NCBI GenBank assembly: GCA_037379345.1
Contig: CM074518.1
Coordinates: forward strand, 38,219,586-38,283,585
DNA from: Perna viridis
Lineage: Eukaryota
Length of the DNA stretch: 64,000 bases
Direction of reading: 5' to 3'
In this document: in pieces, positions 1 to 64,000 of the stretch
Position numbering within the stretch: the stretch's first letter is position 1
How the letters are laid out: each line of letters begins with the position of its first letter
Translations under genes and position numbers: made by a program
The notes under the pieces: model-generated
Told to the model about the DNA's origin: nothing
Seen by the model: only the letters and a program-made list of their open reading frames with translations
The model's database searches: none

Positions 1-204
1 GTACATGTTTAACTTGCCCCTTTACTGGTTTCGATATATATATGTATGTTACGCTTCTTTCTGCTACGTGTGTATTGTGATGATAGTATTATATCAAAGC
101 TATTCCTAAAATGTTTGCATTATCTTATATGGATTCAGTGGACCATTTCATTTTATCCAGGAATTATTTGTTTACCGAATTCTGAATTTCATTATTTCTT
201 TCAG

Positions 205-408
205 TTGACCCAATTCTCAACATTTATATACTCGTTACGTCGCTATACAGATACTGTATGTGCTGCTGTTGGCTTTAAAACCAATGATAGGAGGTCAAAA
301 AGTATTATTAATGCCAGATGTGAACGTGCATGTACTTCTGTTTTGCACTGTTTCATGAGTTTCTCGGTAGCGAAGCAGTTGCCTTTCGTATCCATTTTGC
401 TAGTGTAG
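205..408 (+). pseudogene. Decayed CRD zinc-finger cassette, paralogue of cassette 2
   Basis: 1-400 aligns by eye with about 1790-2200, including the intron (ggaattatttgtttaccgaatt...ctttcag|ttgaccca). Many small deletions break the Cys frame (atactgtatgtgctgctgttgg versus atactgtataatgtgctctgttgttgg). Confidence 0.8.
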
Positions 409-814
409 GGGAATGAATCACTTAAATTGTACCATAAGTGCTATACTCCCAAAGTAAATTTAGATTGAATTTTTTGGGGGTTTAACTTGAATCAGTTAAG
501 AATAAGGAGACAAAAAAATACCACTTTGATTCTGGTCAAATGCTTATCCTGTGTCAAATATCTATTAGAGATCTAACTTCAAAGCTGTATTAAGTTAGTA
601 TAGTGTCCATACTTGCACTAACTGTTCAGCGTTCAACATGTGCGGTCGTATCAAAGTGCGCCCCGCAAAGCATTTAATAGTTTAAGTAGATTTGAGTCTT
701 TGAAGTTGTTTCGAGTTCGTAGTATCGATTCATTTTGAAAGCGATAGAATATTGTATGGTTTGGGCTTAAAATGTGTGAAATTCCAAGTTTATTTCTATC
801 GTTTATCCTTTCAG

Positions 815-1137
815 AGGTCTCCGACAATAGAGGTAGTCTATTTTTTACAAACCAACACGTGTTTGTCCGTGACGACACTGGTAGCAACAAGGCCTGTCTG
901 ATGTGTTCAGTTTTTGGCAATAAAACTAAATGTGGAGATGCTAGGAAGACGTATTATAAATGTACAGCTTGTAACGTTTTCTTGTGTAAAGGTGATTCGA
1001 ACTGCTTCAGAAATTTCCATCTTCTGATGGGAGAAACCGCTGTTACGATGCATGGAAGTCGTAGAGAGTTGCGGCAAACATTAGCATCAAAATACAATGA
1101 ATGGTGCAGTAAAACTACTAAAAATCCCACCGAATGA
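815..1137 (+). CDS. Cassette 1: putative alternative terminal exon, piggyBac-type CRD zinc finger
   Basis: Acceptor tttatcctttcAG at 813-814, phase 1. HVFV..CLMC-x18-CTACNVFLCKGDSNCFRNFH plus C-terminal tail. Stop at 1137, AATAAA at 1276. Confidence 0.85.
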
Positions 1138-1972
1138 CAATATAATATCTTTGATGCCTGTCATTGTATTCTCCGTAATTATAAACATAGTAACAGTATG
1201 ATAGATAAGACCTGTACATTCTGATTTACTTTCTCATTGGACGCGTATTGAACGCATATTTAAAGTATATAGTTGAATAAAATTACTATAACTACTAGCA
1301 CTTTGAACATTTGATGCCTTGGTATAAACACTTAAATTTTGTTGTCGTTGGAATCTTCGTGTGATCAGATCTTCTCCAGTACACTTAGTCCAAAATTTAA
1401 TGAGAACATTGTCAGTGTAGATCTAAATGATACTCCTGCATTCGAAATTTAGGATAAATCGCTCTCTGGACTCGATGCATAGAGTTTGATGTTTTAAAAC
1501 AAATATTGTCGCTGTGTTACTTCGTCAATCTGATTTATATATTCCCACTCGACTATCAGATAGTAGATTGGAATCACCCCGTCAACCTGTTCGAATTCCA
1601 TCTTCATTATCATTGCTTGAGTTTCATCTCAATTATCTTTGCTTCCACTGATTGATCCACTTCAAATTTGTTTTGTGGCTTTATTTAGGTGGAACTGAGT
1701 TTGCTTGTTGTTCGATATCGACAGCCTGTTTTGTGGTACTTTCCTATTTTACTGTATGGAACGAGATTGGGGTATATATTAGAAACATCATGGTCATGTT
1801 GAATTTGCCCCTTTAGATACGTATGTTTGTTGTGCTTCTTTCTGGTATCGGTATATCATGGTGCTAGCATTGTATCAACTAAATACTTGCATTATTTTTT
1901 TTTCTGGAATCGATGGAGTATTTCGTTGTTATTCAGGAATAATTTGTTTACCGAATTCGTTTTTACTTTCAG

Positions 1973-2268
1973 TTGACCCAACCAACCTGTCGGTTTCAAT
2001 GCAACATTTATGTACTCGTGACGTCGTCAACAGATACTGTATAATGTGCTCTGTTGTTGGCAATAAAACCACCAAAAGTAAGGAGGTCAAAAAGTCGTAT
2101 TACAAATGCCAGATGTGTAACGTGTACTTGTGCAGGGGTGAATCTAACTGTTTTGCCTTGTTCCATGAGCTTCTTGGTAGCGAAGTAATGACTTTTGTAC
2201 ACGACAGGTCGACGACCAAACAGATATTGAAGGCGAAGTATCAGCGCTTGTTCCGAGAACACAATTGA
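1973..2268 (+). CDS. Cassette 2: CRD terminal exon
   Basis: Acceptor ttttactttcAG at 1971-1972, phase 1. CIMC-x19-CQMCNVYLCRGESNCFALFH. Confidence 0.85.
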
Positions 2269-2527
2269 GGTGTTAGGTAACTGCCACGTGACTTGATTTC
2301 ATGGTGTAGGGAACTCATTCTAACTGATCGACTGCATTTGTTTTGAACTACTGTGTTGTCCTATCTATATGAAAGAAAGTTGTATAGCTAGACATGGCTA
2401 GTATTCAGTTAAAAGTACGGAACTATTTCTTCAGATACTAGTGTTAGCTACTTTGCTGTCTTGTATGTGCAATGAATGATATTTTTTAAAGTTGCGCAGA
2501 TATGAGAAAAGTGCTTCTTTCTTTCAG

Positions 2528-2925
2528 ACGTTTCCAGGAATAAAAGAACTGACGAAAATCCTCAAGCACAGCACAGACTTGTGTATACTGAAGAAAAACG
2601 ATTAAGAAAATGCGTTTATTGCTATCATAAAAATGTGAAGACTTACAGCGGACATGCTGTGACGTCATATTTCCAATGTCAGGCTTGTGGAGTTGCTTTG
2701 TGCAAGACCATGCGAACTTGCTTTGTTGATTTTCATAAGTACATCGAGGAATCTGGTAACCCGATACAAATCGTTGATGGACGAAGGAATCGGTCTATCA
2801 AGTCTGAAGCATGCACCATTCCTTCGTTTAGGTCGGATGGTCGATCATCTGTTGATACTTGTACCCAAGATCCTGCACAAGAATATACTTATTGCATCAC
2901 CCTATCCTCTCCTGAATCTCAGTGA
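2528..2925 (+). CDS. Cassette 3: CRD terminal exon
   Basis: Acceptor cttctttctttcAG at 2526-2527, phase 1. HRLVYTEEKRLRKCVYC-x18-CQACGVALCKTMRTCFVDFH with a long tail. Confidence 0.85.
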
Positions 2926-3341
2926 TGTGGTCCCTGTTATTGGGTGCTCAATGAAAAAGGTTGAGGTTACATCATATTAACTTGAGTTGGCATATAAACT
3001 GTATCATAGACTTGTAAAAAGATGAAGGCAAAATGATTGTCTATATGTTGAATGAATAATGGTCAAATAGCAAGGAGTTGACATATAAAGGCGGGACTGA
3101 AATGGCGGGAAAGGGTTTTATTTTTACTTAAGTCGTGAAGACCCGATTGTACCTTCGTAGAAAATAACTGCTATACATGGAAGTTTGTCATTGACATGCA
3201 ATTATTATATATAATAGCTAGTGTAGAAACCTATACGTGTAAGAAACTCGTTAAAATAACATTAAACACATCTTGCAAGTTTTATGATTAAGCTGAGTTA
3301 GTTTGTAAAATGTTGACATTGGATCTGTTTTCCATTTTCAG

Positions 3342-3640
3342 ATCCACGAACTATAGAGACTGCAAAATCTAGCGATTTTTTCACATTCAAAGGAAACAAA
3401 CCAATATCCCTCCAGCAGTTACAATCAGTTGGTCATTTCATTGTTCCCACGTTTGAGAGAAAACTAAGACCTTGTATTCTTTGCTCTATGTGTAAAGTAA
3501 AAACGAAGTCTGGATGGCGTGTGTATACACGATATAAATGTGCTGGTTGTGACGTTCCATTGTGTACCAAACACCGAGACTGTTTCTTGATCTATCATAC
3601 CACTCTTCTTCAACACGCAGAGTCTTCAAACTTGTCTTGA
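3342..3640 (+). CDS. Cassette 4: CRD terminal exon (absent from the ORF track)
   Basis: Acceptor ttttccattttcAG at 3340-3341, phase 1. Manual translation: (D)PRTIETAKSSDFFTFKGNKPISLQQLQSVGHFIVPTFERKLRPCILCSMCKVKTKSGWRVYTRYKCAGCDVPLCTKHRDCFLIYHTTLLQHAESSNLS*. Confidence 0.85.
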
Positions 3641-3814
3641 GAAAAGGAACTTTTTGCTAATAAAAAAGCATATTGAAAAAAAAAGTATATGATAGTTTTT
3701 TGAAGATTTTTTCTGACATTTGACAGTTCTTACCGTCGTTTATGATTGTATAAATAGTGTTGGTTAGTTAATAATAAAAGCATTATTCAGTTTAACTATC
3801 GTTTTCCCTTTCAG

Positions 3815-4110
3815 AATATGCCGACAAACGATGCCATAGCCATAGAGATTTATTAGTTTGTTCATCCGTTTCTACTCTTGGAGCAATGGGTCACGTGTTA
3901 GTGAATAACCCGGATGGAAAGGCTAAGGCTTGTGTTTATTGTCTGAAAAATAATATCAAATCTAAAGCCGGATGGAAAGTTTATACTCGGAACAGGTGTT
4001 TGCTATGTGATGTTGCCTTGTGCACAAAAAACAGGCCATGTTTTTACCTACATCACAAGCCTTTATTAGACAACATAAATACATTTGGAACTGATTTACA
4101 GAAAGATTAA
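3815..4110 (+). CDS. Cassette 5: CRD terminal exon
   Basis: Acceptor ttttccctttcAG at 3813-3814, phase 1. GHVLV..CVYC-x18-CLLCDVALCTKNRPCFYLHH. Confidence 0.85.
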
Positions 4111-5049
4111 CTTATTTGGAAGTTGATAGTAAATTCAGTCTAAGCATGCTTAAGCTGTATAATTAGTCTTTTGTAGTTGCTTATTGTGATCTGATTGATA
4201 TTTTTACACTTTACGAACGGTCATCACTTTTAAAATTTTGTATATGTAAGAAATACTTGACTGATAAGCTAGAAGACGGGTTGATACAAATATGGCTTGT
4301 AAGTCTTGTTACTTGATCATGTGAATTCACGAGAATGGGTGAGAGTTCAAACTCCAATACTAAAGCTTACGAAGTGGTTCTTCATAGAGTAAAGACTACA
4401 ATTTTATCAATGAAACTGTCTTATGCACAAATGTTATTTTAAGAGTATGACGCTTCAAAATATTTTACTTTCTGTGATAGAACGATTAATCGAGGGGTGG
4501 GGGGAGGGGGCATTTTTTCTATGCAATGAGGGGAGAATAGGTCTGTCGGCTCTTGTTTGATCATAGTTCAATATCACTTCTGAAAAATTGACATTATAAC
4601 TCTCAAGTTCACGCATGATGGTTGTGATGGTTGTTTTACATTATTTACTACAATGTAAATACTACGAACCTAGATGAAAACCATACTCATATCTTGCAAA
4701 TATAATGTTCAGACATTGTTCAACGACCATTATCTTAAATCACAATAATACGCTGAGAGCAGGAAGTCGTCTGCTTTTTAGTGCTCCTCATCCATATGTT
4801 AAAGAATTAATCGAATGGAATTATTTTTTTAAAATTGACTTCAGTTTCGGTACAATAGTTTCATTTTTGTTGTGATAAGTACTTTGTGGAATAATTATGG
4901 ATCATTTTCATTGAGAATTCTGAGTAGTGTTGCTTAGTAGTATAATGGATTCTTTCGGCGTTCAGCAGCCACTTCCGCTCAGTATTATTAATAGTAAGGG
5001 TTTTACGTAACTTATTTGTTACACAAGACAACTTCAATAAAGCTAAATT

Positions 5050-5262
5050 TACTATTGCAAACTTATTAATTTTTGCGGGCTACTAATTTTCTCTATTTTT
5101 GCGGTGGACAGATAAGGAATAAAATAAGGACCCGCGAAATTTATTTTTTACCCTATAAAACGTTAATCATATGTGAAACCGCGAAAGATCATACCCGCGA
5201 ATATGCTCATTTGACAGAATCCGCGAACATTAACAACCGTGAAAATTGATACGTTTACAGTT
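5050..5262. mobile_element. Degenerate MITE-like repeat with internal CCGCGAA motifs
   Basis: Imperfect ends (tactattgcaaac ... gtttacagtt), ttttgcgg motifs on the left and repeated ccgcgaa on the right. Confidence 0.45.
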
Positions 5263-5503
5263 ATCTTAATAATATTCTCAGAAGTATTGACTGCATTTTT
5301 AAATTGGTGACGCTATTGGTAATGTGAAATATTTACCTTTGTAACTACATGTCCCATTTTATCGTACGGTTCCAGACCCGACTTTCATCTGCCTCTTTTA
5401 CTGTTTGTTTTCATCTGATTTTACCAAGTTGAGCTCGCTAAGTCAAAACAGAGAAAACATTTCTGTTTACAGTGTTGATACCTTTTTGTTTTCTTTGTTT
5501 CAG

Positions 5504-5802
5504 ACCAATCTGGCCAAAGTATGGGGACTCTGCCATTTTATCCATATACGGGACAACGAATCGATAGTGCATCATGGGAAAAACTGAAATCTTTAGGCCA
5601 TTGTATCACACCGACAGAGGGTCGGAAAGTTACTCCTTGTGTTTATTGCTCTATAAATTCTGTCCGTTCTAAGACAGGGCGTAAAACCTACACAAGAAAT
5701 AAATGTGGGCTTTGTGATATACCGCTTTGTACAAAAAATAGAGACTGCTTTAATCTTTTCCATTGGTCGGTATTGGAGAAAATATTTGAGGGTTCAGGAT
5801 AG
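5504..5802 (+). CDS. Cassette 6: CRD terminal exon
   Basis: Acceptor ttttctttgtttcAG at 5502-5503, phase 1. GHCIT..CVYC-x18-CGLCDIPLCTKNRDCFNLFH. AATAAA at 5910. Confidence 0.85.
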
Positions 5803-6849
5803 ACATAACGAATGGTATTACTGCTTTTGAACAGTCATTTGAAAAAAAAAAAATGAAATGTATATGTATAAATGTCTGTACAATTTGTATTGGGGATATA
5901 TCGGTTATAAATAAAATTAGTTTGTTTTTTTTTTCTCTTGATATGATTATTTAACCAGATATTATAGGTTTATTGTTAACGTCATTTACCAAGCCACGTG
6001 TTGATTTCTTGGGTTTGAGCCGGGAGGAGGATTGTTAGGATTTTTCCAACTGTCCTATGGGTCTTGTCAAATGATCAATGATGGAAAATTGCATCGATTA
6101 ACCTGTCCGATTCATAATCTTATGAAGCCATACCTCTAGATGCAAAAATAATTTAATAATCCATAAGATACCATGAAAACTTCCCCATTCATAAGGAGAT
6201 AACAACAGAAACATTTCCATACCCATAATGCATCAAGTAGTTTTACCCCACTCATTAGATTCGGACATATATTGCTATAGCCTAATCCGTTCATCTTTTT
6301 GTTTCACTTTTCTGTAACAGATTTATCAGCTTCTACTGGAGGGAATTCTTAGATATAAGGTATATTGCTTTTGCATGATGACTTTTTTTACTTTGCGTCG
6401 CCTTTACAGATCATTGCTTATCTACTTCCTGTCTGTCCTATGACTTAATTTGACAGAATTTGGTTACAAGGGGCTATCTTAGCACGATGTTACGTTTAAC
6501 TTCTTGTTGAAATTCAGTGTAAATGTTGCTCTACAGTCTTGTCAAAGTGTGTAGGTATCAGGCGTGCGAAGATTTATATGGCTTTGCCGAAAGGCAAGCA
6601 TGTATTGCATGGTAGTAGGTGTTTCAAGGACGCGAAGGATCTAACAAGGTCAGCTTTCTTTTGAGTAATGGCTATTTGCAAACATTTGACATGTGCTGAT
6701 AGTACGACTATATTTTCCTAGATATCTTTTTAGACTTTGTCGATTATCTTGGAATACTTCGCCCAATTTAGAATACTTCAGTTCAAAATATGTAACTTGA
6801 TTTTAGACGTTTTCTTGGTAATTTGAAGTTGGTACGTTTTACCTTTCAG

Positions 6850-7133
6850 GGATGATTGCTGTCCCATCAGATATAGATAACAGGCTTGCTAATATACAAT
6901 TTTGGAGGAGTCTTGGACACAATGGCGGCGACACCGAGGGAAGGAAAGTTCGTCCCTGTAAACTCTGTAGCATGCAAAATATTCGATCAAGTTCTGGACA
7001 GAAGGTCAAAGTTCGCCATCGTTGTCTGGCTTGTGACGTACCTCTCTGTATGGGACAGAGAGATTGTTTTTACCATTATCACCAATTGCTGTTTAGCACA
7101 AAAAGTGCTGAACCGTCAGTTGACATGAAGTAA
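6850..7133 (+). CDS. Cassette 7: CRD terminal exon
   Basis: Acceptor ttttacctttcAG at 6848-6849, phase 1. CKLC-x18-CLACDVPLCMGQRDCFYHYH. Confidence 0.85.
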
Positions 7134-7305
7134 TTTAAGTGAGTCCATTTAGGTTACGGTCGACTGGCGAACATTTCGGACCGAAAACCATATGAACGTT
7201 TTTAACTGTATGAATGGATGATCATGTGTATTTTGTTGTCATGTTGATGAAAATGGTCGTCTGTTTAAATCAAATGTTTACGATCCTCTCAATTTTTCCT
7301 TTCAG

Positions 7306-7568
7306 ACACGGATGGATTTTCCCCAGATTACAAAGAAAGATTGGAAAATTTACAATCTTGGCAAAATCGTGGACATATTGTTGTCGATACTGATGACAAA
7401 AAAGTTCGAATATGCAAACTTTGTAACATGAACAATATCCGTTCTTTGTCAGGGCAGAAAATCAGAGTTCGTCATCGTTGTCTTGGGTGCAATATTCCAT
7501 TATGTGTTCGTCAAAGAGACTGTTTCTATAAGTATCACTTAGCGATTTTTAATCAGTCAATAAGTTGA
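7306..7568 (+). CDS. Cassette 8: CRD terminal exon
   Basis: Acceptor tttttcctttcAG at 7304-7305, phase 1. CKLC-x18-CLGCNIPLCVRQRDCFYKYH. Confidence 0.85.
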
Positions 7569-7758
7569 GGTTTTGGTTATTTTTGGACAAGATGTCCTCG
7601 TCTGAATGTCAAAGAACAGTCTTACTACCAGTTGCGCATGTTGCAAACGTTATATAGACTTTTGAGAAAGATTATTGTATTATTTCATCATTCTTTGTTG
7701 TCAAGACGTTTGATTAAGTCATCAAAACTTGTCATGGATCCGTTTTTATTTTTTCCAG

Positions 7759-8045
7759 ATTTGGTACCCAAAATCTACATCAACCCACGTTTAATGACAA
7801 CAAAGGATGATGCTTTGAGAATTTTATCTATTCAGGGTCATACGATAATTGATACAGAAGAAAAACGGCTAAAACCCTGTGTTGTGTGTGCCGAGCGTAA
7901 CGTTCGATCGCATCGGGGCCATTGTATACGAATTCGCCATCAGTGTTCTAAATGCCGAGTAGCTTTGTGTATTGGATATAGAGATTGTTTCACCGCTCAC
8001 CATCAGTCCTTATTAGATCCAGATTGCAAATCAGATATCATTTGA
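7759..8045 (+). CDS. Cassette 9: CRD terminal exon
   Basis: Acceptor tttttattttttccAG at 7757-7758, phase 1. CVVC-x18-CSKCRVALCIGYRDCFTAHH. Confidence 0.85.
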
Positions 8046-8175
8046 AACGTTGAAGTAGTCATTAATACGAAACAAATTGAGTATTTGGATTCATCTTTTT
8101 TTTTTATTTGGGCAGTTACGTATTTTAGTTTTTTCTTCACAAGGATTGAAATGTTCCTTTTGTCTATATTTTCAG

Positions 8176-8438
8176 ACATGCAATATCTCGGGGAGAGTAC
8201 TCGTTGTTCCAAGGATAATCGAGCTTACTGTCTCCAAGCTCTTTCCTTATATGGTCACAGAATTGTCGACACTCAAGGGCAAAGACTTCGAGCGTGTGTT
8301 GTGTGTGCTAGTCGCAATACTCGATCTAGATTTGGACTTAAAGTTAGAATAAGGCACCAATGCTCGAAATGCGGAGTTGCATTATGTGTTGGGAAACGTA
8401 ATTGTTTCTCAATCTACCACGATTCTCTTTTACAATAG
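8176..8438 (+). CDS. Cassette 10: CRD terminal exon
   Basis: Acceptor tctatattttcAG at 8174-8175, phase 1. CVVC-x18-CSKCGVALCVGKRNCFSIYH. AATAAA at 8504 and 8517. Confidence 0.85.
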
Positions 8439-9781
8439 AATGAAGACCGATAAATAATGTGTCAAAAATTTTTGTACAGTGTGTATATGTTATCATAATC
8501 TCCAATAAATATTGTTAATAAAAACTGTGTTTTTATTAAAACAAGTGTGGATTCTGAAAGATTAAGGAATTCATTTTCTTGACTTTTCTATACGTTCAAT
8601 ATTGAAATACATAGATTGCTATCTTCTTTACTTGTATTTATATTTATTTGTTTACTTTATTTATGTTTGTAAGTATTGGGTTCTCTCGGTGGTCTATAAA
8701 TCCGGTTCAGTGTGTTGGACTTGTATAAAGCAGGATCTGTTTAATTTTCCAATCGTTGTCGTCACATCTGCTATTAGGATATCCAGTAAATTTCAAGTTA
8801 GATCTAGTTTTAATTATATGATCAGTGGTCACAAGAATCACCTAAGAGTCATGCTGGAAGTGATTTTTAAATATTTTGCTAAGAATTATTGAAACTCAGC
8901 AATGGTTCCATGTAATCTTTCTTCCAGTGGCATTCATTTTAGAATGATATCGACATCACTTGAACCTCAAATATCTTACAAGGGGTAGTTTACGCAAGAA
9001 AAAAATAATTCTGTACCTAAAGCATGAATACTATGTCATTTATTCTATTGAAATACTTCTAGTACCTAATTATAATTTTGCTTAACCTCTATTTAATGAT
9101 ACAAAAGGTAACGATGATAGTTTAATCTCGTACGTAGATAGGAGACGCGAAAACTTCAAACATTCTCAGCTTTGAAAAAATGTGAACGGAGGCTTACATT
9201 ATGAAGGGCTATTGCAACTTTTTACCACAATTTTGTTTCGAAACTTGAACCACTGCTTAGTGTTCTAATTCACAAATTACAAATTGTGATGCTTTGAAAC
9301 TACCGGACTTCAACAAGTAAAAAATCTTTTAAAGTCCCCAAAACACTGAGGCTTCTTTTGTATTGTACATGGTAGAACGATTTCGTAATGGATGTGACTT
9401 CCTATTTCGATAGTTTGGGTTTTCGTGTTCTTGTATACTATTACTTTTGGATTTAGATCTTCCTGTGATTTTAATTCAAATGTTGCGGATGAAAGGTCAC
9501 TCCATAAAACAGCAAAACAAAATATGCAATATTGATATGATGGATAGTTTTGTATTAATGAAACAATTTGAAAGATTATGGAGTTATGAAAATTTGCTAT
9601 TTAAGCGTTGTCTTGAAATACCGAGACCAAGAAACGTAATAACTAATGGCTCGAGGGAAACCATTACATATATACCAGTGCACTTTTCATATATCTTATA
9701 TGTTTATTGAATCAACCGATGTATTATTGACTCTTCAACAGTCGTGAACAAGGATTGACGCCACATTATTTTATCTTTCAG

Positions 9782-10065
9782 GGTTTGATCCATTTGTATT
9801 ATCTTGCTATGCGACTGATGTGCAACAGAGAGCTAAGAAAAGAGAACAAACACAACAGCTTGCCAATCTCGGGCATGCTGTAGTTGATACGTTCAGTAAA
9901 AGGAAGAAAATATGTGTACAGTGCCTTAAAAACAATGTCCGTGCACCGTCAGGAGAAAGAGTTCGGGTGCGACAGCAGTGTGGGACATGTAACGTTCCGC
10001 TTTGTGTTGGATTCCGAACCTGTTTTGTCGATTTTCATAAAGCCCTTCTGGACAAACATTCTTAA
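9782..10065 (+). CDS. Cassette 11: CRD terminal exon
   Basis: Acceptor ttattttatctttcAG at 9780-9781, phase 1. CVQC-x18-CGTCNVPLCVGFRTCFVDFH. AATAAA at 10404. Confidence 0.85.
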
Positions 10066-11043
10066 CAATTTCGAGGTTTTAGAGTCATTTCTGTTGTCGA
10101 TATGTTAAAAGAACGTTTGTAATGGATCTGATGTACTAAATACTAGGAATATGTGATTTACACGTAGTTCTTCTAGACAATCATAAACCTGGAGAGTTTT
10201 GAAAAAAAATATGTATATTCCATCATGTTTCTTTTTTTATCTGAGTATTGGATTGGTTATTTTATATAGTTTTAATGAACCTGGCCAATTTGTAATAATT
10301 TGATTTTAACTTGCTTTGGCCGAATTATTGGAATTTGCATTGAATTACGTATTCATAAAGGCTTGCATGTTGTAACTCATTGCTTCTTTTTATATTCGAA
10401 TGGAATAAAAACTCATGAGCATGATGACATTGAAGTTTTTTTTCATGTCAAAGAGTTTCAGTAGATTGTTAGTGTTTAACCTAGGAAGTCCTTGGGTGAA
10501 GGATCTTAAACATAGACACAACAATTGTTGGCATTCTTCATGTTAAGGGCCGAATTTTTCAGAAATTTTTCTCATTGTGGATTATATTTTTAGGACTGGA
10601 TTATTCTTCATTTGATTTTGTTCTGAACCGAAATCATGGGGAAAAAATGAAATAGAATATTCCCGCCTATATGTCGTAATCTCCCTCAAGCTGGATGTTT
10701 TCATAGTGTTCTTTTTTCCGGTTGTTTTTTCTTCTTGTGCGTCAGTTGAACGCGTATTTTTGATGTCCGTTCCTTTTCACACAATCTCTATATTATAGTT
10801 TATTGTGTCGTTGATTACTGATTTTTCTGGTCCTATGTCTGTTAACTGCTGTCATCTTAACATTTAAGATGTATTGGATTTTGGCTTTGAATAAATCCGA
10901 TTTCGTTAGTTCTCGTAACCATAGCTACCCTTGTCAATTGCTGGTTGTGAATAAAACTGTATACAATTATTTCTCCGATTCTAACAGCAAACTTCAACGA
11001 TTATGAGTCGCTTAACGGAATAAATGTTTCTTTCTCCTTTCAG

Positions 11044-11345
11044 ATTTACCAGCCCTTCAACAAATGGCATCAAAAACCGATGGGTTACCGATTGATCTTG
11101 AACAAAGGAAATACTTTGAGCTTGATCATAGACATTTTATGACATTTTTAGAAACCAAGGGCCATATTATCGTAAATACCATTGACTGTAAATTAAAACC
11201 GTGTAAATACTGTTCTAAGTACAAAATAAAAACGAAATCCGGATATCTAGCAAGGACCAGAAACAAATGTTATCTATGTGATGTTCCTTTGTGCACGAAA
11301 AATCGTGATTGTTTTTACCAGTACCACAAATCATTTATTCAATGA
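11044..11345 (+). CDS. Cassette 12: CRD terminal exon
   Basis: Acceptor tttctttctcctttcAG at 11042-11043, phase 1. CKYC-x18-CYLCDVPLCTKNRDCFYQYH. AATAAA at 11390. Confidence 0.85.
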
Positions 11346-11419
11346 TGTAAGATGGATGGAAGTACGGTGTTATAACTTATTTTCTCATTAATAAACACTC
11401 ATCCATTGTTTCCTTGCAG

Positions 11420-11697
11420 GCTTGCACGATATTCCTTTCCTATCGTCTGCTATGGTGGAAATGAACCAGATATCCCATGATTCCATGCGCGAACATAAGC
11501 TTGTTCCGCTGGAACACAATCGTAGGAAGAGATGTAAATATTGCCAAATACGGCGGGTGAGAACAGCTGCGGGTGGGACATCTGAAACTGCCTACCATTG
11601 TCTGGCTTGCCAAATACCTTTGTGCCCCGGAATTAGATCAGGAAGGGATTGTTTTATCAAATATCACAAGGAATATATATTTCCCAGTCAAACTTAG
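11420..11697 (+). CDS. Cassette 13: CRD terminal exon
   Basis: Acceptor ttgtttccttgcAG at 11418-11419, phase 1. CKYC-x18-CLACQIPLCPGIRSGRDCFIKYH. AATAAA at 11979. Confidence 0.85.
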
Positions 11698-12725
11698 CTC
11701 TGATTCAAGCATACATTCTGTTCTCTTAGATTGGACTTGAATTGTTTGTCAAACATATACAGAATCATTATGTAGTTGTTTTCCAGAAACATAAAAAAAC
11801 TAAACCTGAGCAGAGGCAATGATAACACACCGTTTGTTTAGGAATTAGACTGCATCGTTTATCCATTCGCTTATTGTTGTTTTCGTAAAATAGATGGTAG
11901 AACTTGACTTTGTTGTTGTTGATTTATTTACAGTTGTTACGTACTTTTTGTTAAAATGTGTATCCAGATTTTGTAGTAAATAAATAATCTATTCAAATTG
12001 TACGAGTTGTCTCTGAACTTATACATTTTTTCTTTTGTGTATTCTGGAATGGGTTTGAAATGACCCTTAAGAAATATTTCCATAAATCTCTCCGTTTTTT
12101 CATCACTGTATTTTCCGCGTTATAACTTACATGTGCAACGTTGTGAGTGGAGAATTCAATGCCACTGTATGCGGATATGTATTAAAATCGATTATCTCCA
12201 TATGTTTTTTGTAACAACTGAACCGTCATTTTTGACCCTTCGGAAGATGTACCTTGGACATTAATTCAAGTTTTGAATCTGTCAGGATATATGTTTACAG
12301 TATTTGTACTATGCAATGCATATCTGACATTTTCCCGATGCAATCCGTATAGTTTTGCTTTTTTTACCCTTTGACCTTAAAGACGCCATTCCATGGAAAT
12401 GAAAGTCACTTAATCGAAGTTCTGTTTCGGAAATTGAAATTGTGTGCTATATGTTATTTCCTGAATGAAATGAAGAAAATTTTAAGGAAAAAGAACAAAT
12501 TTTACTGCGTCGGTTGTCCTTTTTTAGATAGTACCTGTTTTCCAATACTATACGTCTTAACAAAAAGTGCCTCACTAGAGTAGTGTCGCGTTTTTCGTTC
12601 TATTAGTACACAGGGTTAGATAAGGTCTTTGTTTTTCTCTTGTTCCTGGTTTAATTTAAGGATACATTGTTCGATTAGAATGTTTGGGTTCTCTGAAGAT
12701 TGATTGAAGCTATTTCTTCTTGCAG

Positions 12726-13009
12726 GTAACATGGATGGAAAGCCGTCACAACTACATCAATTAACTTACAGTTCAGCCAAAACTGGTATACCGGGTCATA
12801 ACGTTGTACCGACTGATGGACGGAAACAAAAACTATGTAGATATTGTCGCGCTTATGAGAAAAAGTCACCTTCCGGTTGGAAAATCTTGACGCGCTCTAA
12901 ATGTGAAACTTGTAATGTTCCGTTGTGTCAGGATGTTCGAACTGAGAGAAATTGCTTTAGATTGTTTCATGAGGAATATGTGTTTGGAAAACAATTCAAG
13001 TTTATGTAG
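12726..13009 (+). CDS. Cassette 14: CRD terminal exon
   Basis: Acceptor tatttcttcttgcAG at 12724-12725, phase 1. CRYC-x18-CETCNVPLCQDVRTERNCFRLFH. Confidence 0.85.
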
Positions 13010-14144
13010 ATTTCTTATTGGCATTTGATTTAATTGTAACTTAAAATGATAACTAGGTCTTCGGTCATTTTCCTGCTTTTTGATGATTAACATATAAACC
13101 ATTCTCCCGATTGGTTATGAAATATTTGTATCATGCAAACGTTCGGACATTAAATTCATAGCGTACAATACATTTTGCTTTTTATGGAAGAAATGAGTCG
13201 TTTGTGAAGGCAGAAATATGTAAAGGATCTTGACACGTATGCGGTGACTTTAGATATTATCTGCAGGGACAGAAGTACGAATTTTGCTCAACTGGCCACG
13301 TTTTGCCGAAAGTGAACTAGTCGGAAGGAAAAACACAAACTAAAATTATAGTTGGTCCAGCGGTCAAGCTCTGTTTGACTTCGACTTGCCTATGTTGAAG
13401 TCGACCGGAACTACTAAGGTGATATTTTTTAAAGGCTACCCATTATATTTTGGATAACTTCGGTGATTCTATTCCTTCTCAGTAGTTTAATCTGAAATAT
13501 TTTTAATGTGAAGGTGATTTCAGGGGCTGTTTTTTTTTCTTCGGCAAGGGCGTTATTCTTGTATACCTTTTAAAGTATTAAAAAAAGACCTTTGTATTAA
13601 TCTTTTCGTTGAAATATTACGTGAATATTATGACTCTCAATGTAGTTATGAAATGCTGATATTTTTGCTCTGATTTCTTTTTTCTAGTGCTTTCCTTATA
13701 TCTGGAATACGAAAAGATGTTTCAACCCTAATTTCCTATTTCGGTATTTTGATCATCGTGTAAGATACACGATGTAGCTGTAACGCATGATTGGGTCAAT
13801 TTTCTTATATAGTTTTCTTTTATGTCTTGTGTACGTTTGACACAACTTTTGCTTTTACGTTTGGATACATTCTTATTGGCTTTTGTGGATTGTGTTTGTA
13901 TGAGCCAGTTTAGATGCAGTTCGTCAAAAATTCTTGTTGTGAACCCATATGACAACTATGAGTTTCTGCCATTCAAGATGCTTTGGTTAACTTAGCTTAA
14001 GATATTGAAGGACCAAATATATATCTGGAGTAAATGATGTTCCTTATACTATATTGTGATGTAACTGTATATAGTAACAAAACTTGGTCTGTAGAACCTG
14101 AACTTAGAAAATCTCTCTTCATCAACTGATTCTTTTATTTTCAG

Positions 14145-14431
14145 GTAGTGGTACCAGTTCAAATGTACAGGTCATTCCTCAGAAAAATCCTCCTCCGTTG
14201 TTACGAGTAACATCTAGTCTTGAAGGTCATGAGTTAGTCCCGAATGATGGTTTCAAACAAAAAATATGTCACTTTTGTAGGATGACTGGACAGAAAACTG
14301 TTTCTGGCTGGACAGTTTTGACTGGAACTAAGTGTTCATTGTGTAATGTTCCACTTTGTAGGGGTACAACCCGGCCTCACAGAGAGTGCTTCAGATTATT
14401 TCATGAAAGGCTTCTATCCCAGAATCAGTGA
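14145..14431 (+). CDS. Cassette 15: CRD terminal exon
   Basis: Acceptor ttcttttattttcAG at 14143-14144, phase 1. CHFC-x18-CSLCNVPLCRGTTRPHRECFRLFH. Confidence 0.85.
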
Positions 14432-14745
14432 TTGGTGTACTAAGACTAGTTATTCAAGACATATTGCAGATCTTTATAGTCAGAATGGATGTAGTTGATA
14501 GAAAACAAACTGCATGAATGTAATGTATTTACGTGAATTGGCTAGTAATAGAACTTTCAAGCGACTTCGAACATAATGTTTCAGCATTATAGATAAAGCT
14601 TTATTTGTGTGAATGAAGTTAGTGGAAATACACATATAGTTAATATCCAGAAAATTATTTGGATATTGTGGTATCGTCAATAGTTATGTTATCGTTAGTG
14701 AAAAAAAAACAAACATATATTACTCCTTCATTGTTCTCCTTTCAG

Positions 14746-15032
14746 TTGAATATTTGTTGACAGAAAAGAAAGCGAGTTATCCTCTTCCGGGTCAAAGGTT
14801 ACAGTCGCTATTAGAACTAACTCCGAAGGGACACCATTTGGTTACTACGGAAGGGTATAAACAAAAGGCATGTCGGTACTGTTCTTTAATAGGAAGGAAA
14901 ACCTCTACAGGGAACACTATTTGGACTCGTGTCAAATGTTCCGTCTGTGATGTACCGTTATGCCAGGAGACAACTAGAACACAAAGACAATGTTTCAAGT
15001 TGTATCACGAAAAAATTAGTTACTCGGATTAG
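14746..15032 (+). CDS. Cassette 16: CRD terminal exon
   Basis: Acceptor ttgttctcctttcAG at 14744-14745, phase 1. CRYC-x18-CSVCDVPLCQETTRTQRQCFKLYH. Confidence 0.85.
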
Positions 15033-15223
15033 ATCAGTAGGCGTCGAATTATTCTACAGTTGTGCCTTGTTCTTATGTCGGACCATACAAATTGTGTAAA
15101 AAGCAAAATGCCATTTTACTACAATAATTTTTTGACATAATTTTTCAGCTATAAATTCATTTTGTATCAGCATTAAGCAGAAATATATTCTTATAAATCA
15201 GATATGTTTTTTTTTTATTATTA

Positions 15224-15295
15224 TTTAAAGAGGTACACCTATGGTAAGGGACATAACTCTTGAAATCAGTGATATGTTTGTATCATATTTGATTA
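15224..15295 (-). mobile_element. Terminal fragment of MITE family B
   Basis: aagaggtacacctatggtaagggacataactcttgaaatcagtgatatgtttgtat matches the reverse complement of the right end of 39494-39710 and 43465-43684. Confidence 0.6.
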
Positions 15296-15808
15296 ATATA
15301 TATAATGCATTTCCTGTTCAGGCGCAATACTCCCTTTTGGTATTTAGCTGAGTCATTCAAATGTGTGTGTATACGTTCTCGTTGAATTTCAATGCTGTTT
15401 TCTTTTCAATACCTGCTTAACTGCTTAACAGATTTGTGTGGTTCTCATTTCTCTACATTATCTCTCTTATATGCGATTTTTCTATTTTTTTTTTTGATAG
15501 AAAAGGTGTCCACCAGGTTTAAATCGAATCTGAGTAAATAATTGCGTGAATTATTCATCTTGCAATGACTCGGGAATCCGTTTTTTGATTAGTTTTCCTA
15601 TTGTAATAATCTTAGAGAAAGCGGGAAGTTTAGCGCTATAAATATCCGTTTTAAACAACCATTTCCATCGGTAAATGCATGTTCCAAGTCAGGACCATTG
15701 CGCGTTATTTTTTTTAACTTTCCAGTTCTTGCCATTTGTTTTATGGACTTTGCTTCTTCTTTTGACCATTTTCTAGAGTGTGCCTATCAGATCGGTACTT
15801 TTGCTATC

Positions 15809-16212
15809 ATCCCTGATCATTGGAGGTAATATTCCTATTGTTTATACTATCCTTGATCATTTGGTAATATATCTATAGTTTATACTAGCTTTTATCATTG
15901 GAGGTAATATTTCTAGAGTTTATACTATCCTTGATCATGGAAGGTAATATTTCTATAGTTTATACTATCCTTGATCATGGGAGGTAATATTTCTAGAGTT
16001 GATACTATCCTTGATCATTGGAGGTAATATTTCTAGAGTTTATACTATCCTTGATCATGGAAGGTAATATTTCTATAGTTTATACTATCCTTGATCATTG
16101 GAGGTAATATTTCTAGAGTTTATACTATCCTTGATCATGGGAGGTAATATTTCTTTTGTTTATATTTTCTTTGTTCATGGGAGGTAATATTTCTATTGTT
16201 TATACTTTGCAG
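15809..16212 (+). repeat. 40-bp minisatellite, about 10 copies, running into the cassette 17 acceptor
   Basis: Unit ggaggtaatatttctagagtttatactatccttgatcat(t/g). The last unit ends tatactttgcAG. Confidence 0.95.
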
Positions 16213-16412
16213 AAGCGGATGTTTTAATGCATAGGTTGGTGCCGAATGAGGGACACAAGCAACGGAAATGTAAACAATGTAAAAGAAATCGGGTCCGGAC
16301 CAAAAAAGGATGCCGTGTTAATACAAGATTCCACTGTGACTTGTGTAACGTGCCACTATGTCGGGAGCGTAACTGTTTCCAGCAATTTCATCAACAATAT
16401 CACTTTCAGTGA
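16213..16412 (+). CDS. Cassette 17: CRD terminal exon (shortest)
   Basis: Acceptor tttatactttgcAG at 16211-16212, phase 1. HRLVPNEGHKQRKCKQC-x18-CDLCNVPLCRERNCFQQFH. Confidence 0.85.
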
Positions 16413-16777
16413 AAGGTCAAGGAGATAGACCTGTTATATAAGACTCCAAAATACGAACGTAACTGGAATGTAAAGCAAGAATAATGATAATTGGCGTTGC
16501 TTGGAAGTTTGTCTGTATTTGGGGTTGTACATTTTTTAATAAGACGGGGATGATATTGTTACGAGGATATGGACCCATTGAATATTAATCGTTGTGGAGT
16601 TAGATATTTAAAGTTTATAAGGGCCTGATGGATTAACTTCGGTTTCACTAAGAAATAAGTAAAATAATTGACCAATAGAGCAATCATGTGACAAACGAAT
16701 AGATGGTGGCAATATGTTTTTCGTATACAAAATGTGTTTTTCTCTTGATTAACGTAATTTCTGTTGACGTTTTGTAG

Positions 16778-17037
16778 GCTACACAGTGTCAGAGACTTCA
16801 TTTTGGTACTCTTTTGACTCCATGAATTCTGGTATTCCTGGACATAAAATTATTCCAAACGAGGGTCATAAACAAAAGAAGTGTAAACAATGTCAGAGAA
16901 GTAAGAGGAAAACTAAATCTGGTTGGCAAGTAGCGTCAAGGTTCCGTTGTGAGAGTTGTAATGTTTCTTTGTGCCGTGATAATTCTTCTAAGAGGGGCTG
17001 TTTTAGACAATATCATGAGGAACTTGGCTTGATATGA
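16778..17037 (+). CDS. Cassette 18: CRD terminal exon
   Basis: Acceptor ttgacgttttgtAG at 16776-16777, phase 1 (a second in-phase cAG lies at 16785-16786). CKQC-x18-CESCNVSLCRDNSSKRGCFRQYH. Confidence 0.8.
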
Positions 17038-18876
17038 CCACAGGTATTAAACTGCCACCGAGTTCAGTGAAAATGTGAAGGCAGTATTGTTTGCCATTGG
17101 CATTTCCAACGAAATGAAAATTTGACCACAATATAAAAGTAGAATGTTGAATTTTGATTAGCGTTATTTTAAAATCTTTCGGTTTCATTCTGTGTAATGG
17201 CATGCAGGTAATGGACATATGATCTACCTGAGAGCAAAAATACATGTGGTTCAGGTATACTGTAGATATTTATGAAAGTATATGGTACCTATTATCTCAG
17301 TTCCCTCTTAAGAAGCACACAATATTATGTATTGTTTTTTCTAGATTTTGTCTAGTAGGCTTTACATTTTTTTTTAATTTGGCGGCGAGCAACAATAATT
17401 GGAAAAATATTTTAACCTTACTGACGATATGCTGGACAAATTAACATAAAAGGATACTTGTTTTCAATACTCGGCATATTACAACAAAGGCATAATCTAT
17501 CTTGTTGGTTCTGGTTAATATATCTACCAGTTTCAATGTTATACTTTAGCATTCCAAATCGGTTAATAATTTAACTTCATAAAATGCTGTAAATAATGAA
17601 TAATCCTCCATGAAAAATGCTGATTTTATAATCCAATATAGACACAGTTTCTCAGAGTTTTGTATTGTTGAATGCTAGTGTTGAGAAAACTAATCAATTA
17701 AACTTCTACTTAGAGTTACATTACTATCATCTTGATTTTACCATAAATTGTTAATCCCAAGTTTAAATATCAAGCTTATAACATTAAGACCCCAATTCGT
17801 TTTACCATGATTACAGTCAGAAACCAAAAGTTTGTATACACCATAAACAATTTCAGGTTTATTTATAGCAATCTTTACCCGGTATTTCAATATTATATGC
17901 TTCCGCAAAATATACATTGGAAGATAATCAAGATCACCTTATAAACAAGATGTTGTTGTAGATCTTTGGGACCTTCAAAACAAATCTACGAAATTAATTA
18001 TGTATTTGTTCGACTTCAATCACAATATATATGCTGGAATATCGAGGAATGACTTATCTGTTAAATTTATTTCTATTCATAGACATTACAGTCTATTTTG
18101 TGTTGGAATAAATGGCTTTTTTAAGTTGGCTCATTGTAAGATTTTGGGTTATGCCCGACCAGTTGTTACTAAAATACATTGAATCTGTGTTGCTCGAATT
18201 ATATAATAAAATGAAACTCTAGAAAGGAGGATCTCGTGTAACTTCTTGGAGTTTTTTTTTTCCATGGCCACGAACTGGAATTCTTAGTTACATATGTAAC
18301 GATGCCCTGTATCCGTCTTTTGCCGAACTGAGTACAATGGGTTACTTCTTTTGGTAAATAAAACAATTTAGAATCTCTGTTACCGATGTGTTCCGAATGA
18401 ATATATTATCAAAATATAAATCCACTATGACCATTGTCCATACAAACCTCAACCGTCTTTCTCGGTTTACACGTATCATCTTTGAAATTCAAGGGGGTGT
18501 CCATGATGACCTAGGCACGATTTAATCGATTTGTTCGGGAACTTCGAAAAAATAATCGGAATCATCTACTTTTGATATTTGCTCTGATGCTCCAATTACT
18601 GTTAATATTGAATTGGAACAAAGGACAAAATAAAAGAAAAAAATAATGGTGGATATATTATCGTTATATCTGTCTAGTTTCTTTATAGAGAGTCTCTTAA
18701 ATACGTTTACAATAGAAATGATAACGGACATGCTGAAACGTAACAAATGCACCACTGTAGATAACCTAAATACAAAATAATAATTTCAAGCATTCGATAC
18801 ATACATCGTTTCAATAGACTATCGGCTATAAAATTTAAAAAAAAAGTTTAAAAAGTTACTAGTCATACTTCCAACA

Positions 18877-19155
18877 GAGGACGCTTACCCTACCGGTGCA
18901 CCTGGTCCATGCTCCCAGTTTTTAGTGGAGTCCGAGTTGCTCATTTACTTTTGTTACTTTGTATGTATGATTTTAGTTACTTTGTGTTCTTTGTTGTGTA
19001 TGTCTGTTTTCCATGTGTGGTCTTTGTCCCTGGATTACATTTTTTTTATTACCGCTATAACCTTGGTTCCTTTGATTACTCTGCCATGTCAGGTCTTTGG
19101 CCTTGGATTACATTCTTTTGATTACCGCTATAACCTTGGTTCCCTTGATTACTCT
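18877..19155 (+). mobile_element. Dispersed SINE-like repeat (family C) with duplicated 3' segment
   Basis: Matches reverse-strand copies at 49196-49405 and 43791-43941. The 3' ~70 bp occurs twice in tandem; tccaaca flanks both sides (possible TSD). Confidence 0.7.
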
Positions 19156-20705
19156 CCAACAAAATTTAGGTGCATAATTACTTTCGTTAAGTTTTGATTT
19201 TTACACAGTCCCTTTTTATGTCTCATACAATGTTGTACAGAGTGATGCACATTTAATTGATAATATGTAATCTGGAATTTTAGGACACATGAAATGTAAT
19301 GGTAATTCAATGTTTTGAGTTAAACGGTAATGTAGGTGGTAGTTGAGGTTAAAAGCTATCTAGATTTCTATCTTTTTTGTTCCGCTAAAGATTTGACTGC
19401 CAATATGGAAAAAAATCCATGTAGGTGTAAGACTCGACTTATCAGTTGTCAACAAAATGTGGTTACCTCACATAATTCTAGCTCTGGCATCTTGTTCTTG
19501 TATAACTTTCATACCCCACTCAACGAATGGGTTGTATATTGGAATCACCCTTGTCCATCCATTCGTCCGAATTTTGTCGCAATTATCTCAAATCCCTATG
19601 GATGGACTGATTTCATATTTGGTGTGTAGTTTTATTTTGTAGGCGATTTTGGGCGCTGTCCGATATCAACTTCCTGTTTCGAGGGACTTTGCCATTTTTT
19701 CACTATATGGAATGACAGAGAAAATTTTCGTCGTAAAAATCCCGCCCCTTATAGAAGGATTGATTTCAACATTGATATGTTGTTAAATATTTAGATGGGG
19801 AATAATTTGTAGGCAATTGCGCTGTCTGATTTCAACTTCCTGCACGAGAAGGGATATTACTAGCTTGACAATTTGAAATGCACAAACTTTGAAATGTACA
19901 AATGTGTACCGTCAAATATTTATCGCTTTCTTCTTGTATGGTATGTTACAACTTGTTTACCTACTGTAAGTGTTGTATTGCCTTCGAATTCAGCCTGAAT
20001 CGTATTTTTCAGTAATGATTTTTTTCCTATTTAAGTAGCATGTCTTATTCAAACTTCTTGTATCAACACTTTTTTTTCCTGATTTTTGTCTGAACATGCA
20101 AAAACGATGTTTTTTTTTCTAGACCTTACCCCCTAATTCCTGTTTATTTCTTCAAATATCCTACTTTTTTACCATGAGTAAAATCATGTCTGATTTTTTA
20201 ATTTTTTTTTATTTATTTTTATTCATTTCTCCCTCGAAGAACCAGCGGTCACTTAAAAAAATATCCAGTTACAATTTAAGTTCATGTTTTTTTTCTTTTA
20301 GAAAATTGATACCTGACGTATGTCATTTTACTGGGTTTGTAGAAAATGCTCTAACAAAGTGACCTGCAAGTATTTACTTACCAATCGTGTACAAAAAACT
20401 TTCGCACGGATAAAAATGATTTGGAATAAATGTGTCTTGACATTCTCATTGGCATTTATTCAGTTTTACACTTGTGTTTCTTTATGGCATGTTCGATGTC
20501 TGTCAAATTAACTGGTACAAGTTTAAATGGGAAAAGTTCAGTTAAACAAAACCAATAGACGATTGATGTGAAAATAGTTGTTTAATTTGAAAAAAAAATC
20601 AATGAGTCTTATGACATGACGGTCTAATTCAGTCACGAATAGATTTTTTTGTACGTAACGGTCCATAGTCAAATCATTCTTACTAAATAACCTGTTTCTT
20701 TGTAG

Positions 20706-20944
20706 AAGAAAAAAATGGAATGAGTTGCATGGTTAGCGGAAATGACGAGAAACATCATCATAGACTGGTTCCATTAGGGTTTGGAAAGCAGAGAACCTGC
20801 AAACAGTGTAGGATTTTAAAATCTAGAACCCGAACCGGACTCCGGATATTTACCAGATACAAATGTGAAGCATGTGATGTGGCTTTGTGCAATCCCTTTT
20901 CCTCTGACCGGAATTGTTTTTTCGCATACCATCAGCATTCGTAA
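20706..20944 (+). CDS. Cassette 19: CRD terminal exon
   Basis: Acceptor cctgtttctttgtAG at 20704-20705, phase 1 (TAGAAG tandem acceptor). CKQC-x18-CEACDVALCNPFSSDRNCFFAYH. AATAAA at 20943, 21240 and 21379. Confidence 0.85.
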
Positions 20945-22738
20945 TAAAAGGAATGATGCATATGAAGAACTATTGAAATGTATCGGATACAGATTATCAA
21001 GGTGACCTGGAAAACTTTTACTTGCGATTTATTTCATGATAAATTATTTTAAATGAACAGTTCATGAAGATCTTGATGATGAAATGGAGAAAAAGATAAA
21101 CGCACGTATTTGCTGCGATATTTGAGTAACTTTATGGAGTTCGAAATATAGCATATAGGAACCCGGACGAAACCGTCGTCATTGAGGATAAGTTTACTGT
21201 ACATGTGTTTGTGTTGAACTTGTGTTTACTGCTTAGTGCAATAAATACGAGATTGAACCGAGTGGCGAAGTAGTTGTTTTGCAAGATCGGTTTTGATCTC
21301 TTAATTCTTTTTTTTTCAAATTGATGTTGTGATGTGGATCATAATTACTTGTATCCTAATATTTGCCTTTTGCTGTGAAATAAAGTTTTGTAACGAAAAG
21401 CAAAATAGCCTCTCTTTGAATCACTAGAATTAAGACATACCGAATTAAGGCTTTGAAAATGTTATTGCTTAATTCGTCAAAATGAGACGACTGGTTGGTT
21501 CAAAGTTAGAATAATGTGTCCTGATTGATCATTGAGTAACATATATTTGCGGGATTGGCTTTAATGGACTTGAATGTTGAAAATGTCGCGTGTCTTAAGT
21601 TTGCAGTCCTCTCTAGATCAGTTGAGCGATTTATATTCTCTTTCTGGAGTACATACAAATTCGTTAATCAATCAATCAAGCAGCACTCTGTTTTTGAGAA
21701 GTACTGTTCCGTCACACTTATTTATCAATACTTTGTTGGTATCAGGATTGTCTGTCTGTCCATCTGTTGTAAATTGTTCCCATTTATACAGTTATTCAGA
21801 TTAGTATTTGTTTTTGCGTATTAAAATAATGTGAAAAAAATGGAATATCTGGGTTAGATTGAGGATGTTCGGATATTCATTTTGTACATATGAGTTTTGT
21901 AGTTGTTTTGAAAAAAGTCTTATTAACATGTAGAAAGATTTCAAAACCCTGAGGAATGAGGAAAAAACTTTGATAAGCGCTTTTGATATAAATGTTTGTT
22001 TGCCATTTTCTATAAATTTGTTTTATTTGTATTGATGTACAAGTATCTGAAATGCTTTGGTGAAGACTATGATGTTTCTGTTGCATTCTGTTGTTTTTTT
22101 TTCTCTGTCATTGATATATGGACGTCCTATTACTTTGGTTCTAGCTAGCTATGTAACGAATAGGGTATGTTAGTCTCGTCATGTGACCCCGTGATTTCAC
22201 GAGGACGGGTCCTAGTCTGCCATTCAAAAGCATGGAGGTCAGTCATTTAGAGAGCGTTGAGTTCAGTGTTAAGGGCAAAACATCTTTTTGTGTAAGAAAT
22301 GCCGATAAAAATGACAAATATCTATTTCTACATGATAAAGGTATTAAGAAAAAAAACATAAAATAGTAGATTTTGCATTGTTATACAGCGTTTCGAGTAC
22401 TCGGAAGTAAACAATTAAATGCAGATCGGTCTTCAGTTTTCAATACGTTCTACGTCGGAAATTCCGGTAAAGAAAATGAAACTAGAACGAGACTTACATA
22501 TACCCTATTTGAAAAATGCGATAATTCAATATGCAAACTATGGGAATCTTTCAGATACTGATTGTTCAAGGACCAAAAGTGAATAAAAAAAATAACTTCT
22601 TAATTTGACTCAGGTGTGGATCACGTTTGTTTGGCTCGCGGATTTATTTGGTACACCATGTTAGAGCACCACTTGTAACAGCCTTTCATGTACTTTCCTT
22701 TTGCCTGACCAAGTAATGAAACGCCTTCCTCATTGTAG

Positions 22739-23274
22739 GTGCTCGTCTTCCAGCGAGAGGTGCCAGATTGTCTAGACAAAGGTACCCGCCTAGAGATAAC
22801 CGTTTCTACTCCCACGCGCTCCAAGAACAGACAAGCCAAATAGGGCAGTATGGGCAAGGTTGTATGGAGGATAGTCGATGGATTAATAGAAAGCCTTCTG
22901 GTGTAGGTGGTACTCAAACATCTTACGACTCGAGTCGTTTGCAAGTTTACCAAAATAGCCAAAAGGTCGATGGTGGTATCTCCAGACCTTCCGAAAATAA
23001 ATCTTACATACATCCAGTCCAGTTGCAGGGTCTAGATAATTTGCCTGGTCATAAAATTGTCCCGGTGGAAAAGAAGACTGGGATGCGGTGCCTTTATTGT
23101 CAGATCCACAAAATAAAAACTCCTTCCGGTTGGAGGGTCAAAACCAACTATAAATGCGAAACGTGTGGTGTACCCCTCTGTTCCAAAGAAGTAACTGAAC
23201 GGAATTGCTTTAGATTACACCACATAGAGATGTTTGGCGATACCATTCTTGAATCAGAGGAAAATCCGTTTTAG
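22739..23274 (+). CDS. Cassette 20: CRD terminal exon with long N-terminal linker
   Basis: Acceptor ccttcctcattgtAG at 22737-22738, phase 1. About 100-aa Q/S/G-rich linker, then CLYC-x18-CETCGVPLCSKEVTERNCFRLHH. Confidence 0.8.
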
Positions 23275-24121
23275 ACTAATTATTATCACTATTTTTCTTT
23301 TTTTCAAATTCTAGACTGCTTTTGAATTTATAAGTATTGCTGGTATTTGTGGAATTTTGTGTTCTTATCGAAACTTGACATGTTGCTTGGTTATATTTTA
23401 TCTTGAGCTTGTTAAGTAATTAAGTCTTAAATATTCTCTCTTCTTTGTGTTGAATTATATATTGTAAAGAGAATATGAATCAAAGACATTCTGGGCAGTG
23501 GCGGATCGGTTATTTATTTTTTTTTTTTGGGGGGGGGGGGGCAGGGTGTTTGCACCCACCTTTTTATTGGTGGATAACATTGGACAAAAAAATGGCAAAT
23601 ATTGTTCAGAAACTTTGAAAAGGAGAATGCCAGCCGAAGTTCCTCAGAAAAAAGGGGTACTAGGACCCGACCCTGTGTGGCTTTAATTTCTTCTTCCTTA
23701 CGATGTTATGGAGGGATATGGTAACTTGACTGTCAGTCCATCCGTACAGTCCTGACCGGAATTTAACGATTCAATGTTTAGGGAGAAGCCGTTTGGCTAA
23801 ACGAATGAGCAAGTCATTTAAGACAATTTAAACGACGGTTGGTGTCAATAAAGTCGTAGAAAATATTTTTATTCAAATTTTAACAGTATGTTATTTATGT
23901 GACGCCGAGTATAGAGGGAAGTCTCTTATGTCTTGGTTGAATATTATTTCATGGACGGTGGCTGTCGGAATTTTGATGTTGTTGAAATTTTCTTGGAGCA
24001 GAAGAATTAGTTAATATACGTATTTTAAAACTGAACTATGGTAATTACTGAATATGAAACTTGAAGGATTCGATGAAAAAATGCCACCATTCAATACGAT
24101 TTTTTCATTTTGACCTTTCAG

Positions 24122-24507
24122 ATAGCAGCATTTCTAAGGAACCTTCACCGTTCTTGTTTGGAGACACAGACAAAAGGGAAGACGTCATACGAAATTTGCA
24201 CCGGAACGAAATCCCAGAAGACACTATTCACGGCGAGCAATCTCAACGAAAATCGTTACAAAATTTACCATTTTCCAATATGCCCGAGGGTCATTCCCTT
24301 GTTTTGGTAGGGATCAGTGAGAAAACTGGGTGTGTGAAACAAAAAGACTGTCGCTACTGTTCGAAGTACAGTGTAAAAACTAAAAGTGGATACACTGTCC
24401 GTACACAATATAAATGTTCCGGATGTGATGTTGCACTTTGTTCTGGTGAACTTACCGGTAGGAACTGTTTCGTTCTGTTTCATAACGAACTTTTCCTTGG
24501 CGTGTAG
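24122..24507 (+). CDS. Cassette 21: CRD terminal exon
   Basis: Acceptor ttttgacctttcAG at 24120-24121, phase 1. CRYC-x18-CSGCDVALCSGELTGRNCFVLFH. Confidence 0.85.
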
Positions 24508-24581
24508 TAATTGGATGATTCAAGCGTATCCTGGACTTAACTGACTTATTGTGGAACACTTACATGTAATTTCATTGTCAA

Positions 24582-24956
24582 TTAGACTAGCACTCCAGCT
24601 AAGAATCATGCAAAATGTGATTCATGGTTGGAAAGCCTATATATTTTTATTTTTGATATTTTATTTAAAATGTTATAGCTTTTCATGTTCTTGGGAGATA
24701 AAAGTTATATAAAGTATATCGCAAAATTCAAAATTAAGGGAGATAACTCTGTAAATGACACTAAAATACAATAGAAACTCTTGGATTTTTTCAATGTGGT
24801 TTATCTCATAAGGGAAGACAGATTGGAATTGATAATTATACATTTCATCATACAGACCTATAAACAACTTAATTACAAAAATAAAAATATGTAACTTTTT
24901 TTAGGTGTATCACATATTACAGAATATGCATGATTCTTACATAGACAGCTACTTAA
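24582..24956 (+). mobile_element. MITE family A, diverged copy
   Basis: Homologous to 25625-26029. Left end eroded, right end cagctacttaa, short internal deletion. Confidence 0.85.
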
Positions 24957-24978
24957 ATTTATTTATTTGACGTTACAG

Positions 24979-25331
24979 GACAATTGTACTACCCAACAGG
25001 AAATAGACCAAGATTCGTACAGAAGAAACACTTGCCATCAGATGATATTCTCGGACAAAGCTCGCTTCATTATTCGTACCCATTTACCAAGGAAAATCTG
25101 CCAGAGGGACACAATCTTGTCCCTATTCCAGACAACAGGAAGAAAGACTGCAAATTCTGTCGTCGTCATAATATTAAAACAAGGAGAGGATATTCCGTAC
25201 AAACTCAATACAAATGTGCTGTCTGTGATGTGGCGTTATGTTCAGGGGTGTACAATAATAGGAACTGTTTTGTAGACTTTCATAACGAAACCTACATGAT
25301 CCAAAGAAACATTTCACAAACAGACATGTGA
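24979..25331 (+). CDS. Cassette 22: CRD terminal exon
   Basis: Acceptor tatttgacgttacAG at 24977-24978, phase 1. CKFC-x18-CAVCDVALCSGVYNNRNCFVDFH. Confidence 0.85.
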
Positions 25332-25624
25332 TAGTTCTAAAAGTCTATTTGTAAATGAAATCATATTCTGTGCTTACTGCATTTGGAATTCGTGTTTCCA
25401 AGCCCACTCTTTTCTTAGTTATAGATTTTGTACCTTTTGGTGTCTTGTTTGACGGTGTTCTCTTGACTGTTACCCAAATGCTCTGTGTTTTGTGTTTTTT
25501 TGCTTGCATTTTTTTGGGAAATGATTAAATCCACTAACAGTCAGTTAATCCAGTGAAATCCGAATTAACATAGTTTATATATTAGTATCGACTTGAATTG
25601 TCTTAATATTTTTTGTTTGAATGT

Positions 25625-26029
25625 TTAAGTAGCATTCCAGCTAAGGATCATGCAGAATGTGATTCATGGGTAAAAAGCCTACATATTTTTATTTTTTTAT
25701 ATTTTGTTTGAAATGTCATAGTAAACAGAAATTAACATGTGGTTTTTCATATAACCTGTGCTCTTACGAGATAAAAATTGTATAGAATGCTCTGTAGATT
25801 TCAAAATTAAGGGAGATAACTCTGTAAATGACGCTTAAATACAATAGAATCTACTGGATTTTCAATGTTGATTATCTCCTAAGAGCAGGCAGATTTGAAT
25901 GAATAATTACACATTTCATAGTATAGACCCATCAAACAACCTAATTACAAAAATAAAAATATGTAGCCTTTTTTGGGGTGTATCACATTTTTCAGATTTT
26001 GCATGATTCTTACAAAGCCAGCTACTTAA
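25625..26029 (+). mobile_element. MITE family A (about 405 bp, TTAA-flanked, imperfect ~40-bp TIRs)
   Basis: TTAAgtagc...gctacTTAA, with subterminal aag(g/a)atcatgca / tgcatgattctt. Five copies in the window. Confidence 0.9.
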
Positions 26030-26135
26030 AATCTGACTTGGGGCCAGAATCCATTGTCTGGTGCTTGTTTGGTTGCTCAAAATATTTGCAAAACATTTTA
26101 GCATATAATTGAAAGATGCACTATTTTACTTGCTG

Positions 26136-26137
<2 letters not shown>

Positions 26138-26169
<32 letters not shown>

Positions 26170-26225
26170 GTTATGTATAATATATAAATGAAATGTTTTG
26201 CAAATATATATATATATATATATTT
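26138..26225. repeat. (TA)n microsatellites
   Basis: Two TA runs. Confidence 0.9.
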
Positions 26226-27016
26226 ATATCGATGACAGACTTTAAAATGAAGAATGTGTTATACTTAGTGTGAAAAACAAACTTATTTTCGCCTTGCAAA
26301 AAGTGCACATTTTGTAATTCCATTCTTATTAAATATTTAATTAGAATTTTGTGGTAGTGAATTCAACAAGTAGGTCGTATATTGAAATCACTTTGTACGT
26401 CTGTCTGAATTGTGTTACACATATTTCGACTTCCAATGAATGGATTGATTTCATGTTTGGGAATTGGCTTTATATAGATGTGATATTATACATTGTAAGC
26501 GCTTTGGTTGCTCTCCGATATCAACTTTTTGTTTTCTGTTTTTTTTTCTTCATTATAATAATGTGGAATGATAGTCTAAAAGATACATCTCGGCTGGCAC
26601 TGCACTGAGACACTAATTTTCTGATATAAATGTATTAACAAATATTGTTTTATTAATCTTTATGTGCCTCTAAGTTGTTTTCAATACAATAACTTTTAAC
26701 ACTGTTCTCAATTCTCTTTAAGCTTTTATATATAAAAAGAAGTAAAGGAAACCCTTCCCAGTTGAAGAGATATGAGCATTTTATTAGATGTTTAAAGTCG
26801 TACGTTTTACATTAGTTATGTTCTATGCATGTATGTTGAAACCCAAAACAAACGGAAAGGGGGACGAGCAAGCTGTTAGTATTGTATTAAGTACTTAACT
26901 GGGTTATGTATTTGTCTTTTTCTTCAGCTACCTGTTTTGTGAGGCGTCGTCACTATACTATTTGTTTACTATATTTTTGGGTCATGTGACTAGAGTATTT
27001 TATTTGACTATTACAG

Positions 27017-27393
27017 ATGGCAGTAACGCTGTTTATGGAGCTCATGATTTTGGAGTAGGTGGGGATGGCTTACCTGGCCAAATACACAATGCACATCTGT
27101 TGTCTCTATCTGAAATTCAGAGAGATCTTCCGATAACTTTTTCCAATTTCCCGGGAACAAATCCGATGCCTTTACCGGAATTTTCAGGGGGCCATCGGCT
27201 TGTATTGACGGATGGAAGGAAATTACGGAATTGTCATTACTGCGAACAGCATTGTGTCAAGACTAAAAGTGGATATACCACACGGACTAGATATTATTGT
27301 CAAAAGTGTAACGTGCCATTGTGTGTTGGTCGATACAGGAACAGAAATTGTTTCGTTGATTATCACAATACGATGAACCAAATAAATGATTAA
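27017..27393 (+). CDS. Cassette 23: CRD terminal exon
   Basis: Acceptor tttgactattacAG at 27015-27016, phase 1. CHYC-x18-CQKCNVPLCVGRYRNRNCFVDYH. AATAAA at 27445. Confidence 0.85.
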
Positions 27394-28721
27394 TACAATA
27401 CAGTAACACGCTACAAGTTTTGTTTCAAGTGATTTTTAAAAGGGAATAAAATTGATTTGAAGCCTGTGTAAAATGCATGTACAATGTTGTAAAATCGGGT
27501 CGTATGTTTCATCGTGATCAAATTATATGTTCTCTCTGTGTGGTTGGGTGACGTCAATAACTTAGTTTTTACTGACAGGAGACATAGTGTGTGTGGTTAG
27601 TTTGGGGTTATTAATCGAATTTGTCAATGATGTTGTATCGTTGTTTACAACTAATTTTTGCGCAAGTAATCGATCAAAGTAAATATTTTGAAGCAATTTT
27701 TTAAAAAGGAGAATGGAAACGAAACAATATTGGAACAAAAAAAAAATGTCAGAGACAAATTGAAACTGAAAATGATTCAAGGAGGCAGTTTGAAATAAAT
27801 TGCCAACACATTAGGCACGTACCTACTCTAACCTTAAGTAGCTACACCACTGAATTGAATATTATTATAAGAATGTCTGAATGGAATTATTTGCCTTTTT
27901 GCAGGCTGATTCTTACATCTGGCTTGAACTATCTGACCGGCGCAAAGAAGGATTCTATTGTCTTTAAATTAAATAAAAATATCTACTAGTATTATAGGAC
28001 TTGAATCACAACCAATCCAATTGACAAAATAAAACGGAGACCATAGATTTTAGGACTTCTATTTTGCACCATGACATGTCAGGTAGTATTCCAAGCTCCG
28101 AACAGCGTCATCTCTCTTCGAGAGAAAACGAATATCTTCCGCTGCCTGGGGCTTGGCAGTATTCCCAGTCTAACAATTGATTTTAATGGTATATCAGATA
28201 AGATTTGTTTTCTTGTACCAATAAATACTGGATTTTGTTTCCGATCTCTTAGTCCGTTATAGGCAAGATAATTAATCACATGAAACAAACAGTAGGGACG
28301 CAGCACTGCGTCCGGCGATTGGACCGCCTATTGTTGAATTTTATTTATTCCGGGCAATTTTTGTGTAAAATTGGAAAAAAGGGCTGGACCCTTTTCAAAA
28401 TTTCTGGATCCGCTCCTTAACTATTGGATTTAAGAACCCACGAATTAAATTTCTGATCATTGTACGTCTACAAATAAACAGACTGTGCAATCGAGTATGA
28501 TAATGTCTGTTTATTGTCACTTTCGGTTTGCTCATTTGGGCGTCAAGAATTTAAAATAGACAAGAACTGAAAACTGCGATGTCAAAAAGTCAACCCTATT
28601 TATAAAATTACGTGACAAATCACACACACAAAAAAGCCAATTGTCACATACAAAAAAACATTGGTTTGGTTGTTCTGTTTATCATTTATTCATTTTAATA
28701 CGGGCGCTTTGTTTCTTTCAG

Positions 28722-28996
28722 AGTATATACAGAGATTGTTTGACCAGCCTAATTTAGGTCCCATTCCTATTGGAGATATGTCTGACCACCCATTGGTCCA
28801 TATCAACGAGAAGCGCACGCAAAGGGACTGTAAATACTGCCAGATCCATAAGATAAAGTCAAAGTCAGGGTTGCGTCTAAAGACTTTGTTTAAATGTGCA
28901 AAATGTAACGTGCCCCTATGTGCCGCACAAAATACGGACCGACACTGTTACGTTTTGTTCCACAATGAGTTTATATTCGGATATTCTCATATGTAA
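28722..28996 (+). CDS. Cassette 24: CRD terminal exon
   Basis: Acceptor ctttgtttctttcAG at 28720-28721, phase 1. CKYC-x18-CAKCNVPLCAAQNTDRHCYVLFH. AATAAA at 29083. Confidence 0.85.
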
Positions 28997-30580
28997 AGTT
29001 CTAGTAGATACAAACTATTTTTTTATAGATATTATTCTGGAAACAGTGATGTATTTTGATTCATTGAACATATATTCCTTTTAATAAACGAATCCAGAAG
29101 TATGTGTGTATGAATGCTCTATGGTTGCACATGAATTAGTGGTTGATCCAGAAATTCCGAAAAGGCTGGAATTGCCTAATAGACCACTCCATGCCTCCAA
29201 ATGGACCCGCCTATGGGAACATGTCCGCAGCCATAGACATTACATATTACTAGTATATAGCGTGTTTTCTGTAACTATCAAAATCTTTTGTACAAATGTT
29301 GAACAGATGTCGTTCTTTTGTGTCATTTTTTGTTTTTCAAATAAACAATATAAGAAATAAAAAAGCCTTCATTTCCTTATTTTTTAAATAAGTTCTGTTA
29401 CACATTTAAAATGATTTAAATGGTAAGGTGGCTCCTCAGTTGCAAACAAAAATTGCTGCTCAGAAGTTCTATATCATGTCAGATATTACTTTTGGTGTTC
29501 GGTTCTTGCAATTTTAGCAATTTTCAGAAGTGATTATCAAACTTTTGTCTTTGTTACAACGTAACCAGTTCCAATCTCCTTTGCCTATAGTACTGCGGAC
29601 AGGTATCAAAAAGTGCTTTAGTTTTCGAGTTTAATGGGCCTAGAGGGTATACGGCTATATTATATGTCAATGGAAAGATAAATCAATGTAGTTTTTGAAT
29701 ATCGTACTTACCAAAGTGAAAAACGGTTAAGTTTATTGCTATTTTGCAATAATTAGAGGAGGAGTCAAAGATCAATCGACCCCAATACACTTTGATACGC
29801 AATTTAAGTGAAATCATTTATTGTAGGTATTAGGAAACAAGTAGCATGTAAAGGTCACATGTTTAGAATGTCAAAAATGTGAAAAAGAACTTTTTCCGAC
29901 AAAAGTTGACTATCAAATCACAGAACAATATTGCCCCTAAAATGGTTGCATTTTAGTGCATTTTCTAGGATTAAAAGATAATAAGACACTGTAGAATATT
30001 ACAATGTATATCTAAGCGTTCTTTACTGAATAACAAATAAAATAAACACAACGTTCTCGATTCGATCTGCTACATGCGTTTTGCCAAATGTGTTTGAAGT
30101 TGCAAATTTCCACATATATTAACTACTAATTATACTAAAATTGTAAAATACGAAATCATTTTCCGGACAACCTGTTCTGTTTCCGAATTGTTGGTACAAT
30201 AGAAAAGCATGAATATTATCCAAATTAACTTATTTTTTGACTTGATCAATATTTTAAGTGCTTTTTAAGCAGATAAGTAAAAGTTTGACATATTTTTTTT
30301 GTTCTTCAATAATCGAGCACTCAACAATGTTCGTTTTGAGGAAATTGGAGTGAAGAACATGATATTCATAAGAAAAAGCACAAAAAACACAAAAATAGTC
30401 ATACAAATAACATATATAAATTTAAAGAATTAATTAGCAAGCCAGGCTTGATGAAAAAAACTGTTACAAAGATTTTTTGTAAATGGATTATTTCAAATAA
30501 AATCGGTCTTAACTATCATATAGACCGATGAAAAGTTTCCGAGTTATGAATGGCTTATTTCCGATTCCTAGATTTTACAG

Positions 30581-30667
30581 CATCTTCGTAAGGCAAGGGT
30601 TACGGTCCTGTCGTTCCCATTCCTTGAAGGGAGGGGGCAAGAATGTAACCCTAGGGTAGCGAAGATG
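30581..30667. mobile_element. 87-bp micro-MITE
   Basis: Ends CATCTTCG...CGAAGATG, inner agggttac/gtaaccct inverted pair, flanked by the direct repeat (a/c)ttttacag. Confidence 0.7.
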
Positions 30668-30941
30668 CTTTTACAGTTGTAATGTGATCCCATATTCAGT
30701 TTGCATCTTATTGGTAGTTAAATTATAACAAATGATGTTTCCTGTGAACTAATATTCTATAACAACTATGTTACCATTGTGTACTATTCATACGGTTACT
30801 AAAACTGGAGTCTTTTTTGAGAGGTAAAAAAATAGAAGTTTTTACTGCGTCTGAATTTCTTCTTTTTGCGTTAGAATTTTTACAAGAAGTCTGGTTTGTT
30901 TGTTTGTGTTTTATCAACTCGTTTAGTATAATCCGTTCAGA

Positions 30942-31116
30942 GCAGCGACGGATCCAAAGGGGGTGTATGGTATTGACACCCCTTCTTTATTGCAAAATTT
31001 GTCATTTTCATGCGTAAAATTGACAAAAAATGGTAAATAATGTCCTAGCACACAACCTTTTTTTCTGAGGAACCCCGGCTGGCACCCTCCTTTTCACAGT
31101 GTGAATCCGCCACTGC
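30942..31116. mobile_element. Short MITE with gcagtggcggatcc-type TIRs
   Basis: gcagcgacggatcc ... gaatccgccactgc. Related degenerate copies near 23495, 33842, 36898, 45450 and 62745. Confidence 0.6.
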
Positions 31117-32662
31117 AGAAGATATTGCATGACAAACATCAGCCTGGCGCACAGTTAAACATCATAAGACATAAATATTGTGACAACAAGCATGAACATG
31201 TTTGCACATGCTTCCATGCACGGTCCAGCCTTATCATGAACCGCCGAGTTGCATTTTTTGTTTGAGAATCCCTGATTCATGGTGAAATCTTTGACGTTTT
31301 ATTTGAAGTCCAAACATATAAAGACAAATGCAACAAAAACATGTATGATTTTGTATGTACAAAAGTAAATCTCAAAACCTTAAGTCTTTTCATCAAAACG
31401 TAAGGTAGACTCCATACTTTACATGTATCTCTGACAAATTGTCCGGAAAAGATCCGTATTATACAATTTTAGTACAATTAATATACTGTACTAATTTACA
31501 TAAAGGGCTGGGGTTTAGCAATGAGTGGCAGAGATGTAAAGCTTTGAAATATCGAATATCCCCTTTGTGCAGGATTTTCTCCTCTCCGACAAATGTTCAG
31601 TCATTCATACTTCTGTTGAATTAATGCATGTCCTGATTATTAATGAACCATGTTGCTAACTAACGATTAAGGTCAAATTGAGAAGAAATAAAAAAACATT
31701 CAATTGTAACCTTATAACCTCTATTACAAATATAGATTTCAATCCATTTTTTAGGGGGGGGGGCTTTGTCAGTACGCCTCTTTATTTTCAAAACGGCAAT
31801 TTTATTAATTAAGAATGTGTGTAATGAGTTGCCTTAGATCTGTGCTTCAGTCTTGTTTGTATCCTAACCAAAATGGTTAAAACTTATACGTTTATCTCTG
31901 CAAGAATGTCTATCAAAACATCAAACCATTTTTGACGTTGAAATAGTGTGGTTAGTAGACACACGTATATTGTGGAAATACAAAAATGGGAAAAATAAAA
32001 TAATTTTTTAAATGGTCAAATCTTGTTTCCCCCATCCTGTTTAGCACTATGAAGTGAATGTTTTGTGCGGAACAAGGTATCACCTACAAATCTACTACAT
32101 ACCACTCCGTTAGCTTATTACATGTAGCTTTACTATGCTGGGCGTGAAACAAGTCATAACGCATGAATATTGCCACATCATTTCCGGTTGTACTGTACTA
32201 ATTTGGATGAAGGTGAGGGGTTGTTATTGAGCATGGCTCTGAAATTACGATTATACCATATGCGATGGAGGCGGGAGCTGTGAACAAATCTGCGAATTTG
32301 ATTCAAGTTCAGTGTACCGATTTGAATAAAGAGGCAGAGTTTAATATTTAGTTTGGTAATAGCATTAAAACTGATGTAACGAAAATCTGTGTACACTAAC
32401 ACCATACATAGGAGTTTCAATACATTTTGAATCTTTTAAGCCAACGACCTGCTTTGACCGAACGTACTATTCCCTCCTAAAAAGAGGCACGGTTGAGACA
32501 GGTTTCACTGTATTACTTTTCTGGAACTGTCTGATTCTTACATGGGTCTATACTTAATAGAAACGATAGAACATCCCAAATCGATTCAAAGTTGGAAGAT
32601 TTTTTTTATTTGTATCCCCAAAATGTGAAATTTTTTGGTAAAAGTTTGTTCTACTTTTTCAG

Positions 32663-32988
32663 AATTAACCACTCTACAGATGATAAACATGGATGATATA
32701 ACAGTATTACCTTTATCCGACTCCAGAACTCGATGGAATATGAATAGAAAATTTCACATACCCGGGCACCAAGTGGTACCCATTGGAATGGCAAATGAAC
32801 AGAGGGACTGCAAGTACTGTCAAAAGAAAAAGATTAAAACGAAACGTGGATGGAATGTGAAAACTAAATTTAAATGTGATAGGTGTAACGTAAATCTGTG
32901 TTCCGGTGACATGACGTCACGAAATTGTTTCGTTTTGTTTCACGAAGAGTTTGTATTTGCTGGTAATCAGAATCCTTATACCACATAG
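32663..32988 (+). CDS. Cassette 25: CRD terminal exon
   Basis: Acceptor ttctactttttcAG at 32661-32662, phase 1. CKYC-x18-CDRCNVNLCSGDMTSRNCFVLFH. Confidence 0.85.
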
Positions 32989-34189
32989 ACTTGAAGTGAC
33001 AATTCATTTATTCCCATTTTGATTTGGGTGTATGTAATTAAGATTTCAGTTTTAATTTAGAGAGTGCGTAACTTATATTTGCGCTGAATTATTTTTAGAA
33101 TTTTAATCGAAGTTTGAAAAAAAAGAAACATAAAATGGGGTGACTGACGACATATTAGGGAACTACTATTTGATTTTTTAGGTAGGAGGGGGTGCTAGGA
33201 TCAAATTTGAAATATAAAGGCAGAATTGTTTTTTTTTTTTTAATAAAAGGTCAGGACAGGCCACAAGTAAAAAAAAGGCAGGATAGAAAAAATGATCCTA
33301 GCCTTCCCTAAAAATTAAATGGTTTCTCCCTTACTTTGAATATATATGCATGTCCATATAAAGAAATGAAACTGCATGACTTCAAGGAGAACATCACTGC
33401 CTTGATAAACAAAAATATTTTGTTCACACGTATAGTATAAGTTACACTGGATAAGAAACTTGATGTATGACCTAGCTCCTATTGTACAATTAAATACCAT
33501 TCCCTTCAGGTATCATGTGTTTTCTGTTATTTGAAATTTCTTAATAAATTATTACAAAATCGTGTCTCTCTCGTGGTATCGTTTCTCGACGTCTATCAAT
33601 TTTTGCTGTCACGTACGCTGTATTTATTAGTGTACCATTCAGTCTTAGTCGCATGAGTAATAGACTTCTACGCTGTATCTTTTGTCACATTTCATAGAAC
33701 TATTGACAGTCACCTACATGTATGCCACATACATGTACATAAGATTGCCTGCTATTGCATTGAACTTGACCGTTTGCTGCCATAACTGTCACTTATTTCT
33801 TACAAGTAGAACTGTTTGGAATCTCCTTTGTCACACTTATTTCAGGGGCGGACACATGAATTAAAGAATCGGAGGGTGCGCCGACATATTGTGGGGGGGG
33901 GGTCATCGTAACTTAATTTGCTTTCATTTTTTTCGAAATGGTAGAACCGCCTTTGGATCAAAGATTTATAGTTGCGGCTTTTTGTAATATAGTAGAACAG
34001 CCTGGTGTCATAATGCCACATTGATAAGCACCACCTGTTTTCATTCGTCCTCTTATTTTAAAAAAAAAATCAGATAGTTGCGCTGAAGGTCCAACTGTCT
34101 TGCAATAAACATAGCCACAATCTGTCATTTTGAACACAGTAAACAAAACTATACTTGCTATAACTGAGGAAGTCACAATGATAAAATAA

Positions 34190-34432
34190 CCTGCCTGCTA
34201 ACATTTTGTCACATTGGACAGAACCAATTGTTTCACTATTGAACAGAACCAGAACTTGCTGTCGCTTTTGTCACACTGAAGAAAACCATTAGCTTGCTGT
34301 CACTTTTTTCATGCTGAACAGAACCTTTAGCTTGCTCTCACTGTTGTCACACTGAACCTAAACCTGAACAAAACCCTTAGCTTGTTGTCATCTTTGTCAT
34401 TCTAAACCTGAACAGAACTCTCAGCTTGTTGA
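34190..34432 (+). repeat. Degenerate tandem repeat, about 35-45 bp
   Basis: Recurring gcttgctgtcac-ttttgtcacactgaacagaacc. Confidence 0.7.
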
Positions 34433-34699
34433 CAATCAATCATTTTACATTGCGTTATGTTTCGTTAATTCGAGGACCTCATTTTATCACTGACGTCACC
34501 TTGGTTAAAAAAAAACTATTATTTATGGGATCACATGATGATACTTAGTACCCCGGTCACACTGTCAAGCAAGAGAAATGTTCATGAACAGATCATTTTG
34601 ACAGACATGATCGATTTATTTGTAAAAATTACTACAGATATTCTGAAATTGTCGAAAAAATAACAATTCTGAACAACATTATTTTGTTCACGATCAAGC

Positions 34700-35880
34700 T
34701 GCAATACTTGACATCTATTTTCGACGACCACTTTCAACCTTATAGCTAAAGTACAACATATTCATTTTCCTGTTGTAGCACAATGCCTCAGGAAACCATA
34801 GTCCATCATTAGCAGTTAGAAACGTCTTGAACTGTTGACTAAATCGCGGTAACAATGTCAAATGGTTCGATGAATATCCAACGACATAAAGGATTTCGTG
34901 ACTATCAACGCATATGCCGTGTGGCCATCGAATTTAGGAATTTACAATATTTTCCCCCTGTTGTGGAGCAACATGTGATTTTGTCATTTTTCCAATCGGT
35001 GTAATATATCCTGTCTTTGAATGTAGTTATGTAATTAACATGATCAACATCCACACTCAGAGTGTTCTAAACAATACCCGATTCATCGATCATCGCAACA
35101 CCCTTTCCTTTTACTATTACATTAAGTCACCCGCTTTGGTAGGATACTCCATAGCATTCTCCGCCAGGTCGGACTTTCTTTTTGATCTTCTTCTTTGGTG
35201 CTGACTAAGATTATTAGAACTTTATCTTTATATGTAACAGCAATACGGTCCACATCAATTACAGCTACATTGCAAACGGAAGGCTTAGCAGGACCGAAAA
35301 TGTCACACACATGGTGGTCATCTTCGGTGTACTTTGTTAGCTTGCCGTTGTACTCAGTGATGAACAATCTACCATCTCCTGACAAAGCGCACCCGATGAT
35401 AGCCTTGTTGCTAGTACCTATTTGTATATCAATGACTTGTTTTGAGCTTAGCTCGATTTCTAGACTAGATATATCAATTTGAGCTTGATTTAAGTCAGCG
35501 TGTCTGTACACTATACTAGGTGTCGTATCCATCACCTGGATATCACCAAAAACTTTGGATATCTTTGATTATAGATGAAATAGATGAAATAAATTTTCAC
35601 CTGAAACATGAATAACTTTGATACGTTTAGTGTATTTTTGAGACAGTCGATATTTCTTGTAAAAGTATTTCTCATTTGTCGAACAGCTTAAAATAATACG
35701 ACTTTGGATGCCGATTCTTGAATATGAATGAGAGAGATTTTAATTTGTGTGAATTCTTCATTAAAGGACCTCAAACTGTCTAGTATTGAGGGGCACTGTG
35801 CTCGTCAGTCTTTGTATTTTTCTTCAATATCCTCTAAAAGTTGTTTTTCTAGTCGGTCTAGATGTTTATCTAATTGTTCG
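34700..35880 (-). pseudogene. TRIM-like / NHL beta-propeller pseudogene, antisense within the array
   Basis: ORF 35122-35535 (IIGCALSGDGRLFITEY..VAVIDVDRIAVTY) continues after frameshifts as ECYGVSYQSG*LNV..IDESGIV*NTL..DRIYYTDWKNDKITCC and WPHGICVDSHEILYVVGYSSN..DGLWFPEALCYN. These are NHL-like repeats with in-frame stops. The 5' limit is approximate. Confidence 0.75.
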
Positions 35881-36033
35881 AGGACATTGCAAACTTATTT
35901 TTAAAATCCTGGCCGTTTTGGCCCTAGGAACATTTTCGATAATACCATTACCATGGTTTTCTGGACGGTCTCTTAGATGTTTGGTAGGATGAGGATCGAT
36001 TTGTACCACTAGCAAAGTTTCGTAATAGGAATG

Positions 36034-36207
36034 AAGTTTGGGTAGAAGTTGATAACAAGAGAGACAAAGTGTAAAACATGGTCAGATTAACAAGTTTGGG
36101 TAGAAGTTGATAACAAGAGAGACACAGTGTAAAACATGGTCAGATTAACAAGTTTGGGTAGAAGTGGATAACAAGAGAGACACAATGTAAAACATGGTCA
36201 GATTAAC
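36034..36207 (+). repeat. 58-bp tandem repeat, 3 copies
   Basis: aagtttgggtagaagttgataacaagagagacaaagtgtaaaacatggtcagattaac. Confidence 0.95.
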
Positions 36208-36897
36208 TCTGTCTAGTACAATACAATTTTATATCCTTCATTTTGTTTATGTTTGTCTGGTGTTATTTCATTATTCTACTTTTACTTGCGCAAACGGCCA
36301 AGGCATGTTATAAATCTTTCCCTATAATTTCAATTTTGGATCAGTCGATTTTAAGCCTAAATAGCGATTATTTGGGTGTCAATTTAGCGTTCATATACTT
36401 TTAGTTATTCTATCACTTTTGTCAAATGAAATATGCGAGATTTTTTTAACTTGTTACATAGATAAGGGTCGTGGATGTCGCGTGATGTCAGCGATATTTC
36501 AATATCGACCCCCCTCCTCCCCCCCCCCGAAAAAAAATGGATTGCAATCAATTATTTTCTCAGTTTTGCACAAAGAGTAGTGGTCCTACACCGGACTCTC
36601 CTGCGAACAGTGTTGTGTTAAACTTTACCCCATGCCAATTTCTCTCGCTTATGTAGTTCCAAGGCTCATTTTCCTGTACGATGGTTTTAATGTTCTATGT
36701 TCATGCTACGGTAAAATTTTTGGTCACTACTCATGCATTACCTATAACATATCATCATTCAATTGTTTTTCACTGACCTGAATTTTTCCCTAAGACAATG
36801 ATGCATCGAGACTGTTGCAACTAAATATGTAAACAAAAACAAAACTAAACAAAATGTATACTGTCGTAATGTGATATCGCCTATGATTTCAATACCT

Positions 36898-37069
36898 GCA
36901 GGGCCGGATCCAGATACTTTGAAATGGAGGGGTACCAGCCGAGTTCCTCAGAAAAAACGGGTGTTAGGACATTATTTGCCACTTTTTTTTAAAATTTTAT
37001 ACGAGAAAGGACAAATTTTCCCATTAAAGGGGTTCTAACCCCATGCACCCCCCTATGGATGCGCCGCTG
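36898..37069. mobile_element. Short MITE, ggcggatcc-type TIR family
   Basis: caggggccggatcca ... tggatgcgccgctg. Internal ccagccgagttcctcagaaaaaa is shared with 23628-23655. Confidence 0.6.
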
Positions 37070-37636
37070 ACCTCAGCATTCAAGATGTCATTGATAATAA
37101 GTTTGAATCCCCCATTTTCTGTTCAAATAATTATTTCTTTTGTTTTGTCCTTAATTGAAAGATTGTAGTACCGTTAAAATAACGACAATGTAGCCTGTTT
37201 TAACCGAACCATGAATAAACCGAAACCTAAACAAGACACTTTTGGTATTCCCTTTATTTAAGAATTGGCAATAATAAAAATTTTGTCTATTGAAAAATAA
37301 CAAAAATTATCCATGTGCATATTGTTTATTGCGCGAAAGTCAAAAATATTTTGTACATGTACCTATTAGGAGTCCAAGGTCAGGTCCAGAGGTTTTGAAA
37401 AGGGGGTTAATTGAGGAGGTCTCAGCAAAAATGAGGCTTCGGACTATTATTTGCCCAATTTTGCGTAAATGTTGCACGAAATTAAGAATGTTTTCGAATA
37501 AAAGGGGGTCCAATCCCCTGCATTCTTTACTAGAGTCCGTAGAATATAACAAATGTTATGCAGGGTCTGCTTGTTTGGTCTTGAAAATGATCTCGCCCTG
37601 AAATTTATGAAATATCTGTCATGGGACGTTAAACTA

Positions 37637-37664
37637 CAATCAATCAATCAATCAATCAATCAAT
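37637..37664 (+). repeat. (CAAT)n microsatellite
   Basis: About 7 units. Confidence 0.9.
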
Positions 37665-37842
37665 GAGTTGTATACTGGTATTTGAAAACCAGGCATCTGA
37701 GCGTCTTTGGTAATCGGAGCTACTTGTTTCCGGTATAAGTAGTAAAATGGTATACCCGTTTTGTGTTGCTATGCATGCGCATTAAGCGGTGACATTTGAT
37801 GATAATGTTATATGATTAATATTTACAACTTGTTTGTTGCAG

Positions 37843-38183
37843 ATCAAAATGAAATGATTACACCACAATTATTTCCTGATGATATGGCTTTCCTCTCTAC
37901 ACAACAGGAGCTGCTGGTTGGAGATACAATGTCAAAACAGGTACCAGACAGGACGAAAAAAGGCTTTCAAATATATGGACACAAACTGGTACCCACGGAC
38001 GACAGAAAACAGAAGTTGTGTAGATATTGTCGGGCAACGTGTCAAAAGTCTCCGTCAGGACGTAGAATTCTGACAAGATCGAAATGTGATACATGTAATA
38101 TACCATTATGTATGGACGGAACAACGGAAAGAAACTGTTTCCGATTATACCATCAATTTCTTTTTAAACATACATCTACCTGA
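37843..38183 (+). CDS. Cassette 26: last CRD terminal exon of the array
   Basis: Acceptor cttgtttgttgcAG at 37841-37842, phase 1. CRYC-x18-CDTCNIPLCMDGTTERNCFRLYH. Confidence 0.85.
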
Positions 38184-38970
38184 TTACGATTTATTCTGCA
38201 CTATATCAGGTCCTTAAAACTCTTTTTATCATTTTGGAATTCTCTACCATTTAGTTGCCTTCGGAGACGCTATAATAGAAACGCACGTCATCGACAGTAA
38301 ACCCAAAGTACATTTCCTTGTAAGATTCCTGCGAATTTCGAATACATGATGCAATAGAAACATATGTAAAAACATCAAGCGAAAATTTCATTCCAAAGTG
38401 GACTTCTTTATTTTAATGATTATTATTTGATCACATGGTTCAACTTTGAAGAAAGATACAGTTCTAGAATTTTTTTTTCTTTACAGAATAGCTGCATGCC
38501 CTTGAATTTATTATTGATCTTAGAATTACCACTAATGTTGTCAGAACGATATCAATCTAACCATCAGAGCAAAATGGTCCTCTTTGCATTTTCTGAAAAA
38601 TGGAATGTCAAAATTAAAGACGCATTACTACATTTTCTTAGCAAAGGATAATGATTTTGACAGCCATCTTTGATTTGTATGTATGATCAGTTTTGCTCAT
38701 ATTGTTGAAAAAGTAAAATTTTTGTTCAAGATCCTTAACTTTCCCAGTTCACGATCAAGTTTAAGTACTTTTCACTACGATTTTTCTCGCTTGACAGTAT
38801 GATGCGGGTGAACTTGGTTAACCTATATTATCGGGGTCAATAAATGCTGAGGGCTATGTGGCGTCTTCTTGATGTGATGTTTATATTTTGGGGCGTTTTC
38901 CTTTTGCTCCAAAATTTAGGCCTTTTGCGGCACAACTCTTTTGCGTCAGTTTACTTTTCGATTTTCGAAG

Positions 38971-39373
38971 TTAAGTAACTATCTTTGGAAGAATCATGCA
39001 AAATCTGAAAAATGTGATACACCCCAAAAAAGGCTACATATTTTTATTTTTGTAATTAAGTTGTTTTATGGGTCTATAGTATGAAATGTGTAATTATTCA
39101 TTCAAATCTACCTGCTCTTAGGAGATAATCAACATTGAAAATCCAGTAGATTCAATTGTATTTGGGTGTCATTTACAGAATTATCTCCCTTAATTTTGAA
39201 ATCTACAGTGCACTGTATATAATTTTTATCTCCTAAGAATACGGGTTATATGAAAAACTGAATGTTAATTTCTGTTTACTATGACAATTCAAACAAAATA
39301 TCAAAATAAAAATATATAGGCTTTTTACCCATGAATCACATTTTGCATGATTCTTAGCTGGAGTGCTACTTAA
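38971..39373 (-). mobile_element. MITE family A
   Basis: Reverse-complement copy of 25625-26029 with TTAA at both ends. Confidence 0.9.
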
Positions 39374-39493
39374 ATTGCGCCAATAAATTAATGATCATTT
39401 TGCCACAGAATACAAGTAAAGTTACATTTGTGGCGTGGTTATTTTGGTTCGTTTTTTTTTCAAATCTCTATAATTGGTTGTTCATCTTATATT

Positions 39494-39710
39494 TTAAGGA
39501 GGTAGACCTAGGGTAAGGGACACAACTCTTAAAAATCATTGGAACGTTTGTATTCAGCATTTCACATCAATCTTATGTAAGCATCAAATTAACTAGGATT
39601 CATTTTATTCTGCTTCGAAGGAAAGCTTAAAAGGCTTTGGTGAAATTGAATATAATACAAACATATCACTGATTCATGAGTTATGTCCCTTACCCTAGGT
39701 CTACCTCCTT
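39494..39710 (+). mobile_element. MITE family B (TTAA-GG...CC termini, Kolobok-like)
   Basis: Perfect 27-bp inverted ends aaggaggtagacctagggtaagggaca / tgtcccttaccctaggtctacctcctt. Superfamily is inferred from TTAA plus purine-purine ends only. Confidence 0.85.
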
Positions 39711-41127
39711 GTCAACCTAAATGACTGCATTACAAAGTTACATATGTAAACCAGTGAGTATGGCCATCTTTTTTATTCAGCTATGGGACATGTTAGCGAC
39801 AGACGGACAGACGAGCAATACTTAATCCATTATAAAATAGAAGAACTAGTAAACCATTTACATATACGTTATCCAGTTATTTCTCCTTTCTTCTTGTTAA
39901 TTTTGAATTTTTGAAGTTGAAGCTTGAAAAACAAATGATTACAATCAATTTAAATTGAAAATAAAAAAAATAAATAATTATAATAAAATATTTATGGTTG
40001 GTTTTTATTCTGGATATGTTTTTAAATATATATGTATTTTATATGTTTATTTTCTTTAATTCATTTCTAATTCATTTTCTTTATTTTATGATCGGTTTAC
40101 TTTAAATTTTTACTTCTTTGATATTTAATTTACTTTTTTGTATTTGGCGCAACATGTAAACACGAAAAAACATTTTTTGGCGCAATTTAAGTACCATTTT
40201 ATATCCAATTAGCTCAAAAGGACGATGCCCATTTTTGTATGCTATAACTACAAGTACATTTTGTACATTTTGTACTTTGGTGGCTGTCTCACAGACATTC
40301 TCCTGCATTTCTACTTTTATAAACAGCTACATGCTTTGAGCGTATGATACCCCGTTCCTCTGATAAAAGGAAATTGAACCGTTATTTATATCATATATTA
40401 TATATCATGCTGATGTTAACCCTTTAAACATGTTTTTTTTGTACCGTGGTGGACTTTTTATAATACAATACAGGGAATTTTATTCTTCAGGTTACAGTGC
40501 GACATTTGGGAAAATCCTAGAATATTAAAAAGTTCCATTACTCTGAAACTGAAAGTAGAATTTCCTTCAAAAAGTATACCGTTTGATCATTATAACAAAC
40601 AATTGTGTAAAGCTGATAGTTTTAATAACAAGGGGTTCTCAAGGTAGAGTGCGTCATGTGAAAAATCCCATTTAAAATATGAAAAAGTCTGTAACAAACA
40701 ACTGTGATGAGATGTAAAATATTAATCCTTCCTTTCTTTAAATTCAAGTCTCATAAATGGGAAACTAAAGCTAAAAATAGAACTTCCTTCAAAAGGTATA
40801 CAGACTGTTACACTATCATTACAAACGATTGTACAAGAATAAGGGGATTCTCAAGGTGCCACATGTTAACACGATCGGACGGACGAACGATATACGATCT
40901 ATATTTGACGGGCGTTTAAAAAAAACGCAGTGTGGACCAGGTACGTAGATGGTGTACTTGTTCCCAGCTTTTCTTAAGGAATTCTTCAAATAATAAATGC
41001 AGTATTTGCTTACTTTGGAAAGTAAATGTTTCTTGTTAATGTAGGAACCGTGTCTGCTGACACTATCAGGGTATACTGTTGCAAAGTACATGTTTATAAG
41101 ATCGTCATGTTTATTTATTATAACAGA

Positions 41128-42625
41128 CTTTCTAAAGGGGACATTATACCTCACGGCATGGAAAACTTCTGATGGAATATTACACCTCTTGGCATGGGAA
41201 ATTTCTGGGGACATTTTATCTCATGTCATTGGAAACTTCTGTCGGAAAACTATACTTCATGGCATGGGAAACTTCTGGGGGAAGCACCATACCACATGGC
41301 ATTGGAAACTTCTGGGGGAACATTATACTTCATTTCATGGGAAACTTCTGGCCAAACATTATACCTCATGACATGGGAAACATCTGGGGAACATTACATG
41401 TATACTTTATGCATTGTGAACTTCTGGGGGAAGCATCATACCACATGGCATTGGAAACTTCTGGTGGCACATTATACTTCATGGCATGGGAAACTTCTGG
41501 GGAACATTACATGTATACTTAATGACATTGGATACTTCTGGGGTAACATTATACTTCATGGCATGGGAAACTTCTGAGAGAACACTATACTTCATGGCAT
41601 GGGAACCTTCTGGCTGAACATTATACCTCATGATATGGAAAACTTCTGGGGAACATTACATGTATACTTTATGGCATTATGAACTTCTTAGGGTAGCATC
41701 ATACCACATGGCACTGGAAACTTCTGGGGGAACATTATACTTCATGGCATGGGAAACTTCTGGCTGAACATTATACCTTATGACATGGGAAACTTCTTGG
41801 GAACATTACATGTATACTTCATAACATTGGAAACTTCCGTGAGAAGCATCATACCACATGGCATTGGAAACCTCTGGGGGAACATTATACTTCATTGCAT
41901 GGGAAACTTCTGGCTGAACATTATACCTCCTGACATGGGGAACATTACATGTATACTTTATGCCATTGTGAACTTCTGGGGGAAGCATCATACCACATGG
42001 CATTGGAAACTTCTGGGGGAACATTATACTTCATGGCATGGGAAACGTCTGGGGAACATTACATGTATATTTAATGACATTGGAAACTTCTGGGGGAAGC
42101 ATCATACCACATGGCATTAGAAATTTCTGGGCTAACATTATACTTCATGGCATGGGAAACTTCTGTGAGAACACTATACTTCATGGCATGGGAAACTTCT
42201 GGCTGAACATTATACCTCATGACATGGAAAACGTCTGTTAAACATTACATGTATACTTTATGGCATTGTGAACTTCTGGGGGAAGCATCATACCACATGG
42301 CACTGGAAACTTCTGGGGGAACATTATACTTCATGGCATGGGAAAATTCTGGCTGAACATTATACCTCATGACATGGTAAAATTCTGGGGGAACATGTAT
42401 ACTTCATGGCACGGGAAACTTCAGGGGAACATTGTACTTCATGTCGTGGCATTGGAAACTTCTGGGGAACATTATATCTCATGGCATTTGGGAGCATTAC
42501 GTATATATATGATGGCATGTGGAACTTTTGGGAGGACATTATACCATATGGGAAACGTCCCGCGGAAAACATGATACCTCATTGAAAACTTCCAATGGAA
42601 TATTTTACCTCATGGGAAACTTCTG
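41128..42625 (+). repeat. Complex satellite of about 30-37-bp subunits with higher-order pattern
   Basis: Recurring tggcatgggaaacttctggggaacattatacttca, with variant subunits (aagcatcataccaca, ggctgaacattatacctc, acattacatgtatactt) in repeating order. Confidence 0.95.
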
Positions 42626-43464
42626 CACCGAAAGTATTTGTTGTTACAAATATGGGAAAAGGGTGGCCTTTGAGATTAGCTTACTATTTGCGCAAAACTT
42701 ATAAAATTGAACAAACCTTAAATTCATCTCAACTTGCAAAAGTAAGCTGTTTAAAAAATTGATCGCATCGAGATGGGTTACACGGTGTATTAAAAGTCGT
42801 TATTTAAAATTATTCAACTTAATAAAACTTTACACTGATAATCATTTCGAATATGAATGTATATATATGTGCGGATTATGGCATCTAGTTTTATTTACAA
42901 TAATATTTAGTTCATAAACTTTAATTAGTAAAAATATTGTATAGGACTTGTTCTTTTGTCGTTCTATCATAACAACAAAAATATCTTAAATCTAAATAAA
43001 ACATATTACATTTTTTAATTCGTTATTTTGTTTATGAAAGAATAAATCTAATACCAAAAATTACCATCGATCCATTGATTTCAAAATATTAAATTTTGTT
43101 ATTTCAATATACTTTTTGTTATAAAACTGTAAGGTTGGTTTTGTATGATCAGATTTCGATTGATTCGCGTGTTTTATTAAAGATTTGTAGCTTTTAGCTG
43201 GCCGTCAAAGTGCACTTGATATGTTGGATTTTTTTAAAGCCAACATAACTGGAGGAGTTGGATTATGGGAATCTCTTGGTAAGTTGTACGTTGTATACAG
43301 GGAGGGGACGTCATAACAACAAACATCCTGATCAATATATACACCCTCCATTAAAGAGAGGAGGGGTGGATATGACGAAAACATATTCCAACGGAGTCAA
43401 CTTTTGTCAAAAAATTGAAAGTTAGCGAATCTCTGTTAGGGTAACATATTTTAACTTGAAACTT

Positions 43465-43684
43465 TTATAGGAAGTAGACATGAGGTAAGGGACACAACTC
43501 TACAAATCATTGGAAAGTTTGTATTCAGCATTTGACATCAATCTCATGTAACCATCAAAGTAACTTGTATTTATTTCATTCTGTTTCAAATGGAAGCTTG
43601 ATAGGCTTTTGTAAAATTGAATACGATACAGATATATCATTGATTTCAAGAGTAATGTCCCTTACCCTAGGTCTACCTCCTTAA
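43465..43684 (+). mobile_element. MITE family B
   Basis: Homologous to 39494-39710, ends gtctacctccTTAA. Confidence 0.85.
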
Positions 43685-43790
43685 AACAGTAATAGTAAAG
43701 TAATGTCAAGTTGTTGGATTAAAAACTTCCCTTACATTGTGGCTCACACGAGTGAAACTCGCATCTGACAAAGTATGTACCTGTGCAAAG

Positions 43791-43941
43791 GAGTAATGAA
43801 GGGAACCAAGATTCAAGCGGAAATCAAAATGATGTAATCCAGGGACAAAGACCGGACATGGAAAACAGACACACACAACAAAGGACATAAAATAACCAAA
43901 ATAATGCATACAGAGTAACAAAAGTAAATGAGCAACTCGGA
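43791..43941 (-). mobile_element. SINE-like family C, truncated
   Basis: Reverse complement of about 18930-19082. Confidence 0.7.
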
Positions 43942-46900
43942 TAGGTCAGAACACCCTTGTGTTAGAAAAATTTTGTAAACTTTGTGTAAAATGGGCAAAA
44001 TGAACAAATTGCAACCTAGAAGTTCTTTTTATTGTTTTAGAACGGACTTTCCCCCTTTTTAAATTTCTGTACCCGCCTCTATGACATCTGCATTAAGATG
44101 TCGTAAATACAATTATCTGGAACATCGATCTGATTTCCGTCGCATGTTGTGTATTTATTTACCTGTCTATAGATATACACGTAAACAACAATAGGTTTAA
44201 TTAAAGGCACAAAATCTGTCCAAACAAAATACTTTCCTTAACGATATTAAAAAAGGACACTTTTCACTTCAAAAGACATTTACATAATCTTATCAAATTT
44301 AATCCCTATTAGGTAATACTAAACGCCTTCCGTTTCTATTTTTATTCTTGGTGTATTTTTCAATAGAAAGTAAATAAATTCACCAATAATTTTTAGCCGC
44401 AGAAAATTATTTTCATTATTTTTAATTAAGAAAATTAGCACCGAAGAAAAAAAAATTATTTCATTTTTTTGTGGAAAATTGTAATCAGCATATTTACTCA
44501 AGGTAAGCCATTTATTTTTTTTATATTTTGATTATTGTAATTACTGACAATTCAATGAGTTGTGATTATATTCAACGTAATCAAAAATTAACATTTAAAC
44601 ACACCGATCTGACTTATCATTTCACTCTTTTCTTTATTCGAAAAGACTGTTATTTGATCTCTGAATCACTGGATTTGCTGAAATATTTTGCAATAGAATG
44701 TTTTAAAAATGAAGTTTTTGGACAGAGTTATCTCTCCTTAAAATATTAATTTTTTATTGCATTTTAATAAAATTGTTACTCAATCTAGCTAAATGATATG
44801 GAATTAAATATCTTGTCTTTTTCGTTTGATTTTGATAGTACAAATAGTTAAAGAACACTATCAAAATTGTGTTTTTTTAATACCATTTTTCATCAACTGT
44901 GTGATTCTTACAGAGACTGACACTTTAAAGTACTACTATTCTGCTAAAAAACCCATGTATGATAATGATAAAGGACCCCATATATGTCCCATCTAATTTT
45001 AAAAAGGCACCGAACTCCAGATGAACTACATTAATTTTTCAAACAGCTTTAAATTACACGATTTTAACTGTAAACACCTAACAAAGGTATTTCCAAATTC
45101 AAATTAAATGTCAAATTTGGAGAAAAAAAGTTTTTTTTTTCCTTACATCTAAATACAATTTGGTGTTATCAAAAACCAAGGTATCATCTGTCACGAAAAT
45201 GGATGACAAAGGACCATAAAGTTTTTTCAAGGTTTTAAGTTTAAATTGAATTGAATATGAAAATTAACTATGCTGCATGTGGGTTGAATTTTAGTACACT
45301 GAGCTTAATATTATTTCCTGTTTATACATGTACTCAGTATTACTTTATTAAAACGATTGTCTGTAACCCTTCGTACCATGTCTTTAGGGATAAGTAGAAT
45401 GTCAGAAGATAACTTTTCCCAGATTGAAATAATTACATATACATGTACAGAACCGGATCCAAGTGGAGGGGTCCGGGGTTGGACTCCTCCTTTTGTCCGA
45501 ATTTTTGTTTTTAAATTTCGTTCAAAACTTTGGCAAAGTTGGCAAATAATAGACGGGCCCCTGTATCCGCATATGAATCGTTATCAAATTAAGGGACTTG
45601 TGCGTTAAACTTTTTTTTTCTGGGATCTCACGCTACGCTACAAAAATGAGTTATCGTTCTTGTTCCAGTAGAAACGAAAGAAAGTATTTTAAAAGACAAT
45701 ACCATACCAGTAATCCATGTTTAGTACTTAGCATTATAAAGATAAAGAGATACTTATAAGGCAGAATAGGACTGTCATAGAAACGAACACATACATATAC
45801 ATTTATTCAATCTATAAAAACATTTAAATATCTGTTATAGAGTATATTATTCATTTTCATTCATACTTTAGTCCCGATATTCATTTTGACGAATTCCATC
45901 AACTATAATTAAAATATCAAATTATAGTAAATTTGTGAAAAGTCAGGCACACATAAAAATATTTCTATTAATGTGTATCATCTGGCAAACATTTTAAATG
46001 TTATGTTCGAAACCACATACACTACTTCAATTTAGGATATTACAAATCACGAGTTCGATGTTTTATTGTTTTGTTTACAGCACGGTATGTTGTTTTAATT
46101 AGCCCTTGCACAAGGTTTGATATAACAATTTATTTCAACCTTTCGCTCGTACGTTTTCTTTTTAAGATGTCGCAAAGTTTATCAATAATAGTAAATGTAC
46201 TGTTTTCAGTGCTTCAAAGTGTGCGCGTTTTTTATTGTACCGATATTTATATTATTTTACTAGTAGGAGAGTCGTCTTATCTGTGCACGTTATTTCTTAA
46301 ATAACATCAAAGTTTTTTTTGTATTTTGTGTTACATTATGTGTTATGTTTATATTTAAAAAAATTGACACACAAATACAAAAAAATAGATGCATTTGTAG
46401 ACTTCTAACTGCCAAAGGAAGACCGAAATCAAGGTTAAATGTTTTTTCTCATGCCATTAAAGAATAAAAAATTAAAAATACGAAATAAATTACAAAGGTA
46501 AAACAGGGAGAGTGGTATTAAGAAGCTTCATTGGATCCTGTCTACAATTACCTGTGTAAGACTTAAGCAAAAATATTCAACACGATCACGAAAAGGGTAG
46601 TTATACACCCTTTCCTGCCAGTATGATCATTCCAAGTACATGTAAAACAAGATTTAACACGCACTTATTGAAAGTAAAAGGTAAAAATTAGATGGACGGA
46701 TAGTAGTTCTTAAAATTGCATTTGCTGAACTCATTTTGCCCCGATTTTGCATCTTTAATCCGCCCCTGCCTCATTGGTAGATGGAAGAAGATGATACTTA
46801 ATATTCTGACACAGAAACATAAACCAAAAAACTTAAAATAAATAAGTAATCTGAGGCCAACCAAAACTTGGACCAGGAAGCAATCATTAATATGACGTGT

Positions 46901-49195
46901 TATTACTAAGCACGCAACAGACCAAGATACATCACCGAAGGGTTAAAACCCGGATGTGCAGTTCATGAATATAACGAAACCCTCTATCCAATATTGGCAA
47001 CAACCGAAAGGAAGATATTTGTCAATTCATGTACCTTATTTACTAATAAAGACAAGGTTGCACTGTAACCCCGAAGAAAACCAAACAAGATATGGTAGAT
47101 GAAAATAGAAAAGAAAATAGGCATGTTTTCAGGAAACAATTGTGTGTGGTCGACATAAACCGCAAGACGTGTAAAAAGTTGAAAGAAAAACCAAAATAGA
47201 AAAATCCATCTTTCGATAAAGGGGATTTCCTATTAACTGTAAAATTTCCTGTTAAATTTGTGGTTACCTCCCCATCTTTCATTTGGTTTAATGGAAAAAA
47301 CAGTTAAAATAAGATAATTTATCGTTCACCTTAACCCCGATGTAGGCACTGTAACCTGAATTTAATGCTATGAAAGTACTTGTATAGAGATATTCATCTT
47401 ATTATTGTTTCTATTATTATATCTTCAACTAAATGTAACAATTGACTGCAATAGACTAGAACCAATTATTTGTCAATAAAATCACAGTGATATTAAAAAG
47501 AAACCCCGTATCCATGTTTATATTCAATAAACATCGGTTTTATGGCCAAAATATGGTCGAGCATTGTTACCTTTAAATAGAAATTAGTAAAATAAGTGAT
47601 ATAAATACGTAAAAACACATTAAGTTTCGTTTTTCTTCATTTTATTTGTTTCTATTGTCAGAGATTGGAGAAGGAATCCCGAAGACATTGATCAAGTTGT
47701 TGGCAGTATCCCAGCTATCATGAGTTCTTTAGCTTAGAAAATTTTGATTTCGATAAAATTGGAAAGCGGAGATGGACGACACCTCAATATCCTCCGGACG
47801 GAGGACGACTTTCTTAGAAATCAAGGAGGAGACTTTCTTCAACCACACAGTACCCACAGTATTGTTGCTAAAGAAAAACAAAATCAAGGTAGGCAGGATG
47901 TTTTGGTATTTGCTTGTCTTTTTGTGCTTCATCCGTCTGTTTCTTTTTCTTTCTCTATTTCAGCATAAATCTGTCGTGAGTCTGTAATATTTCGTTCGGT
48001 TCGCCCTTTATACATGTAGACCGCCTTTATTACCTGTCTTCACGTTCTTGTCATGGATTTGGATTTTGACGTACATGTATTTGAATTGTCCCATTGTTCA
48101 CGCTTAGGTATTTTTGCCAATATTTTTTTCCGTAACGGAATACCCTGGAGTTTTTTTTTTTTTATTCTTCTGTCTATAGAAAATACTGTCGATTGAACAA
48201 ATCGTCACCCTATATTACATGTACCTAGATTATAGTTGCTTTTTATTTGAATGTAGTTTGCAAAGTGTATGAAAACTGATCGAAAAGGCTGTGTTTCAAT
48301 GTCAAGCATTGCATCGCCTTTATCCACCTATTCCTACTTTAACGAAAATCCCCAGAGGTCAAATATATGAAGGAACTTTTCAAGAGATCAAACAACTAAG
48401 ATGCTTGGTTTGCCTATTTCCTAACGAACGACGCTGTGCTACAGAAATTTAGAAAAAAAAGTTCCTTGTGTCCTTAGAATTTTATAAAATAATAAATGCA
48501 TGTTTTGAAAATACGCTATCCAGTAGAAGTCGGAATTTTACTGACATTTAAAAAGATATCATCTTCTGAAACGCCCTTTTGGTAGCTGTAGTCAGCTACA
48601 CTTAGCATGCACTGCAGGTGATTGGGGAGACTTCCCCCAATGAATCAAAATTTAGCGTACACCACAAGAAGTGCAAAGTACAATATACAAAATAGGAGAT
48701 ATGGTATGATTGCCAATGAGACAATCATCCACCAAAAGTCAAGTAACGAACAATTAAACTTCTACAGATCAACACATGGTCTACAAAACTGCTTGAATCG
48801 AATGTGCAGTGCGATGTTTGTTCTCGACATGGCGTGACTGCCGTTGACGACAAAGGAGTAGTTTTCTTTTCAGATCGTAATTGATAAGTGTGATCTTTGT
48901 GTTGTCATATATTTATTTGCCGAAATAACACTATCTATTGCTGATTTAAGTTCTAATGAAAGCACATTACACACATAATCTTTAAACTCCCATCTTCTTA
49001 CGTAATGTTTCATTATAAATTCAAATTCAAATTAAACTGTTTAAATTTCCTCTTGAAATCACGAATTCCAAAGTATATATGTCGATTTTAAATTCCCACT
49101 AACGTTAATATAAAGCAAAAAGTACATATATATCTTCTAAAAAAATCACCGAAAAAGAAAATGAACAGAAAATTTATACAATTTAGTCTGTTCTA

Positions 49196-49405
49196 AGAGT
49201 AATCAAGGGAACCAGAGTTATAGTGATAATCAAAAGAACGTAATCCATGGACAAAGACCAGACATGGAAAACAGACATAGACATACACAACAAAGAACAT
49301 ATAGTAACTAAAATCATACATAAAAAATAACAAAAGCAAATGAGCAACTTGGACTCCACTAAAAACTAGGAGCATGGACCAGGTGTACCGGTAGGGTAAG
49401 GGTCC
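49196..49405 (-). mobile_element. SINE-like family C
   Basis: Reverse complement of 18879-19082. Confidence 0.75.
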
Positions 49406-50346
49406 TAAACTCACTTTGATTTAAAAAAAGCCCGAATTTGGAACTGAATTTGAATTTTAAAAGACTATTGAAAATGATGGATCTGTCTGTATGAAAAGTG
49501 ATTTTCTAAGGATACCTCGGGCGATAGAAAATCGCACTCTTACAATGACAATACAATGCAGGCAGTTGTGTTGATATTTATAAGCATTCAACGAAAAGGG
49601 GGAAAGTATAAATAAATGAAAGGTCGAGCTTAACTTTGTTGTAAGCGCTTGTCTTAACTGATTATTGGAAATGCAGCCAAAAAATTCCTTATGAGTAAAC
49701 TTATAACCTGAATCGAATGTGTTCCCATACCATCATCAAATAATCAGATGAGTTGGATTAGCCTTATTCTGTTTTGAAAACGCGTACACCGTTACACTAC
49801 ATTAGCGCGATTTTATCTGATACAAGCGCAAATATAAAGAATATATATATAGTAAACAACAAAACTATCGCATGGTTTTAATACCGCGAGACCCTAGTGG
49901 GATTTTGTTTAAAGCAAATACGTCTCTTATTCATTTACCACAAACTAAATTAATGCTCAAAATCTTTGACATGCACAAGGTATACTCAAAAGACACCACT
50001 CGTCTAACAGCAACGTAGAAGTATTAAATGTTCTGAAATTGGTGAAAAAGTAACGAAGTTGTTGTTCATGATCCTTAACATCTTCCGTTCACGATCGAGC
50101 TGCGATTTGGGACATTTGTTCACGATCATTTCTCTCGTTTGACAGTATGAAAAGAGTGAAATGGAGTTGCATATGATTATTTTCTCCCATTCATAGGCTT
50201 CATTCACATCGCACGAGCGAGTGATTAAAAAAAATGTAATTTCCCGCCATGTGCCGGGAAATTAAAATGTCGCTTGAAGACTCCCAACTATTACCACGCT
50301 TACCACGCTTACCATGTTTACAGTTGGTATTCATATTGTTGATCAA

Positions 50347-50748
50347 TTAAGTAACTGTCTTTGTAAGAATCATGCACAATCTGAAAAATGTGATACACCT
50401 CAAAAAGGCTACATATTTTTATTTTTGTAATTAAGTTGTTTTATGGGTCTTTACTATGAAATGTGTAATTAATAATTCAAATCTGCCTGCTCTTAGGAGA
50501 TAATCAACATTGAAAATACAGTAGATTCTATTGTATCTGAGCGCCATTTACAGAGTTATCTCCCTTAATTTTGAAATCTACAGTGCATTCTATATAATTT
50601 TATCTCCTAAGAACACGGGTGATATGAAAAAGCACATGTTTATTTCTGTTTACTATGGCAATTCAAACAAAATATCAAAAATAAAAATATGTAGGCTTTT
50701 CACTCATGAATCACATTTTGCATGATTCTTAGCTGGAGGGCTACGTAA
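50347..50748 (-). mobile_element. MITE family A
   Basis: Reverse copy, ttaagtaac...gctacgtaa. Confidence 0.9.
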
Positions 50749-53700
50749 ATAGTTGTTGATTTACGAATGTAGTGTACCAGCTAATCATAATGGTAGTGAT
50801 ATCGATGACGCAATGACTTGATGACTGGAGGGGAGGTCCTTGATGACGTAGTTGATGTTGGGATAATTTAGGGTGTTGTTTAATTTATTTTTTATAGTTT
50901 TATTCATGGGAGAACCAGTTCTCCCTCTTTTCTTTCGGGGATTTAAGGATTTCTCCACTCTCGATAGTTATATTTTAGATTTTAACTGTCTCGAGTGGAG
51001 AATCCTGTAATCCCTTCGAGACTGAAGGAGAATCTACATATCTCCTTCATTTAAACAGTGATATCAGACGTCTGTCTATTACCGAATCCCCTTGAGAGAG
51101 AATAATTCGTTCGATCTAAGATGTTTGTTTTTCTGTTTGCTTAGACAAGTTTCCGACAGAGCCAAGGCCCTGTTCAGACAAATTTCAATGTACATTGTAT
51201 ATACCCTGCAAAGCGCAATGTACTTCAAATTTCCGTGCATTTGTATTGTCATCATGATCACCATCCGATAATTTGAACTATTGCAGTTTGACAAAAAAAA
51301 ATGCTTAGTCATTTTGTGTATAGGCGCCTTATTGTTAAAAACAAACACTTTACCAAAATAGCATGACAAATGTTGTAGGCTGAACGAATATAATAAACGA
51401 TTGTTTAGTTTTATAATCTAAAGTTATATGATGAATATTATAACTCTATAACTTGCAGGTGCACGATTTACGCTAAATTAAAAACTTTGATTAAAATATA
51501 CGATTATATTAGTGTTACAATGCAAAATTAAGCAATAATTATTCAAATTGTCCGATAAAATCACATTTCTTTGTTCATTTTCTTAAAACTTTAAGTTTCT
51601 TTTCTTTTTCATCTATGGTAGCAAACTAATTTCCACCCTATTTTCATATACACAACTCAATGCCCTTGTGCGATTAAACTGTTTTTTTTTTAATTAAACG
51701 CAATATTGAAGTGGATGGGATATCTGTGTCACGAAAAGTTGTGGTAAAATCCCCTGAATATTTGTATTACAACGGAGAAGTAGTGAAACATGGACTTATG
51801 ACGGCGGGTTGAAGGGGTGGGAATGGTAGTGGAGGGGACGGGGAACGGTGGTTGAAGGGGCAGCGAACGGGTAGTGAAAAATGCGGGAAGCGGGGATTAT
51901 GGTTGGGAACAATAACCGGGGATAAAATGAAAGGGGTCAGGAAGCGGTGGTCAGGAGGATGGAAGGTGGTGACCTAGGGGAGGAAGCGGGGATGAAACAC
52001 CCCTTGTCTAACCCTTACTTATAGTAATTGTATATATTAAGGCATTGCCTGGTTTAATCAAGTACGGGTCGAGGGATACCAACTGTACTTTATAAGCACA
52101 GAAGATCTTCACCACTTACTTAGTGGTAGCTACGGTATTTATTTGCAATTTATTCTATTTTTGTCATTAAATACCTGCTACAGGACCCTCACTTTATTCA
52201 ATCTATTAACTTTTATTAAACATAATTGTGGGGAAATTAAAAGTTTAAAGGGACTTACGAGAAAATGTAAAATTTCCCATTCTAAATGGATCCATTGACT
52301 TTCGCTAATAACAAAACTCTCCGTTGTTCGGTGTTTGTTCCTATTATTTAATATATATTTGCTAGGCTGTTCTATACTGTAATTGTTTGATTTGCGACAC
52401 TAGGCGGTATAAATACGCATACCTACCCAAATATATGCAAAGGGAATGTTTTAATAATTTTTTTATAGATGAGACATTATAAATATTTATCATGTTCCAC
52501 CCATTTAAAGCGGTTTTGTGTTTTACTTGGTATTACACAGCTGACGATGATATTCGGAACTCCAACACGTACAGCAAATGACTTTTTTTACAAGACTCGT
52601 CATAACTCATCAAATGTCTTTTCGCTCACCAATTTGTGAAAATACGAACTACGGTATCTATACTAAATTTTCAACGAGTGCGTAATAAATTGCTTGAAAG
52701 ACTTGTACCTGCCTAGGCTTCAGTGGATAAACTTATTACATTTAAGGGGTCATGCATGAACATACAGGGACGTGTAATGTGAAGTATCGATTTTTCGTCC
52801 AATTTGGAGTGACAACTGCGTGATTTTTAGTCGCCCGAAGCGGATTTTAAAGGATTCCTGAGTTTTTAATGAAAGTTCCTCATGTTCCGTGTGTAAGTCC
52901 AGCATGTGATACTTTATTACATAACTTAGAAATATGATTATTTGATTTTTGGTGCCACTTTTCTCGACTACGAAGCTAGGTAGCCAATAACATAAGCCCG
53001 TGATTCGATGTCTCTGGGAGACTAAGGGATTAGAATCTGATTGAAGTCCAAATACACAGGTATCTTTTACGCCAACCAAAACTATCTTTACACAGGAGAG
53101 TTAGATAGCCTATTGACATCCGATGACATTATTTAGAAAGATGAACCGTACACAGATTAAAATATTAATCTAGTACAATAGTTTCTCTAATACCAGTGAA
53201 ATATTTATCTTCGATATTCTGTTATTTATAGAATACCTAGATGTCAAGTGTTCGATAAACTATACCACTGACTGTGTGTATGAACTTCAGATTCTAATAC
53301 TGACTAAGTTTATAGACTCTATAACTTAACAATTATTGTGTTTGTCTTCCCATCTCAAAATCCCTGACTTGTCAGTTTGATAGGAATATATCTTCCCTGT
53401 TGTAATCCGATTTTCAGATTATTATTTTTGTACAATCTGATTTTCTGGTATAGAAGACGTTGTTTTTGGATGCTAGCATTGTTAGAGAAGTCGTGAAGCT
53501 ATTGATAGATTTTACTACAAGAACTACAAGCTAATCCGCCCGTTTCACTTGCTTCATTTGCTAGTCTTGGAAGCCTTTTCATAGTTTAGAACAGCTTTGA
53601 AACTTAGCGCGATATATGAAGAAAACCCGTTTGAGCGTGAAAAAACCGTTGAATTCAGGGCGTCGGAAAGTACTTGCTTTTGACAATTCAGCTACCAAAA

Positions 53701-64000: not shown

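Follow-up and report, generated by a model that had tools for sequence, protein, structure and literature searches.

A BTB gene of the mussel Perna viridis with an array of alternative last exons for piggyBat-type zinc fingers

The DNA considered here is a 64,000-nt window of the Perna viridis genome (assembly GCA_037379345.1; contig CM074518.1, designated C8, positions 38219586-38283585), and it holds 26 of the 30 intact alternative ends of a BTB gene whose three constant exons lie to its left. That architecture, in which the upstream constant BTB exons are spliced to alternative last exons, is regarded as practically certain. The fuller statement, namely that the alternative last exons of this BTB gene are joined by cis-splicing of one long transcript and give rise to a predicted DNA-binding family, is considered probable, with some reserve. 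The features are collected in Table 1, where negative window coordinates are genome positions minus 38219585; the 200 kb to the left of the window were examined.

A reading of the window from its sequence only had noted no shared coding exon within it, and had placed the shared N-terminus to the left, either upstream or supplied in trans. A search of the 64-kb window with the constant protein indeed gave no match, and inspection of the upstream scaffold located the three constant exons 12-15 kb upstream (-15495 to -12260), in the correct order and on the same strand. Because exons in the right order and orientation are present only 12 kb away, supply in trans from elsewhere is unneeded, and the upstream half of the proposal is the one borne out. 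Conceptually joined, the three exons yield a stop-free CDS of 1693 nt, equal to 564 codons plus one base. The constant part has a Pfam BTB match, and the domain resembles the ZBTB/BACH type. No BACK or Kelch match was returned for the constant part in a domain search, and inspection of its N-terminal sequence found no FxLRWN motif, the mark of Tramtrack. The best 60 of 76 PDB matches of the Mytilus orthologue are Miz-1, BCL6, BACH, other ZBTB proteins and KLHL-type proteins, and the nearest Atlas clusters of the BTB are chordate BTB proteins. By analogy with ZBTB domains, the constant BTB would be expected to dimerise.

Four cassettes (three zinc-finger and one C2H2) occupy the region between constant exon 3 and the window, as had been anticipated when more cassettes were proposed to the left. 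In the window itself, the 26 intact zinc-finger cassettes extend along the + strand from a first acceptor at 815 to a last end at 38183, and their 26 open frames, all + and spanning 748 to 38183, share one Cys/His pattern. The 30 intact ends of the gene thus comprise 29 that are zf-Tnp_2-like and one C2H2. It had also been claimed that the array is already under way at position 1 with a decayed cassette and ends at 38183, with none in the next 26 kb. Both points agree with the present data, since a frameshifted copy is found at ~205-405, and a profile built from the array cassettes detects no further member between 38184 and 64000 or within the 40 kb that follow. Under a simple home-made scoring rule, the best acceptor is in phase 1 in 28 of the 29 + strand zinc-finger cassettes, and the second-best is so in the remaining one (27017). 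Such a bias would hardly arise by chance, and the shared phase agrees with the phase-1 donor of constant exon 3, so that the reading frame matches.

Median identity among the cassettes of the array is 38%, whereas the pair -709/815 is near-identical (98% in the domain). The decayed copy has kept its acceptor AG at 203-204 and carries frameshifting deletions relative to cassette 1973; together with the -709/815 pair, it records how a unit of two cassettes was recently duplicated in tandem. The array may have begun with the capture of one zinc-finger exon from a piggyBac-like transposase, followed by tandem duplication that, given this pair and the decayed copy at 205, would still be ongoing.

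Table 1. Positions of the constant exons, cassettes, sister genes and paired intron motifs. Window coordinates are used except where C8 is given, which denotes positions on the contig.
Feature	Position	Strand	Remark
Constant exon 1	-15495..-15345	+	outside window, left side
Constant exon 2, with BTB core	-14337..-13121	+	BTB frame at -14352
Constant exon 3, phase-1 donor	-12609..-12260	+	junction reads
Predicted intron stem in last constant intron	-12203/-11828	+	
C2H2 last exon	-6047..-5749	+	
zf-Tnp_2 cassette	-1910..-1606	+	
zf-Tnp_2 cassette	-1350..-995	+	
zf-Tnp_2 cassette	-709..-393	+	
Intronic spacer at left window edge	1..204	+	
Decayed cassette	205..405	+	frameshifted copy of 1973; end approximate
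zf-Tnp_2 cassette	815..1137	+	most reads mapped here match the -709 copy
zf-Tnp_2 cassette	1973..2268	+	phase-1 acceptor; contig pieces begin at acceptor
zf-Tnp_2 cassette	2528..2925	+	exon-3 sequence on contigs of 3 runs
zf-Tnp_2 cassette	3342..3640	+	4 raw reads joined to exon 3
zf-Tnp_2 cassette	3815..4110	+	contig starts; Mytilus orthologue 75%
zf-Tnp_2 cassette	5504..5802	+	6 raw reads and 2 contigs joined to exon 3
zf-Tnp_2 cassette	6850..7133	+	3 raw reads joined to exon 3
zf-Tnp_2 cassette	7306..7568	+	phase-1 acceptor; contig start
zf-Tnp_2 cassette	7759..8045	+	5 raw reads joined to exon 3
zf-Tnp_2 cassette	8176..8438	+	phase-1 acceptor; Mytilus orthologue 66%
zf-Tnp_2 cassette	9782..10065	+	phase-1 acceptor; contig starts
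zf-Tnp_2 cassette	11044..11345	+	3 raw reads joined to exon 3
zf-Tnp_2 cassette	11420..11697	+	phase-1 acceptor; contig start
zf-Tnp_2 cassette	12726..13009	+	contig start; Mytilus orthologue 78%
zf-Tnp_2 cassette	14145..14431	+	acceptor used in joint 13416->14143; Mytilus orthologue 68%
zf-Tnp_2 cassette	14746..15032	+	phase-1 acceptor; Mytilus orthologue 75%
zf-Tnp_2 cassette	16213..16412	+	phase-1 acceptor; contig start
zf-Tnp_2 cassette	16778..17037	+	phase-1 acceptor; Mytilus orthologue 67%
zf-Tnp_2 cassette	20706..20944	+	phase-1 acceptor; Mytilus orthologue 79%
zf-Tnp_2 cassette	22739..23274	+	domain match; phase-1 acceptor
zf-Tnp_2 cassette	24122..24507	+	domain match; phase-1 acceptor
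zf-Tnp_2 cassette	24979..25331	+	profile match; phase-1 acceptor
zf-Tnp_2 cassette	27017..27393	+	phase-1 acceptor is second-best scoring
zf-Tnp_2 cassette	28722..28996	+	orthologue is tail of Mytilus P0001, 69%
zf-Tnp_2 cassette	32663..32988	+	domain match; phase-1 acceptor
Last zf-Tnp_2 cassette	37843..38183	+	domain and profile match; phase-1 acceptor
Gene 2, divergent sister BTB gene	-38711 to -91748	-	BEN, 8 zf-Tnp_2, DUF3504-like and two further ends
Broken recent copy of exons 1-2	about -98930 to -101071	-	stop, frameshift
P4	C8 24.89 Mb		8 pipsqueak-type exons and C2H2 exons (~55 kb examined)
P5	C8 24.45 Mb		21 pipsqueak-type exons and C2H2 exons (~55 kb examined)
P6	C8 3.03 Mb		13 pipsqueak-type exons and C2H2 exons (~55 kb examined)
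P7	C8 48.43 Mb		14 pipsqueak-type exons and C2H2 exons (~55 kb examined)
P9	C8:43254772-43257808		single terminal zf-Tnp_2 exon
P10	C8:2990811-2995760		single terminal DUF3504-like exon
P6 motif/partner	C8 3032932/3037759		
P5 motif/partner	C8 24447750/24443874		
P7 motif/partner	C8 48434573/48445639		

The cassette domain is that of piggyBac-like transposases. Pfam zf-Tnp_2 scored above cut-off in all ten cassettes tested, and eight His/Cys residues (six Cys and two His, including an upstream His) are invariant in 26 of 26 cassettes, with the pattern His-CxxC-CxxC-C-C-His. A single cassette gave nothing significant against PDB; a profile of the cassettes gave piggyBat transposase as its best match (E 2.6e-4). 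For a structure model of a cassette (pLDDT 82), the top Foldseek rows were piggyBat (9c0f) and then PiggyMac (6zop), with weak E-values of 0.12-1.5; the piggyBat fold match has a probability of 0.96, a TM of 0.51 and an E of 0.12. The C-terminal domain of piggyBat binds a palindrome as a pair, and its sequence-specific DNA binding has been demonstrated (PMC11707139). In contrast, a PiggyMac domain of the same fold was reported to bind histone H3, though weakly, in a study that cautions against predicting the substrate from the fold (PMC8086355). Based on the profile and model matches, the cassettes are predicted to encode DNA-binding domains. They share the cysteine-rich pattern of piggyBat, PGBD2-4 and PiggyMac, but differ in being present as 29 diverged copies detached from any transposase core; no such core precedes the cassettes. 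In addition, piggyBat uses Cys3His1 plus Cys2His2, as opposed to the six Cys and two His that are invariant here.

Evidence for joining comes from one raw run recorded as RNA (X21, 19% read) and from contigs of runs that were only guessed to be RNA; read mapping covered the cassettes in the first 20 kb of the window and not the eight beyond 20 kb. First mates in the raw run fall on the - strand in all bins, meaning that the + strand is transcribed. Raw reads at acceptors 3340, 5502, 6848, 7757 and 11042 (4, 6, 3, 5 and 3 reads, respectively; 21 in total) end in constant exon 3, with an agreement of 0.99-1, and contigs of three further runs show an exon-3 end at 2526, as do those of two of these runs at 5502. 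Exon 3 is thereby joined by RNA to six of the 30 alternative ends. The sequence-only reading had drawn an analogy with mod(mdg4) and lola, which is strengthened by a constant domain that proves to be BTB and by reads that join the BTB exons to cassettes. It had also named a distinct 5′ end for each cassette as the outcome that would speak against a shared front; at all six acceptors with visible joined sequence, that sequence is exon 3. Six further reads, at 835, run from exon 3 into the first letters of the -709 copy, so the 815 copy can be no more than a minor form. At seven more predicted acceptors (1973, 3815, 7306, 9782, 11420, 12726 and 16213), contig pieces start two bases ahead of the acceptor, with 24-28 unaligned letters.

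Relatives of the gene are found in several bivalves. Constant exon 2 matches 166 proteins, and the organisms named among the 120 listed are mussels, scallops, oysters, a pearl oyster and an ark shell. Many of these best 120 are RefSeq isoforms that combine BTB with zf-Tnp_2, C2H2 or HTH_psq, while BEN and DUF3504 ends also occur among relatives (best 120 of 410 matches). A search with the divergent paralogue P9 gave three close proteins only. The orthologue in Mytilus californianus is LOC127705185, whose constant part is 70% identical to that of the P. viridis gene and whose RefSeq isoforms are numbered to X40; isoforms of this kind are already predicted by RefSeq. Among 15 Mytilus tails compared (of 28 members), 10 have one clear best cassette at 66-84% and five, at 47-54%, do not. 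One-to-one matches at 66-84%, set against 38% within the array, indicate that individual ends are old and have been maintained.

Related constant parts with like ends also occur in LOC127705183 and LOC127704711 of M. californianus, and in Pecten LOC117336493 and Magallana LOC109620264 with zf-Tnp_2, C2H2, HTH_psq, BEN or DUF3504 ends. All of these bivalve loci, including the orthologue, are labelled "uncharacterized" by RefSeq and are automatic database models only. No description of them was found in the literature searched, a scope that excluded most subscription journals. An oyster survey of 2025 states that oyster BTB genes have not been the subject of any publication, and reports two testis BTB clusters (PMC12111275); its transcription-factor tables may list these loci. 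Octopus BTB fusions are mentioned in a survey of transposon-derived factors (PMC10027918).

The contig that carries the gene is itself rich in related genes. A search of C8 with the BTB portion of exon 2 yields 11 hits at E < 1e-7, self included. At least five of the sister BTB genes there have arrays of their own, made up of pipsqueak, C2H2, BEN or DUF3504 exons or of exons for the same zinc fingers. The design is thus present in at least six genes of one mussel, and relatives occur in scallops, oysters and ark shells. Pipsqueak, BEN and DUF3504 domains, like the piggyBac zinc finger of the window gene, are linked to transposon groups, and the recruitment of ends from several such domain types suggests that transposon parts can repeatedly be turned into a source of diverse transcription factors. 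The single-exon form of P9 and P10 is possibly the pre-expansion state of the family; a flank search saw no array near P8 or P11. A third BTB copy, at ~-98.9 to -101 kb, was considered as a donor of constant exons and rejected on account of its stop, its frameshift and the lack of an exon 3 match.

In the favored reading, one long transcript would be made and exon 3 would be cis-spliced to one of the alternative last exons. Which end is chosen could depend on how 3′ splice sites and poly(A) sites compete, perhaps with help from RNA structures formed within the last constant intron. Two isoforms within a BTB dimer would then present two piggyBat-type zinc fingers, and exon choice would shift the target site through the paired fingers. 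Several observations favor cis-splicing. All cassettes lie downstream of the constant exons on the gene's own strand, and 8 of the 30 lack an A(A/T)TAAA ahead of the following acceptor. Transcripts also run through one cassette into the next, as seen in GT..AG joints that connect a cassette's 3′ UTR with the following acceptor (13416->14143 in contigs of three runs and 2957->3340 in contigs of two).

Short reads cannot separate cis- from trans-splicing within one gene, and intragenic trans-splicing could account for the same products, in whole or in part. In that case the transcript of the constant exons would terminate within the last intron, internal promoters would drive transcription of the array, and RNA duplexes close to the donor would guide or license the joint, as in mod(mdg4)/lola or mite sDscam-beta. 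This is a credible minority possibility, and the CpG pattern provides one argument for it. At +5 kb of the last constant intron (window ~-7260), CpG o/e climbs abruptly from 0.1-0.3 to ~0.9, a sharp end to the depletion that precedes the array, and remains high across the array. CpG depletion is read as gene-body methylation, and the switch at ~-7260 is a candidate for either an internal promoter or the end of a methylated gene body. In paralogue P6, however, depletion extends through most of the array, a point in favor of cis-splicing. Introns directly upstream of some acceptors are covered by RNA, with a contig depth that reaches about half that of the exon, and this RNA fits internal promoters as well as read-through. 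Strand order weighs against trans-splicing, as none of 104 cassettes over six genes (29 + 8 zf-Tnp_2, 56 pipsqueak and 11 C2H2) lies on the opposite strand, a count obtained with profiles built from same-strand exons and run on six frames. The variable exons of lola are likewise all on one strand. Mosquito mod(mdg4) also has them on a single strand, so same-strand order fits trans-splicing too (PMC4528330, PMC4667647).

Conserved pairing in the last constant intron is the other main argument for trans-splicing. An 11-bp stem (+57/+432) near the donor of the window gene is conserved, with three two-sided changes, in contig L079; column shuffles (n=60) reach at most 8 bp in this post hoc test of two sequences. 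Paralogues P5-P7 carry an 18-nt motif ~40 nt after the donor and an inverted copy 3.9-11 kb downstream, these being the only six matches in the 723 Mb of genome searched. A covarying variant of the pair with compensatory changes occurs in P4 (24.89 Mb), and each partner in P4-P7 is preceded, at a distance of 43-60 nt, by a second strong donor-like site. On the other hand, the P4-P7 motif is absent from the last constant intron of the window gene, the latter's own distant complement (+31/+1606) is not significant, as 10 of 150 controls do equally well, and a duplex would serve cis-splicing equally well. Strict Watson-Crick scores of P6, P7 and L079 exceed all 150 controls, while controls match those of the window gene (10/150), P4 (37/150), P5 (60/150) and gene 2 (126/150). 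When duplex energies were scanned over long windows, real pairs did not stand out from shuffles. A docking-site/selector model with one selector per cassette was also considered and discarded, as each donor-proximal motif has one clear complement (within <=60 kb).

Intergenic trans-splicing, by which cassettes would also receive a front end from the oppositely oriented gene 2, is quite improbable. The last constant exon of gene 2 does end in phase 1, and its array contains eight cassettes of the same family, but every listed loose end at the acceptors (21 raw reads at five sites, six at 835, and the contigs) corresponds to exon 3 of the window gene. The idea that cassettes are separate small genes or transposon debris draws on their transposase-type domain and on a likely transposase remnant with that domain on contig C7, and is negligible in view of the missing transposase core, uniform phase, junction reads and one-to-one Mytilus orthologues.

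The closest parallel to the joining of one BTB front to many ends is mod(mdg4) of Drosophila, in which common BTB exons are joined to one of ~30 alternative 3′ exons (PMC13490949, PMC4667647, PMC11426971). Both genes have shared N-terminal BTB exons, ~30 alternative 3′ ends with mostly one kind of small zinc-binding domain, and conserved elements early in the last common intron. In mod(mdg4), a control region occupies that position and is described as lacking donor-acceptor complementarity (PMC13490949); pairing-guided trans-splicing is known for mite sDscam-beta (as cited in PMC13490949). The two genes differ in that mod(mdg4) has a Tramtrack BTB, FLYWCH ends, both strands and proven trans-splicing, whereas the mussel gene has a non-Tramtrack BTB, piggyBat-type fingers and one strand. 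The Drosophila genes lola and broad also combine a constant BTB with alternative zinc-finger last exons (PMC4528330, PMC11426971). Their BTB is Tramtrack-type and their ends are C2H2, a type seen in only 1 of 30 ends of the mussel gene. In BTB type, the mussel gene resembles vertebrate Miz-1/ZBTB17, BCL6 and BACH1, to judge from the PDB matches of the Mytilus orthologue. Vertebrate ZBTB/BACH proteins carry fixed C2H2 or bZIP ends, and, unlike the mussel gene, are not known to have arrays of alternative transposon-type ends.

The FxLRWN motif marks the arthropod Tramtrack-group BTB (PMC11426971). Its absence here, together with the ZBTB/BACH/KLHL-type PDB matches, indicates that the mussel gene likely converges on the mod(mdg4)/lola design rather than being a member of that group. 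The design of one BTB with many DNA-binding ends has been described for arthropod Tramtrack-group genes, and the mussel version is built on a different BTB type. It thus offers an independent lineage in which to ask whether large last-exon arrays force trans-splicing, a question still open for mod(mdg4). A bolder conjecture, considered rather unlikely as a whole, is that the bivalve BTB family constitutes independently evolved, standing traps for transposon DNA-binding domains, with mRNAs trans-spliced via conserved duplexes in the last shared intron. Because P5-P7 have nearly the same duplex in common, front and DNA-binding ends might even be exchangeable between these genes, which are megabases apart.

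The window and its flank contain several other features. Tandem repeats are located at 41100-42480, 15823-16262 and 60978-61104, with units of ~36, 40 and 15 nt, respectively, and the 40-nt repeat abuts cassette 16213. On the - strand within the array's last intron (34715-35568), two short frames presumably represent beta-propeller (NHL/TRIM-type) fragments, and frames at window ~-140 to -153 kb, also on the - strand, are taken to resemble a nuclear-receptor ligand-binding region. Copies of a dispersed ~400-nt repeat occur at 24588-24958, 25625-26031, 38971-39375, 50347-50750 and 61295-61701. A dispersed ~280-nt repeat at 18875-19155 is very abundant in the RNA runs, and repeats at 15.2 and 18.9-19.2 kb draw large numbers of reads.

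Follow-up and report, generated by a model that had tools for sequence, protein, structure and literature searches.

Cassettes for a piggyBac-type cysteine-rich domain as putative alternative terminal exons of a BTB-domain gene in the mussel Perna viridis

The 64,000 nucleotides of Perna viridis DNA analysed here (the window) very likely form the 3' variable region of a single BTB-domain transcription-factor gene, in which small cassettes encoding a piggyBac-type cysteine-rich domain (CRD) are alternative terminal exons. Splicing and expression in Perna viridis are inferred from the sequence and from relatives. Positions are window coordinates (w), negative values lying upstream of the window. 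The window contains 26 intact CRD cassettes, all on the + strand, and one dead cassette. A regex search in the six reading frames of the window returned 25 cassettes, on the + strand only, and an HMM built from these recovered the 26th at 16188-16409. With this cassette HMM the cassettes score 53-100 bits, and all 26 in the window have E values of 1e-15 to 1e-30; no match below E=0.5 was found on the minus strand of the window or beyond 38183, to 64000. The 6 kb adjoining the window upstream hold three further intact CRD cassettes, which brings the total to 29, together with one basic cassette and one C2H2 cassette (w -6047..-5752), the sole C2H2 cassette beside the 29.

The original prediction of 26 intact same-strand cassettes was upheld by the two scans together, although the array proves larger. 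It had placed the start of the array at 205; the element there (205..416, + strand) is not an intact cassette but a dead, degenerate copy of the cassette at 1783, with 68% DNA identity to window 1795-2199. Cys and His are missing from its translation, so that its zinc ligands are lost, and it reaches merely E=9 with the cassette HMM. The predicted minimum spacing of 74 bp, from a stop to the next acceptor, held, some cassettes being 74-190 bp apart. The claimed lack of a consistent ATG held as well, Met occurring within the first five codons in only 6 of the 29 cassettes, as did the lack of per-cassette TIRs, the inverted repeats that flank cassettes being no longer than those in controls. Also confirmed was the absence of a transposase core: PF13843 (piggyBac DDE) has at least 120 matching fragments genome-wide and none in C8:38.12-38.29 Mb. 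With no PF13843 in the locus and no TIRs above controls, a reading of the cassettes as a piggyBac transposon or transposase gene was rejected.

The zinc-ligand set of the cassettes, H-C2-C2-C-C-H, comprises eight ligands and is invariant in 29 of 29; the invariant columns of their alignment read H, C, C, C, C, L, C, C, H, with a mean pairwise identity in the core of 40%. Three lines of evidence show that this domain is a piggyBac CRD, as had been predicted from its likeness to zf-Tnp_2. Pfam PF13842 (zf-Tnp_2) exceeds its gathering score in nine of ten cassettes tested (26.7-37 bits; cutoff 24 bits), the tenth reaching 21 bits, and 16 of the 18 matches to this family genome-wide are in this locus. 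A profile of the cassettes run against the PDB finds residues 518-574 of the piggyBat transposase, its CRD, at E 7e-6. Finally, an AF2 model of the 12726 cassette (pLDDT 78.6) matches the piggyBat CRD with a VIA Z of 5.8 over 57 residues (rmsd 3.0), the next row having Z 2.4; with Foldseek the fold match to a solved piggyBac-family CRD attains an E-value of only 0.11. A Saccoglossus transposase with both DDE and CRD scores 85.7 bits on the cassette profile. The CRD cores carry net charges of +5 to +13. Binding of zinc and of DNA is inferred. The mussel domain resembles the CRDs of piggyBac transposases (PF13842; piggyBat 9c0f, PiggyMac 6zop) in Pfam family, in ligand pattern, down to the upstream His, and in predicted fold, but differs in that it occurs without a transposase, is spliced onto a BTB and is strongly diversified between the ligands.

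Each cassette has an acceptor and its own stop codon. Ten of those with a phase-1 acceptor have the following HMM scores: 815..1137 (72 bits; PF13842 29 bits; acceptor tttcag|), 1973..2268 (55.5 bits), 3342..3640 (89.6 bits), 5504..5802 (81.6 bits; pyrimidines 18/20), 6850..7133 (85.1 bits), 7306..7568 (84.3 bits; the Pfam score of 21 bits is slightly below cutoff), 7759..8045 (72.9 bits), 9782..10065 (79.5 bits), 16213..16412 (74.2 bits) and 24979..25331 (92.1 bits). The cassette at 16213 has a short loop and all eight ligands and is the one that the regex scan overlooked and the HMM caught. The cassettes at 24122..24507 and 32663..32988 are supported by Pfam and the cassette HMM, the former also by acceptor scoring. 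At 2528..2925 (76.7 bits; Pfam 27 bits), a cassette with a long C-terminal tail, the phase-1 acceptor at 2528 is outscored by a phase-2 AG at 2538. In the last cassette of the array, 37843..38183, whose core is 76% identical to that of the 12726 cassette, the phase-1 acceptor likewise scores below an AG that is out of phase. Two acceptors remain uncertain. For 22826..23274 (93.3 bits) the candidates, 22754 and 22826, are both weak and in phase 1, and for 27188..27393 (88.2 bits) the frame is open from 26899 and the top-scoring AG is out of phase. The cassette at 11044..11345 has an AATAAA 45 nt past its stop, and the next acceptor follows 74 bp on, at 11420..11697, the first member of a long-loop subfamily. 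Several cassettes lack a canonical polyadenylation hexamer nearby; for example, none was found within 1.5 kb of those at 14145 and 14746.

A shared constant N-terminus had been postulated, as in mod(mdg4) and lola, and is present. At 12-15 kb upstream, and sharing the strand of the array, there are three coding exons: an ATG exon (w -15480..-15352), an exon encoding the BTB, identified by Pfam in w -14352..-13120, plus a disordered region (about w -14349..-13123), and an acidic exon, exon 3 (w -12611..-12260), of net charge -19. The ATG exon reads MNYQKVYMNQIHSSSLL... and contains no FxLRWN; the nearest solved relatives of the BTB are BCL6, Miz-1 and BACH1. The acidic exon ends in a phase-1 donor, AGAG|GTAGGC. 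Among 38 cassettes the best-scoring acceptor is in phase 1 in 34, compared with one third expected by chance; in the other four (2528, 27188, 32663 and 37843) an out-of-phase AG scores better. The match of this donor to the phase-1 acceptors, together with the BTB exons upstream, supports the predicted isoform generator of the lola/mod(mdg4) kind. It is supported as an analogue, shown in relatives and by the logic of the sequence rather than by Perna viridis RNA.

The relatives show the isoform structure. Mytilus californianus has an ortholog, LOC127705185, with at least 40 RefSeq isoforms, which are automatic models. Scallops and oysters share its junction motif, as do Logan mRNA contigs. In all 15 of the M. 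californianus isoforms examined, the constant part ends in ...NPLGGFR and exactly one CRD cassette follows, and 10 of these 15 ends have a clear one-to-one Perna viridis ortholog at 65-84% identity. The cassettes at 3815..4110, 8176..8438, 12726..13009 (99.7 bits with the HMM), 14145..14431, 14746..15032, 16778..17037 and 20706..20944 are orthologs of isoforms X30 (75%), X32 (66%), X23 (79%), X26 (65%), X28 (72%), X34/X35 (67%) and X20 (78%), respectively. For isoform X18, whose protein is XP_052065431 (P0001), the alignment runs through the three upstream exons in order, with identities of 95%, 69% and 71%, and continues at 69% into the orthologous cassette, 28722..28996. In other bivalves, mRNA-like contigs carry the BTB plus one CRD within a single ORF; one such contig (L014) is 3147 nt long, with one ORF and an AATAAA close to its end. 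On a Logan contig from another species (P0146), the neighbours 11044 and 11420 again occur side by side. The original prediction knew of no such locus in molluscs. No published description was found in the literature searched, but the locus has already been annotated automatically in several bivalve genomes.

The supposition that one host gene had amplified this module required correction. Upstream of the BTB gene is a head-to-head, mirror-image paralog with its own array of CRD and BEN cassettes, which keep to their own strand and side, and another paralog carries a single CRD.

Selection on the cassettes is supported by ligands that are invariant at 40% core identity, by the one-to-one orthologs and by a dN/dS of 0.17. 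The last value comes from a single pair of recent duplicates, the cassettes at 815..1137 and w -709, and rests on only 12 substitutions. Unlike this pair, the duplicate of its neighbouring cassette, the copy at 205-416, has decayed. For 17 of the 29 cassettes the best match lies within two array positions, in support of local duplication. The source of the CRD would be a piggyBac-like transposase, plausibly captured by 3'-exon trapping as in CSB-PGBD3, although capture is inferred. In such a history the captured CRD would have lost its DDE core and then multiplied by local duplication in tandem, some copies being gained and others lost.

In the gene model that we propose, the constant part would start with a non-coding first exon, probably near w -37.2 kb, and the donor of the acidic exon would be joined to exactly one of about 30-31 alternative terminal exons, each with its own stop. 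The variable part would comprise one C2H2, one short basic and 29 piggyBac-type CRD cassettes. The dimerising BTB and the acidic region would then be common to all mRNAs, and each product would end in a different two-zinc DNA-binding module, small and strongly basic. The choice of cassette is inferred to be made in cis, where splicing would compete with polyadenylation. If this is true, one promoter would give rise to about 30 factors that differ in their DNA targets; DNA binding and its divergent specificity are likewise inferred.

A first rival keeps this architecture but derives the mRNAs from trans-splicing, after the model of Drosophila mod(mdg4). The cassettes would be transcribed as separate pre-mRNAs from their own promoters, and the transcript of the constant exons would be joined to them in trans. 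In its favour, trans-splicing is reported as the origin of every mod(mdg4) isoform (PMC13490949). In addition, the longest cis introns would exceed 50 kb (donor w -12260 to acceptor 37843), and cassettes only 74-190 bp apart are awkward for independent 3'-end formation in cis. On the other hand, all 29 cassettes are downstream of the constant exons and on the same strand, and the cassettes of the head-to-head paralog also keep to their own strand and side. With this placement in both genes, plain cis splicing suffices. Nor does the intron upstream of the cassettes contain any conserved motif apart from the acceptor consensus. We therefore regard trans-splicing as unlikely.

A second possibility, which seems to us remote, is that the cassettes are independent small genes for free CRD proteins, or exons of several different genes. 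In its favour, gene callers report many stand-alone proteins of CRD type, 80-280 aa in length, in other assemblies, and a Met is found close to the start of 6 of the 29 cassettes. However, the cassettes share no consistent start codon, and each open frame starts from a polypyrimidine-AG acceptor, with the phase-1 preference described above. In addition, both the RefSeq models and the mRNA-like contigs show orthologous cassettes attached to BTB exons. The stand-alone proteins are an ORF caller's rendering of single exons. Finally, the array might have no function, being a graveyard of piggyBac insertions that have decayed or a pseudogene fragment that arose by segmental duplication; the DDE fragments elsewhere in the genome and the one dead cassette might point this way. 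This reading is all but ruled out by 29 intact open frames on one strand with invariant ligands, by the lack of a DDE core and TIRs, by one-to-one orthologs across mussel genera and the dN/dS of 0.17, and by the resident transposase CRD, to which the cassette HMM gives only 28.7 bits, whereas the cassettes reach 53-100 bits.

The reading that we prefer, alternative terminal exons of a BTB gene, has its closest parallels in two Drosophila genes, lola and mod(mdg4), which belong to the TTK group of BTB loci and have 20-30+ alternative 3' exons. In those loci, too, a constant N-terminal BTB is followed by one of many terminal exons, each with a different small zinc-coordinating DNA-binding module; the number of isoforms is similar (about 30-40), and several types of DNA-binding domain are mixed in each array. 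The mussel array differs in having a piggyBac CRD as its variable domain, rather than FLYWCH (mod(mdg4)) or C2H2 (lola), and in having no antisense cassettes inside it. The FxLRWN motif defines the TTK-type BTBs, an arthropod group, and is reported to be absent from Mollusca (PMC11426971). By this criterion a TTK-type assignment of the mussel BTB was rejected, and because FxLRWN is missing the mussel gene is an analogue of lola or mod(mdg4) and not an ortholog or family member.

Two further comparisons concern the origin of the variable module and the overall plan of the protein. In fusions of the CSB-PGBD3 type, host N-terminal exons are spliced to a piggyBac-derived terminal exon with its own stop and polyadenylation signal (PMC5381638). 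The mussel cassettes are similar in having their own acceptors and stops and in the BTB fusion seen in orthologs and mRNA contigs, whereas the mussel gene keeps only the CRD of ~60 residues, without the DDE core, and has multiplied this module about 30-fold within the gene. The vertebrate ZBTB factors BCL6 and Miz-1/ZBTB17, whose BTBs are among the closest solved BTB sequences, likewise pair an N-terminal classical dimerising BTB with a DNA-binding domain at the C-terminal end, across a long disordered linker. Each ZBTB gene has one fixed C2H2 array, whereas the mussel gene owes its diversity to alternative terminal exons and to a finger derived from a transposase.

The region analysed comprised the window, C8:38219586-38283585 on the plus strand, and the 120 kb upstream of it; coordinates are those of the window, with negative values lying upstream. 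A six-frame regular-expression scan for the C2-C2-C-C-H pattern identified 25 cassettes, all on the plus strand, and an HMM built from these first 25 recovered another at 16188-16409. On the minus strand and beyond 38183 no match to this HMM was better than E=0.5. The original prediction, made from sequence alone, had described 26 intact same-strand cassettes with an H-C2-C2-C-C-H signature. Both claims held, the latter because the columns H, C, C, C, C, L, C, C and H are invariant in an alignment of 29 cassettes, among which core identity averages 40% with a minimum of 24%. Positions 205-416 hold a decayed copy of the 1783 cassette (68% DNA identity) that has lost its ligands. Four further claims were confirmed. 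Spacing is as tight as 74 bp, the shortest distance between a stop codon and the acceptor that follows it. There is no consistent ATG, a Met occurring within the first five codons in only 6 of 29 cassettes. No terminal inverted repeats accompany individual cassettes, since inverted repeats flanking them are no longer than those of control pairs. Finally, no DDD core is present; of 120 genome-wide matches to the piggyBac DDE core, C8:38.12-38.29 Mb contains none. The locus does contain 16 of the 18 PF13842 (zf-Tnp_2) matches of the whole genome, and nine of ten cassettes tested passed the gathering score of that family, the tenth reaching 21 of the 24 bits required.

A tblastn search with 145 related proteins revealed no cassette types in the window other than CRDs, and no coding ORFs were found from 38.2 to 64 kb, the only notable frames being those of a satellite. 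This 1.35-kb satellite, at 41137-42487, is built of 36-bp units with a higher-order periodicity near 150 bp (72-77% matches); it mimics long repeated HGMGNFWG open frames when translated and is non-coding. Between the dead cassette and the 815 cassette, at window 409-690, lies a dispersed repeat of about 280 bp, probably an inserted SINE or MITE, of which at least 35 copies at about 75% identity are scattered over many contigs of this genome. In another species a Logan contig encodes a single 247-residue open frame (P0146) spanning orthologs of the 11044 and 11420 cassettes, and the adjacency of these two is therefore conserved. The first cassette may lack a stop codon in that species, or the contig may represent an unspliced or extended transcript.

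The cassette profile aligned with the C-terminal CRD of the piggyBat transposase (residues 518-574 of 578; E 7e-6), with the upstream His and all Cys matched. An AlphaFold2 model of the 12726 cassette (mean pLDDT 78.6, core above 88) gave piggyBat 9c0f as its top Foldseek match (E 0.11), with the PiggyMac CRD ranked seventh, and VIA-align superimposed it on piggyBat 510-571 with a Z of 5.8 (rmsd 3.0, 57 residues, 26% identity), compared with 2.4 for the next row. The HMM and structure checks thus agree with Pfam, and the piggyBac-type identity originally proposed for the domain can be accepted with high confidence, on the basis of profile and predicted fold; binding of zinc and DNA is inferred. 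Among 1.84 billion representative proteins the profile matched 1297 at E<=1e-3 and 367 at E<=1e-10. The top matches are mostly stand-alone ORFs of 80-280 amino acids, the form that single exons take when gene callers count them as genes. One of the top matches, a true transposase of Saccoglossus with DDE_Tnp_1_7 and a CRD, scored 85.7 bits on the profile. On the cassette HMM the cassettes score 53-100 bits, and the CRD of a resident piggyBac-like transposase ORF (L015) only 28.7. The CRD cores carry net charges of +5 to +13, which would fit nucleic-acid binding, although there are no binding data. The CRD of piggyBac transposases recognises sequences near the transposon ends, and for this reason the cassettes are most simply viewed as alternative DNA-binding heads with different targets.

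Searches run exon by exon placed the constant part of the gene upstream of the window, on the plus strand. The ATG exon (-15480 to -15352) ends AAG|gtaaaa and is preceded by an acceptor, so there must be at least one non-coding exon further upstream. The BTB exon (about -14349 to -13123; PF00651, E 1.8e-10, profile positions 23-106) also holds a long S/P/Q-rich stretch. It is followed by an acidic exon (-12611 to -12260, net charge -19), which ends in a consensus phase-1 donor, AGAG|GTAGGC, at C8:38207325. Before its CRD cassettes the gene has two terminal exons of other kinds, both with phase-1 acceptors. One, at -6047 to -5752 (L004:3953-4248), encodes two fingers matching Pfam zf-C2H2. The other, at -4031 to -3883 (L004:5969-6117), is an arginine/lysine-rich cassette of 49 codons with AATAAA about 80 nt downstream.

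To score acceptors, every AG in the open frame before the first CxxC was rated by a simple pyrimidine-tract score in 38 cassettes: the 29 plus-strand CRDs, eight minus-strand CRDs of the neighbouring gene and the C2H2 cassette. The top-scoring acceptor was in phase 1 in 34 of the 38, compared with one third expected by chance; two acceptors remain uncertain. The usual acceptor sequence is ...CCTTTCAG|, and since donor and acceptor each supply a G, the codon at the junction (G, D, E, A or V) is identical in the mRNA and in the genomic frame. The 250 nt preceding each of the 29 same-strand CRD acceptors and the C2H2 acceptor were scanned for k-mers. No selector or docking motif emerged, only the CCTTTCAG acceptor consensus, which was no commoner than the top background k-mers.

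The joining itself is seen in relatives. A search with the BTB exon returned 175 proteins, all from pteriomorphs (Mytilus, Pecten, Argopecten, Mizuhopecten, Magallana/Crassostrea, Ostrea, Saccostrea, Pinctada and Tegillarca). Many are labelled "isoform X.." and combine PF00651 with PF13842; others carry C2H2 or HTH_psq. The top match, M. californianus LOC127705185, is 68% identical and its isoform numbers reach X40. All 15 of the M. californianus isoforms checked share the constant part up to ...NDPNNPLGGFR and then continue with a linker and exactly one CRD, and in these automatic RefSeq models the point of divergence is the junction predicted in Perna. One of them, isoform X18 (P0001), aligns in order to the three constant exons (95%, 69% and 71%) and then to the 28722 cassette (69%), which implies an intron of 41 kb passing over 26 cassettes. 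For 10 of the 15 isoform ends the array contains a clear single ortholog, with 65-84% identity and far ahead of the next match; five lack one. The junction motif WY(I/M)GxF(K/R), followed by G, D or E, recurs in proteins from scallop, oyster and Logan contigs of 2-3 kb. One contig of 3147 nt (L014) contains a single 648-codon ORF with a BTB domain and one CRD, and AATAAA 41 nt from its end; being too small for genomic introns, it must represent a spliced mRNA. When residues 612-707 of P0128 were used alone as a query there was no match, probably owing to a word-index limit, and this says nothing about relatives. The evidence consists of automatic models and assembled contigs of relatives, with no RNA from the species itself. 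The shared constant N-terminus that had been proposed is upheld by the upstream BTB exons and the phase-1 donor; its joining to the cassettes remains an inference in Perna. As a whole, there is little doubt that the feature is real and that the original prediction was correct in outline.

Despite deep divergence, all ligands are retained in 29 of 30 copies. The recent duplicates at -709 and 815 differ by 7 synonymous and 5 non-synonymous changes (dN/dS 0.17), a small sample from one within-genome pair; orthology with Mytilus was assessed at the protein level only. About 65% of the flanking sequence of this pair can be aligned, and the duplicate of its neighbour is already degenerate. For 17 of 29 cassettes the closest relative lies within two array positions. 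This similarity between nearest neighbours is local, the relation of distance to similarity across the whole array being not significant (rho -0.10, Mantel p 0.10). The last loop has 5-6 residues in a proximal block, up to the 11044 cassette, and 8-9 in a distal block, with 16213 as the exception.

We propose that a single promoter would produce a pre-mRNA whose constant donor may be spliced to any one of about 31 acceptors, and that the stop codon and 3' end would come from whichever cassette is chosen. The encoded protein would be a dimer-forming BTB factor (the nearest solved BTB domains are those of BCL6, Miz-1 and BACH1) with an acidic region and one basic two-zinc C-terminal module. Since all cassettes follow the constant exons on the strand of the gene, cis splicing coupled to alternative polyadenylation is the economical model; trans-splicing of the mod(mdg4) kind cannot be excluded. 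A bolder reading, which we consider improbable and in which both binding and role are inferred, likens the CRD bank to the vertebrate KRAB zinc-finger genes, as an evolving surveillance against piggyBac-like transposons. Each cassette would keep or retune recognition of the end sequences of one piggyBac family, the shared BTB module would bring repressors to those ends, and cassette birth and death would follow the transposon load. In its favor are the five Mytilus isoform ends without a clear ortholog in Perna, the recent duplication of which one copy is already dead, and a genome with at least 120 piggyBac fragments. Compatible with it is the conceivable notion, for which there are no binding data, that the piggyBac CRD is a single-module DNA reader, reprogrammable in nature and existing in hundreds of variants (367 clusters at E<=1e-10).

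In its proposed working the locus resembles lola and mod(mdg4), and the likeness originally drawn to these genes holds in that sense, not as family membership. The TTK group to which they belong is defined by FxLRWN, which the Perna BTB lacks, and that motif is reported to be absent from Mollusca (PMC11426971). Their variable domains are FLYWCH or C2H2; apart from one C2H2 cassette, the Perna locus uses neither. The CSB-PGBD3 3'-exon trap (PMC5381638) is similar in origin, but Perna keeps the CRD alone and has amplified it afterwards. The locus is already visible in automatic annotation, and no description of BTB-CRD arrays was found in the literature searched. Neither BTB nor molluscs appear in a 2017 review of piggyBac domestication; a 2025 screen for fusions between TE and host domains covered the BTB and PGBD4 zinc-ribbon InterPro entries without discussing the combination in the text consulted; and a survey of oyster transcription factors noted BTB gene clusters and not this architecture. 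In a protein atlas, 10% of the members of an arthropod "lola-like" cluster carry zf-Tnp_2. This lead is unverified; if true, it would be relevant to the choice between a convergent and an ancient layout.

Single BTB genes with large sets of alternative DNA-binding ends have been regarded as peculiar to arthropods and their TTK-type BTBs (PMC11426971). The bivalve layout is assembled from a classical BTB and a transposase-derived finger, which suggests at least two origins of the design. The locus is also an unusually large domestication of a transposase domain, with about 30 copies in one gene and two adjacent arrays, and is conserved in mussels, scallops, oysters and pearl oysters. With 29 variants in one gene and hundreds across bivalves, the capacity of this small domain for specificity becomes testable. 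Many orphan "hypothetical proteins" of 80-280 amino acids in mollusc assemblies would also be explained as single exons of such genes.

The second array belongs to a head-to-head paralog, the ortholog of M. californianus LOC127705183, with exons on the minus strand at -38711 to -38842, -39232 to -40401 and -41781 to -42062. Its array extends leftwards to -79.8 kb (minus strand, -79843 to -44633, stretches L008-L011) and contains two BEN-domain cassettes, one of them matching the end of a Mytilus BTB protein at 65% identity, eight long-linker CRD cassettes and two long non-CRD exons of unknown domain (-64761 to -63568 and -61934 to -61551). An inverted repeat of 642 bp (-37741 to -37100; L007:2259-2900) is situated between the two genes, with arms of 141 nt each, 91% complementary and 360 nt apart. 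A GTAGGTG donor faces outward in each arm, and GCCATgtt-like motifs occur in the interval between the arms; a shared bidirectional promoter with twin non-coding first exons is a possibility.

Eleven BTB exons of this subfamily are detectable in the genome, all on C8, at 2.99, 3.03, 9.30, 24.45, 24.89, 38.12, 38.18, 38.21, 42.89, 43.26 and 48.43 Mb. Of these, the cluster at 38.1-38.3 Mb and the gene at 43.26 Mb alone have Pfam-detectable CRD exons; in the latter a single CRD exon lies 1.8 kb downstream of the BTB exon (L016, C8:43.25 Mb). The remaining genes probably use other DNA-binding cassettes. A third BTB copy in the vicinity (-100301 to -98930, minus strand; L013, L017) has no CRD in the next 20 kb and a BTB open frame of only 143 amino acids. 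Its ATG and BTB exons are 86% and 92% identical to those of the plus-strand gene, and it may be a truncated duplicate.

Follow-up and report, generated by a model that had tools for sequence, protein, structure and literature searches.

The lola gene of Drosophila has constitutive 5' exons with a BTB domain, and alternative 3' zinc-finger exons that are joined to one common donor in one phase. Its array comprises about 20 alternative 3' exons (PMC11426971). mod(mdg4) gives rise to >30 isoforms, in which a common BTB part is combined with alternative 3' exons, most of which carry one FLYWCH zinc-finger-like domain that is also transposase-linked (PMC11426971, PMC13490949). BTB factors that come in many isoforms and exchange their DNA-binding tails have been regarded as characteristic of the arthropod-specific TTK-type group, and TTK-type BTB domains with an N-terminal FxLRWN motif are arthropod-specific (PMC11426971).

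We analyzed a stretch of 64,000 nucleotides from Perna viridis (the window) and find that its 26 cassettes very probably represent mutually exclusive 3'-terminal coding exons of one BTB/POZ gene, served by one phase-1 donor. As in lola, BTB-encoding 5' exons are combined with alternative finger tails on one donor. A TTK-type BTB domain, C2H2 finger pairs and reported trans-splicing are lola's own, whereas our locus has a BTB domain without FxLRWN and a piggyBac-type finger in 29 of 31 cassettes. mod(mdg4) in turn has trans-spliced mRNAs and cassettes on both strands; here, the cassettes are co-oriented with the gene and contain PF13842, not FLYWCH. The gene works like these fly genes, yet it is located outside their clade, and the notable part is the design itself: a lola/mod(mdg4)-like gene in a non-arthropod, whose BTB domain is not of the TTK type and whose fingers derive from transposases.

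A six-frame regular-expression scan located 26 Cys-rich domains in the window, all on the + strand, with first Cys codons at 895 to 38019. Five further cassettes lie upstream, bringing the total to at least 31, and the array ends after cassette 26, with none further found up to 64000. The ligand columns (H, CxxC, CxxC, LC, CF, H) are invariant in the alignment of all 26 cassettes. PF13842 (zf-Tnp_2) is matched by 23 of these at E ≤ 1e-3, and the seven cassettes that were scanned individually all score 27-32 bits (the Pfam curated cut-off is 24). The profile of the 26 cassettes matches the C-terminal domain of the piggyBat transposase (9c0f residues 519-574, E = 1.3e-4) in an alignment that covers the same ligand columns, including the upstream His. 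Ligand pattern and significant profile match thus relate the finger to the C-terminal domain of piggyBac-superfamily transposases, but here PF13842 is detached from any DDE transposase core, and its dozens of diverged copies are each found as the lone finger of a BTB protein. Within 164 kb, neither a transposase-like ORF nor a homologue was found. The finger probably acts as a DNA-binding module. Cassettes can die in this array: a decayed copy of cassette 2 is found at ~13-405. A genome-wide search for more arrays scored only 49 candidates, nearly all of them from this locus, a number that is not a family size.

Three constitutive coding exons are located 12 to 16 kb upstream of the window, in an exon chain mapped using M. 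californianus isoform X18. The BTB/POZ exon matches PF00651 (E = 1.8e-10 on L010:5648-6880), and the FxLRWN motif of TTK-type domains was not found in the exon 1 translation. Exon 3 ends at L010:7740 (window coordinate -12260, 12,260 bases upstream) with ...TTT AGA G|GTAGGC, and its donor (AGAG|GTAGGC) leaves one codon base before the intron, corresponding to phase 1. All 31 cassettes are downstream of this donor on the same strand. We propose that the donor, whose last exonic base is G, would be spliced to a single cassette acceptor. The codon it splits would then read G+NN (Gly, Asp, Glu, Ala or Val), and downstream of this codon the cassette would encode a variable linker and a piggyBac-type cysteine-rich zinc finger before reaching a stop. 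All mRNAs would share one BTB oligomerisation module and differ in their finger, and the choice of a cassette is part of this proposal. With one donor for all cassettes, an acceptor can be used only if it is phase 1, and uniform phase alone is unsurprising, being a necessary consequence of the design.

The sequence-only reading had described, upstream of each domain, a YAG whose G is the first base of a finger-frame codon, with the frame open from there to the domain, and this arrangement is present in all 26 cassettes. Its acceptors had been picked by eye with the frame known, and ∼40% of all AGs upstream of the domains are phase 1, so that one is nearly always to be found. We scored all AGs within 306 nt upstream of the domains with a generic pyrimidine-tract model that ignores the frame. 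The best AG is phase 1 in 22 of the 26 cassettes (Poisson-binomial P = 1.9e-6 against the per-cassette share of phase-1 AGs), and in 25/29 when three cassettes just upstream are added, which answers the concern over selection bias. A locus-trained model finds phase 1 in 27/29; it was built on seven RNA-marked sites (see below) and may profit from homology among duplicated acceptors. Under this model the three junctions that the reading had named (814/815, 1972/1973 and 37842/37843) are top-scoring AGs. Over 76 kb, 42 AGs score ≥5, of which 23 are acceptors of cassettes; behind the remaining 19, the phase-1 ORF has a median length of 14 codons. It is exceedingly improbable that the common phase is an artefact of frame-aware AG picking, or that the cassettes are independent small genes or transposon relics: phase 1 is still chosen by frame-blind scoring (P about 2e-6), spliced RNA contigs exist, start codons are absent at the cassette exon starts, no transposase DDE domain was found in the 164 kb searched, and the orthologues are annotated as isoforms of one gene. 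The features are listed with their strand, each cassette from its exon start to the stop.

815-1137 (+), cassette 1: AG 813-814 top and phase 1 in both blind models; PF13842 match
1973-2268 (+), cassette 2: AG 1971-1972 first in the trained model, second in the generic model
1935 (+), alternative AG for cassette 2, phase 1 too
2528-2925 (+), cassette 3: AG 2526-2527; an RNA contig has the final 26 letters of exon 3 before 2526
2959-2961 (+), extra donor AAAAG|GT, 34 nt past the cassette 3 stop
3342-3640 (+), cassette 4: AG 3340-3341; a GT..AG joint lands here and contigs begin at 3340
3815-4110 (+), cassette 5: AG 3813-3814; GT..AG joint; contigs start here with 25 off-stretch leading letters; Mytilus orthologue tail shares start and spacing
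5504-5802 (+), cassette 6: AG 5502-5503; RNA contig with exon 3 letters before 5502
6850-7133 (+), cassette 7: AG 6848-6849, generic model top; contig starts at 6848 with 26 off-stretch leading letters
7306-7568 (+), cassette 8: AG 7304-7305, top in both models; contig starts at 7304 with 26 off-stretch leading letters
7759-8045 (+), cassette 9: AG 7757-7758; RNA contig with exon 3 letters before 7757
8176-8438 (+), cassette 10: AG 8174-8175, trained model top; alternative 8114 also phase 1; 8174 is favored because the junction-to-Cys distance is 43 residues in the Mytilus orthologue and 40 here
9782-10065 (+), cassette 11: AG 9780-9781, top in both models
11044-11345 (+), cassette 12: AG 11042-11043, top in both models
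11420-11697 (+), cassette 13: AG 11418-11419, top in both models
12726-13009 (+), cassette 14: AG 12724-12725, top in both models; Mytilus orthologue 79% identity, junction-to-Cys 36 vs 37 residues
14145-14431 (+), cassette 15: AG 14143-14144, top in both models; orthologue junction-to-Cys 41 vs 41 residues
14746-15032 (+), cassette 16: AG 14744-14745, top in both models; orthologue junction-to-Cys 39 vs 42 residues
16213-16412 (+), cassette 17: AG 16211-16212, top in both models
16778-17037 (+), cassette 18: AG 16776-16777, generic model top; trained model prefers 16791, phase 1 as well; orthologue tail aligned from the first residue at 16777, junction-to-Cys 35 vs 35
20706-20944 (+), cassette 19: AG 20704-20705 or 20707, weak tract, the best in-frame AGs and both phase 1; orthologue 78% identity
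22754-23274 (+), cassette 20: candidate AGs 22737 or 22752, both phase 1 and weak; long linker, region single-copy in the genome; Cys 23089
24122-24507 (+), cassette 21: AG 24120-24121, top in both models
24979-25331 (+), cassette 22: AG 24977-24978, generic model top; the trained model ranks 24854 first, phase 1 yet followed by an in-frame stop
27017-27393 (+), cassette 23: phase-1 candidate AG 27015; stronger out-of-phase AG 26926; Cys 27232
28722-28996 (+), cassette 24: AG 28720-28721, top in both models; orthologue M. californianus isoform X18, 69% identity
32663-32988 (+), cassette 25: AG 32661-32662, top in both models
37843-38183 (+), cassette 26, last in the array: AG 37841-37842, trained model top; second in the generic model, behind a phase-0 AG at 37906

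The linkers, from exon start to first Cys, measure 56 to 335 nt and always 3n+2. They had been called unrelated, and indeed do not align between cassettes, including the paralogue pairs 26 and 14, and 23 and 22. The phase has therefore been kept through insertions and deletions and not merely been copied with each duplicated cassette. We envisage that the cassettes arose by duplication, and that selection preserved the reading frame as the linkers gained and lost bases.

Four small public runs from four studies contain 75-88% of the words. None is on record as RNA; we infer that they are RNA from their spliced contigs and uneven coverage. The contig comparison covered one 6-kb stretch (cassettes 3 to 9), in which the predicted AGs at 2526, 3340, 3813, 5502, 6848, 7304 and 7757 are all marked by RNA contigs. 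The final letters of exon 3 directly abut the exon starts at 2528, 5504 and 7759 (cassettes 3, 6 and 9), and the leading letters at 3813, 6848 and 7304 probably also represent exon 3, judging by their length of 25-26. The interchangeable exons with one donor that the sequence-only reading had postulated are supported by a phase-1 donor at the end of exon 3 and by contigs that join it to three cassettes. Two GT..AG joints (2957->3340 and 2957->3813, cut +2, runs X8 and X6) originate from the extra donor behind cassette 3. Contigs end at 3683-3684, ∼20 nt past an AATAAA at 3659 (cassette 4), and at 5895-5927 near an AATAAA at 5910 (cassette 6), and a gap in coverage spans 6050-6249. Several acceptors are also crossed by unspliced contigs; read-through or intron-retaining RNA is therefore present as well. 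All seven RNA-marked acceptors are the expected AGs and are phase 1, with no mixed phases. The claim that all 26 share this phase hence stands for these seven; use of the acceptors in the other 19 cassettes is predicted, with cassettes 20 and 23 uncertain.

An adjacent second BTB gene, divergently oriented, has a similar phase-1 G| donor, and cross-joining would therefore keep the frame; from contigs, cis and trans products are indistinguishable. Supply of the constant exons in trans, as in Drosophila mod(mdg4), nevertheless appears very unlikely to us: the 31 cassettes all share the strand of the donor and follow it, the two neighboring BTB genes have separate cassette arrays, each on the strand of its gene, and the loose-end letters that were read all come from the plus-strand gene. 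Trans-splicing is required by nothing we see, and cis-splicing is sufficient here.

Cassettes 20 and 23 raise the question of whether the phase is uniform in most cassettes rather than in all, some of them decaying or yielding truncated, finger-less tails. Cassette 20 has only weak AGs. Upstream of the cassette 23 finger, the strongest tract belongs to 26926, which leads to a stop after 20 codons when joined to the phase-1 donor, and the decayed copy of cassette 2 provides a precedent for loss. In both cassettes, however, the eight zinc ligands are all retained and the frame is open for >160 codons, with phase-1 AGs inside it, and the context of 27015 resembles the acceptor of the paralogous cassette 22. 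We consider it doubtful that the two deviate, and favor their reading as phase-1 terminal exons like the rest. Cassette 23 was also modeled as two exons, with a micro-exon from 26928 and a GTGAGG donor, and this model was discarded, because with that length the phase is wrong. When the cassette 23 ORF was used as a protein query, the only match was an ORF called on two unspliced contigs; these run colinear with the genome and are silent on splicing.

Alternative tails behind a phase-1 junction are also found in other bivalves. In M. californianus LOC127705185, 15 annotated isoforms part directly behind ...GGFR, and the residue that follows is G, D, E, V or A. This gene (isoforms up to X40) and LOC127705183 have the same exon chain as ours, and also the same junction of ...GGFR and G|NN. 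The BTB exon of the Mytilus orthologue shares 68% identity with ours, and cassettes correspond one to one with 55-84% identity; for cassettes 5, 10, 14, 15, 16, 18 and 24, the exon starts or spacing that we predicted agree with the orthologue tails. The bivalve orthologues are automatic models named 'uncharacterized protein', and our literature search found no published description of the architecture. Among 27 annotated gene groups (Mytilus, Pecten, Argopecten, Crassostrea/Magallana, Ostrea and Saccostrea), 26 have an isoform-specific part whose first residue is GNN-coded, and the G|NN phase-1 junction is therefore family-wide.

On balance, we lean toward the view that bivalves have, independently of arthropods, evolved a system of one BTB domain and many DNA-binding tails, with domesticated piggyBac fingers, a non-TTK BTB domain, 30-40 tails per gene and a G|NN phase-1 junction across many paralogous genes in at least three bivalve orders. 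If so, the shared junction would allow cassettes to move between paralogous BTB genes with the frame intact, and cross-splicing between the two divergent neighbors would also be in frame. Finding this design in molluscs as well suggests that it evolved convergently and that a piggyBac DNA-binding module was domesticated on a large scale. The phase-1 G|NN junction provides a simple annotation rule for cassettes that are missed by standard ORF callers, and about 30 natural finger variants on one scaffold would make DNA specificities comparable.

When the profile of the 26 cassettes was searched, the matches were ORF calls on unspliced contigs from this and related species. In these contigs the relatives also have a pyrimidine tract and a CAG that reads F-Y-[LI]-S-[DG] in the finger frame.

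The window (G000:C8:38219586-38283585 of a 723-Mb genome) is free of N. A six-frame regular-expression scan locates a Cys-rich domain in it 26 times, always on the plus strand; the first Cys codons span 895 to 38019. Beyond 38183, regular expression, homologue tails and an acceptor-plus-ORF scan returned no cassette in the window. Twenty-three of the 26 cassettes match PF13842 (zf-Tnp_2, the C-terminal zinc finger of piggyBac-type transposases in Pfam) at E ≤ 1e-3, and seven cassettes scanned one by one score above its curated cut-off. A profile of all 26 matches the piggyBat transposase (PDB ID 9c0f, residues 519-574 of 578, E = 1.3e-4). Eight ligand positions are invariant in the alignment (His, CxxC, CxxC, LC, C(F), His), and the region N-terminal to this block cannot be aligned among the cassettes. 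Linker length between exon start and first Cys varies from 56 to 335 nt and is 3n+2 in every cassette.

We also examined the 100 kb upstream of the window, which contain three further plus-strand cassettes directly before it and a plus-strand ORF with a BTB/POZ domain (PF00651, E = 1.8e-10). This ORF is 68% identical to Mytilus californianus 'uncharacterized protein LOC127705185 isoform X18'; the next matches are numerous BTB proteins with multiple isoforms from scallops, oysters and pearl oysters, whose C-termini carry PF13842, C2H2 or HTH_psq domains. Isoform X18 was used to map the coding exons, and two exons of other kinds were located in the same gene.

Exons of the plus-strand BTB gene upstream of the window (L009 and L010, upstream loci; negative coordinates, bases before the window)
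L010:4530-4655, plus strand, coding exon 1, mapped with isoform X18
L010 about 5651-6877, plus strand, coding exon 2, mapped with isoform X18
L010 about 7389-7740, plus strand, coding exon 3, mapped with isoform X18
AG at -6049 (L009), plus strand, C2H2 zinc-finger cassette of 99 codons (Pfam C2H2), strong phase-1 acceptor
AG at -4031 (L009), plus strand, very basic exon of 49 codons, strong phase-1 acceptor

Exon 3 ends in ...GGC TTT AGA G/GTAGGC, with the donor at window coordinate -12260. The donor follows the first codon base (G) and is thus in phase 1. Divergent from this gene, the minus strand carries a second BTB gene in L018-L013 (100 to 40 kb before the window). It is a paralogue of the plus-strand gene and the orthologue of Mytilus LOC127705183/LOC143082833, has ten cassettes of its own, eight of them zf-Tnp_2 and two of other kinds, and its exon 3 ends in AAA G/GTAGGT, likewise a phase-1 donor.

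Fourteen small sequencing runs of the same organism, none recorded as RNA, contain 70-88% of the words of window positions 2450-8449. We aligned contigs from four of them (four studies) to this stretch, i.e. cassettes 3 to 9. Loose contig ends before 2526, 5502 and 7757 are the last letters of exon 3 (L010:7713-7738); as exon 3 and the acceptor both end in AG, the exons actually begin at 2528, 5504 and 7759. Other pieces begin at 3813, 6848 and 7304, with 25-26 leading letters from outside the stretch, and contigs also start at 3340. Two GT..AG joints connect the donor at 2959/2960 with AGs at 3340 and 3813. Coverage is about zero at 6050-6249, and contigs end ∼20 nt past an AATAAA at 3659 or near another at 5910. 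The spliced contigs, the coverage gap and the ends at AATAAA together indicate that the runs contain mRNA. All seven RNA-marked acceptors (cassettes 3 to 9) are in phase 1, as the G of each AG is the first codon base in the finger frame.

The donor of the two joints (AAAAG/GTTGAG, 2959-2961) lies 34 nt 3' of the cassette 3 stop, and its splicing onto cassettes 4 and 5 means that cassette 3 can be an internal exon, with the downstream cassette in the 3'UTR. The closely spaced cassettes 7 to 10 have no AATAAA of their own and contigs continue from cassette 7 into cassette 9, so here too downstream cassettes can lie in the 3'UTR of upstream ones.

The sequence-only reading had placed all 26 acceptors in phase 1 and named blind splice-site scoring as a check. 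A generic model (pyrimidine tract, Y at -3, purine preference at +1, upstream-AG penalty), weighted from general knowledge of metazoan acceptors, was applied, without use of the frame, to all AGs within 306 nt upstream of a domain. The best AG is in phase 1 in 22 of the 26 window cassettes and in 25/29 when the three upstream cassettes of the plus-strand gene are included, an excess with P = 1.9e-6 under a null that takes phase 1 at its proportion among the AGs (about 0.40). In the minus-strand gene the figure is 6/8. The RNA-marked AG ranks first in six of seven cases and second in the remaining one. A second model, trained on the seven RNA-marked sites and scored leave-one-out for those, puts a phase-1 AG on top in 27/29, including 813, 1971 and 37841 as originally read. 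Most cassette acceptors share ...YTTTCAG/R. Between exon 3 and the window end (76 kb), 42 AGs score ≥ 5. Of these, 23 belong to cassettes; downstream of the remaining 19, the phase-1 ORF has a median length of 14 codons, and the long-ORF exceptions are -6049 (99 codons), -4031 (49 codons) and 31265, whose 45-codon ORF is doubtful.

The acceptors of cassettes 20 and 23 are uncertain. Cassette 20 (Cys 23089), with a linker of about 110 residues that is single-copy in the genome, has two weak phase-1 AGs (22737 and 22752) and no stronger one. Upstream of cassette 23 (Cys 27232), the strong AG at 26926 is out of phase and, joined to the phase-1 donor, would lead to a stop after 20 codons; the phase-1 candidate at 27015 resembles its paralogue, cassette 22, in context, and database matches for cassette 23 are unspliced contigs only. 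Acceptor scores of cassettes 19 and 22 are modest. A minus-strand ATG ORF of 130 codons (22621-23013) runs antisense to the relatively GC-rich cassette 20 linker; it has no Pfam match and the underlying DNA occurs only once in the genome.

In M. californianus, 15 annotated isoforms of the orthologous gene, with numbers up to X40, are identical through ...NPLGGFR; the next residue is G (7), D (4), E (2), V (1) or A (1), exactly the residues encoded by GNN, as a phase-1 junction after G predicts. The rule is kept in 26/27 isoform groups from Mytilus, Argopecten, Pecten, Crassostrea/Magallana, Ostrea and Saccostrea; when isoforms first differ at a residue not encoded by GNN, the residue just before it, still shared, is G, D or E.

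Junction-to-Cys distance (residues) in orthologous cassettes
Cassette 10: Mytilus 43, P. viridis 40
Cassette 14: Mytilus 36, P. viridis 37
Cassette 15: Mytilus 41, P. viridis 41
Cassette 16: Mytilus 39, P. viridis 42
Cassette 18: Mytilus 35, P. viridis 35
Cassette 24: Mytilus 45, P. viridis 36

The first residues of the tails also agree in several pairs. By sequence comparison, the Mytilus tails support the predicted acceptors of these six cassettes, which lie outside the RNA-covered stretch, and their orthology makes the array older than the split from Mytilus.

Most likely, the BTB exons would be driven by one promoter, the donor of exon 3 would be paired with a single acceptor out of at least 31 downstream, and the mRNA would terminate at a polyA site past the chosen cassette, giving a protein in which a constant BTB oligomerisation module is combined with one of many fingers. 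Such a design requires uniform phase, and the earlier argument from interchangeable exons sharing one donor was right. The piggyBac cysteine-rich domain has a DNA-binding role, and by analogy the fingers may bind DNA. Drosophila lola and mod(mdg4) share the working design, but trans-splicing is not needed in P. viridis, and the fingers are PF13842 rather than C2H2 (lola) or FLYWCH (mod(mdg4)). The P. viridis gene is outside the lola/mod(mdg4) clade: its BTB translation lacks the TTK motif, and a published survey found no TTK-type BTBs in Mollusca (PMC11426971). An oyster transcription-factor survey counts 171 BTB genes and mentions clusters of them, with no report of the present architecture (PMC12111275). 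Our literature search found no paper on mollusc BTB genes with alternative PF13842 exons; the isoforms are already present in NCBI gene models of other bivalves.

At the 5' end of the window, cassette 1 (within 708-1282) is 88% identical in DNA to the last cassette before the window (-817 to -253), their acceptors have the same context, and the two are a recent tandem duplication. Positions 4-405 are a decayed copy of the region around cassette 2 (68% identical to 1795-2199); the Cys pattern is gone from the ORF, so this is a dead cassette. Inserted between cassettes at 409-690 is a dispersed repeat, present in at least 38 copies of 72-78% identity on many chromosomes. Minus-strand ORFs of 72 and 148 codons (34718-35568) lie in the 4.8 kb that separate cassettes 25 and 26; one has a sub-threshold NHL-repeat match (E = 0.004), and they may represent part of a nested gene. 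A tandem-repeat block that is open in more than one frame (GNFWG...-like ORFs) lies 3' of the last cassette at 41000-42600.

What the first reader, a model, noticed from the sequence alone, without database searches (positions are those of the whole stretch)
893..38150. Fixed 18-residue basic segment with variable sequence: a possible specificity repertoire
The C2-C3 spacer is exactly 18 aa in 25 of 26 cassettes (19 in cassette 2), with Gly at position 10 in all 25 and a (K/R)(T/S)xxG core in most. Flanking residues vary widely (KTKSGWRVYTRYK, RSSSGQKVKVRHR, RTAAGGTSETAYH, KSPSGWKILTRSK). All eight putative Zn ligands are kept while linkers are unalignable, implying purifying selection on the fold. 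Inference: a beta-hairpin whose variation changes nucleic-acid target preference.
Basis: partly seen in the sequence, partly recalled or inferred. Interest (0 to 1): 0.75.

Follow-up and report, generated by a model that had tools for sequence, protein, structure and literature searches.

The report
Alternative piggyBac zinc-finger exons, BTB gene
The 26 "cassettes" are alternative last exons of one mussel-like BTB transcription-factor gene, each adding a different zinc finger borrowed from a piggyBac transposon, and the fixed 18-residue segment is the loop that in the solved relative reads DNA bases.

Summary
Observation confirmed: 26 cassettes, all on the + strand. The C2-C3 spacer is 18 aa in 25/26 and 19 aa in cassette 2. 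Gly10 is present in 25/25 and [KR][TS]xxG in 24/25. All 25 loops differ; 100 shuffles gave 0 matches.

Each cassette is a piggyBac-transposase C-terminal zinc finger (Pfam PF13842, 27/29) of the piggyBat type. The AF2 model matches PDB 9c0f at Z 6.7, with the next hit at 3.1 among 48,161 chains.

The cassettes are not a multi-finger protein. They are alternative terminal exons of a bivalve BTB/POZ gene whose common exons end 12.3 kb upstream. In cDNA-like contigs from four studies, the last common exon is spliced directly onto cassettes 7, 9, 11, 12, 13 and 14, and no cassette-to-cassette joints were seen.

Mytilus californianus has 1:1 orthologous isoforms. Loop identity is 0.84 between orthologues and 0.27 between paralogues.

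By alignment, the loop corresponds to the piggyBat loop that reads bases in the major groove (PMC11707139).

This is a lola/mod(mdg4)-like architecture with a new DNA-binding module. I found no paper describing it. DNA binding itself is untested, and the related PiggyMac finger does not bind DNA.

The parts
205..416 (+). Decayed copy of cassette 2 (dead cassette) left by a tandem block duplication
   Evidence: window 218-328 is 80% identical over 124 nt to window 2002-2124. The translation (ORF 46-408) has lost ligand cysteines.
815..1137 (+). Cassette 1, alternative terminal exon (C1 at 895; loop 907-960)
   Evidence: PF13842, 29.1 bits; phase-1 acceptor tttcag|AG. Near-duplicate of the cassette at L001:9365.
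1973..2268 (+). Cassette 2 (C1 at 2038). The only one with a 19-aa spacer and no Gly10
2528..2925 (+). Cassette 3 (C1 at 2611)
   Evidence: (24.3 bits)
3342..3640 (+). Cassette 4 (C1 at 3473)
   Evidence: It has no start codon, so it is missing from the ORF list.
3815..4110 (+). Cassette 5 (C1 at 3931)
   Evidence: Orthologue is M. californianus isoform P0127 (support 100/99).
5504..5802 (+). Cassette 6 (C1 at 5638)
6850..7133 (+). Cassette 7 (C1 at 6957). Junction to the common exon seen in RNA-like contigs
   Evidence: loose end at 6848 reads the last 26 nt of the common exon. predicts the same acceptor.
7306..7568 (+). Cassette 8 (C1 at 7413). Its own junction is not listed
   Evidence: covered only by contigs that run on from cassette 7.
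7759..8045 (+). Cassette 9 (C1 at 7878). Junction seen
   Evidence: loose end at 7757 in X1, X2 and X4
8176..8438 (+). Cassette 10 (C1 at 8295). Its own junction is not listed
   Evidence: Best match of Mytilus isoform P0123. In the tree P0123 is sister to cassettes 9+10 together (98/93).
9782..10065 (+). Cassette 11 (C1 at 9913). Junction seen
   Evidence: loose end at 9780 in all 4 runs
11044..11345 (+). Cassette 12 (C1 at 11202). Junction seen
   Evidence: loose end at 11042 in X1, X2 and X4
11420..11697 (+). Cassette 13 (C1 at 11533). Junction seen
   Evidence: loose end at 11418 in X7
12726..13009 (+). Cassette 14 (C1 at 12836). Junction seen
   Evidence: loose end at 12724 in X2, X4 and X7. 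Mytilus counterpart is P0128.
14145..14431 (+). Cassette 15 (C1 at 14267)
   Evidence: Orthologue P0122 (99/90).
14746..15032 (+). Cassette 16 (C1 at 14871)
   Evidence: Orthologue P0134 (100/96).
16213..16412 (+). Cassette 17 (C1 at 16269)
16778..17037 (+). Cassette 18 (C1 at 16882). This is the cassette modelled by AF2
   Evidence: (36.9 bits). Orthologue P0126 (98/93).
20706..20944 (+). Cassette 19 (C1 at 20798)
   Evidence: Orthologue P0130 (100/97).
22754..23274 (+). Cassette 20 (C1 at 23089). Long linker; acceptor position uncertain
24122..24507 (+). Cassette 21 (C1 at 24349)
24979..25331 (+). Cassette 22 (C1 at 25149)
27188..27393 (+). Cassette 23 (C1 at 27232). Acceptor uncertain and may lie further upstream
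28722..28996 (+). Cassette 24 (C1 at 28829)
   Evidence: tblastn with Mytilus isoform P0001 gives 69% identity. Tree support 97/95.
32663..32988 (+). Cassette 25 (C1 at 32809)
37843..38183 (+). Cassette 26 (C1 at 38019), the last of the array
   Evidence: No further CRD motif beyond 38183 in any frame.

Best explanation
The window holds most of the variable region of one bivalve gene.

Shown:
- The gene's common 5' exons lie upstream of the window. They are a start exon, a 1.2-kb BTB/POZ exon and an acidic exon. The acidic exon ends 12,261 nt before the window in a phase-1 donor.
- The pre-mRNA is spliced from that single donor to one of at least 29 alternative terminal exons: 3 just upstream of the window and 26 inside it.
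- Each terminal exon carries a phase-1 acceptor, a poorly conserved linker, one piggyBat-type piggyBac zinc finger (two zinc sites: His + 6 Cys + His) and its own stop codon.
- Each mRNA therefore encodes BTB + linker + one finger.

Inferred:
- The BTB domain, which most resembles the ZBTB-type BTBs of MIZ1, BCL6 and BACH1, dimerises and recruits partners.
- The finger binds DNA.
- The 18-residue C2-C3 segment is an extended hairpin loop that enters the major groove.
- K/R6, T/S7, G10, V/I13, T15 and R16 form a constant scaffold with backbone contacts.
- Positions 11, 12, 14 and 17, and probably 1-5 and 8, set each isoform's target.
- Choice of terminal exon thus yields a repertoire of about 29 DNA-binding specificities from one gene, and more if isoforms heterodimerise through BTB.

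The array grew by local tandem duplication and is old: single cassettes have 1:1 orthologues in Mytilus.
For: Architecture:
- One search finds the BTB-like ORF and the acidic ORF upstream. One search confirms Pfam BTB (E 1.8e-10).
- tblastn with the Mytilus orthologue P0001 maps residues 1-43, 39-479 and 480-610 to three upstream exons. Its tail maps best to cassette 24.
- the last common exon ends ...GGCTTTAGAG|gtaggc, phase 1.
- 26/26 cassettes have a YAG acceptor in the matching phase.
- in contigs of 4 runs from 4 studies, the last 24-27 nt of the common exon are joined to 6 of the 8 acceptors inside the 6-kb stretch laid. All 6 are the top predictions. No cassette-to-cassette joint appears.
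- 15/15 M. californianus isoforms diverge right after the homologous ...GGFR.

Domain identity:
- PF13842 in 27/29 cassettes.
- The profile hits piggyBat transposase 9c0f at E 8e-4.
- AF2 pLDDT 86.7.
- VIA Z 6.7, rmsd 1.6 A over 53 residues. It is the only Z>=5 among 48,161 chains.

Loop as reading element:
- PMC11707139 (passages read): the piggyBat loop after beta1 lies in the major groove, and R543/E545 contact bases.
- By these map to loop positions 6 and 14.

Selection:
- Orthologue loop identity is 0.84 against 0.27 for paralogues. Positions 11, 12, 14 and 17 are 0.9-1.0 against 0.07-0.27.
- 7 one-to-one cassette/isoform pairs meet both support thresholds of the tree. An eighth pair, u2/P0121 (99/68), misses one.
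- dN/dS is 0.17 for the recent duplicate pair (7 synonymous and 5 non-synonymous changes).
- The 18-aa spacer occurs in 61/67 bivalve BTB-CRD proteins, with Gly10 in 60/61.

BTB type: best PDB matches are MIZ1/BCL6, NAC1 and BACH1.
Against: - No binding data exist for any cassette.
- PiggyMac's CRD has the same His/Cys pattern. It did not bind DNA in vitro and bound histone H3 weakly (PMC8086355, abstract).
- The runs are only guessed to be RNA. They are contigs, so they give no expression level, no transcript ends and no strand.
- Direct junctions were seen for 6 of 26 cassettes. Cassettes 8 and 10 lay in the stretch but had no junction listed (2 loose ends were not shown).
- Whether splicing is in cis or in trans cannot be told.
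- The mapping of R543/E545 rests on a weak alignment (E 8e-4) with a 6-residue gap whose exact place is uncertain.
- Only 10 of the 15 sampled Mytilus isoforms have a clear counterpart here.
- Some database proteins carry 2-3 such fingers (P0157-P0160).
Confidence: 0.7

Rival explanations
1. Same gene architecture, but the fingers do not read DNA sequence. Instead they bind histone tails, RNA or partner proteins, as FLYWCH domains of some mod(mdg4) isoforms bind partner proteins. The loop would then vary to match those ligands.
For: PiggyMac CRD, which has the same ligand pattern, does not bind DNA and binds the H3 tail weakly (PMC8086355, abstract). It is rank 2 in Foldseek. The remaining structural neighbours (C1, MYND, zf-HIT) are not DNA binders.
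Against: The model is far closer to the DNA-bound piggyBat CRD (Z 6.7) than to PiggyMac (Z 2.1). The loop is strongly basic, at mean +5.2. K/R at the position aligned to the base-contacting R543 is kept in 25/25. Sister terminal exons of the same two genes encode C2H2 and BEN domains, both DNA binders.
Confidence: 0.17
2. The isoforms do bind DNA, but their targets are transposon ends. On this view the array is a KRAB-ZFP-like defence repertoire that tethers a BTB repressor to piggyBac-like elements and turns over in an arms race.
For: The finger derives from a transposase domain whose native job is to bind transposon ends (PMC11707139, PMC5861402). There is birth and death in the array: a recent duplication and one dead cassette. 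5 of 15 Mytilus isoforms have no clear counterpart here.
Against: 10/15 isoforms have 1:1 counterparts with conserved loops across genera whose common exons are only 68% identical. That is stability, not an arms race. The genome search lists only two PF13842 matches outside this cluster (a lower bound). None of the 10 longest or multi-hit relatives carries a transposase core.
Confidence: 0.1
3. The cassettes are internal exons chained into one protein with many fingers.
For: All cassettes share one strand. Unnamed database proteins have 2-3 fingers (P0157-P0160).
Against: Every cassette frame ends in a stop 2-62 codons after the last His. No cassette-to-cassette joints appear in 4 runs. The common exon joins each cassette directly. 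15/15 Mytilus RefSeq isoforms carry one finger. P0157 is an ORF read through two adjacent cassettes, since it still contains the acceptor-derived 'CFLAG'.
Confidence: 0.02
4. The cassettes are dead remnants of piggyBac 3' ends with no function.
For: One copy is visibly decayed (window about 205-416).
Against: 26/26 have intact ligands and open frames. There is no transposase core. They are spliced to BTB exons. They have conserved orthologues. 0 matches in 100 shuffles.
Confidence: 0.01

Closest known systems
Drosophila lola (and fru/ttk-like BTB-ZF genes)
   Same: Common 5' exons encode a BTB domain. Many alternative 3' terminal exons each encode a different DNA-binding zinc finger: 17 of 20 lola isoforms have distinct C2H2 fingers (PMC11426971, passage read). 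The result is one gene with a repertoire of specificities.
   Different: The finger here is a piggyBat-type piggyBac CRD, not C2H2. The BTB resembles vertebrate ZBTB types. PMC11426971 reports finding no TTK-type motif in Mollusca. The locus is in bivalves, so this is convergence, not orthology. Trans-splicing is known for lola and unknown here.
Drosophila mod(mdg4)
   Same: BTB common exons plus at least 30 alternative terminal exons, most encoding a FLYWCH zinc finger, a domain also linked to transposases (recalled). Comparable number of variable exons.
   Different: Different finger fold. mod(mdg4) has variable exons on both strands and is made by trans-splicing (PMC13490949, abstract only). 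Here all 29 lie downstream on the same strand, and the minus-strand cassettes belong to a separate mirror-image paralogue with its own BTB exons.
piggyBat transposase C-terminal CRD (PDB 9c0f); PGBD2-4 predicted alike
   Same: Same Pfam family, same order of zinc ligands and same fold (Z 6.7, rmsd 1.6 A over 53 residues). The C2-C3 loop is the major-groove reading loop in piggyBat.
   Different: The piggyBat loop is 12 aa, against 18 aa here (a 6-residue insertion with an invariant Gly). piggyBat uses Cys3His + Cys2His2, whereas the cassettes have Cys at the fifth position (Cys3His twice). piggyBat's CRD is attached to a DDE transposase core, and here it is attached to BTB.
Host-transposase fusion genes such as CSB-PGBD3
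   Same: A host gene splices to a transposon-derived exon, giving a protein with a host N-terminus and a piggyBac-derived C-terminus (cited in PMC12062965, passage read).
   Different: Those fusions capture a whole transposase once. Here only the 60-residue finger was kept and then amplified to dozens of alternative exons.
PiggyMac CRD (PDB 6zop)
   Same: Same His-CxxC-CxxC-C-C-His arrangement with an upstream His ligand (PMC8086355).
   Different: Weak structural match (Z 2.1). PiggyMac's CRD does not bind DNA.

Membership tests
Pfam PF13842 zf-Tnp_2 (piggyBac transposase C-terminal CRD) | Match to the family HMM | tested here: met
   27 of 29 cassettes match at E<=0.01. 8 of 9 tested as whole ORFs are over the 24-bit cut-off, and the ninth scores 21.7 bits.
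piggyBat/PiggyMac-type CRD subtype | Ligand order His-x(n)-CxxC-x(n)-CxxC-x4-C/H-x(n)-C-x(2-4)-H | tested here: met
   The six Cys and the last His are invariant in 29/29. The upstream His is present in 28/29 of the trimmed alignment, and in the 29th it lies further upstream.
piggyBat/PiggyMac-type CRD subtype | Fold of the piggyBat CRD | tested here: met
   AF2 pLDDT 86.7. 9c0f_D at Z 6.7, rmsd 1.6 A, 53 of 64 residues. Next best Z is 3.1 among 48,161 chains.
piggyBac-like transposase | DDE_Tnp_1_7 catalytic core N-terminal to the CRD | tested here: not met
   The exons spliced upstream encode BTB, not a transposase core. None of 10 related long proteins has the core.
piggyBat-type CRD as a DNA-binding domain | Sequence-specific DNA binding through the C2-C3 loop | not testable with these tools
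   Inferred only from alignment to 9c0f and PMC11707139.
lola / mod(mdg4)-type locus | Common BTB exons joined to one of many alternative terminal exons, each with its own binding domain and stop | tested here: met
   6 junctions were seen directly.
lola / mod(mdg4)-type locus | TTK-type (arthropod) BTB domain | tested here: inconclusive
   Best PDB matches are ZBTB-type BTBs. PMC11426971 reports no TTK motif in Mollusca. I did not run a TTK-specific profile.
lola / mod(mdg4)-type locus | Trans-splicing of common and variable exons | not testable with these tools
   Contigs cannot separate cis from trans. All + strand cassettes lie downstream of the donor, so cis splicing is sufficient.

The most novel reading that the evidence does not exclude
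Pteriomorph bivalves have built a family of transcription-factor loci on a domesticated piggyBat-type finger. Each locus offers tens of alternative terminal exons. In every finger a constant 18-residue hairpin scaffold (K/R6, T/S7, G10, T15, R16) presents a few variable residues (11, 12, 14, 17) to the major groove. That would amount to a compact recognition code, evolved independently of C2H2 fingers and convergent with insect lola/mod(mdg4).
Probability: 0.4. Interest if true: 0.8.

Novelty: new variant of a known kind. Interest (0 to 1): 0.65.

Why it matters
This would be a second, independent invention of the lola/mod(mdg4) strategy: one BTB scaffold with many interchangeable binding modules chosen by terminal-exon use. 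It occurs outside arthropods and uses a module taken from a transposase.

The system offers a natural series of about 29 related fingers in one gene, and many more across bivalves. All share a fixed loop length and have conserved orthologues. Such a series is close to ideal for working out how the piggyBat-type finger reads DNA, which also bears on human PGBD2-4.

It also matters for annotation. Start-codon ORF callers miss these exons or fuse neighbouring ones. In addition, clustering at 90% identity hides the isoforms' C-termini: the 28 members of P0001's cluster carry different tails.

Tried and rejected
- A single-sequence search of the PDB with cassette 18 gave only chance hits. The profile of 29 cassettes was needed.
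- Foldseek alone gave E 0.5 for the right fold. VIA-align settled it.
- Searching the C-terminal region of Mytilus isoform P0128 in the 5.8-billion-protein set found nothing.
- The profile search of 1.84 billion representatives returned mostly 70-280-aa fragments without names. It therefore could not give taxonomic breadth or identify a donor transposon. Of the 10 longest or multi-hit rows, 0 had a transposase core. Only the best 150 of 928 hits were listed, so transposases may sit lower in the list.
- Pfam found nothing in the acidic common exon, in two BEN-like minus-strand ORFs, or in window ORFs 35122-35535(-) and 63138-63638(-).
- Poly(A) signals and contig ends are only loosely compatible. 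I draw no 3'-end claim from them.
- Literature: searches found no paper describing BTB genes with piggyBac-CRD terminal exons. PMC12111275 (passages read) states there was no publication on oyster BTB genes. PMC12062965 (passages read) screens TE-host domain co-occurrence and names BTB, but its Table S1, which could list BTB plus the piggyBac finger, is a supplement I could not open. Supplementary Figs 4 and 6 of PMC11707139 (the contact map) were also unseen.
Exons were searched apart and the joined step was left out.

Full report
**Observation.** The window has about 34% G+C and almost no long ORFs, as expected for an animal genome. A six-frame scan for the cysteine pattern finds 26 non-redundant cassettes, all on the + strand, between 895 and 38153. 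The C2-C3 spacer is 18 residues in 25 of 26 and 19 in cassette 2. In the 25 18-mers, Gly10 is present in 25/25, K/R6 in 25/25 and [KR][TS]xxG in 24/25. Mean net charge is +5.2 and all 25 sequences differ. A tightened motif occurs 26 times in the window and never in 100 local shuffles.

[quoted passage not shown] Scanned one by one, 27 of 29 cassettes match.

The alignment of 29 cassettes (A1) has six invariant Cys, an invariant final His, an upstream His (28/29; the 29th has it further upstream), Gly in the loop and Leu before the fifth Cys. This His-CxxC-CxxC-C-C-His order is the variant arrangement described for PiggyMac, piggyBat and PGBD2-4. It is not the CxxC-CxxC-CxxH-CxxC order of T. 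ni piggyBac (PMC8086355, passages read).

A profile of A1 finds piggyBat transposase (9c0f) as the only PDB sequence below E 0.001. An AF2 model of cassette 18 (pLDDT 86.7) superposes on the piggyBat CRD at Z 6.7, rmsd 1.6 A over 53 of 64 residues. This is the only Z>=5 among 48,161 representative chains. Next come a MYND domain (3.1), C1 domains (about 2.5) and PiggyMac (2.1).

**What the cassettes are.** Upstream of every cassette the open frame begins with a polypyrimidine run and CAG. All 26 have such an acceptor in one phase, with the exon starting at the second base of a codon. Every frame stops 2-62 codons after the last His.

The window is G000:C8:38219586-38283585. In the 90 kb upstream the + strand carries:
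- three more cassettes;
- a C2H2 exon with the same acceptor phase;
- an acidic exon;
- a 411-codon ORF with a BTB/POZ domain.

tblastn with the closest named protein, M. californianus LOC127705185 isoform X18, maps residues 1-43, 39-479 and 480-610 onto three upstream exons. Its tail maps best onto cassette 24. The last common exon ends ...GGCTTTAGAG|gtaggc in phase 1, 12,261 nt before the window.

**RNA evidence.** I laid contigs of four runs from four studies on window 6800-12799. The runs' kind is only guessed to be RNA. The stretch holds seven whole cassettes and the start of cassette 14. Loose ends 'before' positions 6848, 7757, 9780, 11042, 11418 and 12724 all read the last 24-27 nt of that common exon. 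These positions equal the acceptors predicted for cassettes 7, 9, 11, 12, 13 and 14, allowing for a 2-nt AG ambiguity. A join across 19-25 kb of genome can only come from spliced RNA, so these contigs are cDNA-derived.

Six of the eight acceptors in the stretch are thus confirmed. Cassettes 8 and 10 had no junction listed (two loose ends were not shown) and are covered by contigs running on from cassettes 7 and 9. No cassette-to-cassette joint was reported.

**Relatives.** The BTB exon finds 175 proteins. The 120 listed are either named as bivalve proteins (Mytilus, Pecten, Argopecten, Mizuhopecten, Magallana/Crassostrea, Ostrea, Saccostrea, Pinctada, Tegillarca) or carry no name. The named ones are mostly 'uncharacterized protein isoform Xn', with BTB plus PF13842, C2H2 or HTH_psq. 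The best hit is 68% identical, so the organism is a pteriomorph bivalve near, but not in, Mytilus.

Fifteen M. californianus isoforms, numbered up to X40, all diverge immediately after ...NDPNNPLGGFR, the homologue of the donor here. Each ends in one finger.

Ten of the 15 have a clear best counterpart among the cassettes here. In a maximum-likelihood tree, seven pairs of one cassette and one Mytilus isoform meet both support thresholds. An eighth pair (99/68) misses one. The species label needs 14 changes for 15 Mytilus rows, so the repertoire predates the split of the two lineages. Neighbouring cassettes tend to group (7+8, 9+10, 14-16), which fits growth by local tandem duplication.

Among 67 bivalve BTB proteins with the motif, 61 have an 18-residue spacer, and 60 of those 61 have Gly10. 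The fixed length is therefore a property of the family, not of this locus alone.

**The 18-residue segment.**
- For ten orthologous pairs, loop identity is 0.84 against 0.27 between paralogues. Linkers are about 0.2 identical even between orthologues.
- Positions 11, 12, 14 and 17 are 0.07-0.27 identical between paralogues but 0.9-1.0 between orthologues.
- Positions 6, 7, 10, 13, 15, 16 and 18 are conserved throughout.
- AF2 shows a bridge between residues 26 and 32 of the model with Gly30 at the turn, which is a short hairpin.
- In the HMMER alignment the piggyBat spacer is 12 residues. The chain index runs 6 ahead of the paper's numbering, which agrees with the chain range. R543 and E545 then fall at cassette loop positions 6 and 14. 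The cassettes carry six extra residues between them.

**Mechanism.** The BTB of the Mytilus orthologue aligns best with MIZ1/BCL6, NAC1 and BACH1 BTB domains (95% and 68% identical to exons 1 and 2 here). These are dimerising transcription-factor BTBs.

The most likely working is a BTB dimer that carries one finger per subunit, chosen by terminal-exon use. piggyBat CRDs bind a palindrome as a pair (PMC11707139), so BTB dimers would suit two half-sites, and mixed dimers would multiply the repertoire. Both points are inference.

A mirror-image paralogue on the minus strand has its own BTB exons, a phase-1 donor, 8 CRD exons, two BEN exons and a DUF3504 ORF.

**Rivals.** Non-DNA ligands remain possible because PiggyMac's finger does not bind DNA (PMC8086355). 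A transposon-targeting role is possible but fits the conservation poorly. Chained fingers and dead remnants are contradicted.

**Novelty.** RefSeq pipelines already model the isoforms, but six literature searches found no description of BTB genes with piggyBac-finger terminal exons. A 2025 oyster paper states that no publication on oyster BTB genes existed (PMC12111275). I rate this a new variant of the lola/mod(mdg4) kind. The scan's first-stage notes on this genome already flag the missing constant exons, the duplication and the dead cassette. I reached and tested these points independently.

Noticed in passing
L001:9184-10000 plus window 1-328, against window 708-2124: Recent tandem duplication of a block of about 1.5 kb holding two cassettes (89%, 85% and 80% identity in three pieces). 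One copy of cassette 2 has decayed (window about 218-328). The intact pair (L001:9365 and cassette 1) has dN/dS 0.17 from 7 synonymous and 5 non-synonymous changes.
   Followed up: yes
G000:C8:38131166-38180865, minus strand (L004-L009): Mirror-image paralogous BTB gene with its own common exons and a phase-1 donor. It is followed by 8 CRD exons (all with an 18-aa spacer), two Pfam BEN exons, two further BEN-like ORFs without a Pfam hit, and DUF3504/QRICH1-like ORFs. The same design uses several kinds of binding module.
   Followed up: partly
L001:3951-4248 (+): An alternative exon encoding two C2H2 fingers, with the same phase-1 acceptor (ctgctttcag|AC). It lies between the common exons and the CRD array.
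   Followed up: partly
window 6850-8504 and 11044-12219: Contigs starting at the cassette 7 or 9 junction run on through cassettes 8-10, and those from cassette 12 run through cassette 13. Groups of cassettes therefore seem to share 3' regions, with downstream cassettes serving as 3' UTR of upstream isoforms. Contigs cannot prove transcript ends.
   Followed up: partly
window 41137-42487: Satellite of about 37 copies of a 36-bp unit (higher-order periods 114, 150 and 186), just beyond the end of the array.
   Followed up: no
window 15809-16206: Ten copies of a 40-bp tandem repeat directly upstream of cassette 17's acceptor.
   Followed up: no
window 18925-19197 (+), 43813-44007 (-), 49193-49414 (-); also C8:38162900 and C8:38185208: A dispersed repeat whose ORF reads ...ESELLIYFCYFVCMILVTLCSLL... 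recurs inside and around the locus. It is probably a mobile element filling the long gaps between cassettes.
   Followed up: no
protein P0126 (M. californianus isoform X34/X35), orthologue of cassette 18: The Mytilus orthologue has Arg in place of the fifth ligand Cys (…VSLRR…). It may be a finger that has lost one zinc site while still being annotated as an isoform.
   Followed up: no
proteins P0157 and P0160 (unnamed library entries): P0157 is an ORF read through two neighbouring cassettes (counterparts of cassettes 12 and 13), an artefact of ORF calling. P0160 is a 1047-aa BTB protein with three 19-aa-spacer fingers, either a mis-joined model or a true multi-finger relative.
   Followed up: partly
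window 35122-35535 (-): 137-codon ORF on the opposite strand between cassettes 25 and 26, with no Pfam match.
   Followed up: partly
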